Below are positions 1-64,000 of a stretch of 64,000 bases of DNA, piece after piece. The stretch is from contig CAWHTE010000002.1 in assembly GCA_963832165.1 (NCBI GenBank), positions 96,001-160,000 of the forward strand, in the 5' to 3' direction. A model generated the notes under the pieces. The model worked only from the letters and a program-made list of their open reading frames with translations. It made no database searches and was not told the origin of the DNA. The stretch is from an uncultured delta proteobacterium. GTDB taxonomy: Bacteria > Myxococcota_A > UBA9160 > SMWR01. The translations under genes and the position numbers were made by a program. The stretch's first letter is position 1. Every line of letters begins with the position of its first letter.

Positions 1-877
1 AACGCGATCGTGAACGCCTCGAGCGGCGCCTCGTGGATCGCGGAGGCGATGCCTAGCACCGAACACGAGTCGAGCCCGCCCGAGAGGTAGACGCCCACGG
101 GCACGTCCGCGCGCAGGCGCAGCCGGATCGACTCGACCAGCGCGTCGCGCAGCCGCTCGACGTGCTCGGCCACACTGCGCTCGGGCGCGGGCCGCTCCGC
201 GGTCGGGTACTGCAGGTCCCAGTACGGACCACCTGCGTGCGCTGTCGCGTCGCGAGCAGGTAGTGCCCGGGCGGCACTTGGTACACGCCGTCGAACATCG
301 TGCGATCGCCGTCCGCGATCATCATGAGGTCCTGGAACACCGATTCGTGATCCCAGCGCGCGGGCACGCCGGCCGCGAACAGCGCCTTGGCCTCGGACGC
401 GAGCGTGAGCACGTCGCCGGTCTGCGCGTAGAAGAGCGGCTTGATGCCGAACCGGTCGCGAGCGGCGAACAGGAGTCCCGCGCGCTCGTCCCAGAGCGCG
501 AACGCGAACTCGCCGCGCAGCTCGCGCAGGCAGTGCGTGCCGAGCTCCTCGTAGAGGTGGATCAGGATCTCGCTGTCGGAGCCCGTGCGCAGATGATGTC
601 CGCGCGCGGTGAGCTCGCGCTGGATGCGCTCGAAGTCGTAGAACTCGCCGTTCACGACCGCGTGGATCTGTCCGTCCTCGTTCGAAAGCGGCTGATCGCC
701 GGTCGCGAGATCGATGATCGAGAGCCGTGCGTGGCCCATCCCGACGCGCCCGTGCGGCGCGACCCAGACGCGGTGGCCGTCGGGTCCGCGGTGGTACAGC
801 TCGTGCGTCGCGCGCCAGAGCGCCTCTTCCTTCACAGTCCGACCGTTGCGCGAGAACTGGGTGACGATGCCGCACAT
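1..877 (-). CDS. asnB: Asparagine synthetase B-like glutamine amidotransferase (paralog 1), runs off the window start; apparent 1-nt frameshift near 225
   Basis: N-terminal MCG (Ntn Cys), HRGPD, RLSIID, NGEFY, RDRFGIKPLFY. After a frame change at ~225 the minus strand reads YWDLQYP...LRADVPVGVYLSGGLDSCSV (PP-loop). SD-like AAGGAG upstream. Confidence 0.88.
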
Positions 878-926
878 ACGGGGTCTCCTTTGCCCGTGAG
901 CGTGGCCGAATTCACACCGGCCCAGG

Positions 927-942
927 TGTGAAGTACTTCACA
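927..942. promoter_or_regulatory. CRP-family-type palindromic operator (site 1) between divergent asnB paralogs
   Basis: TGTGA-AGTACT-TCACA inside a perfect 20-bp palindrome GGTGTGAAGTACTTCACACC (925-944). A degenerate second site CGTGG-CCGAAT-TCACA lies at 901-916. Confidence 0.8.
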
Positions 943-1013
943 CCCGCCCCGCGGAATCGGGCAGGATGCTCCCGATCGGGCTGGGGCCCGCCCCTTCCCG
1001 GACGGAGGCGACC

Positions 1014-2948
1014 ATGTGTGGTTTCGTAGCCGGGCTGCTGCGCGACGCCCTCGAGCCGAAGCGGCTCGACCGCGCGCTCGAGACGCTCCATCACCGCGGC
1101 CCCGATTCCGTCGGTCGCTGGATCTCGCCCGACCGACGCTGGTTCCTCGGCCACACGCGCCTCTCGATCATCGGCCTGACGAACGGCGACCAGCCGATCG
1201 CGAACGAGGCTGGCGACGTGCAGATCGTCGTCAACGGCGAGTTCTACGGCTACCGCGCGATCCGCGAGCGTCTGCGCGCCGAAGGCAGCAAGTTCAAGAC
1301 CGAATCCGACAGCGAGATTGCGCTGCACCTCTACCTGCGCGAGGGCATGAACCTCGGGCGCCACCTGCGCGGCGAATTTGCAGCCGTGATCGCCGACCGG
1401 CGCAACGGCGCGATGCTCGCGATCCGCGACCGCTTCGGCATCAAGCCGCTGTTCTACACCGTGCACGAAGGGAACGTGTACTTCGCGTCCGAAGTGAAGG
1501 CGCTGCTCGCGCTCGGCGTTCCCGCGCGCTGGAACCGCGAGGCCGTGTTCCAGGAGTGCTTTCACTTCCGCCCGCACTCGCGCTCGATCTTCGACGGCAT
1601 CTACACCGTTCCGCCCGGTCACTACGCGATCGCGCAGCGCGGCGAGGTGAGCGTCTACCCGTACTGGGACCTTGAGTTTCCGACCGCGGCCGAGATCGCG
1701 GCCGACGACCGCACCGACGCCGAGGTGGTCGCGGGTTTCCGCGCCGTGCTCGACGATGCGGTGCGCGAGCGGTTGATCGCCGACGTCGAGGTCGCGAGCT
1801 ATCTCTCCGGCGGGATCGACTCGTGCGCGGTGCTCGGCCTCGCCCAGCGCCACATGGATCGCCCGATCCGCGCATTCACGCTCTGCTTCGAAGACGCGGC
1901 CTACGACGAGTCGGAGCTCGCGCGCGCACAGGCCGCGCTCACGGGCTCGAGCTTCCACCCGGTACCCGTGCCTCCGCGTGCGCTCGCGGAGTCCTACAAC
2001 GACGCTGTCTGGCACGCGGAGACGCCGTTCGTGAACGGTCACGGTGTGGCGAAGTTCCTGCTCTCGCGCGCAGTGCGCGACGCGGGGATCAAGGTGGTGT
2101 TCACGGGCGAAGGGTCGGACGAGATGCTCGCGGGCTATGCGCCGTTCCGGCGCGACGTCCTGCTCTACAACAGCGCCAGCCAGGACCCCGAGATCGTCCA
2201 GAAGCTGCTCGCCGAGATGCGCGCGTCGAGCTCGAACCGCGCCGTACCGATGCTCGTGCCGACCGAGGACGCGCCGATCCCACAGCTCGACACCGTCGCG
2301 CGCCGGCTCGGCTGGATTCCGTCGTGGATCAAGACGTTCGGAGCGAACGGCGCGCGCACGACGGAGTTCTTCAGCGCGGGGATGGCCGAGAGCGTGGCGG
2401 GGATCAATCCCTACGAGCTCGCGCTCTCGCGCCTGCCGGTCGAGGAGCGCCTCGCGGGGCGCGATCCGCTGAACCAGGCGCTCTATCTCTGGTCGCGGAT
2501 CCATCTCCCGAACTTCATCCTGACGTTCCTCTCCGATCGCATGGAGATGGCGCACTCGATCGAGGGGCGCGTTCCGTTCCTCGACCATCTCGTGGCCGAG
2601 TACGCGGCCGGCATCCCGATCCACATGAAGATCAACGGCATGCGCGAGAAACACGTGCTGCGCGAAGCGACGCGCGACGTGCTGATCGAGCCGGTCTACA
2701 ACCGCGAGAAGCACCCCTTCACGACGCCGCCCGCGAAGGTCGGCGAGAAGGACGCGATGCACGAGCTGATGGGTGACGTGTTCAGCTCGGGGCTGCTCGA
2801 CGAGCAGCCGATCTTCGACGCGGCCGCCGTGCGCAAGCTGTTCGACACGCTTCCCGAGAAGACCCCCGAAGAGCGGGTCGCGCTCGATGGCTTCTGGAAC
2901 CGCGTGCTCAGCTTCACGCTGATCCACCAGCGATTCGGCATGGGGTAG
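1014..2948 (+). CDS. asnB: Asparagine synthetase B-like glutamine amidotransferase (paralog 2)
   Basis: ATG at 1014 after GGAGG gives MCGF. Motifs HRGPD, NGEFY, RDRFGIKPLFY, YLSGGIDS, TGEGSDE, DRMEMAHSIEGRVPFLD. Confidence 0.93.
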   Translation: MCGFVAGLLRDALEPKRLDRALETLHHRGPDSVGRWISPDRRWFLGHTRLSIIGLTNGDQPIANEAGDVQIVVNGEFYGYRAIRERLRAEGSKFKTESDSEIALHLYLREGMNLGRHLRGEFAAVIADRRNGAMLAIRDRFGIKPLFYTVHEGNVYFASEVKALLALGVPARWNREAVFQECFHFRPHSRSIFDGIYTVPPGHYAIAQRGEVSVYPYWDLEFPTAAEIAADDRTDAEVVAGFRAVLDDAVRERLIADVEVASYLSGGIDSCAVLGLAQRHMDRPIRAFTLCFEDAAYDESELARAQAALTGSSFHPVPVPPRALAESYNDAVWHAETPFVNGHGVAKFLLSRAVRDAGIKVVFTGEGSDEMLAGYAPFRRDVLLYNSASQDPEIVQKLLAEMRASSSNRAVPMLVPTEDAPIPQLDTVARRLGWIPSWIKTFGANGARTTEFFSAGMAESVAGINPYELALSRLPVEERLAGRDPLNQALYLWSRIHLPNFILTFLSDRMEMAHSIEGRVPFLDHLVAEYAAGIPIHMKINGMREKHVLREATRDVLIEPVYNREKHPFTTPPAKVGEKDAMHELMGDVFSSGLLDEQPIFDAAAVRKLFDTLPEKTPEERVALDGFWNRVLSFTLIHQRFGMG

Positions 2949-2977
2949 GGCGGGAGGAGCCGAAGGCGGATCCCGCC
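2945..2977 (+). repeat. GTAG-type REP element, type 1
   Basis: GTAGGGCGGGAGGAGCCGAAGGCGGATCCCGCC: GTAG then stem GGCGGGA/TCCCGCC with an internal GCC-GAA-GGC mini-hairpin. Its TAG is the asnB stop codon. Confidence 0.85.
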
Positions 2978-2985
2978 TTCCGCGA

Positions 2986-3786
2986 CTAATGCAACGGGCG
3001 CCGCCCGCGCGCCGCGAAGCGGATCCACGACACCCACTGGAACGACGGATCCGCGAGCGCGCGCGCGAACGTCTCGAGATCCTTCTCGTTGAGCCAGTCG
3101 CCCTTCAGGAGCGGCTCGCGCACCCGCTCGACCGACTGCTGCAGAAAGGTCGAGATCGGGCCGCCGCCGTGGTGTACCAGCGTCACGCCCTCGTTGCCGA
3201 TCTCGACGAGTCCGAGGCGCTCGAACAGTCCGGGCAGCCGCGGGGCGACGCACAGATCCATGATCGCGTCCGCGCGCATCGCGTCGACGAACGCGCGCAC
3301 GGTCCAATCGAACACCGCGCTCGACTTGTGGTCGGGCGTGGCGGAGCGCAGCGGAGTGAAGTCGCAGGCCTCGACGAAGAGCTGGCCGCCCGGGCGCAGC
3401 GCCGCAGCCATGCGCTCGAGCGCGCGGCGCGGGTCGGACAGATGCTCGAGCAGCGCGCGGCAGTGGACGAGGTCGTAGTGATCGGGCTCGAGCGGGTCGC
3501 GCATCACGTCCTGCTGGCGCACCTCGACGTTCTTGGGCAGCTCGAGCGCCTCGAGAAAGCGCGTGTCGATGTCGATCGCGGTGACGGAGCCCTCGACGCC
3601 CACGCGCTCCGCGAGCCAGCGCACCACCGATCCGCCGCCGCCCGCCACTTCCAGACAATGCCAACCGGGTGCCACCCCGATCTTCTCGAGCCGCTCGAAC
3701 GTGATCGGATCGGAGCTGGCCTCGAGCAGTCCGAGGCGTGTGCGCTCCGATGCGAACTCAGCTCCAGCGGCGAAGTAGCGGGTCAT
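2986..3786 (-). CDS. Class I SAM-dependent methyltransferase
   Basis: LEVAGGGGSV motif I, VTAIDID, YDLVHCRALLEH, ALRPGG; GGAGG SD upstream. Confidence 0.9.
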   Translation of the reverse strand: MTRYFAAGAEFASERTRLGLLEASSDPITFERLEKIGVAPGWHCLEVAGGGGSVVRWLAERVGVEGSVTAIDIDTRFLEALELPKNVEVRQQDVMRDPLEPDHYDLVHCRALLEHLSDPRRALERMAAALRPGGQLFVEACDFTPLRSATPDHKSSAVFDWTVRAFVDAMRADAIMDLCVAPRLPGLFERLGLVEIGNEGVTLVHHGGGPISTFLQQSVERVREPLLKGDWLNEKDLETFARALADPSFQWVSWIRFAARGRRPLH

Positions 3787-3853
3787 CGTAACCTCCGTTG
3801 GCGGACGCGTGGCTTCTCGACAGCCAGCATCGCCCCGGGTTACCGGGCCCAGG

Positions 3854-3869
3854 TGTGAACTACTTCACA
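3854..3869. promoter_or_regulatory. CRP-family-type palindromic operator (site 2) upstream of the methyltransferase
   Basis: TGTGA-ACTACT-TCACA. The flank GGCCCAGGTGTGAA.TACTTCACACC is almost identical to site 1. Confidence 0.8.
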
Positions 3870-3918
3870 CCTCCCTTCGAAAACCGAACTATTTCCGCGC
3901 CCCTCGGGGCCCTCCTCT

Positions 3919-3951
3919 GTAGGGCGGGAGGAGCCGAAGGCGGATCCCGCC
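3919..3951 (+). repeat. GTAG-type REP element, type 1
   Basis: Identical 33-mer to 2945-2977. Confidence 0.85.
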
Positions 3952-3971
3952 TGCCGCGGCCGAAAGACCCG

Positions 3972-4229
3972 CTAGCGCGAAGCTGAAGGTGTGCCGCGCA
4001 GCAGTCCGGCCACATTCAGATCCTCGTCGACATCCGGCCAGTGAATCCCGATACCGTCGCCCAGAATCTCGAAGCGGCGGCGCTCTTCTGGAGTGGCACG
4101 GAGCAGGCGAGGGAACCACGCGAGAGGGGTGGCGATTCGGCGCCCATCGGCAAGGACGACGATGAGTTCGTCCTCGGTGACGGTCACCTCCTTTGCGCGC
4201 GGATCAGTGCTAGGCAGAGAAGAACTCAT
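3972..4229 (-). CDS. DUF2442-family protein (putative TA partner)
   Basis: 85 aa with LADGRRIATPLAWFPRL...GIHWPDVDEDLNVAGLL, typical of DUF2442; overlaps the upstream DUF4160 gene. Confidence 0.85.
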   Translation of the reverse strand: MSSSLPSTDPRAKEVTVTEDELIVVLADGRRIATPLAWFPRLLRATPEERRRFEILGDGIGIHWPDVDEDLNVAGLLRGTPSASR

Positions 4230-4446
4230 GCCAAGCCTCCTCGAATCGCTGTCGGTTGTCCTCGACGAGCCGCCGAACTCGACTCAGCTCGTGCGCGGGG
4301 AATCCGACTGACGATGCTAGCGCTACGGGTTGCAGCCAGAACTTGGCAAGCGAGCGGTCTCGATGCACATGGATGTGCATCGGCTCCAACCCTTCGTTTC
4401 CAAAGAAGAAGAATCGATACGGTCCGATTCGAACCACCGTCGGCAC
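4210..4446 (-). CDS. DUF4160-family protein (putative TA partner)
   Basis: 78 aa with MPTV..IGPYRFFF..NE..EPMHIHV...AKFWL...EAWHEFF, typical of DUF4160. Confidence 0.85.
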   Translation of the reverse strand: MPTVVRIGPYRFFFFGNEGLEPMHIHVHRDRSLAKFWLQPVALASSVGFPAHELSRVRRLVEDNRQRFEEAWHEFFSA

Positions 4447-4472
4447 GCGGCGACCGTACCGATCGCCGCCCC

Positions 4473-4505
4473 GTAGGGCGGGAGGAGCCGAAGGCGGATC
4501 CCGCC
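4473..4505 (+). repeat. GTAG-type REP element, type 1
   Basis: Identical 33-mer to 2945-2977. Confidence 0.85.
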
Positions 4506-4542
4506 TTTCGAACTCGTCTGATGGTGTAATTCGCTCGGAATT

Positions 4543-4580
4543 GGCGGATTACGCTCGCTTCGCTCGCTAATCCGCCCTGC
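4543..4580 (-). repeat. REP-like element, type 2 (GGCGGATTA...TAATCCGCC)
   Basis: Minus strand GCAGGGCGGATTAGCGAGCGAAGCGAGCGTAATCCGCC; contains the hicB stop codon. Confidence 0.7.
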
Positions 4581-5004
4581 GAGAACGCTTGGTGCGCTTC
4601 GTTTTGCGCCGCGCGCGATAGGGTGCACTCGGGCGGTCCGCCACGATGCCTTCCTCATCAGCGCCAGATGAGTGCGGCTTCGTCGCATTCTCGAGCGTAT
4701 CTGCGATCCAGCTGTTGACGCTCTTCCCCACCAAGTTCGCAGCGATGGCGACGCGCCGATGAAGAGTGCCCTCGATGCGAAGTGGGATTCGGCCCGAGTA
4801 CTCCCGGTCGGGAGCACGTCCCAGCCTTTCGCATAGCGCCAGGTAGTCGTCGACCGCCTCGCGAAACGCGCGCTCGAGCTCGTCGACGTTGGCGCCCTCG
4901 AAGTTCACGAGATCGTCGATGCCGAGGACCTCGCCGAACAGAACACGGTCCTCGGCGGAGTAGCGGACCGATCCGCGATACCCCTTGTAGTCCATGGTGT
5001 CCAT
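4567..5004 (-). CDS. hicB: HicB-family antitoxin
   Basis: MDYKGYRGSV.YS.ED..LFGEVLGIDD.VNFEG..VDELE.AFREAVDDYL..C.....PDREYSG.I.LRI...LH (RNase H-like fold plus RHH). Confidence 0.9.
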   Translation of the reverse strand: MDTMDYKGYRGSVRYSAEDRVLFGEVLGIDDLVNFEGANVDELERAFREAVDDYLALCERLGRAPDREYSGRIPLRIEGTLHRRVAIAANLVGKSVNSWIADTLENATKPHSSGADEEGIVADRPSAPYRARRKTKRTKRSRRAD

Positions 5005-5016
5005 CTCGCTCTCTCC

Positions 5017-5269
5017 TCAATCGATTCCGCGCGCGACCAAGCGCACACGGACCTGTTCAACGGCGTACTTGGGCAGGACTGGTCTTCGGTGCGGCCGGTG
5101 CAGCAAGGGTGAAACCATCCGAGAATACGAAGCGCACCCGCGAGCCAGCCCCCTCGTGCACTTCCGCGCCGAGCGCCCGCAGCAGCGAGGCGAGCTCGTC
5201 CCAGCGAATATCCGATCGGCTGGGACGCTCGAAGATCCGGTCGAGCGTCCGCCGCTGCTTCTTGTTCAT
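5017..5269 (-). CDS. hicA: HicA-family toxin, apparent +1 frameshift near 5097
   Basis: MNKKQRRTLDRIF..P...DIRW.EL..LL..LG.EV.EGAGSRVRF. Removing one C restores LLHRPHRRPVLPKYAVEQVR...GID* with stop at 5017-5019. Confidence 0.82.
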
Positions 5270-5271
5270 CT

Positions 5272-5314
5272 AGATATCATAATATGATATCACTATTGTC
5301 AATTATTGATATCA
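5272..5314 (-). promoter_or_regulatory. hicAB promoter/operator
   Basis: AT-rich patch with minus-strand TTGACA (5302-5297) and TATGAT (5281-5276), inverted repeat GATATCATA-A-TATGATATC (5273-5291) and three (A/T)GATATCA boxes. Confidence 0.7.
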
Positions 5315-5342
5315 GATCTGTGGCGTGGTTTTGCGCCTCGAA

Positions 5343-5417
5343 GGCGGATCCGCCTTCGGCTCCTCCCGCCCTACAAAGTGCCTCGTAGGGCGGATTAGGC
5401 CGAAGGCGTAATCCGCC
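5343..5417. repeat. Inverted REP doublet (type 1 on minus 5343-5374, type 2 on plus 5385-5417)
   Basis: ...GGCTCCTCCCGCCCTAC then GTAGGGCGGATTAGGCCGAAGGCGTAATCCGCC, immediately downstream of the giant gene stop. Confidence 0.8.
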
Positions 5418-5422
5418 GTCCC

Positions 5423-8400
5423 TCATTCGCGCTCGGCGCACAGCTCCGCAAAACGCGCGAGCGCCTCGTCGGCGGCGTCGACGGGGTAGAGCTCGTAGCG
5501 GCGGATGCGATCGCCTTCGAAGAGCTGAAAACCGATGAGGTAGTTCTCGAACGGCCCGCCGTCGGGGATGGTTCCGAATGCGCGGGAAAGAAACACCGCT
5601 CCGTGCTCGTTTCGCGTGAAGAACCGGAGCATCTCCACGCCGAGATCGGGCGCCATCTCGGCCCACGCGCGCACCGACTCCACGTACTCGTCGCGGTTCA
5701 CGACGCCGAGCGAGAGCGGGCGGTGATCGTGAATGACGGCATCGGGTAGGTAGGAGCTGCGCAGCGCCTCCCAGTCGTGCTCGTTGAAGGCGACGACACC
5801 GAGCGATCGCGCTCGAACCGGTCTTTCAGGCACGAAGCGCGACCACATCTCCGCAAACGCGGCGTGGCGGTCGTCGAGGTCGAACGTGATGATGGCGACC
5901 ACGTGGCCTTCGGAGTCGACCTCGACAACGTGCAGGTTTTCGATTTCGAACGCCCCGGCATCCCAGGTCCAGAGCATCTTCTCGAGCGTGAGCCGATCCC
6001 CCGCCGTCGCGAGGCGTGTGCGCGAGAGCGCAACGTCCGTTGCTGCCATCAACTTGCTGTTCTCGATGAACATCTCGCAATCGCCAGTAGTGAGAAACTG
6101 GCGGCGCCGATCTTCGAAGACCATCGGCGCGCACAACGCCCGTAGATCGTCCCAGGCGCGTGCCCGGTAGTACTCCCAAATGCGATCTACCGCACGCGTC
6201 GCCGCGTTGGGCGGAATCCGCAGCGGATCGGGGCGCAGCTCTTCGAACCGCGCGCGCGCGACGTCGAGGTCTTCGAGCTCGAAGTTCTCTTCCCGCACGA
6301 TGCGGCCGCCCCGGTAATGCCCGAGCGCGACGAAGATCGACTCGTACTCCCCGCCCTCGGCCAGCGTTCCGAAGCGGCGGCCGATCCCGAGGAACCCGTG
6401 TTCCTCGCGAGCGATCGTGTACAGCCCGCCGAAGATCGTGTCGGGCGATTGCTCGAATAGCGCGGCGAGCGATGCGATGTACTCGTCCTTCTCGATCCGC
6501 CCGAGGCCGGTCCGGCGGTGATCGTCGAACACATATTCGTCGGGCAGCGCAGCGCGGCACGCTGCGAGGTCGCGGTCGAGCCGAGCGCGGTACATCGCCA
6601 CGACTCCAGCAGGCAGCGATTCGAGGCGCGCTTCGCGTTCGAAGAGCTCGCGAGTCGCGGCGCGGCGGTCGTCGGGGTCGAAGACGACCAGCGCATCCAT
6701 GCGGCCCTCCGAATCGGCTTCGACGACCGAAAGCACTTCGGCTTCGACGCCCGGTACATCCGTGCCGTCGGTTCTGATCTGGAAGGTCTGGTGGATCAGT
6801 GCCAGACGATCTCCCGCCGTCGCGAGGACCGTGTTGAAGCGCCGGATCGCGGGTCCCGCGAAGCGCAGGCTCGCGACGAACATGTCGCGGTCGCCCTTCA
6901 GGAGCGCTGCGCGGCGGCGGTCGTCGAACTCGAGCGTCGGCGCGCACAGAGCCGCTACGGCGTCCCAGTCTCCGGCGAGGTGTGCTTCCTCCAGGCGAGG
7001 GCCGAGCCGGGTCGCCGCGTTGGGCGGAATCCGCAGCGGATCGGGCTGCAGCTCTGCGAACCGCGCGCGCGCATCGTCGAGCTGATCGAGGGCGTAGACG
7101 TCGCGGCGATGTTCCTGCCCTTCGGCGTCGACCTCGAACACGGCCACGCGCAGCTGCTCGAACGCGCCGCCCTCGTGCGTGCCGAACACGAGGCCGATCC
7201 TGAGCAAACCGCGCTCGCAGAGCCATACGTGTAGCGGACGGATACGCGTGTCGGCGGACAGCGCGTTCAGCGCCTTCATCGATTCGATGTAGGTCGCACG
7301 GTCGAGCGTGCCCCAGCCGAGCGGGCTGTGATCGTGGACGACGAAGTCCGGGGCGAGATACGCCCCCATGTCCGACTCCGGTGCTCCGCGAGCCTGCCCG
7401 AACATCTGCATCCAGCGCACGGGGGCCGGGAATGCGGCGGCCTCGCCCGCGAGGAAGCGTCGCCCCAGCTCGGCGTACGCGTCGTCGAGCTTGTCGGGGT
7501 CGAAGCGGACGAGCGCGATGCGGTTGCCGTGCTCGTCGACTTCCGCCACCGAGAGGGACTCGGTCTCGCTGGGCCCGATCGAGCCGTCGCTCCCTTCGAA
7601 GCGCATCCGGGTCAGCACCAGCCGGTCGCCGCGCGTGGCGAGCACCTCCTGGAAGACCCGAGATTCCTCCATCTCGAGCAGCGGATGAATGAACTGGTGG
7701 AACGTCTCGCGATCGAGCTCGAGCTGCATCAGCGCGCGCCGGTCGCTGTATCGGAGCTCGGGTGCATTGAGCGCGCAGATCGCCTGCCAGTCGCGAGCGG
7801 CCCACGCGCGACCGAATCGATCGACGGTCCGCGTGGCCGTGGTTTCGATCAGTCGTGCCGACGCGCGCGGCGCCGCGAGCTCCGCGAACCGCGCGCGCGC
7901 CGCGTCGAGCTGGTGGTCGAGGTCGTAGCAGTCGACGCTGGCGATGCGGCCGCGTTCGATTCCATAGATGAAGATGTGCGGGATCTCGAACGCTCCCTCG
8001 GCCTCGCTGCCGATCCACGTCGAGACCGCGAGCGCCACGCCCTCCGCGACGTCGATGTGGCTCACGCGAAGCGTCGCGTCGGGTCGCAGGTCCCACATCG
8101 AGCGGATCCGCGCGATGTAGTCATGCGCGGAGTCCATCGTCTCCCATCCCGAGAGCGGGCGGTGGTCGCGCGCGACGAGGTGCTCGGAGAAGACGGTCGT
8201 GAGCGCGTCCCAGGCGCGATCCCGGATCGCGCGCGCCAACCGCGACACCACGGCCTGGGTCTCGGGGTGTTCCGCCGCTTCGCCGGCCGCATAGCGCGCG
8301 TCGAGCTCGGCGTAGGCGGCGTCGAGAGCGGCGAGGTCGAAGCGAACCATCGCGGTCCGTTCGCCGCGCGCGTCTACCTCGACCACCGCGAGCGACTCGA

Positions 8401-11400
8401 TCTCGCTCGTGCCGATCGCTCCGTCGGCGCCCTCGAAGCGAACCCATGCCAGCGAGAGCCGATTGCCTCGCGTCGCAAGCGGCTCCCCCGAGAGTCGAGA
8501 CGAGCTCATCTCGAACAGCGGCCGCGTGAACTCGATCCACTGCTCGTGATCGAGCTCGAGCTGCACGAGCGCCCGGCGGTCGAAATAACGAGAGCCGGGC
8601 CGATGACCCGCTACGACAGCCTCCCAGTCGCGTGCGTTCCAGGCGCGTGCCAGACGGTCTTCGGCGCGCGTGGCCGCATTCTCGAACAGCCGTGGCGGCG
8701 CCGCGAGCTCCGCGAACCGCGCGCGCGCCGCGTCGATCTGCTCGGGGTCGTAAGCGTCCTCGCGCACGATGCGCCCGTCCGGTCCCGCCTCGTGCACGAG
8801 CACGTAGGGGATCTCGAAAGCGCCTTCGGATTCGCGGCCGAGCCAGCTCGTGACGATCAGGGCCGCCCGGTCGGCGAGCGCCATGTGACTGCGCCGCGTG
8901 AAGGCGTCGGGTCGCATCTCCACCAGTGCGCGCACACCCGCCACGTACTTCTCGAGCGAGCGGGCGCGACCCGTTCCCAGAAGTTGATGGTCGTGGCGCA
9001 CGAAATCAGGCGAGAAGAACGAGGCGAACTGATCCCAGTCCCGGCTCGCGATCGCGCGCCCCATGCCCGACGAACGGGCCCACATTGCGGGGTGTTCAGC
9101 GGCTTCGCCCTCTGCATAGCGGCGATCGAGCTCCGCGTACGCGGCGTCGAGCGCGTCGGCGTCGAAGCGGACGAGCGCGATGCGATCGCCGCGCTCGTCG
9201 ACTTCGGCCACGGTCAGAGACTCGGTCTCGCTGGGCCCGAGCGCGCCGTCGCTGCCCTCCCAGCGTAGCCGCGTCAGTGCGAGCCGATCGCCCCGCGTGG
9301 CCAGCCACTCTTGAGAGAGTCGAGACACCTGCATGTCGAACAGCGGGCGGATGAACGCGAGGTACTCGTCGCGATCGAGGTCGAGTCGCATGAGCGATCG
9401 GCGGTCTTCGTACCGGAGCCCGGGCGCGTGGCAGGCCACGACCGCCTCCCAGTCGCGGGCCACCCACGCGCGAAGGAAGCGATTCTGCGTCGCGGTGTTC
9501 TCGAAGAGGCACGCCGGCGCGCGCGGCGCCGCCAGCTCCGCGAACCGCGCGCGCGCCGCGTCGATCTGCTCGGGGTCGTAGGCGTCCCAGCGCCGGATGC
9601 GGCCGTCCGCTCCTATCTCGAGCACGACCACGGCGGGGAGCTCGAACGCGCCCTCGGATTCGCTGCCGACCCAGCGCACTGCAATGAGCACACCGCGGTC
9701 GGTGAGCGCGATGTGCTCGTAGCGCAGAGCCGCATCGGGCCGCAGCTCGCTCATCGCGCGGACGGAAGCGACAGCATTGATCGCCGAGCTCGAGCCCAGT
9801 CCGAGGATGCGATGGTCCTCGACGACTGCATCGGGCGAGAAGAACGCGCGATACCGTTCCCAATCGCGCGCCGCGAACGCGGCTCCGAGACCTGACGAGA
9901 CCGCCCACTCCGCCGGATGCTCGGCGGCCTCGCCCGCGGCATAGCGCGCATCGAGCTCGGCGTAGGCGGCGTCGAGCTGATCGGGATCGAAGCGGACCAA
10001 CGCGATGCGGTCACCGCGGTCGTCGACCTCCGCGACCCCTAGAGACTCGGTCTCGCTGGGGCCGATCGAGCCATCGCTGCCTTCGAAGCGCATCCGGGTC
10101 AGTACCAGCCGATCGCCGCGGGTGGCGAGCACTTCCTGCGAGATCCGAGAAACTTCCATCTCGAACAGCGGCCGCGTGAACTCGATCCACTGCTCGTGAT
10201 CGAGCTCGAGCTGCATCAGGGCGCGCCGGTCGCTATAGCGGAGCCCGGGCGCATTGTGCCCGGCGACCGCCTGCCAGTCGCGAGCGGCCCACGCGCGATC
10301 GAATCGATCGACCGCCCGCGTGGCCGCGGTCTCGAACAGCCGCGCTGGCGCCGGCGGCGCGCTCAACGCATCGAAGCGCGCGAGCGCCTCGACTTCGCGG
10401 TCGTCGTCGAAGACCTCGAAGCGCGACATCAATCCGTCGCCGTTGGCGGCCACGAGCGTGAGGAATCCCCGCTCGAAGGGGCCCCCGCTCTCGCGTCCGA
10501 TTCCGGAGAACCGACCCCGAGTCAGGAAGGCGTCGGGACGGAGGCCGAGAACGTCGTCGATGCCGAGCGCCAGCTCGTCGGCGAGCGGGGACCACGAGCG
10601 GAGGTTCTCCATCACGGCGTCCGCTCCGCGCGCGGAAGACGTTCCCAGGATCCGGTGATCGATGAACTGGATGTCCGGTGCGAGCGTTGCGGGGTAGGTC
10701 TCGGGGTCGTACGTACCGAACGCGCGGATTCGCGCCGCGAGCGCGGCGGCGCGAGCGCGCTCGGGACCTTCGGGCGCAAGCTCCGCATAGCGCTCGTACA
10801 GGCGCGCGATCGCATCGCCGAGCCGGTCGGCGGCGAAGACCTCGACGCGCCGCGCCCGCCCGCCCGATTCCGCTTCGATGACCTGTAGCATCTCCGATTC
10901 GTAGGGGCCGACGTCGAATCGCCTGCCGACGAACCCGCTCCCCCGGACGGAGCGCCGGCTCAGCGCGAGCGAATCGCCGAGCGTGGCCAGCGGCTCCAGG
11001 TGGAACACCGGACCCTCTGCGGAGAGGAGGTGTTGGCTCGACGCGATCAGTCCCTGCAAGCCGAACGTCGCTCCCGTCGTATGATCGACCGTCTCCCACG
11101 TCTCGGTGACCGAGGCGATGATCGCGTCGAGGTCGCGCGCGGCGTAGGCCGAGGTCATGCGCGCCGCGTGGTCGGTCGCGGCGTTGGGCCGTATGCGGCG
11201 CGCGGGGCGCGTACGCTCGGCGGTCAGCGCGTCGAAGCGCGCGAGCGCGTCGGCTTCGCGGTCGGCGTCGAATATCTCGAAGACACGTCTCCGGCCTTCG
11301 GCGTCGTAGACTTGCAGGAGAAGGAACGCGATCTCGTAGTCACCGCTGCTGGCCCGGTCGCGCCCGCGTTCGCGCGCGCGCACGAGCACTGCGTTGCTGC

Positions 11401-14400
11401 GCAAGTCGAGGATGTCGTCGAAGAGGGTGACCGCGTCGTCGACCGTCTCGTACCAAAGCTGCAACCGCCGCCGGACCTCGTCGATTCCGTTCGAGGACGG
11501 CACACTGATCACGGCGCGGTGATCGCGGAACGCGACGTCCGGCGCGTAGGTATCCAGGTTCTCCAGATGCGGGCCGAGCGTGGCCGCGATCGAGCGCGCG
11601 ATCCCCCCGGCGCGCATGCGCGCGGGGCCTTCGGGCTGCAGCTCCGCATAGCGCTCGTACAGGCGCGCGATCCCATCGCCGAGCCGGTCGCTCGCGAAGT
11701 TGTCGGTGTGCCGGCGCCGGCCGCTCGCGTCCACCTCCACGAGCAGCACGGTCTCGATCTCATAGGCGCCGATGTCGAGGTTCCTCGCGACGATTCCGCT
11801 CGCGCCGCACCACATCCGGCACAGTGCGAGCGAATCGCCGAGCGTGGCGAGCGGCACACCGCGGTAGGTGCCGCCCTCAGCTCGCGCGAGCGACAGCCAG
11901 GTGCCCGTGGATTGCTCACGCGCGTAGTTCGTTCCCGTCGGGTGATCGACGCACTCGCCCGAGTCCGCGAGGTGGGCCGCGATCGCCGCGGCGTCGCGCG
12001 CCCGCATCGCGGCCTCGAAGCGCGCGGCGTCGGCAGTGGCGGCGTTCGGGCGCACGCGGCGGGCCGGACGCGCCGGCGGCGAGGTCAGCGCATCGAGGCG
12101 CGCGAGCGCGTCCGCGCTTTGCTCGGGTTCCCAATCTTCCCAGCGATTCAGCAGACCGTCGGGTCCGAACGTCCAGAGCTGGCAGAGCTGGCGTTCGAAA
12201 TCGCCGCCGCTCGCGCCCAGGGTGCCGACATTCGTGATGCGCACGATGAGCGCATCGGGGCGCAGCGCCACGATGTCCTCCCAGCGCCACTCGAAATCGT
12301 CGACCAGCTCGAAGAAGGCTCGCACCGCGCGCACCAGCTCATCGGCCCCGCGCACGGTGCCCACCCCGACGGTGCGGTGGTCGATGCGCTCGATCGCCGG
12401 CGCGAGCGGCCAGCGATCGGGTCTCTCGCGCACCATCACCGCGACCGAGCGCGCGATCGCCGCGGCGCGGGTGCGCTCGGGGGCCTCGGTGCATCGTTCC
12501 GCATAGCGCTCGTACAGCCGAACGATCGCGTCGCCCAGGTGGTCCGCAGGGAAGACCTCGAGCCGGTGCCGTCGGTGTTGGGAGTCGACCTCGCTCAACT
12601 GGTAGTTCTTGTGCTGGAATGCACCGACGTCGAGCGTCTTGCCGGCCGCGCCGCTCCCGGAAACCGAGTGCCAGCACAGCGCGAGCGAGTCGCCGAGCGT
12701 TGCCAGAGGCTCGTACCGGCGCGCCAGATTCTGGACGCGGAGCTGCTTGCGGTAGAAGGCCAGCGATTCCGACCGGCCATGAGTGGCGCCGGTCCAATGC
12801 TCGATCACCTCGTCGTCCTCGGCGAGGAGCTCGGACAATGCGTCTGCGTCTCCTGCGGCAATCGCGGCATCCAGGCGGGCCTCATACGCGGTCGCTGCGT
12901 TCGGCCGCACGCGGCGCGCGGGCGGCGCAGCGGTGAGCGCCTCGAAGCGCGCGAGCGCCTCGGCGCGGCGGTCCACATCGAAGATGTCGAAGTGGGTCAC
13001 CAGGCCATCGGCCCCGTAGACGAGCAGCGAGATGAATTTCATCTCGAACGCGCCGCCGCCCTCGCGCGCGACTCCGGAGAGCGTCGCGCGGAATGCGCAC
13101 CCGGTGGCGCGCAGGTCGAGCAGCTCGTCGGCGTGGACCGCCAGCTCGTCGCCGAGCGCGGTCCACGAGCGGGCCTGGGAGAGCATGTCTGCCGATCCGC
13201 GCGCAGCGAACAGGCCGAGGATCCGGTGGTCGGTCATCTCGACACCCGGAGCCATGCTCGAGGCATAGTGCTCGGGATCGAACGAACCCCAGGTCTGATG
13301 GCGCGCGATCGTCGCAGCGCGCGTTCGTTCCGGCCCTTCGGGCAGGAGCTCGGCATGGCGCTCGTAGATGCGCCCGATCGCGTTGCCGAGGTGGTCGCTC
13401 GCGAAGACCTCGGCGCGCGCAAAGCGGCCGTCCGGATCGACTTCGCAGAGCACGAAATTTTCGAGTGCGCTCGGACCGACTTCACCCTGATCCCAGTCGA
13501 GGCCAGCCGTGGAAATCGATCGCTGAACAAGCGCGAGCGAATCACCGAGCGTCGCGAGCGGCTCCGTGCGAGGGGAGAAATCCTGCGCGCGCCAGAGGAG
13601 TTGCGCGCTGGACATCACGCCGGAGCGATCCCACTCCAGGCCGGTCGGATGATGGACGGCTACGAAGCTCTCGGCGTGCAGCGCGAGGGTCGCCGCCTCG
13701 TCGCGAGCCTCGATTGCGGCCGTGAGACGCGCGACCACCTCGGTGGCCGCGTTGGCGCGCCAGCGGCGCGCCACGGGCGTGGCCGCGGCGAGCGCGTCGA
13801 AGCGCGCGAGCGCCGCCGCCTCGTCTTCCAGCTCGAAGATCTCGAGACGGGTCTGGAGGCCGTCGGTGCCGAAAACCATCAGGGAGAGGCAGGGCGCCTC
13901 GAAGATGCCGCCGCCGTCGCGCGCAATGCCCGCGAACATCCCGTTCACGACCAGCATGTCGGGCTGCGCGGCGAAGATCTCGGTGATCCGGTTCGTCATG
14001 TCGTAGGCGACGGCGAACCACGAGCGGAAGATCTCCAGCGCGGCATCGCGCCCGCGCGCCGAGACCGTGGCCAGGCGCCGGTGATCGACCAGCTCGAACG
14101 ACGGCGCGTACGCTGCGGCATAGCGATCGGGATCCCACCCTCCCATCGCTGCCACGGTGTACGCGATCGCCGCGGCGCGATCCCGCTCCACGCCCTCGGG
14201 CAAGAGCTCCGCATAGCGCTCGTACAGGCTCGAGAGCGCGTCGCCGAGGTGGTCGATCGCGAACGCCTCGGATCGGCAGAAGAGCCCGCTCGCATTGGTC
14301 TCGTAGGTGACGATCTCCTCGCCGCCAAACGCGCCGACATCGAACTCACCGCGCGAGAGCCCCGCCGCCGAGAGCGAGACGCGGCACAGGGCGAGACGCT

Positions 14401-17400
14401 CGCCGAGCGTCGCGAGCAGCTCGTTGCGATAGACGAGGTCGCGGTTCTGCATCACCGAACGCATCGTGGCCAGCTGCGCCGCCCGGTCGTAGGTGTGGCC
14501 GGTGGGGTGGTCGACGTTGTGCGAGTCTTCGGCGAGCTGGGCCGCGAGGGTGTCGATGTCGCGATTCATGATCGCGGCCGCCTGACGCGCGGCTTGAACG
14601 CTCGCGGTGTTCGCGCGTACGCGGCGGGTGGGTCGCGGTGCCACTCCCGTGAGCGCGTCGAAGCGCGCGAGCGCGTCGGCCTCGTCGTCGACGTCGAACC
14701 ACTCGATGCGCGCCAGGCGGCCGTCGGCGTCGTACAGCCAGAGATGGAGATGCTGGCGATCGTAGGGCCCGCCGCTCGCGCGGTTGGTGCCCGCGGCCGT
14801 GATGCGGGAGAGCAGCGCATTGGGCGTCACGACGAGGACGTCGTTGGCGCTCAGGTGGACGTCCGAGACGGTGTCGTACAAGACGCGGATGCCTCGGCGC
14901 ACCTCATCGGCGTTGCGCGCAGAAGGGAGCCCGATCAGACGCCGGTGATCGACGAACTCGACACCGGCCGCAAGAACCTGCTCGAAGCGATCGGGATCGA
15001 GGGTCGGTGCGAACCACGCAGCCACACCGCGCGCGGTGGCGGTGGCGCGCACTCGCTCGGGGCCTTCGGGGAGCAGTTCCGCATAGCGCTCGTACAAGCG
15101 AGTAATCGCGTCGCCGAGCCGATCGGCCTTGAAGAACTCGGCGCGCAACTGTCTCCCGCGCGCATCGACCTCGATGACGACCTGCTCCTCCATCTCGTAA
15201 GGACCGATGCTCAGCCGCCCTGGTATGCCGCTGGCGGAGATCGATGGCCGTCCCAACGCGAGCGAATCGCCGAGCGTCGCAAGTGGCTCGTTTCGATACG
15301 AGAGATTCTCGGCGCGCATGAGGCCGCGGATCGTCTTGACGCCTTCCGCGCGACCCCACTCCGTGCCCGTGGGATGGTGGATCGCATGGAACCCGTCGGA
15401 GTGCAGCTCGGAAACGGCGGCTTCGTCGCGCGCGCCGACGGCGGCTTCCAGGCGGGCGAAGGCAGCCGTGGCCGCGTTCTCTCGCACGCGGCGGCGCACT
15501 GCGCGCGCGGATGCGACGCGCATGACCGGTGCCGGCGCCACCGGCTCCACCGCGTGCGCGCCTTCTCGCCGCGCTCGCTCGACCAGCAGCGTGGCGCCCT
15601 TCGCCTCCCAGAGCGAGGTAGCGCGCGCCTCCTCGGCCGCGGCCTCGGCGCCTCGGCCGGACGCGCGCAGCGCCGCCGCGAGCGCGAGCCGCGCGTCGGC
15701 GTGGAACAGCAGCGCGTCGGTCGCCGACGCGATCTCGACTGCCGCGCGCGCAAGCTCGACGGCTCTCTCCGCCTCACCGCGCCGCGCGAGCGCCTCCGCG
15801 CGCACGCCGCGCCACGCGATCGCGGACTGCAGATCGTCGCCCGCGAGCGCCTCGCTCTCGTGAGAGATGGCCTCGGCTTCGGCGGCGCGATCCTGCGCGA
15901 GCAGCGCGCGGCCGAGCTGCGCGGCGCACTGCGCCGCGTCGCTGCCGAGCCCTAGCTCGCGCATGCCGTCGTAGGCGGTGCGCAGACAGCGCTCGGCCGC
16001 GACGGGGTCTCCCTCGATCAGCTCGACCTGACCCGCGAACTGATCCGCTTGGAGCAGGCGATGCGTGATGCCGAGCTCTTCCACCATGCGCCGCGACGAC
16101 GCGATCATGCGCCGCGCGGCTTCGCTGCGACCGCGCAGCGCCTCGAGCACGCCCTGCGAGCGCAGCGCCACGGCCTCCACAGCGGGCGAGCCCGACGTGA
16201 TGCGCAGCACGCGCACGACGTCGAGGCAGCGACCGCTCGCGCGTGTCACAGGGGAGGGGCCCCACAGCGCCGCGAGCGGCGCGCCCGAGAGCACGGCGTT
16301 CGCGCGGCGGCGGTCCCCCACGCGGCGCGCCGCTGCGAGCGCGCGGTCGAGCGCGGCCTCGCACGCGCCGACCTTTCCAAGCCGCGCGAGCGCGATCGCG
16401 TGCACGAAGTGCGCCTTCGCCTCGCCCGCGGCGTCGCCGGCCGCGGTGAGCTGCTCGGCGGCCGCGGCGACCGCATCGGCGGTGCCGCGCAGCGACTTCG
16501 GGTCGGTGAGCGCCGCGCGCTCGCCCGCGAAGCAGGTATGCCACGCGGCGAGGCGCGGCGAGTCGGCCGTGAAGCGGCCGAGCTCGTCGATCGCGCGCCC
16601 CGCGGTGCCGACCTCGCCCGCCGCGAGCAGCGCCTCGCACCAATCCAGTGCCAGGTCGGCGCGCGCGGGGTCGGCGGGCTCGAGCCGCTCGAGCGCGCGG
16701 CCGAGCAGGCTCGCCGCGACCGGAACGTCGTCGCGCGCGAGCGCGCGCCGGCCCGCGCCCGCGAGGTAGCGCGATGCGCGCTCGCCTAGCGCGCGCCCCT
16801 GCTCGTCGATCGTCCCGAGCTCGCGCAGGTGCTGGTGCGCCTGCTCGAGGTGCCAGCCGATCGTCTCGTCGTGCGGGGCTTCGTCGCCGACCCGCTTCAC
16901 CACCCAGTCCGCGAAGCGCGCGTGCAATTCGGCGCGTGTATTGCGAAGCAGGCGTCGGTACGCGGCGTCGCGGATCAGCGCGTGGTGGAAGCGCAGCGCG
17001 GGCTCGCCGAGGAACCAGCCCGTGTCGGACTCGACCAGCTCGCTGCGGCGCAGCGCCTCGAGCTGGCGGTCGAGGTCGGGCGCCTCGCGCGGCAGGAGCT
17101 CCTTCACGGCCGCGCGCGAGAACTGCCGGCCTACCACGGCCGCGCGCTCGAGCACGGTGCGCTCCTCGGGTCGCAGCTTCTCGATGCGCGCGGCGAGCAG
17201 CGCCTGGATCGTGGGCGGCATCTCGAGGCTCGCGAGCTCGACGCCCAGCGTCCAGTGATCGCCCTCGCGCACGAGCGCGCCGTCGTGCACGAGCATGCGC
17301 ACGAGCTCGCCCACGAACAGCGGGTTGCCCTCGCTCGCCGCGAGCACGCGGCCCGCGACCGCGGCGGGCAGCTCTTCGGCGCCGATCGCATTCGCGGCCA

Positions 17401-18784
17401 GGCGCGTCGCAGCGCCCGCGTCGAGGCCCGCGAGCGTCACCACCTCGGACACGAGAGGACCCGGTGTCGCGAGCGAGGAGCGCTCCTCGCGCAGCTCGGG
17501 GCGTGCCGCGACGAGCACGAGCAGCGGCGAGTCCGTGCTCCACTGCACGAGGTGCTCCGTGAGGTCGAGCAGCAGTGGCTCGGCCCAGTGCAGGTCGTCG
17601 AGCGCGAGGACGACGGGCGCGGCCGCCGCGAACGCGCCGAGGAATCGCCGCACGACGAAGAACGTCTCCTCGGGCGGCGCGGGCGTGCCCGCGAGCAGCG
17701 CGCCGATGCCCCCCGCGATCCGGTCGCGCTCGGCCTCTTCGCGCGGCAGCACGTCTTCGATCGCCGCGCGTGTGGCCTCGGCGCTCGCAGTGTCCTCGAT
17801 CCGCAAGAGCGCGCGCAGCCCGCGCGCGAGCGGCGAGAACGTGCCGCCGCCCGACGGATCGCAGCGCGCGCTGATCACGGTGGCGCCATCCTCGAGCCGG
17901 CGTGCCACCTCGCCCAGCACTCGCGACTTGCCGAGCCCGGGCGAGCCCAGGATCACCGCGAGCTTGGCGCGCTGCTCGGAAACCGCGGCGTCGTAGACCG
18001 CGCGCAGCCGCCGCAGCTCGCCCTCGCGGCCCACGAACGGCGTGGCCGACGCGCCCGCGGGCCGGTCGAGCGACACGACGCGATAGGCGGCGACCGCCTC
18101 GCTGCGGCCCTTGAGTGCGAGCGCACCGATCGGCGCGAGCGTGATGAGCTCCGAAACGAGGCGACGCGTGGATTCCCCGATCAAGACGTCGCCGTCGTGT
18201 GCGGCCGCTTGCAGGTGCGCGGCGACGTTGAGCGGGTCGCCGATGCCGGCCGCGTAGTCGTCGGAGACGACCACCTCACCCGTGTTCACGGCGACACGCA
18301 GGCCGACGCGGTCAGTGAGCTGGTTCTGCTCGCGGAACTCGCGGAACGCCTGCTGCACCGCGACCGCAGCACGCACGGCGCGGATCGCGTCGTCTTCGGC
18401 CACGTGCGGCACGCCGAACGCGCACATCACGCCGTCGCCGAGCAGCTGCACGACGGTGCCGCCGTGCGCCTCGATGGGCGTGCGCACGGCGCGGTGGTAG
18501 CGGTCCATCACGCGACTAACGGCCTCGGCGTCGAGGCGCTCCTGCAACGCGGTCGAGCCGATCAGATCCGCGAACACGATCGTGACGACCTTTCGCGAAA
18601 CGGTGTCAGCGGTAGCGGGGGCCGCAGCCGCGCCCGCGAGCGACGCGCCGCACGCGCCGCAGAACTTCATGCCGGGCGCGGACTCGGTGCCGCACACAGG
18701 GCAGCGCGGCGCGAGCGGCTGCCCGCAGCCGCCGCAGAAGCGGTGGCCGGGCGGGTTCGCCGTACCGCAGCTCGCGCAGTCCAA
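5423..18784 (-). CDS. Giant double-zinc-ribbon / class III nucleotide cyclase / STAND ATPase / TPR-like / SnoaL(NTF2)-like repeat protein, paralog A (~4450 aa)
   Basis: CASCG..N....RFCGGCG...CPVCG....KFCGACG; VTIVFADLIGST...GDGVMCAFG...RVAVNTGEV...GDPLNVAA; Walker A GSPGLGKSR; Walker B LDDLHWA; GNPLF; then 12 ~280-aa units. Start placed at TTG 18784 (AAGGAGG SD, aligns with the paralog's MDCASC) rather than ATG 18811. NTF2 assignment is by eye. Confidence 0.88.
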   Translation of the reverse strand: MDCASCGTANPPGHRFCGGCGQPLAPRCPVCGTESAPGMKFCGACGASLAGAAAAPATADTVSRKVVTIVFADLIGSTALQERLDAEAVSRVMDRYHRAVRTPIEAHGGTVVQLLGDGVMCAFGVPHVAEDDAIRAVRAAVAVQQAFREFREQNQLTDRVGLRVAVNTGEVVVSDDYAAGIGDPLNVAAHLQAAAHDGDVLIGESTRRLVSELITLAPIGALALKGRSEAVAAYRVVSLDRPAGASATPFVGREGELRRLRAVYDAAVSEQRAKLAVILGSPGLGKSRVLGEVARRLEDGATVISARCDPSGGGTFSPLARGLRALLRIEDTASAEATRAAIEDVLPREEAERDRIAGGIGALLAGTPAPPEETFFVVRRFLGAFAAAAPVVLALDDLHWAEPLLLDLTEHLVQWSTDSPLLVLVAARPELREERSSLATPGPLVSEVVTLAGLDAGAATRLAANAIGAEELPAAVAGRVLAASEGNPLFVGELVRMLVHDGALVREGDHWTLGVELASLEMPPTIQALLAARIEKLRPEERTVLERAAVVGRQFSRAAVKELLPREAPDLDRQLEALRRSELVESDTGWFLGEPALRFHHALIRDAAYRRLLRNTRAELHARFADWVVKRVGDEAPHDETIGWHLEQAHQHLRELGTIDEQGRALGERASRYLAGAGRRALARDDVPVAASLLGRALERLEPADPARADLALDWCEALLAAGEVGTAGRAIDELGRFTADSPRLAAWHTCFAGERAALTDPKSLRGTADAVAAAAEQLTAAGDAAGEAKAHFVHAIALARLGKVGACEAALDRALAAARRVGDRRRANAVLSGAPLAALWGPSPVTRASGRCLDVVRVLRITSGSPAVEAVALRSQGVLEALRGRSEAARRMIASSRRMVEELGITHRLLQADQFAGQVELIEGDPVAAERCLRTAYDGMRELGLGSDAAQCAAQLGRALLAQDRAAEAEAISHESEALAGDDLQSAIAWRGVRAEALARRGEAERAVELARAAVEIASATDALLFHADARLALAAALRASGRGAEAAAEEARATSLWEAKGATLLVERARREGAHAVEPVAPAPVMRVASARAVRRRVRENAATAAFARLEAAVGARDEAAVSELHSDGFHAIHHPTGTEWGRAEGVKTIRGLMRAENLSYRNEPLATLGDSLALGRPSISASGIPGRLSIGPYEMEEQVVIEVDARGRQLRAEFFKADRLGDAITRLYERYAELLPEGPERVRATATARGVAAWFAPTLDPDRFEQVLAAGVEFVDHRRLIGLPSARNADEVRRGIRVLYDTVSDVHLSANDVLVVTPNALLSRITAAGTNRASGGPYDRQHLHLWLYDADGRLARIEWFDVDDEADALARFDALTGVAPRPTRRVRANTASVQAARQAAAIMNRDIDTLAAQLAEDSHNVDHPTGHTYDRAAQLATMRSVMQNRDLVYRNELLATLGERLALCRVSLSAAGLSRGEFDVGAFGGEEIVTYETNASGLFCRSEAFAIDHLGDALSSLYERYAELLPEGVERDRAAAIAYTVAAMGGWDPDRYAAAYAPSFELVDHRRLATVSARGRDAALEIFRSWFAVAYDMTNRITEIFAAQPDMLVVNGMFAGIARDGGGIFEAPCLSLMVFGTDGLQTRLEIFELEDEAAALARFDALAAATPVARRWRANAATEVVARLTAAIEARDEAATLALHAESFVAVHHPTGLEWDRSGVMSSAQLLWRAQDFSPRTEPLATLGDSLALVQRSISTAGLDWDQGEVGPSALENFVLCEVDPDGRFARAEVFASDHLGNAIGRIYERHAELLPEGPERTRAATIARHQTWGSFDPEHYASSMAPGVEMTDHRILGLFAARGSADMLSQARSWTALGDELAVHADELLDLRATGCAFRATLSGVAREGGGAFEMKFISLLVYGADGLVTHFDIFDVDRRAEALARFEALTAAPPARRVRPNAATAYEARLDAAIAAGDADALSELLAEDDEVIEHWTGATHGRSESLAFYRKQLRVQNLARRYEPLATLGDSLALCWHSVSGSGAAGKTLDVGAFQHKNYQLSEVDSQHRRHRLEVFPADHLGDAIVRLYERYAERCTEAPERTRAAAIARSVAVMVRERPDRWPLAPAIERIDHRTVGVGTVRGADELVRAVRAFFELVDDFEWRWEDIVALRPDALIVRITNVGTLGASGGDFERQLCQLWTFGPDGLLNRWEDWEPEQSADALARLDALTSPPARPARRVRPNAATADAARFEAAMRARDAAAIAAHLADSGECVDHPTGTNYAREQSTGTWLSLARAEGGTYRGVPLATLGDSLALCRMWCGASGIVARNLDIGAYEIETVLLVEVDASGRRRHTDNFASDRLGDGIARLYERYAELQPEGPARMRAGGIARSIAATLGPHLENLDTYAPDVAFRDHRAVISVPSSNGIDEVRRRLQLWYETVDDAVTLFDDILDLRSNAVLVRARERGRDRASSGDYEIAFLLLQVYDAEGRRRVFEIFDADREADALARFDALTAERTRPARRIRPNAATDHAARMTSAYAARDLDAIIASVTETWETVDHTTGATFGLQGLIASSQHLLSAEGPVFHLEPLATLGDSLALSRRSVRGSGFVGRRFDVGPYESEMLQVIEAESGGRARRVEVFAADRLGDAIARLYERYAELAPEGPERARAAALAARIRAFGTYDPETYPATLAPDIQFIDHRILGTSSARGADAVMENLRSWSPLADELALGIDDVLGLRPDAFLTRGRFSGIGRESGGPFERGFLTLVAANGDGLMSRFEVFDDDREVEALARFDALSAPPAPARLFETAATRAVDRFDRAWAARDWQAVAGHNAPGLRYSDRRALMQLELDHEQWIEFTRPLFEMEVSRISQEVLATRGDRLVLTRMRFEGSDGSIGPSETESLGVAEVDDRGDRIALVRFDPDQLDAAYAELDARYAAGEAAEHPAEWAVSSGLGAAFAARDWERYRAFFSPDAVVEDHRILGLGSSSAINAVASVRAMSELRPDAALRYEHIALTDRGVLIAVRWVGSESEGAFELPAVVVLEIGADGRIRRWDAYDPEQIDAARARFAELAAPRAPACLFENTATQNRFLRAWVARDWEAVVACHAPGLRYEDRRSLMRLDLDRDEYLAFIRPLFDMQVSRLSQEWLATRGDRLALTRLRWEGSDGALGPSETESLTVAEVDERGDRIALVRFDADALDAAYAELDRRYAEGEAAEHPAMWARSSGMGRAIASRDWDQFASFFSPDFVRHDHQLLGTGRARSLEKYVAGVRALVEMRPDAFTRRSHMALADRAALIVTSWLGRESEGAFEIPYVLVHEAGPDGRIVREDAYDPEQIDAARARFAELAAPPRLFENAATRAEDRLARAWNARDWEAVVAGHRPGSRYFDRRALVQLELDHEQWIEFTRPLFEMSSSRLSGEPLATRGNRLSLAWVRFEGADGAIGTSEIESLAVVEVDARGERTAMVRFDLAALDAAYAELDARYAAGEAAEHPETQAVVSRLARAIRDRAWDALTTVFSEHLVARDHRPLSGWETMDSAHDYIARIRSMWDLRPDATLRVSHIDVAEGVALAVSTWIGSEAEGAFEIPHIFIYGIERGRIASVDCYDLDHQLDAARARFAELAAPRASARLIETTATRTVDRFGRAWAARDWQAICALNAPELRYSDRRALMQLELDRETFHQFIHPLLEMEESRVFQEVLATRGDRLVLTRMRFEGSDGSIGPSETESLSVAEVDEHGNRIALVRFDPDKLDDAYAELGRRFLAGEAAAFPAPVRWMQMFGQARGAPESDMGAYLAPDFVVHDHSPLGWGTLDRATYIESMKALNALSADTRIRPLHVWLCERGLLRIGLVFGTHEGGAFEQLRVAVFEVDAEGQEHRRDVYALDQLDDARARFAELQPDPLRIPPNAATRLGPRLEEAHLAGDWDAVAALCAPTLEFDDRRRAALLKGDRDMFVASLRFAGPAIRRFNTVLATAGDRLALIHQTFQIRTDGTDVPGVEAEVLSVVEADSEGRMDALVVFDPDDRRAATRELFEREARLESLPAGVVAMYRARLDRDLAACRAALPDEYVFDDHRRTGLGRIEKDEYIASLAALFEQSPDTIFGGLYTIAREEHGFLGIGRRFGTLAEGGEYESIFVALGHYRGGRIVREENFELEDLDVARARFEELRPDPLRIPPNAATRAVDRIWEYYRARAWDDLRALCAPMVFEDRRRQFLTTGDCEMFIENSKLMAATDVALSRTRLATAGDRLTLEKMLWTWDAGAFEIENLHVVEVDSEGHVVAIITFDLDDRHAAFAEMWSRFVPERPVRARSLGVVAFNEHDWEALRSSYLPDAVIHDHRPLSLGVVNRDEYVESVRAWAEMAPDLGVEMLRFFTRNEHGAVFLSRAFGTIPDGGPFENYLIGFQLFEGDRIRRYELYPVDAADEALARFAELCAERE

Positions 18785-18809
18785 CGCGGGCCCTCCTTGG
18801 GGCGGGGCC

Positions 18810-18853
18810 ATTCTAATGGGTACGCCAGTTCCTGGGGTGTGAAGGGGTTCACA
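18810..18853 (-). promoter_or_regulatory. Promoter of paralog A: -10 TAGAAT plus CRP-family-type site 3
   Basis: Minus-strand TAGAAT at 18815-18810; TGTGA-AGGGGT-TCACA at 18838-18853. Confidence 0.8.
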
Positions 18854-18894
18854 GGGCGAGGTAGTTCGATGTTCGAATGACTAGCGGCCTGAGG

Positions 18895-18920
18895 CCGCGG
18901 AAGGCGGGGTCCGCTTTCGC
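18895..18920 (-). repeat. Degenerate REP type 1 remnant between the two giant genes
   Basis: GCCGCGGAAGGCGGGGTCCGC resembles the reverse complement of the REP 3' half and its flank. Confidence 0.45.
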
Positions 18921-18921
18921 G

Positions 18922-21900
18922 TCATTCGCGCTTCGCGCGCAGCTCCTCGAAGCGCGCGCGCGCGGCGGGGAGCTGTTCGAGGTCGTACTGGTCGAAGCGC
19001 AGCACGATGCCGCGCGCGTCGTGCTCGGAGACGGTGATCCAGGGCGTCTCGAACGCGCCGCCGTCGCGCGTGCCGACCCAGGCGCCGATCCAGATCAGTC
19101 CGCGCTGCGACATCTCGGCGTGGTCGAGGCGCAGCTGCGTATCCGGGGCGAGGTCGACGAGCGAGTGGAGCGTCCGTACGTAGTCCGCGGTGCTGCGCAC
19201 CGTCTCCCAGCCGAGCAGGCGGTGGTCTTCGACGACGAGGTCGGGCGCCATGCGCGCCGCGAGCGCATCCCAGTCGCGGAGCGCGAACGCGTCGAGGAAC
19301 GCGTGCATCGTGCCGGCGATGTGCGGGAACGCGGCGGCCTCGCCGGTCGCATAGCGCGCGTCGAGCTCGGCGGTGGGCGAGCGCGGCGTCGCGAGCTCCG
19401 CAAACCGCGCGCGCGCGGCGGAGAGCTGTTCGGGGTCATAGATGTCGTCGTGACCGATGGTCCCGTCCGGCCCGAGCGCGAATACGTTCGTGGAGTGGAC
19501 CTCGAAGGGGTCTTCCAGTTCGTCGGCGACCCAGTGGGTCACGACGAGTGCCGCGCGGTCAGCGAGTTCAACGTGATCGGCGCGCGTGGAGACATCGGGC
19601 CGCAGCTTGATCAGCGTCCGGACGGAGTCGACGATGAGCTTGGAACCGTGCGTGGTTCCGCTTCCCTCGTCGCGGTGATCCTCGCGGATGTAGTCCGGAG
19701 AGAACCGGGAGGGAAGCGCGCCCCAGTTCCGCTCCGAGATCGCGCTCTGCATGCTCGAGATGGCCGCCCACATCTCGGGGTGCTCGGCGGCCTCACCCAC
19801 GGCATAGCGGCGATCGAGCTCGGCATAGGCAGCGTCGAGCGCGTTGGGGTCGAATCGCACGTTCGCCACGCGCTGGCCGTGCGCGTCCACCTCGCACACG
19901 ATCAGCGAATCGATCTCGCTCGGCCCGATCGAGGCGCTTCCGATCGATCCGCCGGCGACTTCGACGAGCATCCGGGAGAGCGCCAGCCGCTCGCCGCGCG
20001 TGGCCAGGATCTCGGACGAGATCCGCGACGTGGCCATGTCGAAGAGCGGCCGCGCGAACTCGAACCAATGCTCGAGACCGATGTCGAGCTGCATCAGGCT
20101 GCGCTGGTCGATGTATCGGAATCCGGGCGCGTAGAGGGCGGTGACGGCCTTCCAGTCGCGCGCCGACCAGGCGAGCGCGAAGCGCTCGATCGACCGCGTC
20201 GCGGCGCTCTCGACCGCTCGTGCCGGGACGGCCGGCGCTTCCACCTCGGCGAATCGCGCGCGCGCGGCGGCGATCTGCTCGAGGCTGTAGTGGTGTGCGC
20301 GGTTGACCTGGCCGTTGCGGCTGAACCCGAACACGGTGACGACGGGAATCTCGAACGCTCCGGCAGCCTGGCTGCCGATCCAGCTGGCCACGAACAACGC
20401 CGCGCGATCGCCGAGCACGACGTGATCCACGCGCAGCGTCACGTCGGGCGCGACGTCGGAGAGCGAGCGCACCGCGGCCACGTATTCCGCGGGTGAATTT
20501 GCACTGCCCCAGCCGAACAGGCGGTGGTCCTCGGCGAAGAGATCCGGGGAGAAGAGCGCCATGATCCGGCCCCACTCACCGGCCTCGAGGACGCCTCGCA
20601 GACTCGCGAGCGCCGTCCACGTCGCGGGATGCTCTGTGGCCTCGCCTGCCCCATAGCGCGCATCGAGCTCGGCGTAGGCCTCGTCGCGCGCGTCCAGATC
20701 GAAGCGAGCACCGGCCACGGCCTTGCCGGCGGGGTTCACCTGCCAGACCGCGAGCGAGGAGATCTCGCTCGGGCCAATCGAGCCATCGGCCACCTCGGTG
20801 CACATCCGGGCCAGCGCGAGCCGATCGCCGCGCGTGGCGATGATTTCCGCCACGACGCGCGACGACTTCATCTCGAACAGGGGGCGCTGGAACTCGAGCT
20901 GCTCTTCGAGGTCGAACTCCAGCTGCACGATCGAGCGGCGGTCGCTCATCCGCATTTCGGGCGCGTAGACCGCGCGCACGGCCTCCCAATCGCGCGCGGC
21001 CCAGGCCTGCACGAACTGGTCGAGCGAGCGCGTCGCGGCGTTCTCGACCAGCCGCGGCGGTGCCACCGGAGCCACGAGCTCGTCCAGGCGCGCGAGTGCG
21101 GCGTCGCGCTCGTCGGCGTCATAGTTCTCCCATTGGGCAAGGCGCCCGTTCGCGTCGAAGACGTAGAGCGCGACGGGATGGCTGCGGAACGGGACGCCTC
21201 TCTGTTCGCCCTCGAGAGTTCTGTGCACGAGCAGCGCGTCGGGGCGCAGCGCGAGGATCTCGTCGGTCGGCGTGGCGGTGAAGGTGATCGACTCTGCCAC
21301 ATCGCGGACCCCGCGGCGGACCGTCACCAAGCCGCGCGCGGAACCCCAGCCGAGCAGACGGTGATCCCGGTATTGCACGTCGAGCGCGAGCAGGTTGGCG
21401 ATCGCATCGGGATCGAGTGGGGCGAGCATCACCGGGATCGCGCGCGCGATCGCAGTGGCGCGTCTGCGCTCAGCGCCCTCCGGCTGCTCGCTCGCATAGC
21501 GCTCGTACAGCTTCGCGATCGCATCGCTGAGGCGATCGACTGCGAAGACCTCGGCGTACGCGATCCGCCCCTGCTCGTCGGCCTCGAGCACGTCGAGCTC
21601 GTCGATCAGATAGGATCCGACGTCGAGCGTTGCGCCCGCGAAGCCGGTCGCCGAGATGGTCCGACGGAACAGGCCGAGCGAGTCGCCCAGGATCGCGAGC
21701 GGCTCGTGCAGGGACTGGGGCTCGCGCGCCTTCATCAGGGAGCGGAAGCTCGCGATCCACCCCTCGCGGTCGAAGGTCGTCCCCGTCTTGTGGTCGAGGA
21801 TCACGGCGCGTTCGGCGACCAGCTCGACCAGGGCGTCGGTGTTGCGCAGCGCGATCGCTTCGTCGACACGCGCGGTGTGTGCAGTCGCCGCATTGGCGGG

Positions 21901-24900
21901 GAGCGGGCGCGACGGTGTCGGTGCCTCTGTGAGCTCCTCGAAGCGCGCTAGCGCCTCGTCGCGGCGGTCGACGTCGAGCCACTCGACGAAGGTCGCGAGA
22001 CCGTGGGCGCCGAACACCCGCAGCGACAGGTATTGGGCCTCGTAGGCGCCCCCACTCGCGCGGTCCGTTCCGCTCTCGTGCCATTCGATCAGGAGCCTCT
22101 CGGGCCGCACCGCGACGACATCAACGACGTCGAAGGTCAGGTCCGCGACGGTATCGAACCAGATGCCGATTCCGCGGTGTACCGCGTCTGCGCCGCGCGT
22201 CGTTCCGAGCGACACCACGCTGCGCCGGTCGCGGAAGATGACGTCGCGAGCGAAGATCGTGGCGAAGCGTTCGGCGTCCGCAGGTCCGTGCCACACCGCG
22301 AGCGTGCGCGCGGTAGCCGCTGCGCGCGTGCGCTCGGGGCCTTCGGGCAGCAGCTCGACATGGCGCTCGTACAGCCGCACGAGCGCGTCGCCGAGCCGGT
22401 CGGACGCGAAGATCTCGCAGTGCGTCAACCGACCCGCGGCGTCGACGTCGAAGATGGTGATGTTCTCGAGCTCGTAGGGTCCGACGTCGACGGTCTCCCC
22501 CGTGAATCCGCTCGCAGCGGCGCTCGTGCGACACAGCGCGAGCGAGTCGCCGAGCGTGGCGATCGGCTCGGTGCGGTGGACCGGATCGCGCGCGCGCAGG
22601 AGCGAGCGCCAGCTGTCCAGCATGCCCTGCCGGCCGAACTCCGTGCCGGTCGAGCGATCGACGAACTCGCAGGGATCGGCGAGGGTTTCGTCGAGCCCCT
22701 GGAGGTCGCGCGCCGCGATCGCGGTATCGAGCCGCGCCGCGTAGGCGCTCGCGGTGTTCGGCCGCACGCTGCGTCTCGGCGGCGTCGGCTCGGCAACCAG
22801 CGCGTCGAAACGCGCGAGCGCGTCGTCCGCGTGCTCGGCGTCGAACTGCTCGACGCGAGACACGAGGCCCGCGGCATCGAAGATCCAGATGAAGATGAAC
22901 CTGCGCTCGAACGTGCTCCCGCTCGCGCGCAGGGTGCCCCTGCTCGTGGATCGACACAGAAGGGCGTTGGACCGCACATCGATCACGTCGTCCATCCGGA
23001 AGACGACGCCGTCAGCGATCTCAGCGAGCTTTCGCGCCCAGTCGAGAAATGCCGCGGCACCCCGGATCGAGCCGATTCCGACCAGGCTCCGGTGGTCGAC
23101 CCACTCGACATCCGGCGCGAAGAGCGCTGCGCTTCGCGCGAGATCCATCGGCCCCGTGATGACCGTGATCGCGCGCGCAATCGCCAGGCATCTCGCGCGT
23201 CCGGGGCCGGGCGGCTCCAGCTCGGCGTAGCGCGCGTACAGGCGTGCGATCGCGTCGCCGAGGCGATCTTCCGAGAAACTCTCCGCTCGCGAGCGGCGGC
23301 CCTCGCGGTCGGCCTCGATCAGCACGAGGTGGTGGTTCTCGTAGGCGCCGACGTCGAAGCCCCCGCTCTCGAGAGCGCTCGCGGACGCGGACACGTGCAG
23401 GAGTGCGAGCGAGCCGCCGAGCGTGGCCACCGGCTCGTGTGCAGTCTTCGGATCGCGCGCCTTCATGTGGATCTGGAACGAGGTGAGCGCGCCCTGGCGA
23501 TCGTACGTGATGCCGGTCGGGTGATGGATATGGAGCGTATCGTCCGTGAACACCTGCTCGGCCGCAGACAGGTCGCGTGCTGCCATGGCAGCGTCGTAGC
23601 GCGCGCCGTTGGCAGTAGCGGCGTTGGGCCGCACGCGCCGCGCCCGGCGGCGCGGCGCGGCGGTGAGCTCGTCGAAGCGCGCGAGCGCCTCCTGCTCCTG
23701 GGTCAACTCGAAGAGCTCGAGGCGCGTCTGCAAGCCGTCGCTGCCGAAGACCATCAGGGAGATGGAGGGCGATTCGAAGCGACCGCCTCCGTCGCGCGCG
23801 GTCCCGGCAAACATCGTGCGCACGAGCAGCGCACTCGGACCCAGCCCGAGGATTTCATCGATGTGGTTCTCGATGTCGTCGGCGACCGCGAACCAGGAGC
23901 GGAACATCTCCAGCACGGCCTCGGGGCCGCGCGCGAAGAAGCTGCCGAGCTTGCGGCGGTCCACCATCTCGATCGCGGGCGAGTAGGCCGCCGTATAGCG
24001 CTCGAGGTCGTAGCCGCCCACCACGACCGCCCCAACCGAGCGCGCGGTCGAGGCAGCGCGCGCGCGCTCGGGGCCTTCGGGCAGGATCTCGGCATAGCGT
24101 TCGTATAGGCGCGTGACGGCGGCGCCGAGGCGGTCCGGCGCGAATCGCTCGGCGTAGCGCTGAAGGCCTTCCGCGTTGCTCTCGCTCAGCGTGAACATCT
24201 CGTTTGCGAAATCGCCGACATCGATCTGGGAGCTCTTGACTCCGCTCGCGGAGGTCGCGATCCGAGCCAGTGCGAGCGAGTCGCCCAGCGTTGCGAGCGG
24301 CTCGACCCGGTAGGACAGGTCGCGGCCCGCGAGCACGGCGTGCAGGCTGGCGAGGATCTCGCGCCGGCCGTAGGTGATGCCGACCTCGTGATCGAGCACC
24401 TCCGTGTCGTCGCTGTAGAGCGCAGCGATCTCCTCTTCGTCTCGTGCGGCGACTGCGCGCTCCACGCGGGCCAGGTGCGTGGTCGCCCCATTGGGTCGCA
24501 CGCGGCGCGCAGGGCGGGCCGACGGCGAGGTCGACGCGTCGAAGGCCGCGAGCGCCGCGTCGATCTGATCCGGCTCGAACATCTCGAAGCGCGCGAGCCG
24601 CCCGTCGGGGCCCGCGACCGAGAGCGAGAGGTAGGGGCGCTCATAGGCGCCGCCGCTCGCGCGCAGGGTGCCGAAATTGGTCTGGCGGACCAGGCACGCA
24701 TCCGGTCGCAGCGCGAGGATGTCGTCGAAGCGGTTCGCGGCGTCCGGGGCGAGCTCGAGCAGCGATCGAACCGCGTTCAGGAAGAGCTCCGGTCCGCGCC
24801 CTTGTCCGGCCCCGACGGTGCGGTGATCGAAGCTCTCGATGTCCGGCGCCAGGCTCGCGGCATACCGCTCGGTATCGACCCGCCCCACGTTGTTCGCCAC

Positions 24901-27900
24901 CGCGCGTGCGAACGCCGCCGCGCGCGTGCGCTCGGCGCCTTCGGGAAGCAGCTCCGCGTAGCGCTCGTACAGGCGCACGATCGCGTTGCCGAGCCGGTCC
25001 GCGCGGAAGCGCTCGGCGCGCAGCTGATGGCCGTCCGAGGAGACCATGTTCAGCGTGATCTCCTCGCTCGAGTAGCTCGCGACGTCGACCTCGCCACCGG
25101 CCACGCCACTCGCGGACACCGAAAGGCGCGTGAGCGCGAGCGAGTCGCCCAGCGACGCGAGTGGCTCGACGCGGTAGGACAGGTCGCGCGAGGCGAGCAA
25201 CGCACGGATCGCGGAGATCGTGTCGCGCTTGACGAAGGTGGTACCCGCGAGATGATCGACGACCTCCGTGTCGTCGGGGAAGAGCTCGGCGCACGCTGCG
25301 ATGTCTCGCGCGGCGACCGCGCTCTCGAGGCGGGCTTGCTGGACCGTAGCCGTGTTCGGCCGCACGCGGCGCGCGGGGCGCGCCGGCTCGGAGGTCAGCG
25401 CGTCGAAGCGCGCGAGCGCGTCCGACTCGCGGTCGGGATCGAACTGCTCGGCGCGCGAGACGAGGCCATTGGCATCGAAGATCCAGATCGACACGAACGG
25501 CCGCTCGAAGGAGCCACCGCTCGCGCGATCGGTGCCCGACGACGTGGCGCGGAACAGCAGCGCGTCGGCGCGCAGGTCGATCACGTCTTCCAGGCGGATC
25601 GCCGCCTGGTCGGCGGCGTCCGTGAGCGTGCGGATCCACTCGAGAGCGGCGGCGGACCCCTTGATGGATCCCATGCCGATCAAACTCCGGTGATCGACCC
25701 ACTCGATGTCCGGCGCGAGGATCGGCGCGCGGAAGCGGTCGAGATCGACCGGCCCGGCCAGCGCCGTGATCGCGCGCGCGATCGCGGCGGCGCGATCGAT
25801 CGCAGCGGCCGTCCTCTGTTGTTCCGCATGGCGCTCGTAGAGCCGAACGATCGCGTCGCCAAATCGATCGGGGGAGAACATCTCGATGCGGCGGTACCGC
25901 CCGGCGGCATCGGCCTCGAGCAGGAGAATTCGCGCGCCGTCGTAGGCGCCCACATCGAAGCCGCCCCCGGCCACCGACGGCCCAGACACGGAACAGCGAC
26001 AGAGCGCGAGAGAGTCGCCGAGCGTTGCGAGCGGCTCCTGCCTCACGAGTCCTTCGGCACGCAGCAGGATGCGCATCGTGGCGAGCGATTCCGCGCGGCC
26101 GTGGGTCACTCCCGTGGCGTGGTCGATGATTTCGACGTCGTCGGCCTGCAGCGCAGCGTAGGCGTCGACGTCGTGCGCGGCATAGGCCGCGTCGACGCGC
26201 GCGGCGACCGCGGTGGCCGCGTTCGGCCGCACGCGGCGCGAGGGGCGCGCCGGCGGCCCGGCCGTCAGCACGTCGAAGCGCGCGAGCGCGTCGGCCTCGC
26301 GGTCCGAGTCGAACACCTCGAAGCGCGAGACCCGGCCATCGGCCCCAAACACCGCGAGGGAAACGACATCGCGCTCGAACGCGCCGCCGCCGTCGCGCGC
26401 GATTCCCGAGAACGCCCCCCGGAATACGTACGCGTCGGGGCCCAGGTCGAGGATCTCGTCCGTGCGGATCTGCAGCTCGTCGCCGAGCCCGGTCCAGGAG
26501 CGGAAGTTCGCTTCCACAGCGACCGATCCACGCGCGGAGGAAGTGCCGAGGATGCGATGGTCCGTGAACACGATGTCCGGGGCGAGGCCGGCGGCATAGC
26601 GCTCGGGATCGTAGGGACCGAAGTGGGGGAAGCGCGCGATCACCGCCGCCCGCGCGCGCTCGAGGCCTTCGGGCAGCGATTCCGCATAGCGCTCGTAGAG
26701 ACGCGCGACGGCGTCGCCGAGCCGGTCGGCAGCAAAGCTCTCGAAGCGCGATGCTCGCTGCCCTTCCGCGCCGGCTTCGACCACGACGATCGCGGGCATC
26801 TCGTACGGGCCCACGCTCGCGTGCTGCCACCGGTTGCCGCTCGCGGCGATCGATTGGCGACACAGCGCGAGCGACTCGCCGAGCGTGGCGAGCGGCTCGA
26901 GCCGGTACGAGAAGTCGTCGCTGCGCCAGAGGCGGCGAGTGCTTTCGAGGGTGGCCATGCCGCTGTCCCAGGAGAGGCCGGTCGGATGGTGGACCACCTC
27001 GAAACCCTCGATCGCCGCCAGCATGGCGTCTTCGTCGCGAGCTCGGACCGCGGCTTCGATGCGCGCGGCGGCGGCGGTGGCGGCGTTCTCGCGGACGCGG
27101 CGGCGCGCGGGGGGTGCCGGGGTCGGTCCGCGCAAGGCGGGATCCGCCTTCGGCTCCTCCCGCCCTACGTGGCCGTGAACACCGGCGTCCACCGCAACGT
27201 CATGAGTAGGGCGGGAGACCGGAGCGATCCCGCCATCCCGCGCGCCCTCGCGCGCGCGCTCGACGAGCAGCGTCGCGCCCTTCGTCTCCCAGAGCGAGGT
27301 CGCGCGTGCCTCCTCCGCCGCGGCTTCGCTGCGCCGGCCCGCCGCGCGCAGCGCCGCCGCGAGCGCGGTGCGCGCTTCGGCGTGCCAAAGCAGCGCGTCG
27401 GTTGCCGCCGCGGTCTCGACGGCCGCGCGCGCGAGCTCGACCGCCCTCTCCGGCTCGCCGCGGCGCGCGAGCGCCTCGGCGCGCACATCGCGCCAGGCGA
27501 TCGCGGAGTGCAGATCGTCGCCCGCGAGCGCCTCGCTCTCGTGAGAGATCGCCTCGGCTTCGGCGGCGCGATCCTGCGCGAGCAACGCGCGGCCAAGCTG
27601 AGCGGCGCATTGCGCCGCGTCGCTGCCGAGCCCGAGCTCGCGCATGCCGTCGTACGCGGCGCGCAGACAGCGTTCGGCCGCGACGGGGTCGCCTTCGATC
27701 AGCTCGATCTCGCCCGCGAACTGATCCGCCTGGAGCAGGCGGTGGGTGATCCCGAGCTCCTCGACCATGCGTCGCGACGAGGCGATCATGCGGCGCGCGG
27801 CCTCGCTGCGACCGCGCAGCGCCTCGAGCACGCCCTGACACCGCAGTGCGACGGCTTCCACGGCCGGTGAGCCCTGCGTGATGCGCAGAACGCGCACGAC

Positions 27901-30465
27901 GTCGAGGCAGCGACCGCTCGCACGTGTCACAGGCGAGGGACCCCAGAGCGCCGCGAGCGGTGCACCCGAGAGCACCGCATTCGCGCGGCGGCGATCGCCC
28001 GCGCGGCGCGCCGCCGCGAGCGCGCGGTCGAGCGCGGCTTCACACGCGCCGACCTTTCCGAGCCGCGCGAGCGCGATCGCGTGCACGAAGTGCGCCTTTG
28101 CCTCGCCGGCAGAATCGCCCGCGGCCGTGAGCTGCTCGGCTGCGGCGGACACCGCGTCGGCGCTCGTGCGCAGCGTCTTCGGATCGGTGAGCGCGGCGCG
28201 CTCACCAGCGAAGCACGTGTGCCACGCGCGCAGCCGATCCGACTCCGCGGTGAAGCGGCCCAGCTCCTCGATCGCACGCTCCGCCGTGGCGACCTCGCCC
28301 GCGGCGAGCAGCGCCTCGCACCAGTCGAGCGCGAGCTCGGCACGCGCGGAATCGTCCGGCTCGAGGCGTTCGAGCGCGCGGCCGAGCAGGCTCGCCGCCA
28401 CGGGCACGTCGTCGCGCGCGAGCGCGCGGCGCCCCGCGGACGCGAGGTATTTCGACGCGCGCTCGCCGAGCGCGCGGCCCTGCGCATCGATCGGCCCGAG
28501 CTCGGAGAGGTGCTGGTGCGCCTGCTCGAGATGCCAGCCGATCGTCTCGTCGTGCGGCGGCTCGTCGCCGACGCGGCCGACGACCCATTCGGCGAAGCGA
28601 GCGTGCAGCTCCGCGCGCGTGTTCTTGAGCAGGCGGCGGTAGGCGGCGTCGCGGATCAGCACATGGTGGAAGCGCAGCGCGGGTTCGCCGAGGAACCATC
28701 CCGTGTCCGATTCGATCAGCTCGGTGCGGCGCAGGGCTTCGAGCTGGCGGTCGAGATCGGCGATCTCGCGCGGGAGCAGCTCCTTCACCGCCGCGCGCGA
28801 GAACTGGCGCCCGACGACCGACGCGCGCTCGAGCACGGTGCGCTCCTCGGGCCGCAGCTTCTCGATGCGCGCCGCGAGCAACGCCTGGATCGTCGGCGGC
28901 ATGTCCAGCGCGGCGAGCTCCACGCCGACCGTCCAGTGGTCTTTCTCGCGCACGAGTGCGCCGTCGTGCACGAGCATGCGCACGAGCTCACCCACGAAGA
29001 GCGGGTTGCCCTCGCTCGCCGCGAGCACGCGGCCCGCGACGGCCGCGGGCAGTTCATCTGCGCCGATCGCGTTCGCGGCGAGCTTCATCGCGGCGAGCGC
29101 GTCGAGCCCGGAGAGCGTCACGACCTCGGAGACCAGGCCGCCCGGAGTCGCGAGCGAGGAGCGCGTTTCGCGCAGCTCGGGCCGCGCCGCGACGAGCACG
29201 AGCAGCGGCGCGTCCGCCGTCCACTGCACGAGGTGCTCGGTTAGATCGAAGAGCAGCGGCTCGGCCCACTGCAGGTCGTCGATCGCGAGCACGATCGGTC
29301 GCGTCTCCGCGAGCGCGCCGAGGAACCGGCGCACGACGAAGAAGGTCTCCTCGGGCGGGGCGGGCGTGCCCGCGATCAGCGCGGCGACGCCGCTCGCGAT
29401 CCGGCGGTGCTCGGAGTCCTCTCCGGGCATCGCCGCCGCGATCGCGCTGCGCAGCGCATCGCCCGCGATCGCGTCATCGAGCTGCAGCAGCTCGCGCAGC
29501 GCTGCGGCGAGGGGTGCGAACGTGCCGCCGCCGGCCTGATCGCAGCGCGCGGTCAGCACGGTGGCCTCGTCCTGGAGTCGCCTCGCCACCTCGGCCAGCA
29601 CGCGCGACTTGCCGAGCCCGGGCGAGCCCAGGATCACCGCGAGCCGCGCGCGATGCTCCGAGATCGCATCGTCGTACACCGCGCGCAGTCGCCGCAGCTC
29701 GCTCTCGCGGCCGACGAACGGCGTGGCCGACGCGCCCGCGGGCCGGTCGAGCGACACGACGCGGTAGGCGGCGACCGCCTCCCTGCGGCCCTTCAGCTCG
29801 AGTGCGCCGATCGGTGCGAGCGTGACGAGCTCGGACACGAGCCGGCGGGTCGACTCGCCGATCAGGACGTCGCCGTCCTGCGCCGCGTGCTGGAGGTGTG
29901 CCGCGACGTTGAGCGGGTCGCCGATCCCGGCCGCGTAGTCGTCGGAGACGACCACCTCACCCGTGTTCACGGCCACGCGCAGGCCGACGCGATCGGCGAG
30001 TTGATTCTCCGCGCGGAACTCGCGGAACGCCTCCTGCACCGCGACCCCCGCGCGCACGGCGCGGATAGCGTCGTCCTCGGCCACGTTCGGGATGCCGAAC
30101 GCGCACATCACTCCGTCGCCGAGCAATTGCACGACGGTGCCGCCGTGCGCCTCGATCGGCGCGCGCACGGCGCGGTGGTAGCGGTCCATCATGCGACTGA
30201 CGGCCTCGGCGTCGAGCCGCTCCTGCAACGCGGTCGAGCCGATCAGGTCCGCGAACACGATCGTGACGACTTTGCGCGCGGGGGGCTGCCCGGCACCGGC
30301 ATCCACTGGACGCGCGTCGAGCGTGGCGCCGCACGCCTCGCAGAATCGCGCATCCAGCGGGGCCTCAGCGCCGCATGCCGGGCAGCGTGGCGCGAGTGCG
30401 TTTCCGCAGCCCGCGCAGAATCGAGCAGCCGGGCGGTTCGCCCGGCCGCAGCTCGCGCAATCCAT
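18922..30465 (-). CDS. Giant double-zinc-ribbon / class III nucleotide cyclase / STAND ATPase / TPR-like / SnoaL(NTF2)-like repeat protein, paralog B (3847 aa)
   Basis: Same N-terminal ~1090 aa architecture as paralog A (FADLIGST, GSPGLGKSR, IDDLQWA, GNPLF), then 9.5 repeat units; GGAGGG SD upstream. Confidence 0.9.
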   Translation of the reverse strand: MDCASCGRANRPAARFCAGCGNALAPRCPACGAEAPLDARFCEACGATLDARPVDAGAGQPPARKVVTIVFADLIGSTALQERLDAEAVSRMMDRYHRAVRAPIEAHGGTVVQLLGDGVMCAFGIPNVAEDDAIRAVRAGVAVQEAFREFRAENQLADRVGLRVAVNTGEVVVSDDYAAGIGDPLNVAAHLQHAAQDGDVLIGESTRRLVSELVTLAPIGALELKGRREAVAAYRVVSLDRPAGASATPFVGRESELRRLRAVYDDAISEHRARLAVILGSPGLGKSRVLAEVARRLQDEATVLTARCDQAGGGTFAPLAAALRELLQLDDAIAGDALRSAIAAAMPGEDSEHRRIASGVAALIAGTPAPPEETFFVVRRFLGALAETRPIVLAIDDLQWAEPLLFDLTEHLVQWTADAPLLVLVAARPELRETRSSLATPGGLVSEVVTLSGLDALAAMKLAANAIGADELPAAVAGRVLAASEGNPLFVGELVRMLVHDGALVREKDHWTVGVELAALDMPPTIQALLAARIEKLRPEERTVLERASVVGRQFSRAAVKELLPREIADLDRQLEALRRTELIESDTGWFLGEPALRFHHVLIRDAAYRRLLKNTRAELHARFAEWVVGRVGDEPPHDETIGWHLEQAHQHLSELGPIDAQGRALGERASKYLASAGRRALARDDVPVAASLLGRALERLEPDDSARAELALDWCEALLAAGEVATAERAIEELGRFTAESDRLRAWHTCFAGERAALTDPKTLRTSADAVSAAAEQLTAAGDSAGEAKAHFVHAIALARLGKVGACEAALDRALAAARRAGDRRRANAVLSGAPLAALWGPSPVTRASGRCLDVVRVLRITQGSPAVEAVALRCQGVLEALRGRSEAARRMIASSRRMVEELGITHRLLQADQFAGEIELIEGDPVAAERCLRAAYDGMRELGLGSDAAQCAAQLGRALLAQDRAAEAEAISHESEALAGDDLHSAIAWRDVRAEALARRGEPERAVELARAAVETAAATDALLWHAEARTALAAALRAAGRRSEAAAEEARATSLWETKGATLLVERAREGARDGGIAPVSRPTHDVAVDAGVHGHVGREEPKADPALRGPTPAPPARRRVRENAATAAAARIEAAVRARDEDAMLAAIEGFEVVHHPTGLSWDSGMATLESTRRLWRSDDFSYRLEPLATLGESLALCRQSIAASGNRWQHASVGPYEMPAIVVVEAGAEGQRASRFESFAADRLGDAVARLYERYAESLPEGLERARAAVIARFPHFGPYDPERYAAGLAPDIVFTDHRILGTSSARGSVAVEANFRSWTGLGDELQIRTDEILDLGPDAYVFRGAFSGIARDGGGAFERDVVSLAVFGADGRVSRFEVFDSDREADALARFDVLTAGPPARPSRRVRPNAATAVAARVDAAYAAHDVDAYAALQADDVEIIDHATGVTHGRAESLATMRILLRAEGLVRQEPLATLGDSLALCRCSVSGPSVAGGGFDVGAYDGARILLLEADAAGRYRRIEMFSPDRFGDAIVRLYERHAEQQRTAAAIDRAAAIARAITALAGPVDLDRFRAPILAPDIEWVDHRSLIGMGSIKGSAAALEWIRTLTDAADQAAIRLEDVIDLRADALLFRATSSGTDRASGGSFERPFVSIWIFDANGLVSRAEQFDPDRESDALARFDALTSEPARPARRVRPNTATVQQARLESAVAARDIAACAELFPDDTEVVDHLAGTTFVKRDTISAIRALLASRDLSYRVEPLASLGDSLALTRLSVSASGVAGGEVDVASYSSEEITLNMVSSDGHQLRAERFRADRLGNAIVRLYERYAELLPEGAERTRAAAFARAVANNVGRVDTERYAASLAPDIESFDHRTVGAGQGRGPELFLNAVRSLLELAPDAANRFDDILALRPDACLVRQTNFGTLRASGGAYERPYLSLSVAGPDGRLARFEMFEPDQIDAALAAFDASTSPSARPARRVRPNGATTHLARVERAVAARDEEEIAALYSDDTEVLDHEVGITYGRREILASLHAVLAGRDLSYRVEPLATLGDSLALARIATSASGVKSSQIDVGDFANEMFTLSESNAEGLQRYAERFAPDRLGAAVTRLYERYAEILPEGPERARAASTARSVGAVVVGGYDLERYTAAYSPAIEMVDRRKLGSFFARGPEAVLEMFRSWFAVADDIENHIDEILGLGPSALLVRTMFAGTARDGGGRFESPSISLMVFGSDGLQTRLELFELTQEQEALARFDELTAAPRRRARRVRPNAATANGARYDAAMAARDLSAAEQVFTDDTLHIHHPTGITYDRQGALTSFQIHMKARDPKTAHEPVATLGGSLALLHVSASASALESGGFDVGAYENHHLVLIEADREGRRSRAESFSEDRLGDAIARLYARYAELEPPGPGRARCLAIARAITVITGPMDLARSAALFAPDVEWVDHRSLVGIGSIRGAAAFLDWARKLAEIADGVVFRMDDVIDVRSNALLCRSTSRGTLRASGSTFERRFIFIWIFDAAGLVSRVEQFDAEHADDALARFDALVAEPTPPRRSVRPNTASAYAARLDTAIAARDLQGLDETLADPCEFVDRSTGTEFGRQGMLDSWRSLLRARDPVHRTEPIATLGDSLALCRTSAAASGFTGETVDVGPYELENITIFDVDAAGRLTHCEIFASDRLGDALVRLYERHVELLPEGPERTRAAATARTLAVWHGPADAERFATIFARDVIFRDRRSVVSLGTTRGADAVHRGIGIWFDTVADLTFDVVDVVAVRPERLLIEWHESGTDRASGGAYEAQYLSLRVFGAHGLATFVEWLDVDRRDEALARFEELTEAPTPSRPLPANAATAHTARVDEAIALRNTDALVELVAERAVILDHKTGTTFDREGWIASFRSLMKAREPQSLHEPLAILGDSLGLFRRTISATGFAGATLDVGSYLIDELDVLEADEQGRIAYAEVFAVDRLSDAIAKLYERYASEQPEGAERRRATAIARAIPVMLAPLDPDAIANLLALDVQYRDHRLLGWGSARGLVTVRRGVRDVAESITFTATPTDEILALRPDALLVHRTLEGEQRGVPFRSHPVALYVFDANGRLAQWENYDADERDAALARLDELVAPVAPPRLVENAATRSLDQFVQAWAARDWEAVRAVYAPEMRMSDRRSIVQLEFDLEEQLEFQRPLFEMKSSRVVAEIIATRGDRLALARMCTEVADGSIGPSEISSLAVWQVNPAGKAVAGARFDLDARDEAYAELDARYGAGEATEHPATWTALASLRGVLEAGEWGRIMALFSPDLFAEDHRLFGWGSANSPAEYVAAVRSLSDVAPDVTLRVDHVVLGDRAALFVASWIGSQAAGAFEIPVVTVFGFSRNGQVNRAHHYSLEQIAAARARFAEVEAPAVPARAVESAATRSIERFALAWSARDWKAVTALYAPGFRYIDQRSLMQLDIGLEHWFEFARPLFDMATSRISSEILATRGERLALSRMLVEVAGGSIGSASIGPSEIDSLIVCEVDAHGQRVANVRFDPNALDAAYAELDRRYAVGEAAEHPEMWAAISSMQSAISERNWGALPSRFSPDYIREDHRDEGSGTTHGSKLIVDSVRTLIKLRPDVSTRADHVELADRAALVVTHWVADELEDPFEVHSTNVFALGPDGTIGHDDIYDPEQLSAARARFAELATPRSPTAELDARYATGEAAAFPHIAGTMHAFLDAFALRDWDALAARMAPDLVVEDHRLLGWETVRSTADYVRTLHSLVDLAPDTQLRLDHAEMSQRGLIWIGAWVGTRDGGAFETPWITVSEHDARGIVLRFDQYDLEQLPAARARFEELRAKRE
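27136..27234. repeat. Inverted REP doublet inside the coding sequence of paralog B
   Basis: Exact type 1 REP on minus (27136-27168), 37-nt spacer, variant GTAGGGCGGGAGACCGGAGCGATCCCGCC on plus (27206-27234); the ORF stays open. Confidence 0.85.
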
Positions 30466-30491
30466 CCGGGAGGCCCTCCGGTGGCGGAGCC

Positions 30492-30534
30492 ATTCTAATA
30501 GGTCTGGTCACCCCGGGGTGTGAACGGGTTCACA
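30492..30534 (-). promoter_or_regulatory. Promoter of paralog B: -10 TAGAAT plus CRP-family-type site 4
   Basis: Minus-strand TAGAAT at 30497-30492; TGTGA-ACGGGT-TCACA at 30519-30534. Confidence 0.8.
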
Positions 30535-30624
30535 GGGCTGAAACAATGTTCGAATGGGTTTTACGACCGTTGTTGGGGCCCAAAACCCGCGGGGGGTGGC
30601 ACGTCGCTTGCTGCGTTGATCTGC

Positions 30625-31512
30625 ATGAGGGAGATCTTCCAGTGCGCGTGGCGGGACTGGAACGAGGACAACGCCTCGCGACTCGCGGCCGCGCTCGCCT
30701 ACTACACGGCGATCTCGCTCGCGCCGATGGTCGTGTTGGGCGTTCTGCTGCTCAAATACCTGGGCATCGACGGGCAGGTACTGATCGAGCAGCAGATGGC
30801 GATGCTGATGGGCGACGCCGGGCGCGAGATGGCGCGAGAGATGATCGAGAGCGCGCACGAGAGCGATGGCCGGCTCGCGGCCATCGTCAGCACGGCTCTC
30901 CTCGTCTGGGGAGCGTCGAACGTCTTCGCGCAGCTCCAAGACTCGATGAACACGATCTGGGAGGTGCAGCTGCGGCCGGATCTCGGCTGGGGTGAGACGA
31001 TCCGGCGGCGGTTCTTCTCCATGGCAATGGTATTCGGAATCGGCTTCCTGCTGCTGACCTCGATGTTCCTCTCCACGGTCGTCGCCGCGCTCGCGCACGA
31101 TATCGCCGGCGACGCTGCCGTCGTGACCACGCTGCTCGACGCCGTGCTCACCTTCACGGCCACGACCGTGTTCTTCGCCGCGATCTTCAAGGTGCTACCC
31201 GACGTGAAGGTCGGGTGGCGCAACGTGCTCCCGGGCGCGGCGCTGGCGGCGCTCTTGTTCACGTTCGGCAAGAGCCTGCTCGCCTGGTACCTCGCGGCGG
31301 GCTCGACGGCGTCGGCGTTCGGAGCGGCCGGATCGCTCGCTGCGGTGCTCGTCTGGGTCTATTACTCGGCGCAGATCATGTTCTTCGGCGCGGAGTTCAC
31401 GCAAGCGCACGCGGAAGTGCACGGGGCGCGGATCGAGCCCGACGCGGACACGGTTCCGGTGACTCGGGAAGCGCGCGCGCAGCAGGGGTTCGATCGCGGT
31501 GGCACCGCGTAG
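30625..31512 (+). CDS. YihY/BrkB-family inner membrane protein
   Basis: SRLAAALAYY..SLAP, LQDSMNTIW, FKVLPD, GAAGSL..VLVWVYYSAQIMFFGAEFT; several TM helices. Confidence 0.9.
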   Translation: MREIFQCAWRDWNEDNASRLAAALAYYTAISLAPMVVLGVLLLKYLGIDGQVLIEQQMAMLMGDAGREMAREMIESAHESDGRLAAIVSTALLVWGASNVFAQLQDSMNTIWEVQLRPDLGWGETIRRRFFSMAMVFGIGFLLLTSMFLSTVVAALAHDIAGDAAVVTTLLDAVLTFTATTVFFAAIFKVLPDVKVGWRNVLPGAALAALLFTFGKSLLAWYLAAGSTASAFGAAGSLAAVLVWVYYSAQIMFFGAEFTQAHAEVHGARIEPDADTVPVTREARAQQGFDRGGTA

Positions 31513-31521
31513 ACGCTCGCA

Positions 31522-33897
31522 CTAGCTGCCCGCGAGCTGTGCGAGCTGGCGGCGCGCGTCCTCGGCCTCGGGGAAGTTTCCGGCCGCGATCGCCGACTGC
31601 AGCATCTCCTTGGCGCGCGCGGGATTCCCGGCTTGCTGCAGCGCGCGGCCGAGCCGGTAACGGATCGACGGCGAGCTCGCGTCGCGCGCGAGCGCGGCCT
31701 CGAGCGCCGTGACTGCGTCTGCATACTCACCGCGCTGGTAGTGGACCCAGCCCAGCGTGTCGAAGATCGTGGGAGAGTTGTCGCGGGCCTGTGCCTCCTT
31801 GGCCAGCGCGAGCGCGAGGTCGAGCTCTTCGCCGCGCGATGCGAGCAGCCACGCGAGGTCGTTGCGTGCCCCTGCCGCGCCCGGGTGATGCCGGACGATC
31901 TTGCGCAGGCGCTTCGCCGCGGCATCCGCATCCCCGGACTCGAGCACGAGCTGCGCCGCGGCGTATCCGTATTCGCTCTCGCTGGGGGCGAGCTCGTAGG
32001 CGCGGTCGAACAACCCGATCGCGCCTTTCGCGTCGCCGGCCTTCGCGCGCAGCGCGGCGAGGCCCGCGTTGGCGCGCGCGCTCGATCCATCCAGCTCGAG
32101 TGCGCGCTCGAACGCGACGCGCGCATCGCCGTCGCGCGCGAGCGCAGCGAGCGCGAGCCCGCGCAGCTCGAACAGGCGCGGGCTCTTCGGGCTTCGCTTC
32201 AGCGCGCGATCGATCTGCGGGAGCTGCGCCGCCGGCCGCTTCGCCTCGATCGAGATGCCGACCACCTGCTCGAGCAATTCGAGCTGCTCCGGGTCGGCGA
32301 GGTCGAGCCCGCTCTGGTTCGCCAGCTCCAGTGCACGAGCAGGTCCGGACACGCGCGCCTCGAGGATCAGGCGCTCGCGCATCGCGGCGGTCGCGAAGCC
32401 GCGCTGCTCGAGCGTATCGATCGACTTGCGCGCGCGCTCGAGCTGGCCGAGCGACGTGAATGCGCGCGCGGCGATCGCGTAGGGCTCTTGTTGCTGAGGA
32501 CCACCGCGCGCGTCGAGGGCCTGATTGGCGAACGCGACGGCCTGCCCATATTCGCCGCGCTCGAAGTAGATGCGCGCGAGCTCGAGCGCCGCTTCGGACT
32601 CGGCATTGTTGGCGCGCACCGATTCACGCAGCTCCGAGATCGCGCGGTCCCAGTCACCGAGGTCGCGCGCGGCGATCCCGGCGAGGAAGCGCGCCGCTGC
32701 GTTGTTGGGCCATGACCGGATGCCGCGGTCGAACTCCACGAGCGCACCGGCCGGATCACCCTGGGTCAACAGGATCCGGCCGCGCAGCAGCTGTGCGTAG
32801 TCGGTGCGCTCGAGGCCGTCGGCCACTACGCGCGCCCGGTTGAACTCGCCGAGGTCGATCAGCGCGTCCGCGAGCATGAAGCGCACGCGCTCGTCGCCGC
32901 CGCCGGTCAGCTTGACGACCTCTTCGATCGCCGCGAGCGCGCGGTGCGGCTCGCGACGCGAGCGATAGAACGCCGCGAGCAGCGTCCAGGCGCCGGGCGA
33001 TTCGAAGCGGTTCACGGCTTCGAGCAGCACTTGCTCGGCTTCGTCGGGTCGATCCACCGTCTGCAGCCGCGCGGCGAGCCCCTGGCGCAGGTCGAGTCGA
33101 TCGGGCGCGGTGGCCACCGCGTCGCGCCACAGGCTCGTGCCACGCGTCCGGTCGCCTTGGCCGTCGAAGTAGCCGACGAGATGGCTGATCACGACCGTGT
33201 CGGTCGGCTTGCGGCCCGCGCATTCATCGTAGAGGCCCTTCGCCTTCTCCGTCTTCTTGAGCACCTCGTTGGCGAAGATCGCGGGTGCGAGGCACGCGCG
33301 GTCGCGGAAGTCCGGGTCGTCGCTCTGCTCACCCATCTGCTTGAGCAGCGCGTAGGCCTGCTCGGCCTCGTCGAGTCGGCCGAGATCGGCGAGCACAGTG
33401 GCGTGCAGCGCGCGCACGCCGTAGTCCTTCGGGTAGAGCGCGACGAGCCGCGAGGTGTCGGCATAGGCGGCGTCGAGGCGGCGCGCGGCGACGTTCGCGT
33501 TGGCGCGGATCCGCAGCGCCGCCTGCCGTTCGGGCTCGAGCGCGAGCACGCGGTCCGCGGCGCGGATCGCCTCGTCGAAGTTCTGGGTCTGGAAGTAGGT
33601 GGAGGCGAGCAACACGCCCGCGCTGATCTCGTAGCCCGAGGCCTCGGACGCCTTCTGGAGCGGCCACACCGCGCGCGATGGTTCGCCCGTCTGCACGAGC
33701 GCGAGGCCGAGGCGATAGTTCGCCTCGGCGTGTCCGGGCTCGTGCGCGAGCACTTGATCGAGCTTCCCGATCGATTCCTCGAACTGACCCTGCTGCTGGA
33801 GCAGGCGAATCTCGCCGAGCTGTGATTCGACGCCGCTGCAGCCGATCACGACGAGCAGGCTCGCGAGCGCGGCGAGAGTTACCGTGGCGCGGGACAT
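31522..33897 (-). CDS. TPR-repeat lipoprotein (PrsT-like)
   Basis: Lipobox-like LVVIGC, many TPR motifs, C-terminal NDLAWLLA...DTLGWVHY...YRLG. Confidence 0.8.
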   Translation of the reverse strand: MSRATVTLAALASLLVVIGCSGVESQLGEIRLLQQQGQFEESIGKLDQVLAHEPGHAEANYRLGLALVQTGEPSRAVWPLQKASEASGYEISAGVLLASTYFQTQNFDEAIRAADRVLALEPERQAALRIRANANVAARRLDAAYADTSRLVALYPKDYGVRALHATVLADLGRLDEAEQAYALLKQMGEQSDDPDFRDRACLAPAIFANEVLKKTEKAKGLYDECAGRKPTDTVVISHLVGYFDGQGDRTRGTSLWRDAVATAPDRLDLRQGLAARLQTVDRPDEAEQVLLEAVNRFESPGAWTLLAAFYRSRREPHRALAAIEEVVKLTGGGDERVRFMLADALIDLGEFNRARVVADGLERTDYAQLLRGRILLTQGDPAGALVEFDRGIRSWPNNAAARFLAGIAARDLGDWDRAISELRESVRANNAESEAALELARIYFERGEYGQAVAFANQALDARGGPQQQEPYAIAARAFTSLGQLERARKSIDTLEQRGFATAAMRERLILEARVSGPARALELANQSGLDLADPEQLELLEQVVGISIEAKRPAAQLPQIDRALKRSPKSPRLFELRGLALAALARDGDARVAFERALELDGSSARANAGLAALRAKAGDAKGAIGLFDRAYELAPSESEYGYAAAQLVLESGDADAAAKRLRKIVRHHPGAAGARNDLAWLLASRGEELDLALALAKEAQARDNSPTIFDTLGWVHYQRGEYADAVTALEAALARDASSPSIRYRLGRALQQAGNPARAKEMLQSAIAAGNFPEAEDARRQLAQLAGS

Positions 33898-35320
33898 GGC
33901 GCACCGAGATTACCGCCGCTGGCTCGATTCGCCGGTCCCGTACTATGCGATCGCGGCGCTGCTCCTGGCCGCCGCGATCGCGAGCCAGTTCGATCTGCAC
34001 ATCCCGACGCGGCGGGTGGCGCCCGTGGAGAAGCTGCTCGAGCTGCGCGGCCGCGGCGATCTCAACGTCGTGTTCGTGCTGATCGACACGCTGCGCGCGG
34101 ATCGGCTCGGAACCTACGGGTACACGCGGACGACTTCCCCCGTCATCGACGCGGCGGCGGCCTCCGGCATCGTGTTCGAAGACGTCGTGTCGCAGTCGAG
34201 CTGGACCAAGACGTCGATGGCGTCGCTATGGACCGCCACCCATCCGATCCACAACGGCATCCTGCGCTACAGCCACGTGATTCCCGAGGCGGCCGTGATG
34301 CCGGCGGAACTGCTACGCGACGCGGGCTATCGCACGGCCGGGCTGTGGCGGAACGGCTGGGTGGAAGCGACATTCGGCTTCGCGCAGGGCTTCGAGAGCT
34401 ACGTGCGACCCGCCATCGGCCGCGAGCGGATGCGCGTCCACCGCGAGTCGCGCGCGCCCGAGCCGATCGCGGGCACCGACGAGGATCTCACGATCTCCGC
34501 GACGAGCTTCCTCGAGCGGTTCGGCGCGCAGCGCTTCTTCCTCTACCTGCACTTCATGGACGTGCACCAGTACGTCTACGACGAGTCCTCCGCGATCTTC
34601 GGCACCAGCTATTCGGACATCTACGACCAGTCGATCCATTGGGTCGACAGGCTCGTGGGCGTCGTGCTCACGAAGCTCGAAGAGCTCGATCTGCTCTCGC
34701 GCACGATCGTGGTGATCGCGTCCGACCACGGCGAGGCGTTCCTCGAGCACGGGCGCGAGGGGCACGCGCAGGACCTGCACGGAGAGGTGACGCGCGTGCC
34801 GCTGATCCTCTTGCCGCCGTTCCTGCTCGAGCCCGGGCTCCGCGTGCGCGCGACGGTCTCGAACGCGGACCTCTGGCCGACGCTACTCGACCTGATCGGT
34901 CTGCCGCCGCTGCCCGACGCGGACGGGCGCTCGCTTCTGCCGCTCGTGCTCGCAGCCGGCGGGGCGGGAGAGGTCGGCGAACTGCAGGAGCGGCCCGTGT
35001 TCGCGCAGCTCGTGCGCGGCTGGGGCCGGCCGAAGGCTGCGCACCCGGTGTCGCTCGTGTCGGTGACCGATCGACACCTGCGGCTGCTCGCGACACTCGA
35101 GGGTGACGCGCCGCCCAGGCTCTACGACCGCGCCGCGGACCCGACCGAGCAACGCGACCTCGCGGCGTCGGATCCCGTCGCGGCGAGGCGTCTGCGCGCG
35201 CTCGTGGACCAGTATGCGAAGGACGCGCGGATGTCGTGGGGAGTCCCGCCGCGCGAGGTCGAGCTCGACGAGCTGCGCCTCAACCATCTGCGCGCGCTCG
35301 GATACGTGATCGAGCCGTGA
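33896..35320 (+). CDS. Sulfatase/alkaline-phosphatase superfamily protein with N-terminal anchor
   Basis: NVVFVLIDTLRADRLG, SSWTKTSMASLWT, FFLYLHFMDVH, ASDHGE, C-terminal LRALGY. Confidence 0.88.
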   Translation: MAHRDYRRWLDSPVPYYAIAALLLAAAIASQFDLHIPTRRVAPVEKLLELRGRGDLNVVFVLIDTLRADRLGTYGYTRTTSPVIDAAAASGIVFEDVVSQSSWTKTSMASLWTATHPIHNGILRYSHVIPEAAVMPAELLRDAGYRTAGLWRNGWVEATFGFAQGFESYVRPAIGRERMRVHRESRAPEPIAGTDEDLTISATSFLERFGAQRFFLYLHFMDVHQYVYDESSAIFGTSYSDIYDQSIHWVDRLVGVVLTKLEELDLLSRTIVVIASDHGEAFLEHGREGHAQDLHGEVTRVPLILLPPFLLEPGLRVRATVSNADLWPTLLDLIGLPPLPDADGRSLLPLVLAAGGAGEVGELQERPVFAQLVRGWGRPKAAHPVSLVSVTDRHLRLLATLEGDAPPRLYDRAADPTEQRDLAASDPVAARRLRALVDQYAKDARMSWGVPPREVELDELRLNHLRALGYVIEP

Positions 35321-35321
35321 T

Positions 35322-36410
35322 CTACGGCTTGCGGTACTGGGTCTCGAGCTTCGACCGCTCGTGGTGGCTCTCGAGCGCGAGCTCGATCAGCCGGTCGAGC
35401 AGCGCGGGGTAGGGGAGGCCCGAGGCCTCCCACATGCGCGGATACATCGAGACGTCCGTGAAGCCGGGCAGGCTGTTGAGCTCGTTCAAGTAGTAGGCGT
35501 CGGTCTTCTGGTCGACCAGAAAATCGACACGCGCGAAGGCACGGCCCTCGAGCACCTTGAACGCTCGGATCGCAGTCTCGCGCAGCTCCTGCGCCAGCGA
35601 ATCGGAGACCGGCGCGGGCACGAGCAGCTCGGTTCCTTCGTCGACGTACTTGGCCTCGTAGTCGTACCACTCGCGGTGGGTGCGGATCTCGCCGGGCACC
35701 GACGCCTCGACCGGATCGTCTCCGAGCAGCGCGATCTCGACGTCGCGCGCGGCGATGCCCTGCTCGACCACGAGCTTGGGGTCGTAGCGCGCTGCATCCT
35801 CGAGCGCGGGCAAGAGCTCGGCTTTGGTCTTGACCTTGTGGATACCCACGCTGCTGCCGAGGTTCGCGGGCTTCACGAACACCGGGAGCCGCAGTGCGTC
35901 GAGCACGCGCTCGACGCAGCCGCGCGGATCGCGCGCGAGGTCGGACTTGCGCACGCACACGTACGGCAGCACGGGCAGCCCGGCCGCGACGAGCAGGCGC
36001 TTGCTCACCTCTTTGTCCATCTGGATCGCGGAGCCTAGGACGCCCGCGCCGACGTACGGCATCTCCGCGAGCTCGAGCAGACCCTGGAGCGTGCCATCCT
36101 CGCCGCCGCGCCCGTGCACGATCGGGAATACGACGTCGAGATCGGCGACCGCCGTGTCGCCGCGTACACCCACGAGGCTGCGCTCGCCGGGCACGGCAGG
36201 CAGGCGCACTTCGTTGCCCTGGAAGCCCGACTGGGGAGGCATTGCGGGCGGCGCGAGGTGCCAGCGGCCGCTCTGGTCGATGGCGACGAGCCGAACCTCG
36301 TAGCGCGCGGGATCGAGCGCGCGGAAGATCGAGCTCGCCGACGCGACCGACACCTCGTGCTCCACGGAACGGCCGCCAAAGAGCAGCCCGACGCGAAGCT
36401 TGGTCATCAC
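35322..36410 (-). CDS. ddl: D-alanine--D-alanine ligase
   Basis: LFGGRSVEHEVS, HGRGGEDG.LQG, MDK, VKPANLGSSVG, YDYEAKY, NELNSLPGFT..SMYP (start may be ATG 36407). Confidence 0.95.
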   Translation of the reverse strand: MMTKLRVGLLFGGRSVEHEVSVASASSIFRALDPARYEVRLVAIDQSGRWHLAPPAMPPQSGFQGNEVRLPAVPGERSLVGVRGDTAVADLDVVFPIVHGRGGEDGTLQGLLELAEMPYVGAGVLGSAIQMDKEVSKRLLVAAGLPVLPYVCVRKSDLARDPRGCVERVLDALRLPVFVKPANLGSSVGIHKVKTKAELLPALEDAARYDPKLVVEQGIAARDVEIALLGDDPVEASVPGEIRTHREWYDYEAKYVDEGTELLVPAPVSDSLAQELRETAIRAFKVLEGRAFARVDFLVDQKTDAYYLNELNSLPGFTDVSMYPRMWEASGLPYPALLDRLIELALESHHERSKLETQYRKP

Positions 36411-36461
36411 CCTCCTCCCCCAGTTGCGCGGAGCCTATGGGATATCGCTACTCTGGCCAAC

Positions 36462-37307
36462 GTGTCGGCCATCTCCCCGGATCTCCAAAGAAAAAATCGC
36501 GCGCTGGCCGACGGGCTGCGCGCGGCGGGCCGGGTCCTCGTCGCGTACTCGGGCGGTGTCGACTCGAGCTTCCTCGCGTTCGCAGCCCATCGCGAGCTCG
36601 GAGACGCCGCGCTCGCAGTGACCGCGCTGTCCCCGTCCTATCCCGAGGCGCACCGCGAGATGGCGCTGCGCGTCGCGAGCGAGTTCGGCATCCCGCACCG
36701 CACGGTCGACACCGCGGAGATGGACAACCCCGATTACCGCGCGAACCGGCCCGACCGCTGCTACCACTGCAAGACGGAGCTGTTCCGCGTGCTGGGTGAC
36801 CTGCGGGACAAGCTCGGCTTCGACGCGGTCGCATACGGCGTGAACACCGACGACACGAGCGATTTCCGCCCCGGACACCGCGCGGCACGCGAGCACGGCG
36901 TGCTCTCTCCGTTCCTCGACGCCGAGCTCTCGAAGGCCGAGATCCGCGCGCTGTCGCGCAGCGCGGGTCTGCCCACGGCCGAGCTGCCGTCGTCCGCGTG
37001 TCTGTCTTCGCGGCTGCCCTACGGCACCGAGGTGACGCCGCAGCGCCTGCGCCAGGTGGAGCTCGGCGAGGAGGCGCTGCGCGGGCTCGGGTTCCGCCAG
37101 GTGCGCCTGCGCCACCACGGGGACGTCGCGCGCATCGAGGTCGAACCGAGCGAGCTGCCGCGCGCGCTCGATCCCGAGATGGCCCGGCGCATCAGCGCGG
37201 CCGTGCGCCCGCTCGGCTTCCGCTGGGTGTCGCTCGATCTCGACGGCTACCGGACCGGATCGCTCAACGAGGTTCTCGCGATCCGCAGTGAGCCGTCCGG
37301 GATCTGA
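36462..37307 (+). CDS. larE: LarE-family ATP-dependent sulfur transferase (PP-loop)
   Basis: VAYSGGVDSS, RCYHCK, DFRPG, PSSACLSSR, QVRLRHHG, DLDGYRTGSLN; GTG start inferred. Confidence 0.85.
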   Translation: MSAISPDLQRKNRALADGLRAAGRVLVAYSGGVDSSFLAFAAHRELGDAALAVTALSPSYPEAHREMALRVASEFGIPHRTVDTAEMDNPDYRANRPDRCYHCKTELFRVLGDLRDKLGFDAVAYGVNTDDTSDFRPGHRAAREHGVLSPFLDAELSKAEIRALSRSAGLPTAELPSSACLSSRLPYGTEVTPQRLRQVELGEEALRGLGFRQVRLRHHGDVARIEVEPSELPRALDPEMARRISAAVRPLGFRWVSLDLDGYRTGSLNEVLAIRSEPSGI

Positions 37308-37309
37308 TC

Positions 37310-38161
37310 GTGTCGGTGCTGGAGTGCAGCGGGGCTCCGCGCGACCTCGGGCGCGATCTCGGAACGGCGTTGGGCGCGGAGCTGCGCGCGGCGGCCGGCG
37401 GTCGACTGCATGGCTGGCTCGCTGCGTTCCCGCGCAGAAAGGCGATCGCAGCGCTGCACCGTGATCTGCGCCGCTATTTCCCGCACCAGTCGGAGTGGCT
37501 CGAGGGGCTCGCGCTCGGCGCGGGCGTGCCGATGCGGGCACTCGTGCACGCGCTCGCGGCGAGCTGCGATCCGGCGATGCCGCAGGGTGTCGCGGTGGGC
37601 GCCGTGGCGGGCACGGCCACGGTCGCGTGCTCCGTGCCGAGCGGCGCGCTGCTGCGCCGCGTGGCGCCCGAGGGCCGCTTCCGCTCGCTCGAGATCGCGA
37701 TGCCGGGTGCACCCGCGCCCGTGATCGGGCTCAACGAGGCCGGTCTCGCGGTCGCGGTGGCGCAGCAGCGATCGCTGCCCGGGCGCTTCGCACCTCCGAT
37801 CGCGCTATTCGCGCGCGATTGCCTCGAGCGCTTCGAGCGAGTCGAACCCGCGCTCGATTGGTGCCTCGCGCGGCCCGCGGCGCCGGGCGGATCGCTCGTG
37901 TTCGCCGACGCATACGGCGAGCTCGCGGGCATCTATGCGAGCGGGCCCACGCGCCGCGCGCTGCGGCCGCTCTCGTGTCTCGTGCTCGGCGACGAGAACT
38001 TCGAGCTCTCGAAGCCCGAGCAGCTCGCGTCGGGCGATCTCACCGACGAACTCGCGAACGCGCTCGCGTTGCTGCCGGGCATGGCGTTCGCGGCGATCGC
38101 CGACCCGGTCGGGTGCCGCCTGCGCACGTCGGGCGGTGGGTGGCACTCGCCGGTCGAGTAG
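37310..38161 (+). CDS. Hypothetical protein, weak similarity to peptidase C45 / Ntn-hydrolase family
   Basis: G..RDLG..LG, EWLEGLA.GAG, GLNEAGLAV motifs; nucleophile not clearly identifiable. Confidence 0.5.
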   Translation: MSVLECSGAPRDLGRDLGTALGAELRAAAGGRLHGWLAAFPRRKAIAALHRDLRRYFPHQSEWLEGLALGAGVPMRALVHALAASCDPAMPQGVAVGAVAGTATVACSVPSGALLRRVAPEGRFRSLEIAMPGAPAPVIGLNEAGLAVAVAQQRSLPGRFAPPIALFARDCLERFERVEPALDWCLARPAAPGGSLVFADAYGELAGIYASGPTRRALRPLSCLVLGDENFELSKPEQLASGDLTDELANALALLPGMAFAAIADPVGCRLRTSGGGWHSPVE

Positions 38162-38171
38162 GGAGGCGACG

Positions 38172-38690
38172 ATGCGGATCTGGGTAGGGCGAGCCGTAGT
38201 GCTGGGGTTGGTGTGGGCGGCGGCCGCGGGCGCCGCGGCCTCGGCGATCGGCGGATTCGAGGGCACCTGGGTGCGCGACGCGCGCGAGCGCGACGACGCC
38301 GCGCGCGACGCGATGATCGTGCGCGCCACCGAGCCGATGTCGTTTGCGTTTCGCGGCTTCGCGCGCGGCGTGATGCGCAAGCGCATGGTTCCGTCCGAGC
38401 AGTACGTGGTCGAGCAGGGCGCGGAGGGGCCGCAGATCCGCAACGACCGAGGCATCGTTTTCCCGCTCGACGGGCGCGTGCACGTCACCGGCGAGGATCG
38501 CGAGGTCACGAGCCGCCTGATGGAGAATGGCGAGATCGAGCAGTCGTGGAAGGAGGGCTCGGACAGCCACGGCACGACGACCTGGCGCGTCGACGGCGAG
38601 GGCCGTCTGATCGTGTCGCAGCGCGTGATCGATTCCCACTTCGAAGCGCCGCTCGAGTATTCGACGACCTACCGCCGCCCCGCGCCTTGA
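38172..38690 (+). CDS. Hypothetical secreted protein
   Basis: GGAGG SD, signal-peptide-like N-terminus, FEGTW motif, predicted beta-rich C-terminus. Confidence 0.65.
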   Translation: MRIWVGRAVVLGLVWAAAAGAAASAIGGFEGTWVRDARERDDAARDAMIVRATEPMSFAFRGFARGVMRKRMVPSEQYVVEQGAEGPQIRNDRGIVFPLDGRVHVTGEDREVTSRLMENGEIEQSWKEGSDSHGTTTWRVDGEGRLIVSQRVIDSHFEAPLEYSTTYRRPAP

Positions 38691-39230
38691 TTACGAGCGC
38701 TGCTCGCACAACGCGACCGCGCGCTCGGGGTCTTCCGTGACTGCGAACGCTTCGCGCACGTCGGCGTCGTCGAATCCGTCGCGGATCGCGCGCTCGATCT
38801 GGGCCACGAGCGGCTGGAAGAATCCGTCCGTGTCGATCAGCACGAGCGGGCGCGCATGGAAGCCGAGCTTGCGGAACGACAGCACCTCGCTGAGCTCTTC
38901 GAGCGTGCCGAGGCCGCCCGGCAGCGCGATGAATGCGTCGGCGCGCTCCTCGAGTGCGCGCTTGCGCGAGCGCATGTCGCCGACCTCGTCGAGGCGATGG
39001 AGCCCGCGGTGGTGCACGTCCATGCCCACGAACGCGTCGAGGATCACGCCCTCGACCACGCCGCCGGCCGCGAGCGCGGCGTCGGCCACCGAGCCCATCA
39101 GCCCGGTCCGGCCGCCGCCATACAGCATGATGTGTCGAGCTTGCGCGATCGCGGTGCCGAGCCGGCGCGCGGCCTCGTGGTAGACCTCGGGCAGGCGCTT
39201 GCTCGAGCCGCAATAGACGGCGATCCGCAC
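38691..39230 (-). CDS. LOG-family (TIGR00730) phosphoribohydrolase
   Basis: IAVYCGSS, YGGG.TGLMG, ADAFIALPGGLGTLEEL; GTG start inferred just after the helicase stop. Confidence 0.88.
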   Translation of the reverse strand: MRIAVYCGSSKRLPEVYHEAARRLGTAIAQARHIMLYGGGRTGLMGSVADAALAAGGVVEGVILDAFVGMDVHHRGLHRLDEVGDMRSRKRALEERADAFIALPGGLGTLEELSEVLSFRKLGFHARPLVLIDTDGFFQPLVAQIERAIRDGFDDADVREAFAVTEDPERAVALCEQRS

Positions 39231-39234
39231 CCGC

Positions 39235-40692
39235 CTAGCGTCGCCGCCGGCCACCGCGTCGGCCGCGGCCTCCGTCGCGACCTCCATCCCGGCCCCCGTC
39301 GCGCCCGCGCCCGCCGTCGCGCCGCGGCGCGCGGTTCTCGGGACGGTCATCGTTGGTATCGGACCCGTCGCTCGCGGGCGTCTCGGGCCGGTGCTCGCGC
39401 AGGAACAGTGCGCAGATCGTCGCGAGCTCGGCGAGCCCGTCGTCGCTGCGCGAGAGCGCGTTCACCACGGGGCGGAAGCGGTCGAGCAGCGCGCGGCGCT
39501 CGCGGTCGTCGAGGTGGCGCAGCTCCTGCTCGGCCTTCACCGCGAGGCGCTCGCGCACGCGCTCGGCGATCTCGGCATCGGTGGGAACCTTGCGCTCGGC
39601 GATCTTGATCTTGTTGACGTTCTGGAGCATCCGGAAGTTGCCGATGTCGAGCCCCGAGACGAGCGAGATCGCGGTGCCGGTCTTCCCGGCGCGGCCCGTT
39701 CGGCCCGTGCGGTGCACATAGACCTCGGGCGTGTCGGGCGCCGCATAGCCGATCACGTGGGTGAGGTCGCTGATGTCGATGCCGCGCGCCGCGACGTCGG
39801 TGGCGACGAGGATCTGCAGCTTGCCGGCCTTGATCTTCCCCATCGCGGCCTCGCGCGCGGCCTGCGAGAGGTCGCCGGAGATCTGGTCGGCGTCGATCCC
39901 GCGGCGCTGGAGATAGCTGGTCACGAAGCGCACGTCGTCCTTGGTGTTGCAGAACACGATCGCGCTCTCGGGATCCTCGTACTCGAGGATGCGCAGCAGA
40001 TTCGCCTCCTTCTCCTGCGCCGTCGTGATCATGTAGTAGTGCTCGATCTCCTGCGGCGAGCTCGTGTCGTCGTTGAGCGATACGAACTCGGGATCGCGCA
40101 GGAAGAAGCGCGACAGCGACTTCACCTTCTCGGGGATCGTCGCCGAGAACAGGCACGACTGGCGGTCGGCGGGCAGGTATTTGCCGATCTCGCGCATGTC
40201 GGGCCAGAAGCCCAGCGAGAGCATCTCGTCGGCCTCGTCGAGCACCAGCATGCGCACCTTGCCGAGGGAGAGGCGGCCGGAGCCGAGGTGGTCGAGGATC
40301 CGGCCCGGCGTGCCGACGATCACCTGGTGGCCGGCGTCGATGCCTTCGAGCTGCGCCGCGTAGCCGACTCCGCCGTAGATCGGCAGGCAGCGGACGCCCT
40401 TCGGCGCCCCGATCGCTTCGATCTCGGTGGCGACCTGCTTGGCCAGCTCACGCGTCGGCGCCATCACGAGCGCTTGACACCCCAGCGTGTCGGCGTCGAT
40501 GCTCGAGATGATCGGGATCCCGAACGCGCCGGTCTTCCCGCTGCCGGTCTGCGCCTTCACGATCAGGTCGGTGCCGGAGTTCATCAGCGGAACTACGCGC
40601 GCCTGCACCGGCATCGGCTTCGTCCAGCCGAGCGCTGCGATACCGCGGCGAACCGGCTCGGAGAGCGATTCGAACGAAAACTCTTCTGACAT
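39235..40692 (-). CDS. DEAD-box RNA helicase
   Basis: AQTGSGKT, PTRELA, TPGR, LDEAD, SAT, ARGID, HRTGRTGRAG; RDGG/RG-rich tail. Confidence 0.95.
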   Translation of the reverse strand: MSEEFSFESLSEPVRRGIAALGWTKPMPVQARVVPLMNSGTDLIVKAQTGSGKTGAFGIPIISSIDADTLGCQALVMAPTRELAKQVATEIEAIGAPKGVRCLPIYGGVGYAAQLEGIDAGHQVIVGTPGRILDHLGSGRLSLGKVRMLVLDEADEMLSLGFWPDMREIGKYLPADRQSCLFSATIPEKVKSLSRFFLRDPEFVSLNDDTSSPQEIEHYYMITTAQEKEANLLRILEYEDPESAIVFCNTKDDVRFVTSYLQRRGIDADQISGDLSQAAREAAMGKIKAGKLQILVATDVAARGIDISDLTHVIGYAAPDTPEVYVHRTGRTGRAGKTGTAISLVSGLDIGNFRMLQNVNKIKIAERKVPTDAEIAERVRERLAVKAEQELRHLDDRERRALLDRFRPVVNALSRSDDGLAELATICALFLREHRPETPASDGSDTNDDRPENRAPRRDGGRGRDGGRDGGRDGGRGRRGGRRRR

Positions 40693-40754
40693 GCCGGCCG
40701 CACTATAGCCGCGCAACCGGAAATCGTCGCGGACGCCCGTGCTAACGTGGCGCC

Positions 40755-41057
40755 ATGGGGATCGCGCGCGAGGAGGTTAGGAAGGTCGCGGCGCTCGCAC
40801 GGCTCTCGATGGACGATGCCGAGATCGACCGCATGCAGCACGACCTCGCGGCCATCCTCTCGTACGTCGAGGCGCTCTCGCGCGTCGACACGACGGGTGT
40901 CGAGCCCACCGCGCACGTGATTCCTCTCGCGACGCCGATGCGCAGCGACGTGCCCGAGCCCGCGATGGACCCCGCGCGCGCGGTCGCGAACGCGCCCGAG
41001 GCGAGCGGCTCGGCGTTCGTGGTGCCGAAGGTGATCGCCGGAGAAGAGGAAGGTTAG
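40755..41057 (+). CDS. gatC: Asp/Glu-tRNA amidotransferase subunit C
   Basis: [25 protein letters not shown]....FVVPKVI; first gene of gatCAB. Confidence 0.95.
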
Positions 41058-42577
41058 TGGAGCCTTGCGGCTCGCTCGCGGAGCTGCGCGCGGCGCTCGA
41101 CGGCGGCCGCACCAGCGCAGCGGAGCTGGTGGAGCAGAGCCTCGCGCGCGCCGAGGCGCTGGAGCCCGTGCTGCACGCGTTCGTGCGGTTGCGAGCGGAC
41201 GCGGCTCGCGCAGAGGCGCGCGAGTCGGATGCGCGCCGCGCGCGCGGCGAGCGGCGCTCGCTGCTCGACGGCATCCCGGTGGCGATCAAGGACAACCTGG
41301 TCCAGTCCGGTGAGCCGACCACCTGCGCGTCGCGGATCCTCGAAGGTTTCGTCTCGCCCTACGACTCCACCGCGGTCGAGAAGCTGCGCGCCGCGGGTGC
41401 GATCCTGATCGGTGCCACCAACCTCGACGAATTCGCGATGGGCTCGTCGACCGAGAACTCGGCGTTCGGACCTTCGCGCAATCCCTGGAATCCCGCGCGC
41501 ACGCCGGGCGGCTCGTCGGGCGGCTCGGCCGCGGCGGTCGCGGCTGGCGTCGTGCCGATCGCCTTCGGCAGCGACACGGGCGGGTCGATCCGCCAGCCCG
41601 CGTCGTTCTGCGGGGTGGTCGGCGTGAAGCCGACCTACGGCCGCGTCTCGCGCTGGGGGCTGGTCGCGTTCGCGTCCTCGCTCGATCAGATCGGCGTGTT
41701 CGCGCGCAGCGCCGCCGACGCGGCCGCCGCGCTCGAGGTGATCTGCGGGCACGATCCGCGCGATTCCACTTCGCTGCCCGAGCCCGCGCCGCGCCTCGCG
41801 AGCGCGCTCACGGGCGACGTGTCCGGCCTCGTGATCGGTCTGCCGCGCGAGTACTTCGTCTCTGATGGAGCCGACCCCGCCGTGCTCGGTGCGGTACGCG
41901 CGGCCGTGGCCGAGCTCGAGTCGTCCGGGGCGAAGGTGCAGGAGGTCGCGCTGCCCCACACGCCGCACGCAGTGGCCGCCTACTACCTGATCGCCACCGC
42001 AGAGGCGTCGAGCAACCTCGCGCGCTACGACGGCGTGCGGTACGGACACCGCGCGGGCGGCGCGCACAGCCTCACCGACATGTATCTGCGCACGCGCTCG
42101 GAGGGGTTCGGCGCGGAGGTGAAGCGCCGGATCATTCTCGGCACCTACGTGCTCTCGGCGGGCTACTACGACGCCTACTACCGCAAGGCACAGCAGGTGC
42201 GCACCCTCCTGCGCCGGGACTTCGAAGCCGCGTTCCGCGGCTGCGACGTGCTCGCGACGCCCACGTGCCCCGAGGTGGCGTTCGAGATCGGCGCGAAGTC
42301 GGGCGATCCGGTGCGCATGTACCTCTCGGACGTCTACACGGTGTCGGCGAACCTGGCCGGGTTGCCCGGTGTCTCGCTGCCGTGCGGAAGCAGCGAGGGC
42401 CTTCCGATCGGACTGCAGCTGCTCGCGCCCGCGCTCGACGAGGTGACGCTCTTGCGCGTGGCCGACGCCTATCAGCGCCGCACACAGCACCACCTCGCGC
42501 GCCCGCCGGAGCTCGCAAGTCGCGCGCAGCGAGCTGCAAGTCTCGCGCAGCGAGCCGAAGGCGAGCGAAGTCCATGA
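41057..42577 (+). CDS. gatA: Asp/Glu-tRNA amidotransferase subunit A
   Basis: [48 protein letters not shown]. Confidence 0.96.
42515..42569 (+). repeat. Short repeat element (two 21-nt tandem units) in the gatA 3' end
   Basis: GCAAGTC(G/T)CGCGCAGCGAGC x2. 42536-42569 matches the reverse complement of 51370-51403 with 2 mismatches. Confidence 0.7.
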
Positions 42578-42601
42578 GACGAGCCGAGCGAAGGCCATGA
42601 G

Positions 42602-44071
42602 ATGAGCGCGCGCGACTACGAACCGGTGATCGGGCTCGAGGTGCACAGCCAGCTGCGGACCGCCTCGAAGCTGTTCAGCCCCGCGCCCGTCTCCTTCGGC
42701 CTGCCGCCGAACCACGGCGTCCATCCGATCTGCCTCGCGCTGCCGGGCGTGCTGCCCGTGCTCAACCGGCGCGCAGTCGAGCTCGCGATCCGGGCCGGTC
42801 TCGCCACGCACGGCGAGGTGCGGCGGCACTCGGTGTTCGCGCGCAAGAACTACTTCTACCCCGATCTGCCCAAGGGCTATCAGATCTCGCAGTACGAGGA
42901 GCCCGTGATCGCGGGAGGCTGGCTCGACGTGGTGGTCGAGCAAAACGGCTCCGCGCGCACACAGCGAGTCCGGCTCGTGCGCATCCACCTCGAGGAGGAT
43001 GCGGGCAAGTCGATCCACGACCCCGCGATCGCGGGCGGCACCACCCACGTCGACCTGAACCGCGCAGGCGTGCCGCTGCTCGAGATCGTCTCGGAGCCCG
43101 ACATGCGTTCGGCCGACGAGGCCATCGCCTATCTGCGCACGCTGCGCTCGGTGTTGCGTTACATCGACGTCTCCGACGCCGACATGGAGCGCGGCCACTT
43201 CCGCTGCGACGTGAACATCTCGCTGCGCCCGGTCGGCAGCGAGACACTCGGCACGCGCACCGAGATCAAGAACCTCAACTCGTTCCGCTCGATCGAGGCG
43301 GCGCTCGCCGCGGAGATCCGCCGCCAGGCCGACGTGCTCGACTCCGGCGGCTCGGTGGTACAGGCGACGATGGCGTTCGATCCCGAGAGCGGGCGCACGC
43401 GCGTGTTGCGGCTCAAGGAGAATGCCGACGACTATCGCTATTTCCCCGACCCCGACCTCGTGCCGCTCGTGCTCTCGGATGCCGAGATCGAGGCGGTGCG
43501 CGCGCAGCTGCCCGAGCTCGCCGACGCGCGCTGCGCGCGCTACCAGCACGAGTTCGCGCTGTCCGAGTACGACTCGCGCGCTCTCACCGCGAGCCGCGCG
43601 CTCGCCGACCTGTTCGAAGCGGCAGTGGCCGCGTCGCCCTCGCGCGATCGCGCGAAGCCGATCGCGAACTGGCTGCTGCGCGACGTGCAGCGCGTGCTCA
43701 AGGAGCGCGAGCTCGAGATCGAGAGCGCACGCGTGACCCCGCGCGCGCTCGCCGACCTCGTCGATGCCGTGGAGACGGGTAAGACTACGGTGCAGAGCGC
43801 GCGCGGCCTCGTGCCCGAGCTCGTGGAGCGGGGGGGTGATCCGCTCGCATGGATCCGCGAGCGCGGTCTCGAGGCGGTGTCGGACGTCGACGTGATCGGC
43901 CGAGCCGTCGACGAAGTGATCCAGGACCACCCGGCCGACGTCGAACGCGTGCGAGCGGGAGAGGCGAAGGTGCTGAACTTCCTGATTGGCCAGGTGATGA
44001 AGCGGACCGGCGGCAAGGCGAGTCCGCAGGTGGTGCGCGAGCGACTCGCGGCGCGGATCGGTGTCTCGTGA
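42602..44071 (+). CDS. gatB: Asp/Glu-tRNA amidotransferase subunit B
   Basis: IGLEVH.QL, RKNYFYPDLPKGYQISQ, HLEEDAGK, RCDVN.S, EIKNLNS, DYRYFPDPDL. Confidence 0.97.
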   Translation: MSARDYEPVIGLEVHSQLRTASKLFSPAPVSFGLPPNHGVHPICLALPGVLPVLNRRAVELAIRAGLATHGEVRRHSVFARKNYFYPDLPKGYQISQYEEPVIAGGWLDVVVEQNGSARTQRVRLVRIHLEEDAGKSIHDPAIAGGTTHVDLNRAGVPLLEIVSEPDMRSADEAIAYLRTLRSVLRYIDVSDADMERGHFRCDVNISLRPVGSETLGTRTEIKNLNSFRSIEAALAAEIRRQADVLDSGGSVVQATMAFDPESGRTRVLRLKENADDYRYFPDPDLVPLVLSDAEIEAVRAQLPELADARCARYQHEFALSEYDSRALTASRALADLFEAAVAASPSRDRAKPIANWLLRDVQRVLKERELEIESARVTPRALADLVDAVETGKTTVQSARGLVPELVERGGDPLAWIRERGLEAVSDVDVIGRAVDEVIQDHPADVERVRAGEAKVLNFLIGQVMKRTGGKASPQVVRERLAARIGVS

Positions 44072-46002
44072 AGTGGCTGCTGCGCGCGGGAGTGGCGGTG
44101 GTGGCGCTCGCGGTGCTCGCGCTCGGCGTGCTCTTCTGGGCGCTGCCGCGGCTCGCGAAGAGCGAGGCGGCGCGCGCAAAGATCCAGGCGGCGGCGCAGG
44201 CCGCGCTCGGCCGCGAGCTCCGCTACGGAGAGATCGGCGTGGGCCTGCTGCCGCCCTCGCTGCTCGTCGAAGAGCCGGTTGTTGCGGGCGCAGCCGAAGG
44301 CGATCCGCCGCTCGCGAGTGCGAAGCGCGTGGCGCTGCGCGTCGAGCTGTGGCCGCTCCTGCGCGGGCAGCTCGAGGTCGCGTCGCTCGCGGTCGACGGC
44401 CTCGCGCTCCACCTCGTGCGAACCGCGGACGGCCTGGTGCTGCCGGGGTCGGAGCGTCCCGAGGCGGAGCCGCCCGCACCGGCCGAGCCCGAGTCGCCGC
44501 CTGAACCGGGCGAGGACGGCGGGCTCGCGTTCGGGATCCGGAAGGTCGCGCTGAACGACGGATCGCTCGTGCTCGAGGACCGCAGCGCTTCTCCGAGCAC
44601 CACCTGGACCATCGCCGACATCGACGTCGACGCGCGCAGCGCCGCCGCGAACGAGCCGGTCGCGATCGAGGGCACGCTCACCGACGTGAAGGGTGGGGCG
44701 CTCGCGGTCGAGGGCGCGGTCGCGCTCGAGGCCGAGCTCGACCGGTTGGGCGCGGGCGCGCGTGGGCCGTTCTCGATCGACGCGCACGCCGCGCGGGTGA
44801 ACTGGGGAGCGGATCTGCGCAAGCCCGCGGATACGCCTGCGAAGCTCTCCGGTCGGATCGCGCCCGACGAGACGGGCGCGCTCGCGATCGACGACCTCGT
44901 GCTCGAATTGCACAACCTCGTCGCGCGCGGCTCGCTGCGCACGGCGCCGCGCACCGAGCTGCGTTTGTCGGCCGAGCCCTTCGCGCTCGACGGCTGGGAC
45001 GCGCTCGTGCCGGCGGTCGGTGTCGTTGCGCCGACCGGGCGCATCGCGATCCCCGAGCTCGCGCTCACGACCGATCCGATCGCGGTGCGCGGCCAGATCG
45101 CGCTCGACGGCCTCGTCGCGACCCCGCCCGATCTGGCGCCGGTCGCGCTGCAGGGCTCGGTCGAGCTGCTCGGCAGCGAGCTGCGCACGCGCGATCTCGT
45201 CGCGCGCGCGGCCGAGCAGCCGATCCGCATCGATGCGAGCGTGAAGCAGCTGTTCGACGCGCCGAGCTACTCGGTCGCGTTCGAGACGAAGGGCGCCGAC
45301 AGCAACGAGCTGCTCGCGGGCTATGCGAAGCAGCGCGATCGCCTGCACGGTCCGCTCGACGCGAAGGGCACGCTGCGCGGCACCACGGGCGGTGATGCGT
45401 CGTTCCTCGACGCGCTCTCGGGCGACATCGCACTCGACATCGTGGGCGGGCGGATCGTGGGGGCCTCGCTGCTCGAAGCGGTGCTGGGCTCGCTGGGCGG
45501 TCGCATCGGCAACGCGCTGCGCCAGCAGGGAAACAAAGACTGGGAGCGCTTCACGAGCGATCAGTTCGAGTCGCTGCACGCCACGCTCCAGATCGCGGAC
45601 GGCCAGCTCGTGACCGCACCCGTGGCGCTCACCTATCCCGATTGGGGCGCGCAGCTCGAAGGTCCGATCCGGCTCGCCGATCTCGCGCTCGATCTCGAGG
45701 GCCGGCTCACGATCGAAGGTCCGCTCGATGCCGCGCTCGCGCGCGCGTTCGGCGCAGGCAGTGAGTACGTGCCCGAGCCGCGCGTGATCGAGCTCACCTC
45801 CGTACGCGGACAGCTCGGTGCACCCAAGGTGCAGATCGCCGGCAGATCGATCGCCACGCTCGCCACTGCATACGCCGGCAACCGCCAGCTCGATGAGCTC
45901 AAGAAGCGCGTCGAGAAAGAGCTCGGGCCCGGCTCGGGCGATCTGGTCGACCAGGGTCTCGAAGCGCTGCAGGGGATCCTGGGCGGGCAGGGCGGAAAGT
46001 AG
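44068..46002 (+). CDS. AsmA-family protein
   Basis: GTG overlapping the gatB stop; N-terminal TM, ALGREL, LWPLLRG.LEV, beta-rich body. Confidence 0.78.
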   Translation: MKWLLRAGVAVVALAVLALGVLFWALPRLAKSEAARAKIQAAAQAALGRELRYGEIGVGLLPPSLLVEEPVVAGAAEGDPPLASAKRVALRVELWPLLRGQLEVASLAVDGLALHLVRTADGLVLPGSERPEAEPPAPAEPESPPEPGEDGGLAFGIRKVALNDGSLVLEDRSASPSTTWTIADIDVDARSAAANEPVAIEGTLTDVKGGALAVEGAVALEAELDRLGAGARGPFSIDAHAARVNWGADLRKPADTPAKLSGRIAPDETGALAIDDLVLELHNLVARGSLRTAPRTELRLSAEPFALDGWDALVPAVGVVAPTGRIAIPELALTTDPIAVRGQIALDGLVATPPDLAPVALQGSVELLGSELRTRDLVARAAEQPIRIDASVKQLFDAPSYSVAFETKGADSNELLAGYAKQRDRLHGPLDAKGTLRGTTGGDASFLDALSGDIALDIVGGRIVGASLLEAVLGSLGGRIGNALRQQGNKDWERFTSDQFESLHATLQIADGQLVTAPVALTYPDWGAQLEGPIRLADLALDLEGRLTIEGPLDAALARAFGAGSEYVPEPRVIELTSVRGQLGAPKVQIAGRSIATLATAYAGNRQLDELKKRVEKELGPGSGDLVDQGLEALQGILGGQGGK

Positions 46003-46081
46003 ACCCGCTGCGGGGATTTCCCGTCAAGTTTCCTCGATGAACGGGCGATGCAGGAATGCTGATAACGAGGAACCCCCCTGG

Positions 46082-48025
46082 ATGTCGGCCAGCGTCCTGT
46101 ACGTCGACGACGACCGGAATTTGTGTCAGATCGTCGCGAGAGCTCTTTCGGGCGAGGGGTATTCGGTCCGGACCTGCCACGACGGCGCTGAGGCGCTCGC
46201 GGTAGTCGCCGAAGATCTGCCCGACCTGATGCTGCTCGACCTGAAGCTGCCGCGCCGCGACGGCTTCCAGGTGCTCAGCGAGCTGCGCAAGAGCGACGGC
46301 GAGATGCGCGAGCTGCCCGTGGTCGTGCTCACGGGTGCGCCGACACCGACCTGCGCCCAGCGCGCGAGCGAGCTCAAGGCGGTCGACCTGCTCACGAAGC
46401 CGGTCTCGCTCGAGCGATTGCTCGAGGTGGTGTCGCGCTGCGTCGCGGGCGCGAAGCGCGAGGTCGCGGCGCAGCCGCGCGCCGGGGCGAGCGCGGCCAA
46501 GCGCGGCGGCTCGGGCAACCTCGAGCGCGTCGCGTTCCCGGCGCTGCTCCACCACCTGCACGGGCTGCGCGCGTCCGGCACGCTGCAGCTCGAGACCGAG
46601 AAGAAGCGCAAGTGGGTCGAGCTGCGCGATGGCTACCCGATCTCGGTGCGGTCGAACCTGATGCGAGAGACCCTCTCGCACCACCTGTTGCGCACGGGAC
46701 GTGTCTCGCGCGAAGTGCTCGAGCAATCGCGTCGCGACGCGGAGAAGAACGGCGTACGCCACGGCGAGATCCTCGTAGCGATGCACGCGCTCTCCGAGGA
46801 GCAGGTGACCGAGGCGTTGCGCGAGCAGGCCGACGAGAAGTTCTTCGAGATCTTCTCGTGGCCGACTGGCACGTTCCGCTTCCAGCGCGGCGCCAAGCTC
46901 GAGCGCTCGAACGCGCTCGGGCTCGGGCGCAGCCCCGTGAGCCTGATCCTGTACGGCGTGCGCGGGCGCTTCCCGCTCGCGCGCGTCGACGGCTACTTCT
47001 CGAGCCACGCGGGCCGCTATCTCGCGCACGCCGAGAGTCCGTTCTACCGCTTCCAGGACCTGTCGGTCGATGCGGCCGACGGCGCGTTCCTGCGCGGGAT
47101 CGACGGCAGCCGGAAGCTCGGCGAGTTCCGCGGCGACGACGAGCACCTGCGCCGGATGATCTACGCGCTGCTTGCCGCGGGCATGCTCGAGCTGCGCGCG
47201 AAGGGAACGGAGCCCGCCGTGCATCGTGTGAGCGCACACGCCGCGACGCATCCCGTGCAGGAGCACGTGATGCCGCACCCGGGGCACGACCGCCGGCAGG
47301 ACGACCCGCGCCAGGCCGAGCTGATGGCGCTCAACGATCAGCTCGGCGCAAAGGACGCGTGGGAAGTACTCGGCGTCGCAAAGGGCGCGGCCGATAGCCA
47401 GGTGCGGGCCGCCTACGAGCAGCTGGCTGCGCGCGCGCATCCCGATCGCTTCTCGGACGGGAGCCAGGCGCTGCGCGCGCTCGCGGAAGAGGTGTTCGGC
47501 CGCGTGCGCACGGCCTACGAGACCCTGACCGATCCGCGCCAGAAACAGCTCCACGCGCTCGCGGCCAAGAAGCTCGAGCGCAAGGACAAGGAGCGCGAGC
47601 GCACCGACCGCGCGTTCACGGCCGAGGTGGAGTGCCGCAAGGGTGTGGCCGCGCTCAACGCGCGCAGCTACGAGGCCGCGCTCGCCCACTTCGGCAAGGC
47701 GCTCGAGCTCTACCCGGACGAAGGCGATCACCACGCCTACTACGGCTACGTGCTGCACCTGTGCCATCCCGGCGATGCCTCGATGGCGGCGGAGGCGATC
47801 GAGCACATCAAGCGCGGCATCAAGCTGGCGAGCCATGCCGAGAAGCCCTACCTGTTCCTCGGCCGGCTGAACAAAGCGGTCGGCCGCGCGGACTACGCGG
47901 AGAGGATGTTCGTGCGCGCCGTGCAGATCGAGCCGAAGTGCGCCGAGGCGATCAGCGAGCTGCGGCTGATCCAGATGCGGCGCGAGAAATCCAAGGGACT
48001 CCTCGGTAAGCTGTTCCGTCGCTGA
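46082..48025 (+). CDS. Response regulator receiver + DUF4388-like + DnaJ + TPR protein
   Basis: VLYVDDD, LLDLKLP..DG, LT, TKP; SGTL.L....K..V.L.DG.P; EVLGV...VRAAY..LA..AHPDRF; C-terminal TPRs. Confidence 0.85.
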   Translation: MSASVLYVDDDRNLCQIVARALSGEGYSVRTCHDGAEALAVVAEDLPDLMLLDLKLPRRDGFQVLSELRKSDGEMRELPVVVLTGAPTPTCAQRASELKAVDLLTKPVSLERLLEVVSRCVAGAKREVAAQPRAGASAAKRGGSGNLERVAFPALLHHLHGLRASGTLQLETEKKRKWVELRDGYPISVRSNLMRETLSHHLLRTGRVSREVLEQSRRDAEKNGVRHGEILVAMHALSEEQVTEALREQADEKFFEIFSWPTGTFRFQRGAKLERSNALGLGRSPVSLILYGVRGRFPLARVDGYFSSHAGRYLAHAESPFYRFQDLSVDAADGAFLRGIDGSRKLGEFRGDDEHLRRMIYALLAAGMLELRAKGTEPAVHRVSAHAATHPVQEHVMPHPGHDRRQDDPRQAELMALNDQLGAKDAWEVLGVAKGAADSQVRAAYEQLAARAHPDRFSDGSQALRALAEEVFGRVRTAYETLTDPRQKQLHALAAKKLERKDKERERTDRAFTAEVECRKGVAALNARSYEAALAHFGKALELYPDEGDHHAYYGYVLHLCHPGDASMAAEAIEHIKRGIKLASHAEKPYLFLGRLNKAVGRADYAERMFVRAVQIEPKCAEAISELRLIQMRREKSKGLLGKLFRR

Positions 48026-48060
48026 GTCCTTCCGGGCTGCGACCCGAGGAGCGACCCTGA

Positions 48061-48981
48061 ATGGCGAAGGTCACCGGTGAAGCGATCTGGCTCGACGGCC
48101 AGTTCGTGGCGTGGGACGCCGCGCGCGTCCACGTACTGACCCACACCCTCCACTACGGGCTCGGCGTGTTCGAGGGCATCCGCTGCTACCAGACCGCCGA
48201 CGGGCGCTCGGCCGTGTTCCGGCTCGGCGAGCATCTGCGCCGGCTCTACGACTCCGCGCATATCAACCTGATGAAGATTCCGTTCGAGCGCGCGCAGATC
48301 GAGCAGGCGTGTCTCGAGACGCTGCGGCGCAACCACCTGCCCGCGGGCTACCTGCGCCCGCTCGTATTCCTGGGCGACGGCGAGATGGGGCTCAACCCGG
48401 GCGGCAACGCGGTCCGCGTCGCGGTCATCGCGTGGGCGTGGGGCAAGTATCTGGGCGAAGAGGGCATGCAGCGCGGCATCCGCGCCAAGATCTCGAGCTT
48501 CAGCCGCCACTTCGTGAACTCGAAGATGACCAAGGGCAAGACCTGCGGCGACTACGTGAACTCGATCCTCGCCAAACGCGAGGCGCTGCTCGACGGCTAC
48601 GACGAGGCGATCATGCTCGACTCGCAGGGGCTCGTGTCGGAGGCGTCCGGCGAGAACATCTTCGTCGCGCGCGACGGCATTCTCGCGACGCCCCCGCTCT
48701 ACGGCGTGCTCGGCGGAATCACGCGTGCGACGGTGATCGAGCTCGCGAAGGACAAGGGCATCCCCGTCGAGGAGCGCGCGATCACGCGCGACGAGCTCTA
48801 CACCGCCGACGAGGTGTTCCTGACCGGCACCGCGGCGGAGCTCACGCCGATTCGCGAGATCGACCGGCGCGAGATCGGCGCCGGCACGCGCGGTCCGATC
48901 GCCACGACACTCCAGAAGGCGTTCTTCGACGTCGTTTCGGGGCGCGAGGCGAAGTACGAGCGCTGGCTCACGTACGTCTAG
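48061..48981 (+). CDS. ilvE: Branched-chain amino acid aminotransferase
   Basis: [49 protein letters not shown]. Confidence 0.96.
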
Positions 48982-50223
48982 AACGCGAGAGCTAGACCGG
49001 GCGCGCGCGGATCGTCGGGGTAGGGCGCCGCTGCGTCGTCGGAACCGGTGAAGTCCTCGCCCACCGAGTAGACCGCGGGCACCGAGCGCGCATAACGCAG
49101 CGGCGCGCCGTCGTAGCGATCGAGCGGCAGCGCGTCGAGGTAGTCCGGCACCAGATCCTCGAGGCGCTCGGGCAGCGCGCGCTCGGCGTCGGCGTAGGCC
49201 TTCGCGGCGATCATGACCTCGACGAGCGATACGTGGGTCTCGAACTGGCAGCGCTTGAGCTGGATGCGATCGAAGCTGCGCGCGCGCACCTCGTCGATCA
49301 CGAGCCGGCCCACGCCGTTGGGAGCGAGCAGGTCCGCGAGCCGCGGAGGAGCCACCGCAGACCCGGCCCGCTGCAGGCCCGCGTCCGCGCAGAACTGCGT
49401 CGACTTCCGGCGCTGCTCGCGGTACAGCTCCGCGAGCGCGGACGCCGTGCGGTTCGGTTGCCAGCGATAGGCGCTCGGTACCAGACGCCACCAGCCCGCC
49501 AGACCGGCCGCGTCGAGCTCGCCGAGCGCGATGAACACGCGCTCGTACTCGAGCGCCCAGACGCGCTGCCAGTCGTCGGCGCTCCAGCGCGTCGACTCGA
49601 GCAGCGCGGCGAGATCGCGCGCGGACTCGGGTGTGATGCGCGTGGTTCGCACCGCGTGCTCTAGATCGACCAGGCTCACGGTCTGGAACGCGCTCGCCAT
49701 GTAGATCCCGAACAGATCCAGGTTGTCGGCCGCGCTGACCCGCTTGCCGATCGAGAGACCGAGCGAAGCGAGCTCGATCGCATCGCGGGAGCGCCCATCG
49801 CGCAGCAGGATGCGCGCCTGTGCGCCCCCGAGCGCGATGAGCTGCTGCACCCGGAACAGCGTGGCCAGGCGATCGTCGTGGCCCGCGCGCGGGAATCCGA
49901 ACGCGGGCGCGGCGAGGCCCGCGCGCAGGAGCGTCAGCGCCGAGTCGTTCTCGAGCGACGAGCTCGCGGATCCAGTCCGGCTCCCAGGTCGCGCCCGCGC
50001 GGAACGCGTGGAAGCGCCGCCAGGTGGGCTCGTCCTTCGGCAGCCGCGCCGCGTCGGAGGCCGCCTCGAACAGCGCGAAGCCGTTCTCGGCGGCCGCGAT
50101 CGAAGTCGGCTCGAGGCGGAGGTCGCGGTCGTCCGGGGTCGGCGCGTCGCCGCGGTGCAGCGCGATCCAGCTCGGCAACGCGATCGATGCGATCGCGAGC
50201 AAAAAGCACCGAGGCGGTCGCAA
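48978..50223 (-). CDS. Hypothetical exported alpha-helical protein, apparent frameshift near 49957
   Basis: N-terminal hydrophobic segment and AENGF in one frame, continuing in another frame to [23 protein letters not shown]...VYSVG.D. Confidence 0.65.
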
Positions 50224-50344
50224 GCGAGCGTCTCACTCGCGAGGCATCGGCGAAACACGGCGCGGACCGGAGGCGGTCCGCGCGCGTGCGCGCTCGCCTC
50301 TCGGCGCCAGGCGTGGTAACTCGTCGCGCGGATGGAGCCTCCTC

Positions 50345-51328
50345 TTGCGCATCGCTGATCTCACCACGCCGGCCGTGCTCGTCGATGCGGCGGTGCTCGA
50401 GCACAACCTCGACGCGATGACCGCCGCGCTGCCGGGCGCGCGGCTGCGCCCGCACGTGAAGGCTCACAAGTGCACTGCGCTGGCGGCCCGCCAGGCTGCG
50501 AACGGACACCGCGGCTTCACGTGCGCGACGATCCGCGAGATGGAGGGGATGGCGGCCGCGGGTCTCGGCGAGGACCTGCTGCTCGCGAACGAGGTGCTCG
50601 ACGCGCGCCGGCTCGGACGACTCGACGCGCGCGTGACGGTGGCGATCGACTCGGAGGCCACGCTCGAGGCCGCGGTGAGCGGCGGCGTTCGCGAGGTGCT
50701 GATCGACGTGAACGTCGGGCTGCCGCGCTGCGGCTGTCCACCCGACGGAGCCGGTCGGCTCGCGGACCTCGCGCGGGCGCGCGGCCTCACCGTGCGCGGG
50801 GTGATGGGCTACGAGGGCCACCTGATGCTCCAGCACGATGCGGCCGAGCGCGAGCGCGGCGTCGCCGCGGCGATGGAGCAGCTGCTCGCGGCGCATCGCG
50901 ACGTCGGCGGCGAAGTGGTGTCGGCGGGCGGCACCGGCACCTATGCGATCAATCGCGCCGCGACCGAAATCCAGGCCGGCTCCTACGCGCTCATGGACAC
51001 GGCCTACGCCGCGCTCGAGCTGCCGTTCCGGCCCGCGCTCTGTCTGCTCGCGCGCGTGATCTCGGTGTCTGCCGAGTTCGCGGTGGCCGACTGCGGGCTC
51101 AAGGCGCTCGGCATGGATCACGGCAACCCATCGATCGAAGGGGCGCGCGTGTGGTTCTGCTCCGATGAGCACGTGACGTTCGCGCCCGAGCAGCGCGTCC
51201 GCGTGGGCGACTGGGTGCGCGTGGTGCCCGCCCACATCGATCCGACGCTGGCGTACCACGCGCGGATCCACCTCGTCGCCGGCGATCAGGTGGTGGACAG
51301 CTGGGAGATCGATCTGCGGGGTTGGTGA
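50345..51328 (+). CDS. DSD1-family PLP-dependent enzyme (D-threonine aldolase / D-serine dehydratase-like)
   Basis: L.TPAVLVD...LEHN, RPHVKAHKC, IDVNVG..RCG, MGYEGH, GGTGT, EIQAGSY.LMD, SDEH. Confidence 0.88.
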   Translation: MRIADLTTPAVLVDAAVLEHNLDAMTAALPGARLRPHVKAHKCTALAARQAANGHRGFTCATIREMEGMAAAGLGEDLLLANEVLDARRLGRLDARVTVAIDSEATLEAAVSGGVREVLIDVNVGLPRCGCPPDGAGRLADLARARGLTVRGVMGYEGHLMLQHDAAERERGVAAAMEQLLAAHRDVGGEVVSAGGTGTYAINRAATEIQAGSYALMDTAYAALELPFRPALCLLARVISVSAEFAVADCGLKALGMDHGNPSIEGARVWFCSDEHVTFAPEQRVRVGDWVRVVPAHIDPTLAYHARIHLVAGDQVVDSWEIDLRGW

Positions 51329-51343
51329 GGCCGGCCCCCGGTC

Positions 51344-51420
51344 GGGCGGATTGCGCCCTTCCAATGGTCTTCGCTCGCCTTCGGCTTGCTGCGCGAAACT
51401 TGCGGCTAATCCGCCCTGCG
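51344..51420 (-). repeat. REP type 2 element with an internal copy of the gatA-tail repeat
   Basis: GGGCGGATT...TAATCCGCCCTGC arms enclosing TTCGCTCGCCTTCGGCTTGCTGCGCGAAACTTGC. Confidence 0.65.
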
Positions 51421-51441
51421 ACTGGCGCCGATACGGGGTCG

Positions 51442-52895
51442 ATGACCGACCCGAAGCCCATCCCGCTCATGGGGCGGCTCGCCGTCCATCTGAAGATGAT
51501 CAGCATGGATCAGCTCGCGGAGGCGCTGCGCGCCGTGGGCCGGGTCGGCGAGGAGAGCAAGCTCGGCGAGATGATGGTGGAGCTCGGCTTCATCGACCGG
51601 CGCGCGCTCGCCAAGCTGATCGACGCGCAGCGGCAGGTGCTCGCCAAGCACAAGGCGAAGGCGGCGCCGGCCGCCGAGCCGCCGGCCGCTGCGAAGCCCG
51701 TTCCGGCTCCGACTGCCCGGCCCCCGCGCCCGCACCGGCTCGGCAGAAGCCGCAGGCGGCTGCTGCTGCACCACGTGTTGCCGCACCCGCCGAGGGTCCC
51801 GCACCGATCGCGAGCGTCTCCGATTTTTCCGCGCCGACCGACGCCGACGCCGCGCGCTTCGCCGATCTTCTGCGCGGCGCGATCGCGCGCGGCGCTTCCG
51901 ACGTGCACCTGCACGCAGGCGCGCACGTGCAGGTCCGCATCGCGGGTCGGCTCACCGCCGAGGGCGATGCGCCGCTCGAGCGCGCGGCCGGCGAACGCAT
52001 GGTGCTCTCGTTCCTGAGTGCGGCCCAGCGCGAGGTGCTCGCAGCGCGCGGCGAGCTCGACGTCTGTCACACGCTCCCGGGCATCGGCCGCTTCCGCGCC
52101 AACCTCTACTGCGAGCAGCGCGGCCTCGACGGGGTGTTCCGCTTCATCTCCGCGACGCCGCCGACGCTCGAGCAGCTCGGTCTGCCGGCGCAGCTCGCGA
52201 AGTTCACGACCTATCACCAGGGCATGGTCGTGGTGACGGGACCCTCGGGCTGCGGGAAGTCGTCGACGATGGCTGCGCTCGTGAACCTGATCAACGAGGA
52301 GCGCCGCGAGCACATCCTCACGATCGAGGATCCGATCGAGTACGTGCACGAGTCGAAGCGCTGCCTCGTGAACCAGCGCAGCGCAGGAGACCACACGCAG
52401 TCGTTCGCGCGCGCGCTGCGCGCGGCCCTGCGCGAGGACCCGGACGTGATCGTGATCGGCGAGCTGCGCGACCTCGAGACCGTGTCGCTCGCGCTGTCGG
52501 CGGCCGAGACCGGCCACTTCGTGCTCGCCACGCTGCACACCGACAACGCGATCCGCACCGTGAACCGGCTGGTCGGCTCGTTCCCGGCCGACCAGCAGGA
52601 CCAGGTGCGCACGATGCTGTCGGAGTCGCTGCGCGCGGTGATCTCGCAGCGTCTGCTCGCGCGCGCCGACGGACAGGGACGCGTTCCCGCGCTCGAGACG
52701 ATGGTCGTCACGCGCGCGGTCGCGAACCTGATCCGCGAGAACAAGACGTTCCAGATCCACTCGATCCTGCAGACGGGCGCGTCCCAGGGCATGGCGCTGC
52801 TCGACAATTCGATCCGCGAGCTGGTGCAGAAGGGCGTGGTCAGCTCGGAAGAGGCCGCCCGGCACGTCGAGGACGCGAAGGCCGCCGCGGCCTAG
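51442..52895 (+). CDS. pilT: PilT-family ATPase with N-terminal MshEN-like domain, apparent frameshift near 51720
   Basis: LMGRLAVHLKMI...QL..AL / KLGEMMVELGFI....L..LI..Q, Pro/Ala linker, then ASDVHL, GPSGCGKSST, TIEDPIE, LREDPDVI, TLHT, AVANLIRE. Confidence 0.85.
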
Positions 52896-52912
52896 CGAGC
52901 GGGGAGGAGTTC

Positions 52913-53992
52913 ATGGCCGCCATCGATGCGCTGCTGGTCGCTCTGAAGGAGCGCTCGGGCTCCGACCTCCACCTGGCCGCGGGCAACCCTCCGCGCCTGC
53001 GCGTGAAGGGCAACCTCGATCCGATCGAGGGCCAGGGTTCGCTCGACGACGCATCGCTGCGCGCGCTCATGCGCGAGATCGTCTCCGACGAGCAGTGGTC
53101 GGAGTACGAGGCGGACGGCGATCTCGACTTCGCGTACGGGCTGCCCGGCGTGGCGCGCTTCCGCGCGAACTATCTCGTGCAGCAGCACGGCGCGGGCGCG
53201 GTGTTCCGGATCATTCCCGAGCAGATCCTCACGGCCGAGCAGCTCGGGCTGCCGCCCGCGATCATCAAGCTCGCCGATCTGAACAAGGGTCTCGTGCTCG
53301 TGACCGGTCCGACTGGCTCGGGCAAGTCGACCACGCTCGCGGCGATCGTCGACCACATCAACCAGAACCACTGCAAGCACATCGTGACGATCGAGGATCC
53401 GGTCGAGTTCGTGCACCAGAACAACAAGTCGGTGCTCTCGCACCGCGAGGTCGGCTCGCACACCCAGGGCTTCGGTCCCGCACTGCGCGCGGCGATCCGC
53501 CAGGATGCCGACGTGGTGCTCGTGGGCGAGATGCGCGACCGCGAGACGATCGCGCTCGCGATCACGGCCGCCGAGATGGGCATGCTCGTGTTCGGCACGC
53601 TCCATACCAACAGCGCCGCCAAGACGATCGACCGCATCATCGACGCGTTCCCGGCCAAGGAGCAGAACCAGGTGCGGCTCTCGCTCTCCGAGTCGCTCGC
53701 GGCCGTCGTCTCGCAGCTGCTCGTGCCGACGGCCGATGGCAAGGGGCGCTGCGCGGTGCACGAGATCCTGCTGCGCACGTCGGCGCTGCCCAACATCATC
53801 CGCGAGGGGAAGATCACGATGCTGAACTCGCTGATCGAGGGCGGCAAGTCGCAGGGCATGCAGACGATGGACGACACGCTGTTCGCGCTGGTCAAGGCCG
53901 GCAAGATCCGCGGCAGCGACGCCTTCATGAAGGCGGCCAACAAGACGCGCTTCGAGTCGCTCGGCGGCGTCGACGAGCACGCGGCGGCCTGA
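52913..53992 (+). CDS. pilT: Type IV pilus retraction ATPase PilT
   Basis: SDLHL, RFRAN, GPTGSGKSTT, TIEDPVE, GEMRD, GTLHT, NIIREG, GMQTMD. Confidence 0.93.
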   Translation: MAAIDALLVALKERSGSDLHLAAGNPPRLRVKGNLDPIEGQGSLDDASLRALMREIVSDEQWSEYEADGDLDFAYGLPGVARFRANYLVQQHGAGAVFRIIPEQILTAEQLGLPPAIIKLADLNKGLVLVTGPTGSGKSTTLAAIVDHINQNHCKHIVTIEDPVEFVHQNNKSVLSHREVGSHTQGFGPALRAAIRQDADVVLVGEMRDRETIALAITAAEMGMLVFGTLHTNSAAKTIDRIIDAFPAKEQNQVRLSLSESLAAVVSQLLVPTADGKGRCAVHEILLRTSALPNIIREGKITMLNSLIEGGKSQGMQTMDDTLFALVKAGKIRGSDAFMKAANKTRFESLGGVDEHAAA

Positions 53993-54025
53993 CCCGAGGC
54001 CTGGCGCGGCTATCCTTCCGCGCCC

Positions 54026-55216
54026 ATGACCGACCGGACCCGCCGCAGCCTCGGAATCGCCGTATTCCTCGCGCTCGCGATCGCGTTCCTGTCGGCCACC
54101 CACTACTACCTCGCGCTGCGGCTCGCGATCGATCCGGGGTGGCCGGAGCCGTTCCGCTCGCTCGGGGTCGCCGTGATCGCCGCGGGTGCGGTGCTGATCG
54201 TGCTGCATCCGATCGTCGAGCGCGTGCTCCCGCGCGCGGTCGCGCGCTGGGTGTCGTGGCCCGCCTCGATCTGGATGGGGGCGTTCTTCTGGCTGTTGCT
54301 CTTGTTATTCGCGAGCGATGCGCTGCTGTGGCTCGCGGGCGGTGTGGCGCGCGCGGCGGATGCCAGTGCGCCGGGCGAGAGCGCGGCCGGATGGCGAGCG
54401 GGCCTCGTGCTTGTGATCACGGGCATCGCCATCGCGGCGGGGCTGCGCTCGGGACTCGGTCCTCCCTCGCTGCGGACCGAGACGTTCGCGATCGAGCGCT
54501 GGCCGCGCGTGCTCGACGGGTTTCGGATCGTGCAGATCTCCGACATCCACATCGGCCCGCTGCTCGGGCGCGAATTCGCCGCGGAGCTCGCACGGCGCGT
54601 GAACGCGCTCGCGCCCGACCTGATCGCGGTCACGGGCGACCTGGTCGACGGCAGTGCGCCGCGCCTGCGGGACGAGGTGGCACCGTTCGGAGAGCTGCGC
54701 GCGCGCTGCGGCGTGTACTTCGTGACCGGCAACCACGACCATTATTCGGGCGCCAGCCATTGGAGCGACGCAGTGGGCGCGCTCGGCATGCGCGTGCTGC
54801 GCAACGAGCGCGTGGAGGTGGGATCGCCCGGCGCGAGCTTCGATCTCGTGGGCGTCGACGATCACCACGCGCACTTCGCGGGCGACGGTCGCGAGGACCT
54901 CGAGCGCGCGCTGGCAGGGCGCGACCCCGAGCGCGCCGCCGTGCTGCTCGCGCACGACCCCGCCACGTTCGGGCGCGCGCGCGCGCAGGCGATCGATCTC
55001 CAGCTCTCGGGTCACACGCACGGGGGCCAGATCTGGCCGTTCGCGTGGTTCGTGCGGATCGCCACACCCTACGTGGCCGGGCGCTACCGCGACGGCCGGG
55101 CGCAGCTCTACGTGAGTCGCGGCACCGGATTCTGGGGGCCGCCGATGCGCCTGTTTGCACCCGCCGAGATCACCGAGATCATCGTGCGAAGCTTGTCGAA
55201 GGAGGCGACGTCATGA
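54026..55216 (+). CDS. Membrane-bound calcineurin-like metallophosphoesterase
   Basis: N-terminal TM helices; SDIH, TGDLVD, TGNHD, LAH.P, SGHTHGGQ. Confidence 0.92.
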   Translation: MTDRTRRSLGIAVFLALAIAFLSATHYYLALRLAIDPGWPEPFRSLGVAVIAAGAVLIVLHPIVERVLPRAVARWVSWPASIWMGAFFWLLLLLFASDALLWLAGGVARAADASAPGESAAGWRAGLVLVITGIAIAAGLRSGLGPPSLRTETFAIERWPRVLDGFRIVQISDIHIGPLLGREFAAELARRVNALAPDLIAVTGDLVDGSAPRLRDEVAPFGELRARCGVYFVTGNHDHYSGASHWSDAVGALGMRVLRNERVEVGSPGASFDLVGVDDHHAHFAGDGREDLERALAGRDPERAAVLLAHDPATFGRARAQAIDLQLSGHTHGGQIWPFAWFVRIATPYVAGRYRDGRAQLYVSRGTGFWGPPMRLFAPAEITEIIVRSLSKEATS

Positions 55217-56451
55217 TCGAGTGGAGTGAGCAGCATCAGATGATCCGCGACGCCCTGCGCCGCTTCATCGAAGCGGAGATCGCGCCGCAGGTCGAGGCGC
55301 TCGAGCACGGCGACCTCCCGCCCTACGAGATCCTGCGCAAGATGTTTCGCACGTTCGGGCTCGACGAGCTCGCGCGCCAGCGCTTCAAGTCCCAGATCGC
55401 GCGCGAGGGCTCGGAGCGATCGGAGCGGGAGCCGCGCGAGGGCGGCGGCCAGGGCGGAGGCGAGGGGCGCGGCGACGCGGCCGCGATGCCGCTGCTCGCG
55501 ATCATCGAGCTGTGCCGCTACTGCCCGGGCATGGTCACCGCGATGGGCGTCTCGGTGGGGCTCGCCGCCGCGGCGATCCTGTCCAAGGGCACGACGGCGC
55601 AGAAGGAGCGCTGGGCGCTCGACCTGCTCACGTTCGACAAGATCGGCGCGTGGGCGATCACGGAGCCCGATTCGGGATCCGACGCGTTCGGCAGCATGAA
55701 GTCGACCGCGAAGCGCGACGGACAGGGCGGCTACGTGCTGAACGGGACCAAGACCTTCATCACGAACGGGCCCTACGCCGACACGATCGTGTTCATCTGC
55801 AAGCTCGATGAGCCCGGGGTGGCGCCCGCCGATCGGCCTGTACTCACGTTCGTGCTCGACCGCGGGATGCCGGGCCTCACCCAGAGCAAGCCGCTGCGCA
55901 AGATGGGCCTGCACTCGTCTCCGACCGGCGAGCTGTTCCTGCAGGACGTGCGCGTGGGCTCGGAGCGGCTGCTCGGCGAGAGCGAAGCCGCGCAATCGCG
56001 CTCGGGCGCGAAGGCGACCTTCTCGATCGAGCGCACGGGCGTGGCCGCGATGGCGCTCGGGATCGTGGAGCGCTGTCTCGAGCTCTCGCTCGCCTACGCG
56101 CGCGAGCGGGTGCAGTTCGGGAAGCCGATCGGCGAGTTCCAGCTGATCCAGGACAAGCTCGCGCGCATGGAGGTGGCGCGGATGAACCTCCAGAACCTCG
56201 TGTTCCGCCAGGTCGAGCTGGCCGCGGCCGGACGCACCCCCACGCTCGCGGAGGCGTCCGCGATGAAGCTCTACTCGGCGCGCGCGGCGATGGAGGTGGC
56301 GCTCGAGGCGGTGCAGGTCTACGGCGGCAACGGATACATGGCCGAATACCGCGTGGAGCAGTTCGCGCGCGACGCGAAGGTGCTGCAGATCTACGCGGGA
56401 ACCGACGAGATCCAGATCTCCGCGATCGCGCGGTCGCTGCTCGCGGGGTAG
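55213..56451 (+). CDS. Acyl-CoA dehydrogenase
   Basis: AITEPDSGSD, LNGTKTFITN, KMG...SPT, R.QFGKPI..FQ.IQ, GGNGY..EY, IYAGTDEIQ. Confidence 0.94.
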   Translation: MIEWSEQHQMIRDALRRFIEAEIAPQVEALEHGDLPPYEILRKMFRTFGLDELARQRFKSQIAREGSERSEREPREGGGQGGGEGRGDAAAMPLLAIIELCRYCPGMVTAMGVSVGLAAAAILSKGTTAQKERWALDLLTFDKIGAWAITEPDSGSDAFGSMKSTAKRDGQGGYVLNGTKTFITNGPYADTIVFICKLDEPGVAPADRPVLTFVLDRGMPGLTQSKPLRKMGLHSSPTGELFLQDVRVGSERLLGESEAAQSRSGAKATFSIERTGVAAMALGIVERCLELSLAYARERVQFGKPIGEFQLIQDKLARMEVARMNLQNLVFRQVELAAAGRTPTLAEASAMKLYSARAAMEVALEAVQVYGGNGYMAEYRVEQFARDAKVLQIYAGTDEIQISAIARSLLAG

Positions 56452-56614
56452 CGGAACGCTCGCATGGGCCTGTAACGGTTCTCGCGCACCCGAAACCGAA
56501 AAAAACGAGCGCGATCTCTGATCAAGGTGGCTTTCCGTCCCACCGATAGCTCCTTCAAGAACCGGATCTGCGTGCGGGCGAACGGCCCGTGCCTTCCGGC
56601 CGATGGGAGCTCCG

Positions 56615-57262
56615 ATGGCCAAGCGCACCGAGTCGAACAGCCAGGGACGCCGCGACCTCGCGGGCTGGCTGATGATGCTGCTGCCGGGTTTCATGTTCCT
56701 GGGATTGCTCGCGCCCGCTGCGGTGAGCGTGAAGCCGGTCGCTGTGGTCACCGAGCAGACCGACGAGATCTCGTTCCGCAACTTCACGCCGCGTCGCCCG
56801 CTCGCCTCGTCGATCGATATCGCGCGCAGCATCCTCGATACGCCCGCGAATGCGGTCGAGCCGGTGTTCACGGGCGCGACCTACGTCGTCGAGCAGGCCA
56901 AGCGCATCGTCCAGCACGGCAGCACCCCCGACGTGGCGGCGGCTGCCGAAGACAATCAGATCCTGCTCGCGGCCGAGGAGAACGGCGTCGAGGAATACGT
57001 TGCGGACACGCTCTTCGACCAGCCGACGGACACGACGGTGCTCGTGGCCGACCTCTCGCCGGTCTGGGATCCGGCCGTGTTCGACGTGATCCCGGGTTTG
57101 CTCGTGCGCGACGGCTACCAGATGTGGGACGACTTCCACGGCACCGGTACCGGCCGGCCCCTGGGGCCGCCGCGACCGCTCGTGGTTCCGGAGCCCGCGA
57201 CGGGTGCGTTGCTCGCGATCGGTCTCAGCGCGCTCGCGCTGCGCCGCCGAAATCGCGCCTAG
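56615..57262 (+). CDS. PEP-CTERM sorting-domain protein
   Basis: C-terminal VPEPATGALLAIGLSALALRRR; N-terminal hydrophobic helix (alternative start 56603). Confidence 0.85.
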   Translation: MAKRTESNSQGRRDLAGWLMMLLPGFMFLGLLAPAAVSVKPVAVVTEQTDEISFRNFTPRRPLASSIDIARSILDTPANAVEPVFTGATYVVEQAKRIVQHGSTPDVAAAAEDNQILLAAEENGVEEYVADTLFDQPTDTTVLVADLSPVWDPAVFDVIPGLLVRDGYQMWDDFHGTGTGRPLGPPRPLVVPEPATGALLAIGLSALALRRRNRA

Positions 57263-57295
57263 CGATCACTCGCGGCAATAGCCTCTCGGCTCCGA

Positions 57296-57919
57296 TCAGG
57301 CGCGGCGTCGCCGCCGGACGGCGGTCGGCCGTCGCGAGGGCGCCACAGTGAGGGAATCGATCAGCGTCTCTGCTGCACGCGCGTAGGCGTCGACGTCGAG
57401 CTTGGGGTCCCACGCCTGCTGCAACACGAGGCCCTGGAAGAGCGACGCGGTCAGGCGCGCGGTGGCGTCGGCATCCACGCCCGGAATGCGGCGGAACAGC
57501 TTCGCGAGCGCCGCGAGCGGCTCGTCGAGGCCCTCGCGCACCACGCGCATCACGCGCGGGCTGCGCAGCGCCTCGCCCCAGAGCTGCACCGTCACGCGCC
57601 GCCAGGTCTGCTCGCCCGGGTCGGAGAGCCGCAAGAGGAACGCCCGCACGAGGTCGCCCAGTGCCTCGCGCACGTCGTCGCGTTCGGCCGCGTCGCGCAA
57701 GAGCGCGAGCTCCGCGGCGTGGTGGCGCGCCGCGATCGCCGCGATCAGGTCTTCCTTCGCGGGGAAGTAGCGGTAGAGCGCGCCCGGTGAGAGACCCGAC
57801 TCCGCGACGATGTGCTGCATGGTCGTGCGGTGGAAGCCCTCGCGCGCGAAGCAGCGCAGCGCCGCGGCGAGGATCTCCTCGCGGCGGCGGTCGAGGTAGT
57901 CGCGGCTCACGCGCGGCAT
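57296..57919 (-). CDS. TetR/AcrR-family transcriptional regulator
   Basis: RREEILAAA..CFA..GF..TTM..I....GLS.GALY.YF..KEDL. Confidence 0.92.
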   Translation of the reverse strand: MPRVSRDYLDRRREEILAAALRCFAREGFHRTTMQHIVAESGLSPGALYRYFPAKEDLIAAIAARHHAAELALLRDAAERDDVREALGDLVRAFLLRLSDPGEQTWRRVTVQLWGEALRSPRVMRVVREGLDEPLAALAKLFRRIPGVDADATARLTASLFQGLVLQQAWDPKLDVDAYARAAETLIDSLTVAPSRRPTAVRRRRRA

Positions 57920-58743
57920 CGCACCGAGACCACGTGGTAGTAGGCCGAGACGGGTGGACCCGCCTCGGGGTAGTACAGGCGCGCCGCTTCGGAGAGCGGC
58001 AGGTCACACTCGAGCTCGAGCCCTCGGTCGGCCAGGTACGCGCGCAGCTCGCCCGGATCGAAGCCGAACGTGAACGGCTCGCCGAGCCCCTTCACGTAGG
58101 CGACCGACTCGGGCCCACCCGCGAAGTCGGCGCGCCCGTCCAGCACGGCGCGGTCCACGTACGTGAACAGCAGGGCCTGGCCTGCGCGCGCGACGAAGCG
58201 CAGCGTCGCGTCGACGGTGGGCTCGTCGAGATAGTTCGTGACGCCTTCCCAGAGGAAGAGCGTGCGCACTTCAGGTTTCAGGCCAGCGCGCGCGAGCGCG
58301 TCGGGCAGCGCGTCGCGCGTGAGATCGACGGGCACATAGGTCACGTGGGCGGGAGCCGCGCCGACGACGCGGCGCTTCATCGCCTGCGTGGCGGGGTGGT
58401 CGACCTCGAACACGCGCACGCGCTCGACGCCGGGCAGACGGTGTGCGCGCGCGTCGAAGCCCGCTCCGAGCAGCACGAGCTGGTCGAGCCCGTGCGCGAG
58501 ACGAGCGGCGATCGCGTCGTCGAGCCAGCGCGTGCGCACGCACACGGCCGCGCGCGGTCCGGGCCAGCGCGCGTCGATCGCGCGCGCGAGCGCGGCCGCG
58601 GGCAGCAGCGCCGCGAGCCGATAGCGCCCGCGCAGGAAACGCCGCGCCCACGGATCGGCGAACAGCGGGCGGGGCAGGCGCTGCTCGAGCGCGCGGAAGA
58701 GCGCGTTGTGCTGGGCGGTGCGGCTGGGGCGGCCGGCGAGCAT
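57907..58743 (-). CDS. SAM-dependent methyltransferase (leucine carboxyl methyltransferase-like)
   Basis: LF.DPWA, RTRWLDD, QLVLLGAGFDARA, FEVDHP, PVDL, WEGVTNYL. Confidence 0.9.
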   Translation of the reverse strand: MLAGRPSRTAQHNALFRALEQRLPRPLFADPWARRFLRGRYRLAALLPAAALARAIDARWPGPRAAVCVRTRWLDDAIAARLAHGLDQLVLLGAGFDARAHRLPGVERVRVFEVDHPATQAMKRRVVGAAPAHVTYVPVDLTRDALPDALARAGLKPEVRTLFLWEGVTNYLDEPTVDATLRFVARAGQALLFTYVDRAVLDGRADFAGGPESVAYVKGLGEPFTFGFDPGELRAYLADRGLELECDLPLSEAARLYYPEAGPPVSAYYHVVSVRCRA

Positions 58744-58754
58744 CCACTTCTCCG

Positions 58755-58776
58755 AGTCTAAATAGAACGGACGTTC
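58755..58776 (-). promoter_or_regulatory. Putative promoter and TetR operator of the methyltransferase-tetR operon
   Basis: Minus-strand TAGACT (58760-58755) with palindrome GAACG-GA-CGTTC (58765-58776) in an AT-richer patch. Confidence 0.45.
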
Positions 58777-58805
58777 GCTTTATATCGGGCCGGCCGCGTG
58801 CAGTC

Positions 58806-58833
58806 AAGGCGGGATCCGCGTTTCGGCTCCTCC
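58806..58833 (-). repeat. Degenerate REP type 1
   Basis: AAGGCGGGATCCGCGTTTCGGCTCCTCC, close to the reverse complement of the type 1 consensus. Confidence 0.55.
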
Positions 58834-58869
58834 GTGGGCGGCGGCGTCGGTGAGAGGCGGATGGCCGCC

Positions 58870-61800
58870 CTACGCGATCAGGGCGCGCAGCGCTTCGCCG
58901 ACCTCGGCCGCGTGCGCAGGCCGCTCGGCCGGCTGCTTGGCCAGCATGCGCAGGATCAGCGTCGCGAGCTCGGCCGGCACGGTCGTCTCGATCTCGCGCG
59001 GGTCGGGCGGCGGCTCGTGCGCGTGCAGGTAGGCGATGTCGCCGTCGGAGAACGGCAGTGCGCCGGTCACGAGCTGGAACAGCGTTACGCCGAACGCGTA
59101 CAGGTCGGCGCGGTGGTCGACGCCCTGGCCGCGCGCCTGCTCGGGCGCCATGTAGTAGGGCGTGCCGCCCACGACGGTGGTGGAGCGGCGGACCTCCTCG
59201 AGCGACTTCGCGATCCCGAAGTCCATGATCTTCACGAGCTGATCCTTGGTGAAGAACAGGTTCGCGGTCTTGATGTCGCGGTGCACGATCCTGCGCTCAT
59301 GCGCGTAGTGCAGGCCCGCGGCGATCTGCGAGCCGATCCGCGCGGTGTCGCGCGCGGTGAGCTTCTTGCGGCGCGAGAGGATGTCGTTGAGCGCGCGGCC
59401 CTCGAGCAGCTCCATCGAGATGAAGTAGGTGCCGTCCTCGTGGCCCGCATCGAAGATCGTCACGATGTTGCGGTGATTGAGCGCAGCTGCGGCGCGCGCC
59501 TCGCGCTCGAACAGCTCCACCGCGGTCGGGTGCTCGCGCAGGTTGTCGGGCAGGCGCTTGAGCGCGACGACGCGTCCGAGGCGCTTGTCGCGCGCCTTGT
59601 ACACCACGCCCATGCCGCCGCGACCGATCTCCTCGAGCAGCTCGTAGCGGCTCTCGGCGCGCTGCGTCGGCGCGGTGCGCTCCGGCGGTCGGGTGGCCTC
59701 GGCCGCGATCTCGCTGCGCAGCTCCTGGATGCGCGCGGTGAGGTCGGTGCGCTGGACGTCGCGGCGCTGGATCGTCTCGAAGGTCGAGAGCGCCTGCTCG
59801 CGCCGGCGCGCGCGCACGAGGATCTCCGCGTAGCTCTCGAGCACGTCGAGCGAGGCCGACTCGATGCCCGACGGCCCGAGCGCCTCCTCGAACTTCGCGA
59901 CCGCGAGATCGTGGTCGCCGCGCTCGGAGACGATCTCCGCGATCACGCGGCTGACGTGGCGGTAGTCGGTGTGGCGCGCGTCGATCAGCTGGAGGTTGTG
60001 GATCGCGCGGTCGAGGTCGCCCATCCCGCGCGCGATCTGCGCGGCGTCCTGGTACTCACCGAGCTTCTCGAGCAGGTCGAGCTGGCGCGCTTCGTCGCCC
60101 TGCTCGCGCCAGCACTCGAGCGCGTTGCCGTAGTCGTAGATCTCCTCGTAGCAGCGCGCGGCCTCGGCCCACTCGCCAGCGGCGCGGCGCGCGGCGGCGG
60201 CCTGCGCGAGATTGCCCGATTGCTCGTACAGCGCCGCCGAGGCCGAGTGATCGGCGTCGGAGGCGCGCAGCGCGGCGGCCTGGGTGAGATCGCCGAGCGC
60301 CTCGAGCTCGGCCGCGGCGTCGCCGGAGCGTCCCGATCGCTCGAGCAGCCCGGCGCGCAGCCGTCGCGCGGCGCTGTCGTTGCCGGCCGCCGCGAGCGCG
60401 TCCGCGGCGGTGGCGTGGTCGCCGACGAGATAGGGCTCGACCGCAGCCGGGCAGCCGCGGAACACCGCGTCGCATTCGGCGAGGTCGATGTGCAGCGGGA
60501 TCGCGGAGTCGAGATTCTCGATTCGCACCTGGAACGCGCCGACGGTGTCCTTGGAGCCGATCAGGATCGTGTAGTCGCCGCGGCCCAGATAGAGATAGAC
60601 GATGCCGTCGCGCGCATAGCGCATCGAAGAGCGGTCGCCTGCGATCGCGACGCGCGCCGAGGCGACGCTGCGCCCTTCTTCGTTCACCTTCACCTCGACA
60701 GCGCACTCGCGCGGCCGGAAGTCGAAGTCCACCTGGTTGACCGCGCCGCGCCGCACGCGGATCTTCTGCTCCTCGAGGAAGTGCCCGATGATCTCCTTGC
60801 CCGTCGCGTCGAGCAGCGGCCCGCCCACCGTGATCGTGTAGTCCGAGCGGCGCGCGGGGATCCAGCGGAACGTGCTTTCGCGCCCCGCCATGTGCGACTC
60901 GTAGCGGCGCAGGAAGTCGAGCTTTCGCTTCGAGCGGATCTTCTCGCGGCCGGTCTTCTTGCTGACGCGCTTCTGCGCGACCTGATCGGAGCGCTTGGTG
61001 ATGTGGATGCTGAAGTAGCCCTTGGTCTTGTCGGGCAGCGCGATGCGCACGACCACGGTGCCCCAGCCGCGCAGCATCGGGAACAGCACGAACAGCGCGA
61101 ACAGGACGTAGGCCGCGAACGCGTCGTAGTTCCACGTCACCCAGGCAGCGCTGTCCGAGGCGATGCACTCGGTGGCGCTGAGGATCTGCACGAACTGCGG
61201 ATCCGACCCGTGCAGGAAGCGCGTCTCGACGGCGAACGTGCCCTGCTCGCACGCGATGCCCGCGTAGTCCTGCGGACGCACCAGCAGGCGCGAGACGAAC
61301 ACACCGTCGGTGCCGAGCACGCCGTTCACGCTCGCGATCGCGTCGGCCGAGAGCGAGTCCGGGCGGTCGAACGCGAACAGCTGGTCGATGCGGTCACCGA
61401 GCACGGTCAGATCGACGCCATCGATCGGCCGCGCCGGTGCGAAGTGCGCCGCGACCGCGCCCGCAATCGCGCTCTCGAGCGCGTCCGCGCTGGGCTCGCG
61501 CGGGCGCGCGTAGCGCCACAGCCAGGCCCGCCAGTCGTTCGGTTCGCGCACGCCGATCAGCACGGCGGGCCGGCGGCTCGCCTGCGGGATGCCCGCGGCG
61601 AAGCTCGTGATCATGGCGTCGAGGTCGCCGTTTCCCGCCGCGCGCTCGGGGGCGGCTCCGCTCGCGGACGCGGGCGTGCCCGCGAGGCGGCCCGCGAGCG
61701 CTCGCTGGCCCGCAGCGCCCGCGGCGTCGGCGACCGCTTCGAGGATCCCCGCGAGCTGCTCGCGCAGCGAGGGGTCGTCGGGCTCGATCGACACCGCGCG

Positions 61801-63355
61801 CGAGAGGCTCGCGCGTGCGCCCTCGAGGTCGCCGCTCGCCTGCTGCGCCTGCGCGAGCTCGCGCAGCGCACGCACGTCGGCGGCGTTGCCGCCCGTGATC
61901 GAGCACCTCGATCGCATCCGCGTTCGCACCCGTGAGTCGCAGCGCGCGCGCGAGCATGAGATTGCCGCGCGGGTCCGCCTGGATCTGCTGCGCGCTGCGC
62001 AAGAGCGGCACCGCTTCCGCCGCGCGGTCGGATTCCGTGAGCAGCGCGCCAAGCTCGACGAGCGCGGGGCCGTGCTGCGGCGCGAGCGAGACGGCCTCGC
62101 GCAGTGAGCGCTCCGCCCCGGTCGCGTCGCCGGACGCGCGCTGCGCGCGCCCGATCGCCACGATCAGCTCGGGCGTGCGCGCTCCCGAGGTGGCGGCCCT
62201 GCGGTAGGCGGCGAGTGCCTCGGCGGGGCGGCCCAGGCGCGATTCGAGATCGCCGAGCTGCGCAGCGCTGCGTGGGACGAGCGTGCCATCGAGCTCGGCC
62301 GCGCGCAGGTAGAGGCGGCGCGCGAGCTCGGGGTCGAGTCGCCGCGCCGCGCGCGTGCCCGCGTCGAGCGATGCGGCCGCGAGCGCGGCGGGCCGATCGG
62401 TCTCGATCTCGATCAGGAGATCCGCCGGCGCCGGATCGTCAGAGCTCCGCTCTGCCGCGCGCAGCGCCGCGGCGCGCGCCGCAGCGCGGTCGCCACGAGC
62501 GAGCTGCGCGCGCGCGATCGCGATCTGGATGTCGGCGGAGTTCGGCTCCGCTGCCGAGGCATAACGCAGCGCGAGCTCCGGGCTGCCGAGTGCGAGCTGA
62601 ACCTCGGCGGCCGCGAGCAGCACCGAGGGATCCGAACCGCGCGCGGCGAGTGCGCGCTGCGCGTCGGAGGCGATCAGCGTCCACGCCGTCGAGGCGTCGC
62701 CGCTGGCCGCGAGCACGCGGGCGCGCTCGGGCGCGGGATCGCCCACGCGGCGCGCGCGCGCGGTGAGCGCCTCGCGCTCCCGCATCGCCACGGGCGTCAG
62801 CTTGCCCTGCACCGCGCGCCAGGCGCCGTAGAGTCGGCCCTGTGCCGCGAGCTCGATCGAGCGCGTCGTGCTCGCGAGCTCGTTCACGCCGGGCGACGAG
62901 GAAGTGTCTGCGGAGACGCCGAGCGCGGTCGCGACTCCCGCAAGCGCGTCACTGCACGCGGTACCGAGCGCGTCGAGCGGCGCTTCGCCGCGGCTCGACG
63001 CGAGCAGATCCCCCGTTGCGGCTTCGTACAGGGAGAGCCGCACCTCGACGCGGCCATTCTCCTCGCGCAGCCGCGGGAGCAGCGCGAGCGCGGCTCCGCG
63101 CTGCGGCGCAGCGCCGAGCGCAGCCGGGCCGGCCGCGGTCAGCAGCACCACGTCGCGACCGGCGCCGCGCAGGGATTCCTCGAGCCAGCGGTCGAAGCCG
63201 CGCCCGACCGGCGCGAGGGCCGGATCGGTCTGCGCGGGCGCCAGCGCGAGCGGCTTTCCGGTCTGGGTGCCAGCCGTCGCGGCAAAGGCGAGCAGGAGAC
63301 AGGCAACCAATACGGACAGGCGCGCGCGCTGGAACAGGACGACGGCGGGATTCAT
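58870..63355 (-). CDS. Membrane-spanning TPR-containing Hanks-type Ser/Thr protein kinase (~1490 aa), apparent frameshift near 61897
   Basis: Signal peptide and TPRs (ORF 61394-63355) continue into ORF 58870-62052: TM helix, TPRs, IGRGGMGVVY, VALK, HRDIKTAN, DFG, GTPYYMAPE. Confidence 0.85.
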
Positions 63356-63439
63356 GCCCCCGGTGGATCGGCCTCCGCGGGGCGATCGTTGAGCGCGAAT
63401 CCGCAGCCGCAGCGAGCGGCTCGGGCCCCCGGGGGTCGG

Positions 63440-64000
63440 CTACCGACCGCGGTGCTCGCGGTAGCGCCGGATCCAGGCGTTGGTCGAGCTGTCATGGGCC
63501 GGGGCGCCCGCGCCCTCGAGCTCCACGGCGATCTTCTGGGCGAGCACTTTGCCGAGCTCGACCCCCCACTGGTCGAACGAGTTCACGTCCCAGATCGCGC
63601 CCTGCGCGAACACCTTGTGCTCGTAGAGTGCGATCAGCGCGCCGAGCGTGGCCGGCTCGAGCCGCTGCGCGACCAGCGTGTTGCTGGGTCGGTCGCCCGG
63701 GAAGGTGCGGTGCGGCACCAGCGCCGCGGACACGCGCTGCGCCACCACCTCTTCCGCGCTGCGCCCGAACGCGAGCGCTTCGGTCTGCGCGAACAGGTTC
63801 GCGAGCAGCTGCACGTGCTGATCGCCGCGCGGATGCCCACCCGATGTTGCCTCTAGAAACCCGATGAAGTCGCAGGGCACGAGCGCTGTGCCCTGGTGCA
63901 GCAGCTGATAGAAGGCGTGCTGTCCGTTCGTGCCCGCCGAGCCCCAGACGATCGGGCCGGTCGGGCGCGGCGCAGGTCTGCCGTCGTGCAGCACGCGCTT
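63440..64000 (-). CDS. pgi: Glucose-6-phosphate isomerase, C-terminal part
   Basis: [37 protein letters not shown]. Confidence 0.96.

Follow-up and report, generated by a model that had tools for sequence, protein, structure and literature searches.

The locus described here raises the question of whether neighbouring genes that share one DNA palindrome also form one signalling system. Within the window, i.e., the entire 64-kb stretch of DNA that we analysed, five genes are preceded by TGTGA-N6-TCACA: two code for giant proteins (giants 1 and 2), two are asnB paralogs and one encodes a class I SAM methyltransferase (Table 1). A sequence-only reading of this DNA had proposed a self-contained system in which the giants sense a small molecule, make a cyclic nucleotide and, through a CRP-family regulator encoded outside the window, induce both themselves and the accompanying enzymes. 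We consider it probable that a CRP-family activator encoded on contig C2 exerts class II control over the giants, the asnB pair and the methyltransferase, and that the giants are STAND NTPases equipped with NTF2 sensor arrays; the self-contained character of the system fares less well.

Genes, operator sites and promoter geometry

The right asnB gene has an intact frame, scores 412 bits against TIGR01536 (cut-off 267) and encodes the N-terminal Met-Cys nucleophile. Its left counterpart switches frame near window positions 228-230 and, being spread over two frames, is not intact as assembled; directly downstream of it, just left of the window, lies the gene of a third giant (giant 3, 3384 aa). 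No close ortholog of the methyltransferase was found in relatives, the best full-length matches being 32-41% identical, and none of the six same-genus genomes gave a match.

TGTGA-N6-TCACA has exactly four matches in the window and no further site beyond these, compared with none in any of 100 dinucleotide-preserving shuffles of the same DNA. The claim that five genes stand under this palindrome, and that it occurs nowhere else in the window, is thus upheld, with one site doubling for the divergent asnB pair. The true operator core is longer, (G)GTGTGAA-N4-TTCACA. It is of importance for weighing these counts that the four sites are not independent events, since the promoters of giants 1 and 2 are duplicates of each other, and those of the methyltransferase and left asnB have common flanking sequence. 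The genome scan that the sequence-only reading had called for returned 7 perfect, 2 one-mismatch and 33 two-mismatch sites for TGTGAA-N4-TTCACA in 5.5 Mb, and all seven perfect sites are intergenic according to GC3-based gene calls (the caller used beyond the window is a crude one). The three perfect sites outside the window, two on contig C7 and one on C11, front a cytochrome P450, an RND efflux pump gene and an LssY_C protein; the RND gene, on C7, has an apparent frameshift as assembled. A LacI-type operator was considered and rejected, as the central four bases vary (GTAC, CTAC, GGGG, CGGG, GCCC, GCGC) and include no fixed central CG. Likewise rejected was a piece of a dispersed repeat, given that the flanks differ past one G/C base, the relative G008 with its seven identical copies aside. 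At gathering thresholds, Rfam gave no match anywhere in the window.

Table 1. Positions of genes, operator sites and -10-like hexamers in the 64-kb window.
Feature	Position	Strand	Remarks
Left asnB paralog	1..877	-	GATase_7 at 53-877; Asn_synthase half in other frame, off window start
-10-like hexamer CACGCT, left asnB	899..904	-	23 nt past motif edge
Operator site 1, TGTGAAGTACTTCACA	927..942	none	common to divergent asnB pair
-10-like hexamer GATGCT, right asnB	965..970	+	23 nt past motif edge
Right asnB paralog	1014..2948	+	644 aa, complete, begins MCG
Class I SAM methyltransferase	2986..3786	-	266 aa, Methyltransf_11/25
-10-like hexamer GATGCT, methyltransferase gene	3826..3831	-	offset 23
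Operator site 2, TGTGAACTACTTCACA	3854..3869	none	upstream of methyltransferase gene
Giant 1	5423..18784	-	4453 aa from TTG; ORF to 18811; 24 NTF2-like domains
-10-like hexamer TAGAAT, giant 1	18810..18815	-	offset 23; overlaps first ATG of ORF (18809-18811)
Operator site 3, TGTGAAGGGGTTCACA	18838..18853	none	upstream of giant 1
Giant 2	18922..30465	-	3847 aa; architecture of giant 1, 19 NTF2-like domains
-10-like hexamer TAGAAT, giant 2	30492..30497	-	offset 22
Operator site 4, TGTGAACGGGTTCACA	30519..30534	none	upstream of giant 2

A -10-like hexamer, nAnnnT, is located 22-24 nt past the motif in six of the eight regulon promoters of this genome (nine oriented promoters were examined when yihY is counted), with the sequences TAGAAT (twice), GATGCT (twice), CACGCT and CATGAT; the P450 and LssY_C sites, which are 211 and 360 bp away from the start codon, have no such hexamer at the expected offset. 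In relatives the hexamer is found at offset 22 in 19 and at offset 23 in 8 of 53 oriented site-gene pairs (27/53), while each of the remaining offsets (1-49) accounts for 0-3 of the 53. With the hexamer at this distance of 22-23 nt, the centre of the motif would fall near -41.5 of the start deduced from the hexamer, where the -41.5 rule places class II activator sites. A -10-like element at fixed distance without a recognisable -35 is typical of activator-dependent class II promoters. At giant 1, the overlap of the hexamer with the first ATG makes the TTG at 18784, located behind AAGGAGG, the likelier start.

A candidate regulator next to the window

The regulator had been placed outside the window, and a candidate gene was indeed located ~8 kb to the right (C2:167,940-168,650). 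Its product combines PF00027 with PF13545, has its best solved relatives among the CRP/GlxR-type proteins of M. tuberculosis and Corynebacterium, keeps the FGE...PRSA cNMP-binding cassette, and exhibits in its recognition helix, GTTRESINKQ, the R-E-x-x-x-R/K pattern (TTRESINK). The motif is absent in front of this gene, which lies 3 nt behind a hydrolase gene. In two relatives (G017 and G022), a CRP-family gene is preceded by the motif at a distance of 90 and 109 bp, respectively, which points to own-gene sites. The C2 and G022 proteins share 54% identity and have an identical recognition-helix stretch (GDLVGTTRESINKQ), while the other CRP paralog of the window genome reaches only 31% identity. 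The motif is present in 26 of the 41 genomes of the order, the window genome included, and the reversed-pattern control has no match in 40 of the 41. Where an ortholog of the C2 protein (at least 40% identity) is encoded, the motif is found in 25/32 genomes, compared with 1/9 where it is not, related genomes being non-independent samples.

These computed features, i.e., the sites with their class II spacing, putatively autoregulated orthologs in two relatives, and the co-occurrence of ortholog and motif, lend support to the earlier assignment of the palindrome as the operator of a CRP-family activator, and the C2 protein is its likely regulator. The genome is 89% complete, so that a regulator gene may be missing from the assembly. 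We infer that the C2 protein, by virtue of its cNMP-binding domain a candidate cyclic-nucleotide-dependent activator, would bind the 16-bp TGTGAA-N4-TTCACA centred ~41.5 bp upstream of the transcription start and turn on the genes behind it: giant 1, giant 2, the methyltransferase, right asnB and left asnB (the last probably sharing a transcript with the downstream giant 3), and, elsewhere in the genome, the cytochrome P450, the RND efflux pump gene and the LssY_C protein. The public sequencing runs containing this DNA include no RNA run among the matches listed. Three soil DNA runs matched it with small shares (0.05-0.07).

Architecture of the giant proteins

The architecture previously claimed for the giants, namely a cyclase joined to a STAND ATPase and an array of NTF2-like domains, is borne out by Pfam, repeat analysis and an AlphaFold model. 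From the N-terminus, the giants consist of (i) a double zinc ribbon, (ii) a class III cyclase domain (Guanylate_cyc), (iii) an AAA_16 STAND ATPase (E 6e-22 to 2e-22) in which Walker A (GSPGLGKS) and Walker B (LAIDD) can be read, (iv) a helical arm, with a TPR_12 match in giant 3, and (v) a SnoaL_2/DUF4440 array, for which the SnoaL_2 matches of 250-254 bits exceed the Pfam cut-off. A fourth paralog is encoded on another contig, and the four arrays comprise 24, 19, 16 and 22 NTF2-like domains. They are built from A-B pairs, as domains two positions apart share ~45% identity and neighbours ~21%. The model of one A-B pair (pLDDT 93.6) has its best fold matches in Lsd19 and MonBI-MonBII, and single domains are predicted to resemble ketosteroid isomerase and SnoaL-like proteins in fold. 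Two toxin-antitoxin-like modules and dispersed REP-like repeats are also located inside the cluster.

The N-terminal modules of the paralogs are 74-85% identical, and across 119 other homologs among the matches listed the N-terminal 1100 residues retain 67-85% identity. The arrays of different paralogs do not correspond position by position, their best-matching domains being only 27-63% identical. At least 391 relatives of 2,100-6,700 residues exist in uncultured Binatia/Myxococcota-labelled MAGs; in six same-genus genomes the giants were not found, the best match being 34%. Full-text literature searches on the giants, or on a cyclase-STAND-NTF2-array architecture, returned nothing relevant.

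For these proteins we infer ligand sensing and cyclase output along the following lines. The C-terminal arrays of 16-24 domains of ketosteroid-isomerase/SnoaL fold are the presumed sensor of small hydrophobic ligands, and ATP-dependent oligomerisation of the STAND module would allow the N-terminal cyclase domains to meet.

Conservation of the wiring in relatives

Lack of the motif upstream of homologs had been named beforehand as evidence that would refute the proposed system, and such a lack is what was found. Among orthologous giants with upstream DNA, none of 35 has the perfect motif and one has a TGTGA-N6-TCACA variant, and the motif is absent from all four asnB orthologs at 75-83% identity. 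The expected co-occurrence of giants with asnB and methyltransferase genes likewise failed to appear: asnB is found within 8 kb upstream of 1/50 giant loci, and the methyltransferase at 0/50. In relatives the motif fronts a mixed gene set containing no cyclase (0/52), with 68 of 71 sites examined and 25 of these 68 without a downstream gene called by the GC3-based caller. Judged from these sequence comparisons, the wiring of cluster to regulator is specific to this one genome and is not a conserved module; the CRP regulon itself appears real and lineage-specific, with an unstudied family of giant proteins under its putative control.

The cyclase domains and the source of the regulator's ligand

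The metal-binding Asp pair is present in giants 1-3 (FADLIGST, LGDG), giant 4 being cut before the first Asp, and the transition-state Asn is kept in all four. The position of the transition-state Arg is occupied by His in giants 1 and 2 (NVAAHL) and by Arg in giants 3 and 4; of the 120 homologs in the matches listed, 110 have Arg there, 7 have His and 3 gave no call. By alignment to CyaB (3r5g), giants 1 and 2 have Gln and Ala at the two substrate-defining positions, where adenylyl cyclases have Lys and Asp/Thr and guanylyl cyclases Glu and Cys/Ser; both cyclase domains are also marked by a deletion of 8 residues when compared with the ordinary family. The Gln in place of Lys is a family-wide trait in relatives (by regular expression, Gln 84, Lys 34 and His 2 of the 120 homologs among the matches listed). 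In a mycobacterial cyclase-ATPase protein, such a Gln is reported to permit activity (bioRxiv 10.1101/2024.03.06.583649). Five further genes for class III cyclases, among them one whose product has canonical Lys/Thr, Asn and Arg, and nine genes for cNMP-binding domains are present in the genome, so that the source of the ligand is not pinned to the giants. That the giants themselves make the ligand of the regulator appears doubtful.

These residues bear directly on the idea of a closed loop, in which a ligand on the NTF2 arrays would activate the cyclase of the giants, and the resulting cNMP would act through CRP to yield more giants together with asnB and methyltransferase enzymes modifying the ligand. 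All evidence for CRP control of the giants also speaks for this loop, as do the retained Asp pair and Asn, the Arg of giants 3 and 4 and of most homologs, and the reported tolerance of the family-wide Gln; furthermore, the identity of the N-terminal 1100 residues points to a constrained, working module, and the P450 and RND pump behind other perfect sites would fit a response to small molecules. However, precisely the giants that possess sites of their own, 1 and 2, have His for Arg and Ala at the second specificity position, other cyclases and cNMP-binding proteins are at hand, the composition is not conserved, and no motif-fronted gene in relatives is a cyclase. We thus regard the closed loop as unlikely, and the description of the locus as a self-contained system, set against the missing motifs, the lack of co-occurrence and the His in place of the catalytic Arg in both window giants, is not supported.

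Other explanations

Alternatively, the giants might be NLR-like immune or surveillance receptors with a cyclase effector and a fast-diversifying array, the CRP sites then being an incidental local layer. The presence of four paralogs in one genome, arrays that have diverged far beyond the N-terminal modules, weak matches to Pycsar cyclase profiles, and the toxin-antitoxin-like modules and REP-like repeats in the cluster would all be in line with such a role. However, PADLOC matched only the generic cyclase fold of the giants (PycC, E 7e-11) and left the 2647-residue C-terminal part unmatched (a generic match was also obtained for the methyltransferase fold), no cNMP-activated effector gene, which a Pycsar system calls for, adjoins the giants among the window genes, and the NTF2 fold, according to the fold matches and general knowledge, binds small hydrophobic molecules and not phage proteins. 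An immune function is hence improbable.

Slightly less probable still is that the palindrome is the operator of a cNMP-independent repressor, e.g., a Rex-type redox sensor lying over the -35 region and blocking RNA polymerase: the core TGTGAA-N4-TTCACA is identical to that of the Rex operator, TTGTGAA-N4-TTCACAA, and a site at -41.5 covers the -35 region too, but the core is flanked by G/C and not T/A, no respiratory, fermentation or NAD(H)-linked gene is among the targets here (those in relatives are mixed), the motif co-occurs with a CRP-family gene and fronts one in two genomes, the fixed-distance -10-like element without a recognisable -35 is typical of activator-dependent promoters, and Rex, which had been named as a factor whose binding would refute the proposal, gave no PF06971 match in the 89%-complete genome, the same profile search being positive in 7/14 control genomes.

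Significance

Control by a CRP-family activator, as favoured here, amounts to a compact class II regulon defined computationally in an uncultured soil lineage, and its operator, fixed geometry and named candidate regulator together constitute a prediction that is directly testable in vitro. The giants represent a large unstudied family in which a cyclase-STAND signalling head is followed by as many as 24 NTF2-like pockets; should the arrays sense ligands, such proteins would be among the most multivalent bacterial small-molecule receptors known. It is tempting to speculate further that they constitute a new class of bacterial receptor, in which 8-12 diversified NTF2-pair pockets per chain would sample many hydrophobic small molecules, ligand binding would cause the STAND module to oligomerise and thereby activate the non-canonical, Gln-type cyclase, and the cyclic nucleotide formed would, in this genome, close a positive-feedback loop via a dedicated CRP activator that also induces enzymes and a pump for modifying or exporting the ligand, a thought that we put forward tentatively and with low expectation. 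The five-gene 'system' of the first reading is a local rewiring in one genome and no conserved module.

Comparison with known systems

The promoters resemble class II CRP/FNR promoters, such as those of E. coli CRP, Rv3676 and GlxR, in (i) a 16-bp palindrome with TGTGA/TCACA half-sites, as known from the consensus sequences of the sites of these proteins, (ii) a centre that would lie ~41.5 bp from the deduced start without a separate -35, and (iii) a putative cognate protein that combines a cNMP-binding domain with an R-E-x-x-x-K recognition helix. They differ in the tighter consensus, TGTGAA-N4-TTCACA, in the small number of perfect sites per genome (0-9; 7 here), and in the host, an uncultured Binatia/Myxococcota-labelled lineage. 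With the Rex operator (ROP) of Gram-positive bacteria they have the consensus core in common, but not the flanks, the redox targets, or the presence of a Rex gene, and their predicted geometry is that of an activator.

For the giants, the cyclase, AAA_16 and arm regions match positions 284-1045 of the profile for the TOMM system kinase/cyclase fusion (TIGR03903) with 187.6 bits, but this is far below the cut-off of 705.75 bits, and the giants have no kinase domain and a different C-terminus. Closer in architecture are the mycobacterial cyclase-ATPase-TPR proteins Rv0386, Rv1358 and Rv2488c, in which a class III cyclase at the N-terminus likewise precedes a P-loop ATPase of STAND type and a helical/TPR arm; these, however, end in a short C-terminus (LuxR HTH) where the giants carry 16-24 NTF2-like domains. 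The ordinary zinc-ribbon/cyclase/AAA_16/TPR form of ~1100 aa, abundant in the order (as many as 12 matches in one genome), likewise has Gln at the substrate-defining Lys position, but lacks the 8-residue cyclase deletion and, compared with giants 1 and 2, the exchange of Arg for His.

Finally, the arrays themselves have their nearest counterparts in the two-domain epoxide hydrolases Lsd19 and MonBI-MonBII, to which the A-B pair is similar in predicted fold (Foldseek E 5e-13 to 9e-12), and in ketosteroid isomerase, which single modelled domains match with target-normalised TM-scores of 0.74-0.76. For the pair as a whole, TM-scores reach only 0.35-0.40, so that its two domains are probably placed differently from those of the tandem-NTF2 enzymes. 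The giants also differ from the latter in sequence (12-16% identity) and in stringing together 8-12 pairs per chain, and the likeness is one of predicted fold.

Putative operator sites and promoter geometry

The sequence-only reading proposed one common operator, and TGTGA-N6-TCACA indeed occurs four times in the window versus no match in 100 dinucleotide-preserving shuffles, the conserved core in context being (G)GTGTGAA-N4-TTCACA. The window spans C2:96,001–160,000 of the source genome (5.54 Mb, 70% G+C, 11 contigs, 89% complete), which contains 7 perfect, 2 one-mismatch and 33 two-mismatch sites for TGTGAA-N4-TTCACA, and 7/7 perfect sites are intergenic by GC3-based gene calls. An extra half-site, GAATTCACAC (909–918), lies on the left-asnB side of site 1, 9 nt away.

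Features of the window and its source genome (positions without contig are window positions)
Feature	Position	Strand	Annotation
Left asnB, glutamine-amidotransferase half	53–877	−	Pfam; 42–49% identical to right asnB; −10-like CACGCT
Site 1	927–942
Right asnB	1014–2948	+	Complete asparagine-synthase-type amidotransferase; TIGR01536, 412 bits (cut-off 267); −10-like GATGCT
REP-like repeat GGAGCCGAAGGCGGATCCCGCC	2956–2977, 3930–3951, 4484–4505, 5342–5363(−), 27136–27157(−)
Methyltransferase	2986–3786	−	Class I SAM methyltransferase (Pfam); −10-like GATGCT
Site 2	3854–3869
Toxin-antitoxin-like pair 1	3972–4229, 4210–4446	−	DUF2442, DUF4160
Toxin-antitoxin-like pair 2	4567–5004, 5057–5269	−	HicB, 70-aa ORF
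Giant 1 ORF	5423–18811	−	Double zinc ribbon, class III cyclase domain, AAA_16 ATPase, long SnoaL_2/DUF4440 arrays (Pfam); −10-like TAGAAT
Site 3	18838–18853
11-nt element CATTCGAACAT	18869–18879, 30546–30556
Giant 2	18922–30465	−	Pfam domains as giant 1; −10-like TAGAAT
Site 4	30519–30534
C2 CRP	C2:167,940–168,650		~8 kb past the window's right end; recognition helix TTRESINK
C3 CRP	C3		Recognition helix TSRETVTR
Perfect site outside window			211 bp upstream of cytochrome P450
Perfect site outside window			~78 bp upstream of AcrB-type RND permease ORF; −10-like CATGAT
Perfect site outside window			360 bp upstream of LssY_C protein

When each promoter is read towards its gene, six in the source genome show a −10-like hexamer (nAnnnT) 22–24 nt past the motif edge, and none was found at that distance at the P450, LssY_C and yihY promoters. 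For the sites of relatives (DNA for 68 of 71, a gene start called within 450 bp for 43, hence 53 oriented pairs), nAnnnT shows a sharp maximum: 19 pairs have it at offset 22 and 8 at offset 23, as against 0–3 at any of the remaining offsets between 1 and 49. A hexamer start 29.5 nt from the motif centre would place that centre at −41.5, as in textbook class II CRP/FNR promoters. At giant 1 the hexamer overlaps the first ATG of the ORF, so that translation more likely starts at the TTG at 18784, which follows AAGGAGG.

The promoters of giants 1 and 2 have the −10 hexamer, the motif and CATTCGAACAT in common. The last of these, found amid diverged neighbouring spacers at 15 and 11 nt upstream of the respective operator, may be a further protein-binding site or an UP-like element. 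The two promoters are evidently duplicates, and the four window sites thus do not represent four independent events; the motif-to-(−10) spacer has diverged between the two promoters, an argument for selection on the motif.

Gene content of the cluster

Pfam agrees with the proposed set of two cyclase-STAND giants, two AsnB-like proteins and one SAM methyltransferase, with the qualification that the left asnB is frame-split: its synthetase half occupies a different reading frame running beyond the window's left edge, and the tblastn pieces meet at 227/230, which implies a one-base frameshift. The RND permease ORF covers only profile positions 1–385 of 1021 and therefore looks frameshifted; at L002:4234–7397, behind the C7 site, the gene is apparently split between two frames, as ORFs of 625 and 474 aa. 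Both splits may be assembly indels rather than pseudogenes.

From the methyltransferase promoter to the end of giant 1 (3972–5310), G+C is lower (0.63) and two small toxin-antitoxin-like pairs are found; the 70-aa ORF, without Pfam match, is read as HicA-like, and an AT-rich palindrome, GATATCATAATATGATATC, lies just upstream, at ~5272–5300. The REP-like repeat is dispersed, with 43 exact copies genome-wide, one of them within the giant 2 frame in the linker preceding the first NTF2 domain (in-frame translation GREEPKADPA) and another on C10, the contig of giant 4.

Two paralogs lie outside the window. Giant 3 (3384 aa, same architecture; L004:690–10844(−), just left of the window) directly follows the left asnB after a 117 bp gap, has no motif of its own and is probably co-transcribed with that gene. 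Giant 4 fills the 15-kb contig C10 and exceeds 4100 aa, its N-terminus being lost at the contig end. An iterative repeat-derived profile finds 24, 19, 16 and 22 NTF2-like domains in giants 1 to 4 (81 in total), of ~143 residues each and filling the C-terminal parts nearly gap-free. Two domain types alternate, with identity of ~45% two apart versus ~21% between neighbours. Repeats do not match position by position between paralogs (best 27–63%), and the N-terminal 1100 residues are 74–85% identical.

A candidate regulator

The CRP-family regulator anticipated outside the window has a candidate in the C2 CRP, one of two clear CRP-family genes in the genome, which has nine cNMP-binding-domain genes. 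The gene follows a hydrolase gene after 3 nt, has no motif site of its own, and encodes an intact FGE...PRSA phosphate-binding cassette. Two relatives, G017 and G022, have CRP-family genes preceded by the motif, at distances of 90 and 109 bp; the C2 CRP shares 54% identity with the G022 protein and matches it exactly over the stretch GDLVGTTRESINKQ, and the C3 CRP reaches only 31% identity.

The motif occurs in 26 of 41 related genomes searched (1–9 copies each), the reversed pattern in 1 of 41. With orthology set by us at ≥40% identity, 32 of the 41 have a CRP ortholog, and the motif is present in 25/32 with and 1/9 without it, a co-occurrence which, the genomes being related and not independent, is supportive and carries no statistic. 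The ortholog lies ~0.3–14 kb from a motif site in G021, G031, G034 and G007. Two genomes from other families (G031:C1:4,096,572–4,114,329; G034:C35:4,932–12,276) have CRP orthologs, motif sites and a cyclase-AAA_16 gene of the ordinary type within 7–18 kb of each other, which hints at a looser, recurring CRP-STAND cyclase link.

Another kind of palindrome, which has half-sites of the TGTGAT/ATCACA type and is flanked by A/T-rich sequence (C3:574515, C7:214548, C7:56625 and C7:349133, the last with one imperfect half), may be the operator of the C3 CRP. In G008, seven sites on 7 contigs (L100, L102–L107) have the identical spacer TGTGAAGTACTTCACA and no downstream gene called at any; these could reflect a repeated element or missed small genes.

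Conservation of the wiring and alternative readings

A search with the N-terminal 1100 residues (E ≤ 1e-10) matched at least 391 proteins of 2,115–6,733 residues; the 120 matches listed all have the giant architecture, at 67–100% identity over that region. Some are named 'nuclear transport factor 2 family protein' at source, in MAGs of Myxococcota, Deltaproteobacteria and Candidatus Eisenbacteria. The MAGs behind the 50 loci retrieved bear the labels Deltaproteobacteria, Myxococcota or Candidatus Binatia, with a few under other labels. The family is thus widespread, with no giant in six same-genus genomes (best match 34%). In G030:C10 (L013) an orthologous giant of 4763 aa directly follows a small ORF, PemK/MazF-like by eye, and a further 3808-aa ORF has a 30% match to the giant N-terminal module.

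A conserved form of the self-contained system that had been proposed is not borne out, since motif and gene partners do not accompany the giants in relatives. The perfect motif is absent from all 35 loci with intact N-terminus and upstream DNA (whole locus searched), one of which (L137) has TGTGAG-N4-CTCACA 104 bp upstream; within the 8-kb upstream flank, which these counts cover, an asnB homolog occurs at 1/50 giant loci and the methyltransferase at 0/50. Right asnB orthologs in four relatives (75–83% identity) have no site within 300 bp (best at least 5 mismatches), and full-length matches to the methyltransferase in relatives reach only 32–41%. Motif sites in same-genus genomes front a P450 (G001, G004), an MFS transporter and an ECF sigma factor. 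The relatives' 52 motif-fronted proteins are mixed (P450 (2), DUF928 (4), CRP (2), GST, luciferase-like monooxygenase, TetR, MFS, others; 14 without Pfam match) and include no cyclase, asnB or methyltransferase.

The evidence collected so far best supports a regulon under a CRP-type class II activator that was extended, in a lineage-specific manner, to the giant STAND cluster, the two amidotransferases and the methyltransferase, a reading we consider probable. A closed cNMP feedback loop is conceivable, unsupported and in our view rather unlikely. An alignment with CyaB of P. aeruginosa (3r5g) shows that giants 1 and 2 retain the two metal-binding Asp residues and the Asn, and that they have Gln at the Lys position, Ala at Thr/Asp and His at Arg. 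The catalytic Arg is kept in giants 3 and 4 and in orthologs; of the 120 homologs listed, 110 have Arg here, 7 (both window proteins included) have His, and in 3 the residue is unresolved. A regular-expression scan of the same 120 finds Gln (84), Lys (34) or His (2) at the Lys position, and Walker A in 116. The genome encodes five other class III cyclases, one with canonical Lys/Thr, Asn and Arg. That the giants serve as immune receptors appears quite improbable, and Rex-type repression still more so, no Rex DNA-binding domain being matched in this 89% complete genome.

Comparison with known systems

The nearest solved relatives of the C2 CRP are M. tuberculosis CRP and Corynebacterium GlxR-type proteins. 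The whole zinc-ribbon/cyclase/AAA_16 family in this order has Gln at the Lys position; its ordinary ~1100-aa members carry 8 residues that all giants lack. Rv0386 is a mycobacterial cyclase-ATPase protein with a Gln-Asn pair. For such a mycobacterial protein, adenylyl and guanylyl cyclase activity with a Gln-Asn pair is on record in a report that a preprint cites (bioRxiv 10.1101/2024.03.06.583649). A full-text literature search found no paper on the giants. The AlphaFold model of one A-B NTF2 pair (alignment of 29 pairs) is confident (pLDDT 93.6, pTM 0.90); in fold it comes closest to Lsd19 and MonBI-MonBII, which are tandem-NTF2 polyether epoxide hydrolases, and its domains taken singly match ketosteroid isomerase and SnoaL-like proteins. 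The giants are a variant of the known cyclase-STAND kind, in which the NTF2 array is unprecedented.

Follow-up and report, generated by a model that had tools for sequence, protein, structure and literature searches.

Described STAND proteins sense through solenoid or propeller repeats, such as TPR and WD40, that grip one ligand or protein surface; LRRs are another repeat type used as STAND sensors. The SWACOS-type cyclase-STAND-TPR proteins, the mycobacterial Rv0386/Rv2488c type and the TOMM kinase/cyclase TIGR03903, which presumably resemble the head of the protein described here, share with it the order class III cyclase, AAA_16, winged helix, TPR. MalT couples one sugar-binding sensor to a DNA-binding output. 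It is portrayed as a STAND switch with a TPR-type arm and ligand-induced oligomerisation (PMC10427625), a model we borrow below. For Avs and other bacterial NLR-like receptors, the sensors reported (PMC13581612) are of the TPR, WD40 or FGE-sulfatase types. The ECF41/ECF56 sigma factors (sigma J, SigG1) carry a fused SnoaL regulatory appendage, and PMC5766207 proposes a ligand role for that of sigma J.

Paralog A, one of four paralogs (A–D, genes of 10–13 kb) in the genome, lies in a window of 64,000 nucleotides (the whole stretch of DNA analysed) and encodes, in order, a double zinc ribbon, a class III cyclase, a STAND NTPase, a winged helix, a TPR arm and 12 two-domain NTF2 units (Table 1). 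Unlike MalT, it thus carries a cyclase at its N-terminal end, and its TPR is followed by 24 separate pocket domains. With Avs it has in common the effector-STAND-sensor layout, a patchy spread and a sensor module found across NTPase clades; however, its effector is a cyclase, and PADLOC returned no toxic effector or defence-system match. The frame holds 4,462 codons with zero internal stops. The start is probably the TTG at 18784, giving 4453 aa, since the ATG at 18811 overlaps the -10-like TAGAAT and 4453 aa is also the length of the database gene call. An assembly or antisense artefact was ruled out by the open frame and by relatives in other assemblies, where array matches occur in 219 proteins of 2454–7809 aa. 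A repeat artefact was likewise rejected, the closest units being 68% identical as protein and at most 84% over 300 nt of DNA. The array of paralog B (9 units plus one B half, i.e. 19 domains) is not collinear with that of A, and paralog C (3384 aa, 8 units) sits just beyond the window edge.

Table 1. Coordinates of the features in the window
Feature	Position	Strand	Remarks
Paralog A gene	5423-18811	minus	4462 aa counted from ATG
Double zinc ribbon, aa 12-55	18647-18778	minus	Pfam DZR 3e-09
Class III nucleotidyl cyclase, aa 74-238	18098-18592	minus	Asp82/Asp126/Asn195 kept; Arg to His199; Lys to Gln122
STAND NTPase (AAA_16), aa 258-432	17516-18040	minus	Walker A and B intact
TPR-like arm, aa 700-1085	15557-16714	minus	conserved in relatives; travels with array
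Units 1-6	10364-15481	minus	subtype I, 12 NTF2 domains
Unit 1	14651-15481	minus	subtype I
Unit 2	13790-14614	minus	subtype I
Unit 3	12935-13756	minus	subtype I
Unit 4	12086-12904	minus	subtype I
Unit 5	11225-12049	minus	subtype I
Unit 6	10364-11188	minus	subtype I
Units 7-10	7049-10333	minus	subtype II, 8 NTF2 domains
Unit 7	9533-10333	minus	subtype II
Unit 8	8705-9502	minus	subtype II
Unit 9	7877-8683	minus	subtype II
Unit 10	7049-7846	minus	subtype II
Units 11-12	5441-7024	minus	subtype III, 4 NTF2 domains
Unit 11	6236-7024	minus	subtype III
Unit 12	5441-6211	minus	subtype III
Paralog B gene	18922-30465	minus	3847 aa; head 86% identical to A
CRP-type palindrome	18838-18853		perfect TGTGA-N6-TCACA; 22 nt before gene A's -10-like TAGAAT (18810-18815)
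CRP-type palindrome	30519-30534		21 nt before gene B's TAGAAT
CRP-type palindrome	927-942		between two divergent asparagine-synthase-like genes
CRP-type palindrome	3854-3869		upstream of methyltransferase gene 2986-3786 (minus)

The head has the layout of a STAND protein, with zinc ribbon and cyclase N-terminal to AAA_16 (Pfam, 2e-22) and winged helix, and a TPR-like arm and the array at the C-terminus; the STAND/TPR part is as the sequence-only reading had supposed. Walker A, Walker B with two acidic residues, the sensor Arg and a GxP motif are all present; across 144 aligned heads, the Walker A Lys, the Walker B Asp-Asp and the sensor Arg are invariant, and GNP is found in 136, the remaining 8 being gapped. 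TIGR03903 matches aa 64–667 (E 3e-58) with a score of 198, far under its cut-off of 706. Tail-less cyclase-STAND-TPR versions are 25–30% identical in the NTPase region and belong to another clade, none with an NTF2 array; tail-less zinc-ribbon cyclase-STAND versions adjoin array genes in several loci.

In Pfam the TPR call is a weak one (0.033), and no PDB sequence matches the arm. Its aa 810–910 are 62–74% identical to relatives headed by a transcription activator (SARP/BTAD), the mycobacterial forms, whereas the NTPase part is just 16–44% identical. Identity to these forms jumps at about aa 700, from 16–44% to 42–74%, and their NTPase domains form a separate clade in the tree; together, the jump and the clades show that TPR and array are one module present on two separate STAND heads. 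The earlier proposal that the array is a sensor module gains from this joint movement with the TPR between two STAND clades, but the idea of a sensor "instead of TPR" fails, for the protein has its TPRs, and no other part of it is so well conserved. A contact model of the TPR with unit 1 scored 0.57, against 0.00 for the best of three controls, and is graded weak: scores up to 0.60 take in 18 of 157 solved complexes and both mismatches, of 215, that passed. The runs agree in at least 98% of contacts, with partner pLDDT at least 86.

The array consists of 12 units of 257–277 aa over residues 1111–4457 (window 15481 down to 5441), and a half-domain profile reads it strictly as ABAB twelve times, which confirms the count of about 24 domains made by eye. 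The predicted boundaries also hold, in that all 12 units begin with an N/E-AAT-like motif and finish with A[LR]ARF.[AE]L. Three subtypes had been distinguished, and the identities agree: 38–50% within units 1–6, 46–68% within units 7–10 and 40% between units 11 and 12, against 23–38% between groups. For the three groups, a quick tree built on 40 units of the four paralogs in this genome gives SH-aLRT values of 100, 99 and 93, the lowest making the third group the least firm.

Regarding the fold, the NTF2 call rested on inspection and is now upheld by Pfam (SnoaL_2 at E 2e-75 with 12 stretches passing alone; DUF4440 at 3e-35), by an AlphaFold2 model of unit 1 (pLDDT 94.7, pTM 0.91) and by solved NTF2-like structures, which both halves match with Z about 13 and rmsd 2.3–3.0 Å over 112–120 residues. 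Both halves form the NTF2/SnoaL cone, in which a curved sheet of six strands carries three helices. The best Foldseek matches (E 5e-14) are Lsd19 and MonBI-MonBII (3rga, 4rzm, 9kw6), which also have two NTF2 domains per chain; at 15% identity, however, their arrangement differs from that of the modelled unit by an rmsd of about 12–13 Å (11.8–13.5 Å; TM 0.38–0.39), they lack capping helices and an array, and their catalytic residues are not conserved here. The A-B pseudo-dimer anticipated for a unit is thus not what the model gives. Instead, the C-terminal capping helix of each domain covers the convex sheet face, the usual NTF2 dimerisation face. The fold matches also include 7qh5 of the ECF41/ECF56 group, which differs in having one SnoaL domain on a sigma factor, without STAND switch or array, and, near the top, designed steroid and vitamin binders built on the NTF2 fold. 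SnoaL clusters without name or function, mostly from Actinomycetota, are present in the ESM Atlas.

In the models, two NTF2 domains make up one rigid unit, and order between units is predicted to be slight. A rigid superhelix across several units was considered but is not supported, given a three-unit pTM of 0.54 (pLDDT 93.5), linker pLDDT of 69–76 and weak covariation between adjoining units; flexibility is not proven thereby.

We propose, with a probability of roughly 45%, that paralog A is a STAND signalling protein gated by ligands, with a pocket library that undergoes shuffling. It would be cytoplasmic and of the one-component type, sensing through the TPR arm together with a string of monomeric NTF2 pockets. 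By analogy with MalT, the ADP-bound head would be off while one unit is docked on the conserved TPR surface; any one of numerous small lipophilic compounds (sterol-, aromatic- or lipid-like) might enter a pocket and release the arm, leading to ATP exchange, oligomerisation and dimerisation of the cyclase or, in mycobacterial forms, of the SARP/BTAD activator. The array would then act as an OR gate over many ligands. The fuller version would have up to about 40 monomerised, TPR-docked pockets in a library that recombines, each pocket tuned to a different small molecule and the whole portable between cyclase and activator heads and reshuffled unit by unit; this we offer only tentatively. It counts against ligand gating that a pocket can sit 3,000 residues from the head, with weak covariation between units.

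The output is also to be considered. Aligned to CyaB (3r5g), the cyclase of A keeps the metal Asp82 and Asp126 and the transition-state Asn195. The transition-state catalytic Arg is His199 in A, and likewise His in B; it is present in 136 of the 144 family heads, including paralogs C and D. The adenine-specifying Lys and Asp/Thr are replaced by Gln122 and Ala188. Because the Arg is absent, the cyclases of A and B are probably weak on their own and may depend on paralogs C or D, which have it. This lack of Arg and of the canonical Lys/Asp pair is a further point against ligand-gated signalling by A. In the 144 heads, canonical Lys/Asp together with Asn/Arg accounts for 49 base-specifying pairs, Gln/Glu for 36 and Gln/Ala for 28.

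The promoters suggest where the cyclic nucleotide would go. Four CRP-type boxes fall within the window against 0.37 expected, and the leftward asparagine-synthase-like gene behind box 927-942 ends about 120 nt before paralog C. Genome-wide, seven perfect TGTGAA-N4-TTCACA sites exist, four of them associated with array genes or the operon of these, while a fifth precedes a CYP51-ferredoxin operon; in other genomes, no box with fewer than two mismatches was found upstream of array genes. Judging from the boxes in this genome, the array genes are probably part of a CRP regulon fed by the cyclic nucleotide, in positive feedback. The missing box in other genomes counts against our proposal, and so does the locus scan, which used a narrow alignment of subtype I only and found no conserved partner gene: the top Pfam-named flanking clusters (SDR, TPR) occur in 4 of 74 loci.

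The family is large, occurring in Binatia, Myxococcota and Mycobacterium with 1–39 domains per array. An array is nearly obligate for the clade to which paralog A's head belongs: one NTF2 domain or more follows 293 of its 303 heads, and the other 10 proteins end within or soon after the TPR, or leave frame. The arrays change much faster than the head, by units being gained, lost and replaced. Thus, among 18 pairs with heads at least 90% identical, the unit count is equal in one, and a counterpart at 70% or above exists for 83 of 190 units. A diversity-generating retroelement was sought, and no RVT_1 match was found in the 89%-complete genome.

Such turnover, the four paralogs and the patchy presence (11/61 related genomes, 1/6 congeners, 6/201 across the phylum) would also suit a protein pattern-recognition receptor, which uses its pockets or surfaces to capture residues or termini exposed on proteins of a phage, predator or host and whose cyclic nucleotide is an alarm; NTF2 itself reportedly takes a residue of Ran. 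We consider this reading unlikely. It is favoured by base-specifying residues that are non-canonical in most members, and by neighbours of toxin-antitoxin type, which make up 12 of 81 flanking ORFs scanned (of 181 candidates, with no background control); two such pairs lie directly downstream of gene A. The sharing of the sensor between STAND clades also favours it, as reported for Avs7 (PMC13581612). Against it, about 14 of the same 81 ORFs encode redox or lipid enzymes, the promoter boxes suggest ordinary CRP control, and the mycobacterial head is a transcription activator. PADLOC gave just weak PycC matches to the cyclase (best 6e-11) and no cNMP_binding gene was found among the scanned window neighbours, including those beside A or B, so that the Pycsar arrangement of a pyrimidine cyclase adjoining a cNMP-binding effector is not seen. 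SnoaL/NTF2 terms are absent from the main text and seven supplement files of a 2026 defence-STAND survey.

The pocket linings bear on both this reading and the next. With strand faces assigned from covariation and the 3ec9 alignment, inward strand positions have an entropy of 3.32 against 2.36 outward (p=4e-7), and the pocket face supplies 19 of the 25 top-entropy columns, yet 18% of all columns; variability therefore maps to the pocket-facing side, as the sequence-only reading required, and not to the outer face only. Random same-subtype pairs share 16–23% of pocket, 24–32% of exposed-helix and 48–66% of outer-face residues. Positive selection on pockets, which a protein receptor might display, was not found: dN/dS is 0.48–0.77 against 0.43–0.58 for exposed helices, synonymous sites being near saturation in the lower bins. 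A specificity-position signature, hinted at by the entropy comparison, was not upheld in a matched test of close pairs, where pocket columns were kept no better than other highly variable columns (ratio 0.489 vs 0.485, p=0.56, 278 pairs); hence no signature of lineage-specific ligand specificity. Both results count against the ligand reading too, and relaxed packing accounts for pocket variability equally well.

The array could also be a structural or buffering tail, i.e. a spacer, an autoinhibitory chain or a non-specific hydrophobic sink whose linings drift and need just fill space, which we judge rather improbable. Packing against the capping helices within each unit explains the conserved residues, the pockets change in step with other variable sites, the unit number is free, and the order I>II>III, kept in 113 of 137 mixed arrays against 4.7 expected by shuffling, suggests position-dependent structure. 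However, buried faces are normally more conserved than surfaces and here the linings are less so; polar or charged residues make up about a third of the linings (64–69% of residues being aliphatic or aromatic, with a mean side-chain volume of 146–148 cubic Å, for which there is no control set); and four copies of 10–13 kb would be costly for a mere spacer.

It is very improbable that the domains are isomerases, cyclases or epoxide hydrolases, strung into a multi-enzyme chain that the head controls or that reports to the head. The closest solved folds are such enzymes, and the equivalent of ketosteroid isomerase (KSI) Asp38 (unit position 35; alignment weak, E 0.05–0.2) is Asp in 94% of the B domains and 73% of the A domains (12/12 B and 9/12 A halves of paralog A). 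However, the domain alignment has no conserved polar residue within the pocket besides this one, the position of Tyr14, the oxyanion-hole residue of KSI, is variable and aliphatic (position 11; Leu 24%, Phe 19%, Val 10%), the Asp-His-Arg loop covaries with residues that form the scaffold in the last strand, and no biosynthetic cluster is conserved around array genes among the loci scanned.

In the literature searched, which covers a minority of subscription papers, we found no paper on a STAND-NTF2 array. If the ligand-gated reading is true, separate small-molecule pockets set in an array would amount to another logic of sensing, with many inputs to one switch. Its repertoire would change by gain and loss of units, giving combinatorial chemical surveillance, a bacterial intracellular 'nose', and arrays would supply thousands of natural monomeric NTF2 pockets. 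Members from cultured Mycobacterium, such as WP_068293530.1, make the array testable.

Pfam recognises in gene A, besides the zinc ribbons, cyclase and STAND domain listed in the table, a weak TPR match and SnoaL_2 (E 2e-75); its start codon is probably a TTG at 18784. Half-domain profiles resolve the array into twelve AB units, that is 24 domains, and the four array-bearing paralogs of this genome total 24, 19, 16 and 22. The three subtypes proposed in the sequence-only reading (units 1–6, 7–10 and 11–12) were recovered by identities and a quick tree, the third less well supported. A collapsed-repeat artefact was ruled out for A, since its units are too divergent (protein identity ≤68%).

Coordinates of gene A, its domains and other features (window positions unless stated; C7 and C10, contigs with pieces of paralog D; L, loci)
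Feature	Location	Remark
Gene A	5423–18811, minus	single unbroken frame, 4462 codons
Double zinc ribbon	A, aa 12–55	Pfam
Class III cyclase	A, aa 74–238	Pfam
AAA_16 STAND domain	A, aa 258–432	Pfam
Array	A, residues 1111–4457; 15481–5441	12 units, each 257–277 aa
Perfect TGTGA-N6-TCACA boxes	5' of A; 5' of B; 5' of methyltransferase; between two asparagine-synthase-like genes	
Asparagine-synthase-like amidotransferase genes	53–2948; L001:18965–19999	divergent, one shared palindrome, between A and C
DUF4160/DUF2442 and HicA/HicB	3972–5269	small toxin-antitoxin-type pairs, between A and methyltransferase
Intergenic palindromic repeat	2956, 3930, 4484, 5349, 27143	18-nt core, ~44 copies in genome
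Type IV pilus-type ATPases	51351–53992	
TPR-kinase gene and second TPR gene	58870–63355	far window end
CYP51 operon	G000:C7:115287–117900 (L086/L089)	palindrome, then CYP51, ferredoxin, membrane protein
Paralog D, 5' piece	G000:C7:623730–624171 (L087)	box and first 101 codons
Paralog D, continuation	G000:C10 (L002), start	exact end of the C7 piece
Interrupted relative	L019:6672–12277	
Tail-less genes near array genes	L003, L010, L015, L021, L022, L028, L034, L046, L051	

The AlphaFold2 model of unit 1 (pLDDT 94.7, pTM 0.91) comprises two cones, residues 1–120 and 142–263, with a helix after each. Both halves match NTF2-like structures (Z ~13, rmsd 2.3–3.0 Å), bearing out the fold that had been called by eye. 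The A–B pseudo-dimer expected with it is contradicted: the top whole-unit matches, Lsd19 and MonBI-BII, superpose on the model at an rmsd of 12–13 Å, so that their geometry differs from that of the array unit. In covariation over 1708 units (effective number 1498), the conserved sheet face pairs with the same domain's following helix (e.g. 70–130, 74–129 and 104–132; 226–267 and 260–273); because this face packs its own helix, the unit is not a pseudo-dimer of that type. The variable face covaries with helices 1 and 3, which is the pocket side. The A–B interface is small, formed by the first capping helix on strand 3 of B, and B-only or almost A-only arrays exist (proteins P0246, P0199 and P0234); the basic repeat is therefore one cone with its cap. 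Because a three-unit model gave pLDDT 93.5 and pTM 0.54, and unit-to-unit covariation is weak, we read the array as rigid domain pairs whose mutual arrangement is not confidently predicted.

The array matched 4147 representatives at E ≤0.001, and 219 proteins of 2454–7809 aa emerged from 1441 scored candidates, with named carriers in Binatia, Myxococcota, Eisenbacteria and Mycobacterium. At least one array domain follows this TPR head in 293 of 303 fetched proteins, the remaining 10 having lost the frame or ending inside or shortly past the TPR. Complete-looking tails hold 1–39 domains (median 12); A and B alternate strictly in 199/293 arrays. Of 137 mixed arrays, 113 preserve the subtype order I, II, III, vs 4.7 on shuffling. 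The units turn over quickly: when 18 protein pairs sharing ≥90% head identity were compared, a single pair had the same unit count and 83/190 units had a counterpart at 70% or more; the nearest neighbour of a unit lies in a different protein in 1522 of 1706 cases. Presence is patchy (11/61 relatives; 6/201 genomes of the phylum). Several relatives (L019, P0294, P0364) are frameshifted or split directly past the TPR, leaving heads without an in-frame array, either through an error in sequencing or because the genes are naturally truncated. It is common for tail-less zinc-ribbon cyclase-STAND-TPR genes, which belong to another clade, to be found no more than 10 kb from an array gene.

The mycobacterial forms begin instead with a Trans_reg_C/BTAD activator. 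Identity to them is 16–44% over the cyclase, NTPase and winged helix and 42–74% over residues 700–1060, and the NTPase domains of BTAD-headed forms make a separate clade (quick tree of 44 rows, long branches flagged). Because identity jumps at residue 700 and the NTPase clades are separate, the comparison argues that TPR and array were transferred together, as a single module, to two STAND heads. Modelled as separate chains, the TPR arm and unit 1 scored 0.57 (best control 0.00), with at least 98% contact agreement between runs and partner pLDDT of at least 86. The modelling tool rates this predicted contact as weak, since the bracket ≤0.60 holds 18 of 157 solved complexes and both passing mismatches (2/215 passed). 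A search by sequence found no solved structure similar to the TPR arm.

None of 144 heads deviates in Walker A or B. The cyclase of A retains both metal Asp residues and the Asn; in A and B the catalytic Arg is His (5/144 heads) and the adenine-reading pair is Gln/Ala, and paralogs C and D retain the Arg. Active sites of class III cyclase dimers are shared between the partners, by which A could be complemented by Arg-bearing C or D. Cyclase residues are fully canonical in 49 of the 144 heads. Since the base-specifying residues fall into several classes (Lys/Asp 49, Gln/Glu 36, Gln/Ala 28, Gln/Gln 6), the cyclic nucleotide products may differ within the family.

The window holds four perfect TGTGA-N6-TCACA boxes vs 0.37 expected, and one asparagine-synthase-like gene at the shared box leads into paralog C. 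TAGAAT follows the box by 22 nt at A and 21 nt at B, the spacing of class II CRP promoters; a sigma-70 scan found no full promoter at either. The genome has 13 boxes (0.2 expected), 7 of the form TGTGAA-N4-TTCACA, with one 5' of the paralog D 5' piece and one 5' of the CYP51-ferredoxin operon, and encodes a CRP (C3:225629–226306) whose recognition helix is of the usual kind. This longer pattern, TGTGAA-N4-TTCACA, occurs in 27/61 relatives (control hits zero); among 19 loci inspected, it adjoins crp-type genes in 2, CHASE2 cyclases in 2, P450s in 3 and polysaccharide export in 2. Because array genes of other genomes have no box found upstream, the box evidence is confined to this genome. A putative sterol link comes from that one operon, whose CYP51 matches a solved bacterial CYP51 (E 2e-120) and whose membrane protein, by eye, we take to resemble cyclopropyl sterol isomerases.

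The palindromic repeat is inserted in frame in B and C as a short peptide before unit 1, and again in C at the junction of units 6 and 7. Past codon 101 of D, C7 jumps to genes sharing 97% identity with the downstream genes of C10, which reflects an assembly bubble or else a strain that has lost the 12 kb gene body.

Variation does not fall on the outer surface only; it concentrates on the pocket side, whose columns are the most variable and least shared. With strand positions assigned to a face by parity, entropy is 3.32 bits inward (38 columns) vs 2.36 outward (36 columns; p=4e-7), and pocket-lining columns make up 19 of the 25 most variable. With position sets picked by us, random same-subtype pairs share 16–23% of pocket, 24–32% of exposed-helix and 48–66% of outer-face residues, and 64–69% of lining residues are aliphatic or aromatic.

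We favour, at a probability of about 0.45, a ligand-gated STAND switch in which the pocket library would act as an OR gate over ligands. What is observed is the anatomy, the swap of the module, the variation on the pocket side and the turnover of units; ligands, docking, activation and output would follow by analogy with MalT (PMC10427625).

Immunity by protein sensing is an unlikely alternative. Raw counts in flanking ORFs (81 scanned of 181 candidates) give 12 of toxin-antitoxin type and ~14 redox or lipid enzymes, the family has no conserved neighbouring gene, and PADLOC reports for the cyclase a weak PycC likeness and nothing else. Two results count against the ligand-switch reading insofar as it is drawn from pocket-side variability: dN/dS (four identity bins of 80, 45, 16 and 2 pairs) is 0.48–0.77 in pockets, close to 0.43–0.58 in exposed helices, and highly variable pocket columns show no more conservation between close relatives than do other highly variable columns (0.489 vs 0.485, p=0.56, 278 pairs). 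That the array is a structural or buffering tail is slightly less probable than immunity. A multi-enzyme chain is very improbable; among the polar residues that line the pocket just one is conserved, the Asp in the ketosteroid isomerase Asp38 position, and the Tyr14 position is variable and aliphatic.

No account of a cyclase-STAND-TPR-NTF2 array was found in the literature searched. A 2026 STAND survey (PMC13581612) describes sensors of TPR, WD40 or FGE types; SnoaL/NTF2 terms are absent from its section 5 and seven supplement files, although family members may stand in the survey's tables with their domains unnamed. SWACOS or NTF2 comes up in PMC7159879 and PMC13236601, there for different systems, and PMC5766207 proposes ligand binding for a sigma J SnoaL domain. 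Databases already label the array proteins by constituent domains. The architecture is real: these are cyclase-STAND signalling proteins whose type of sensor the literature searched does not describe.
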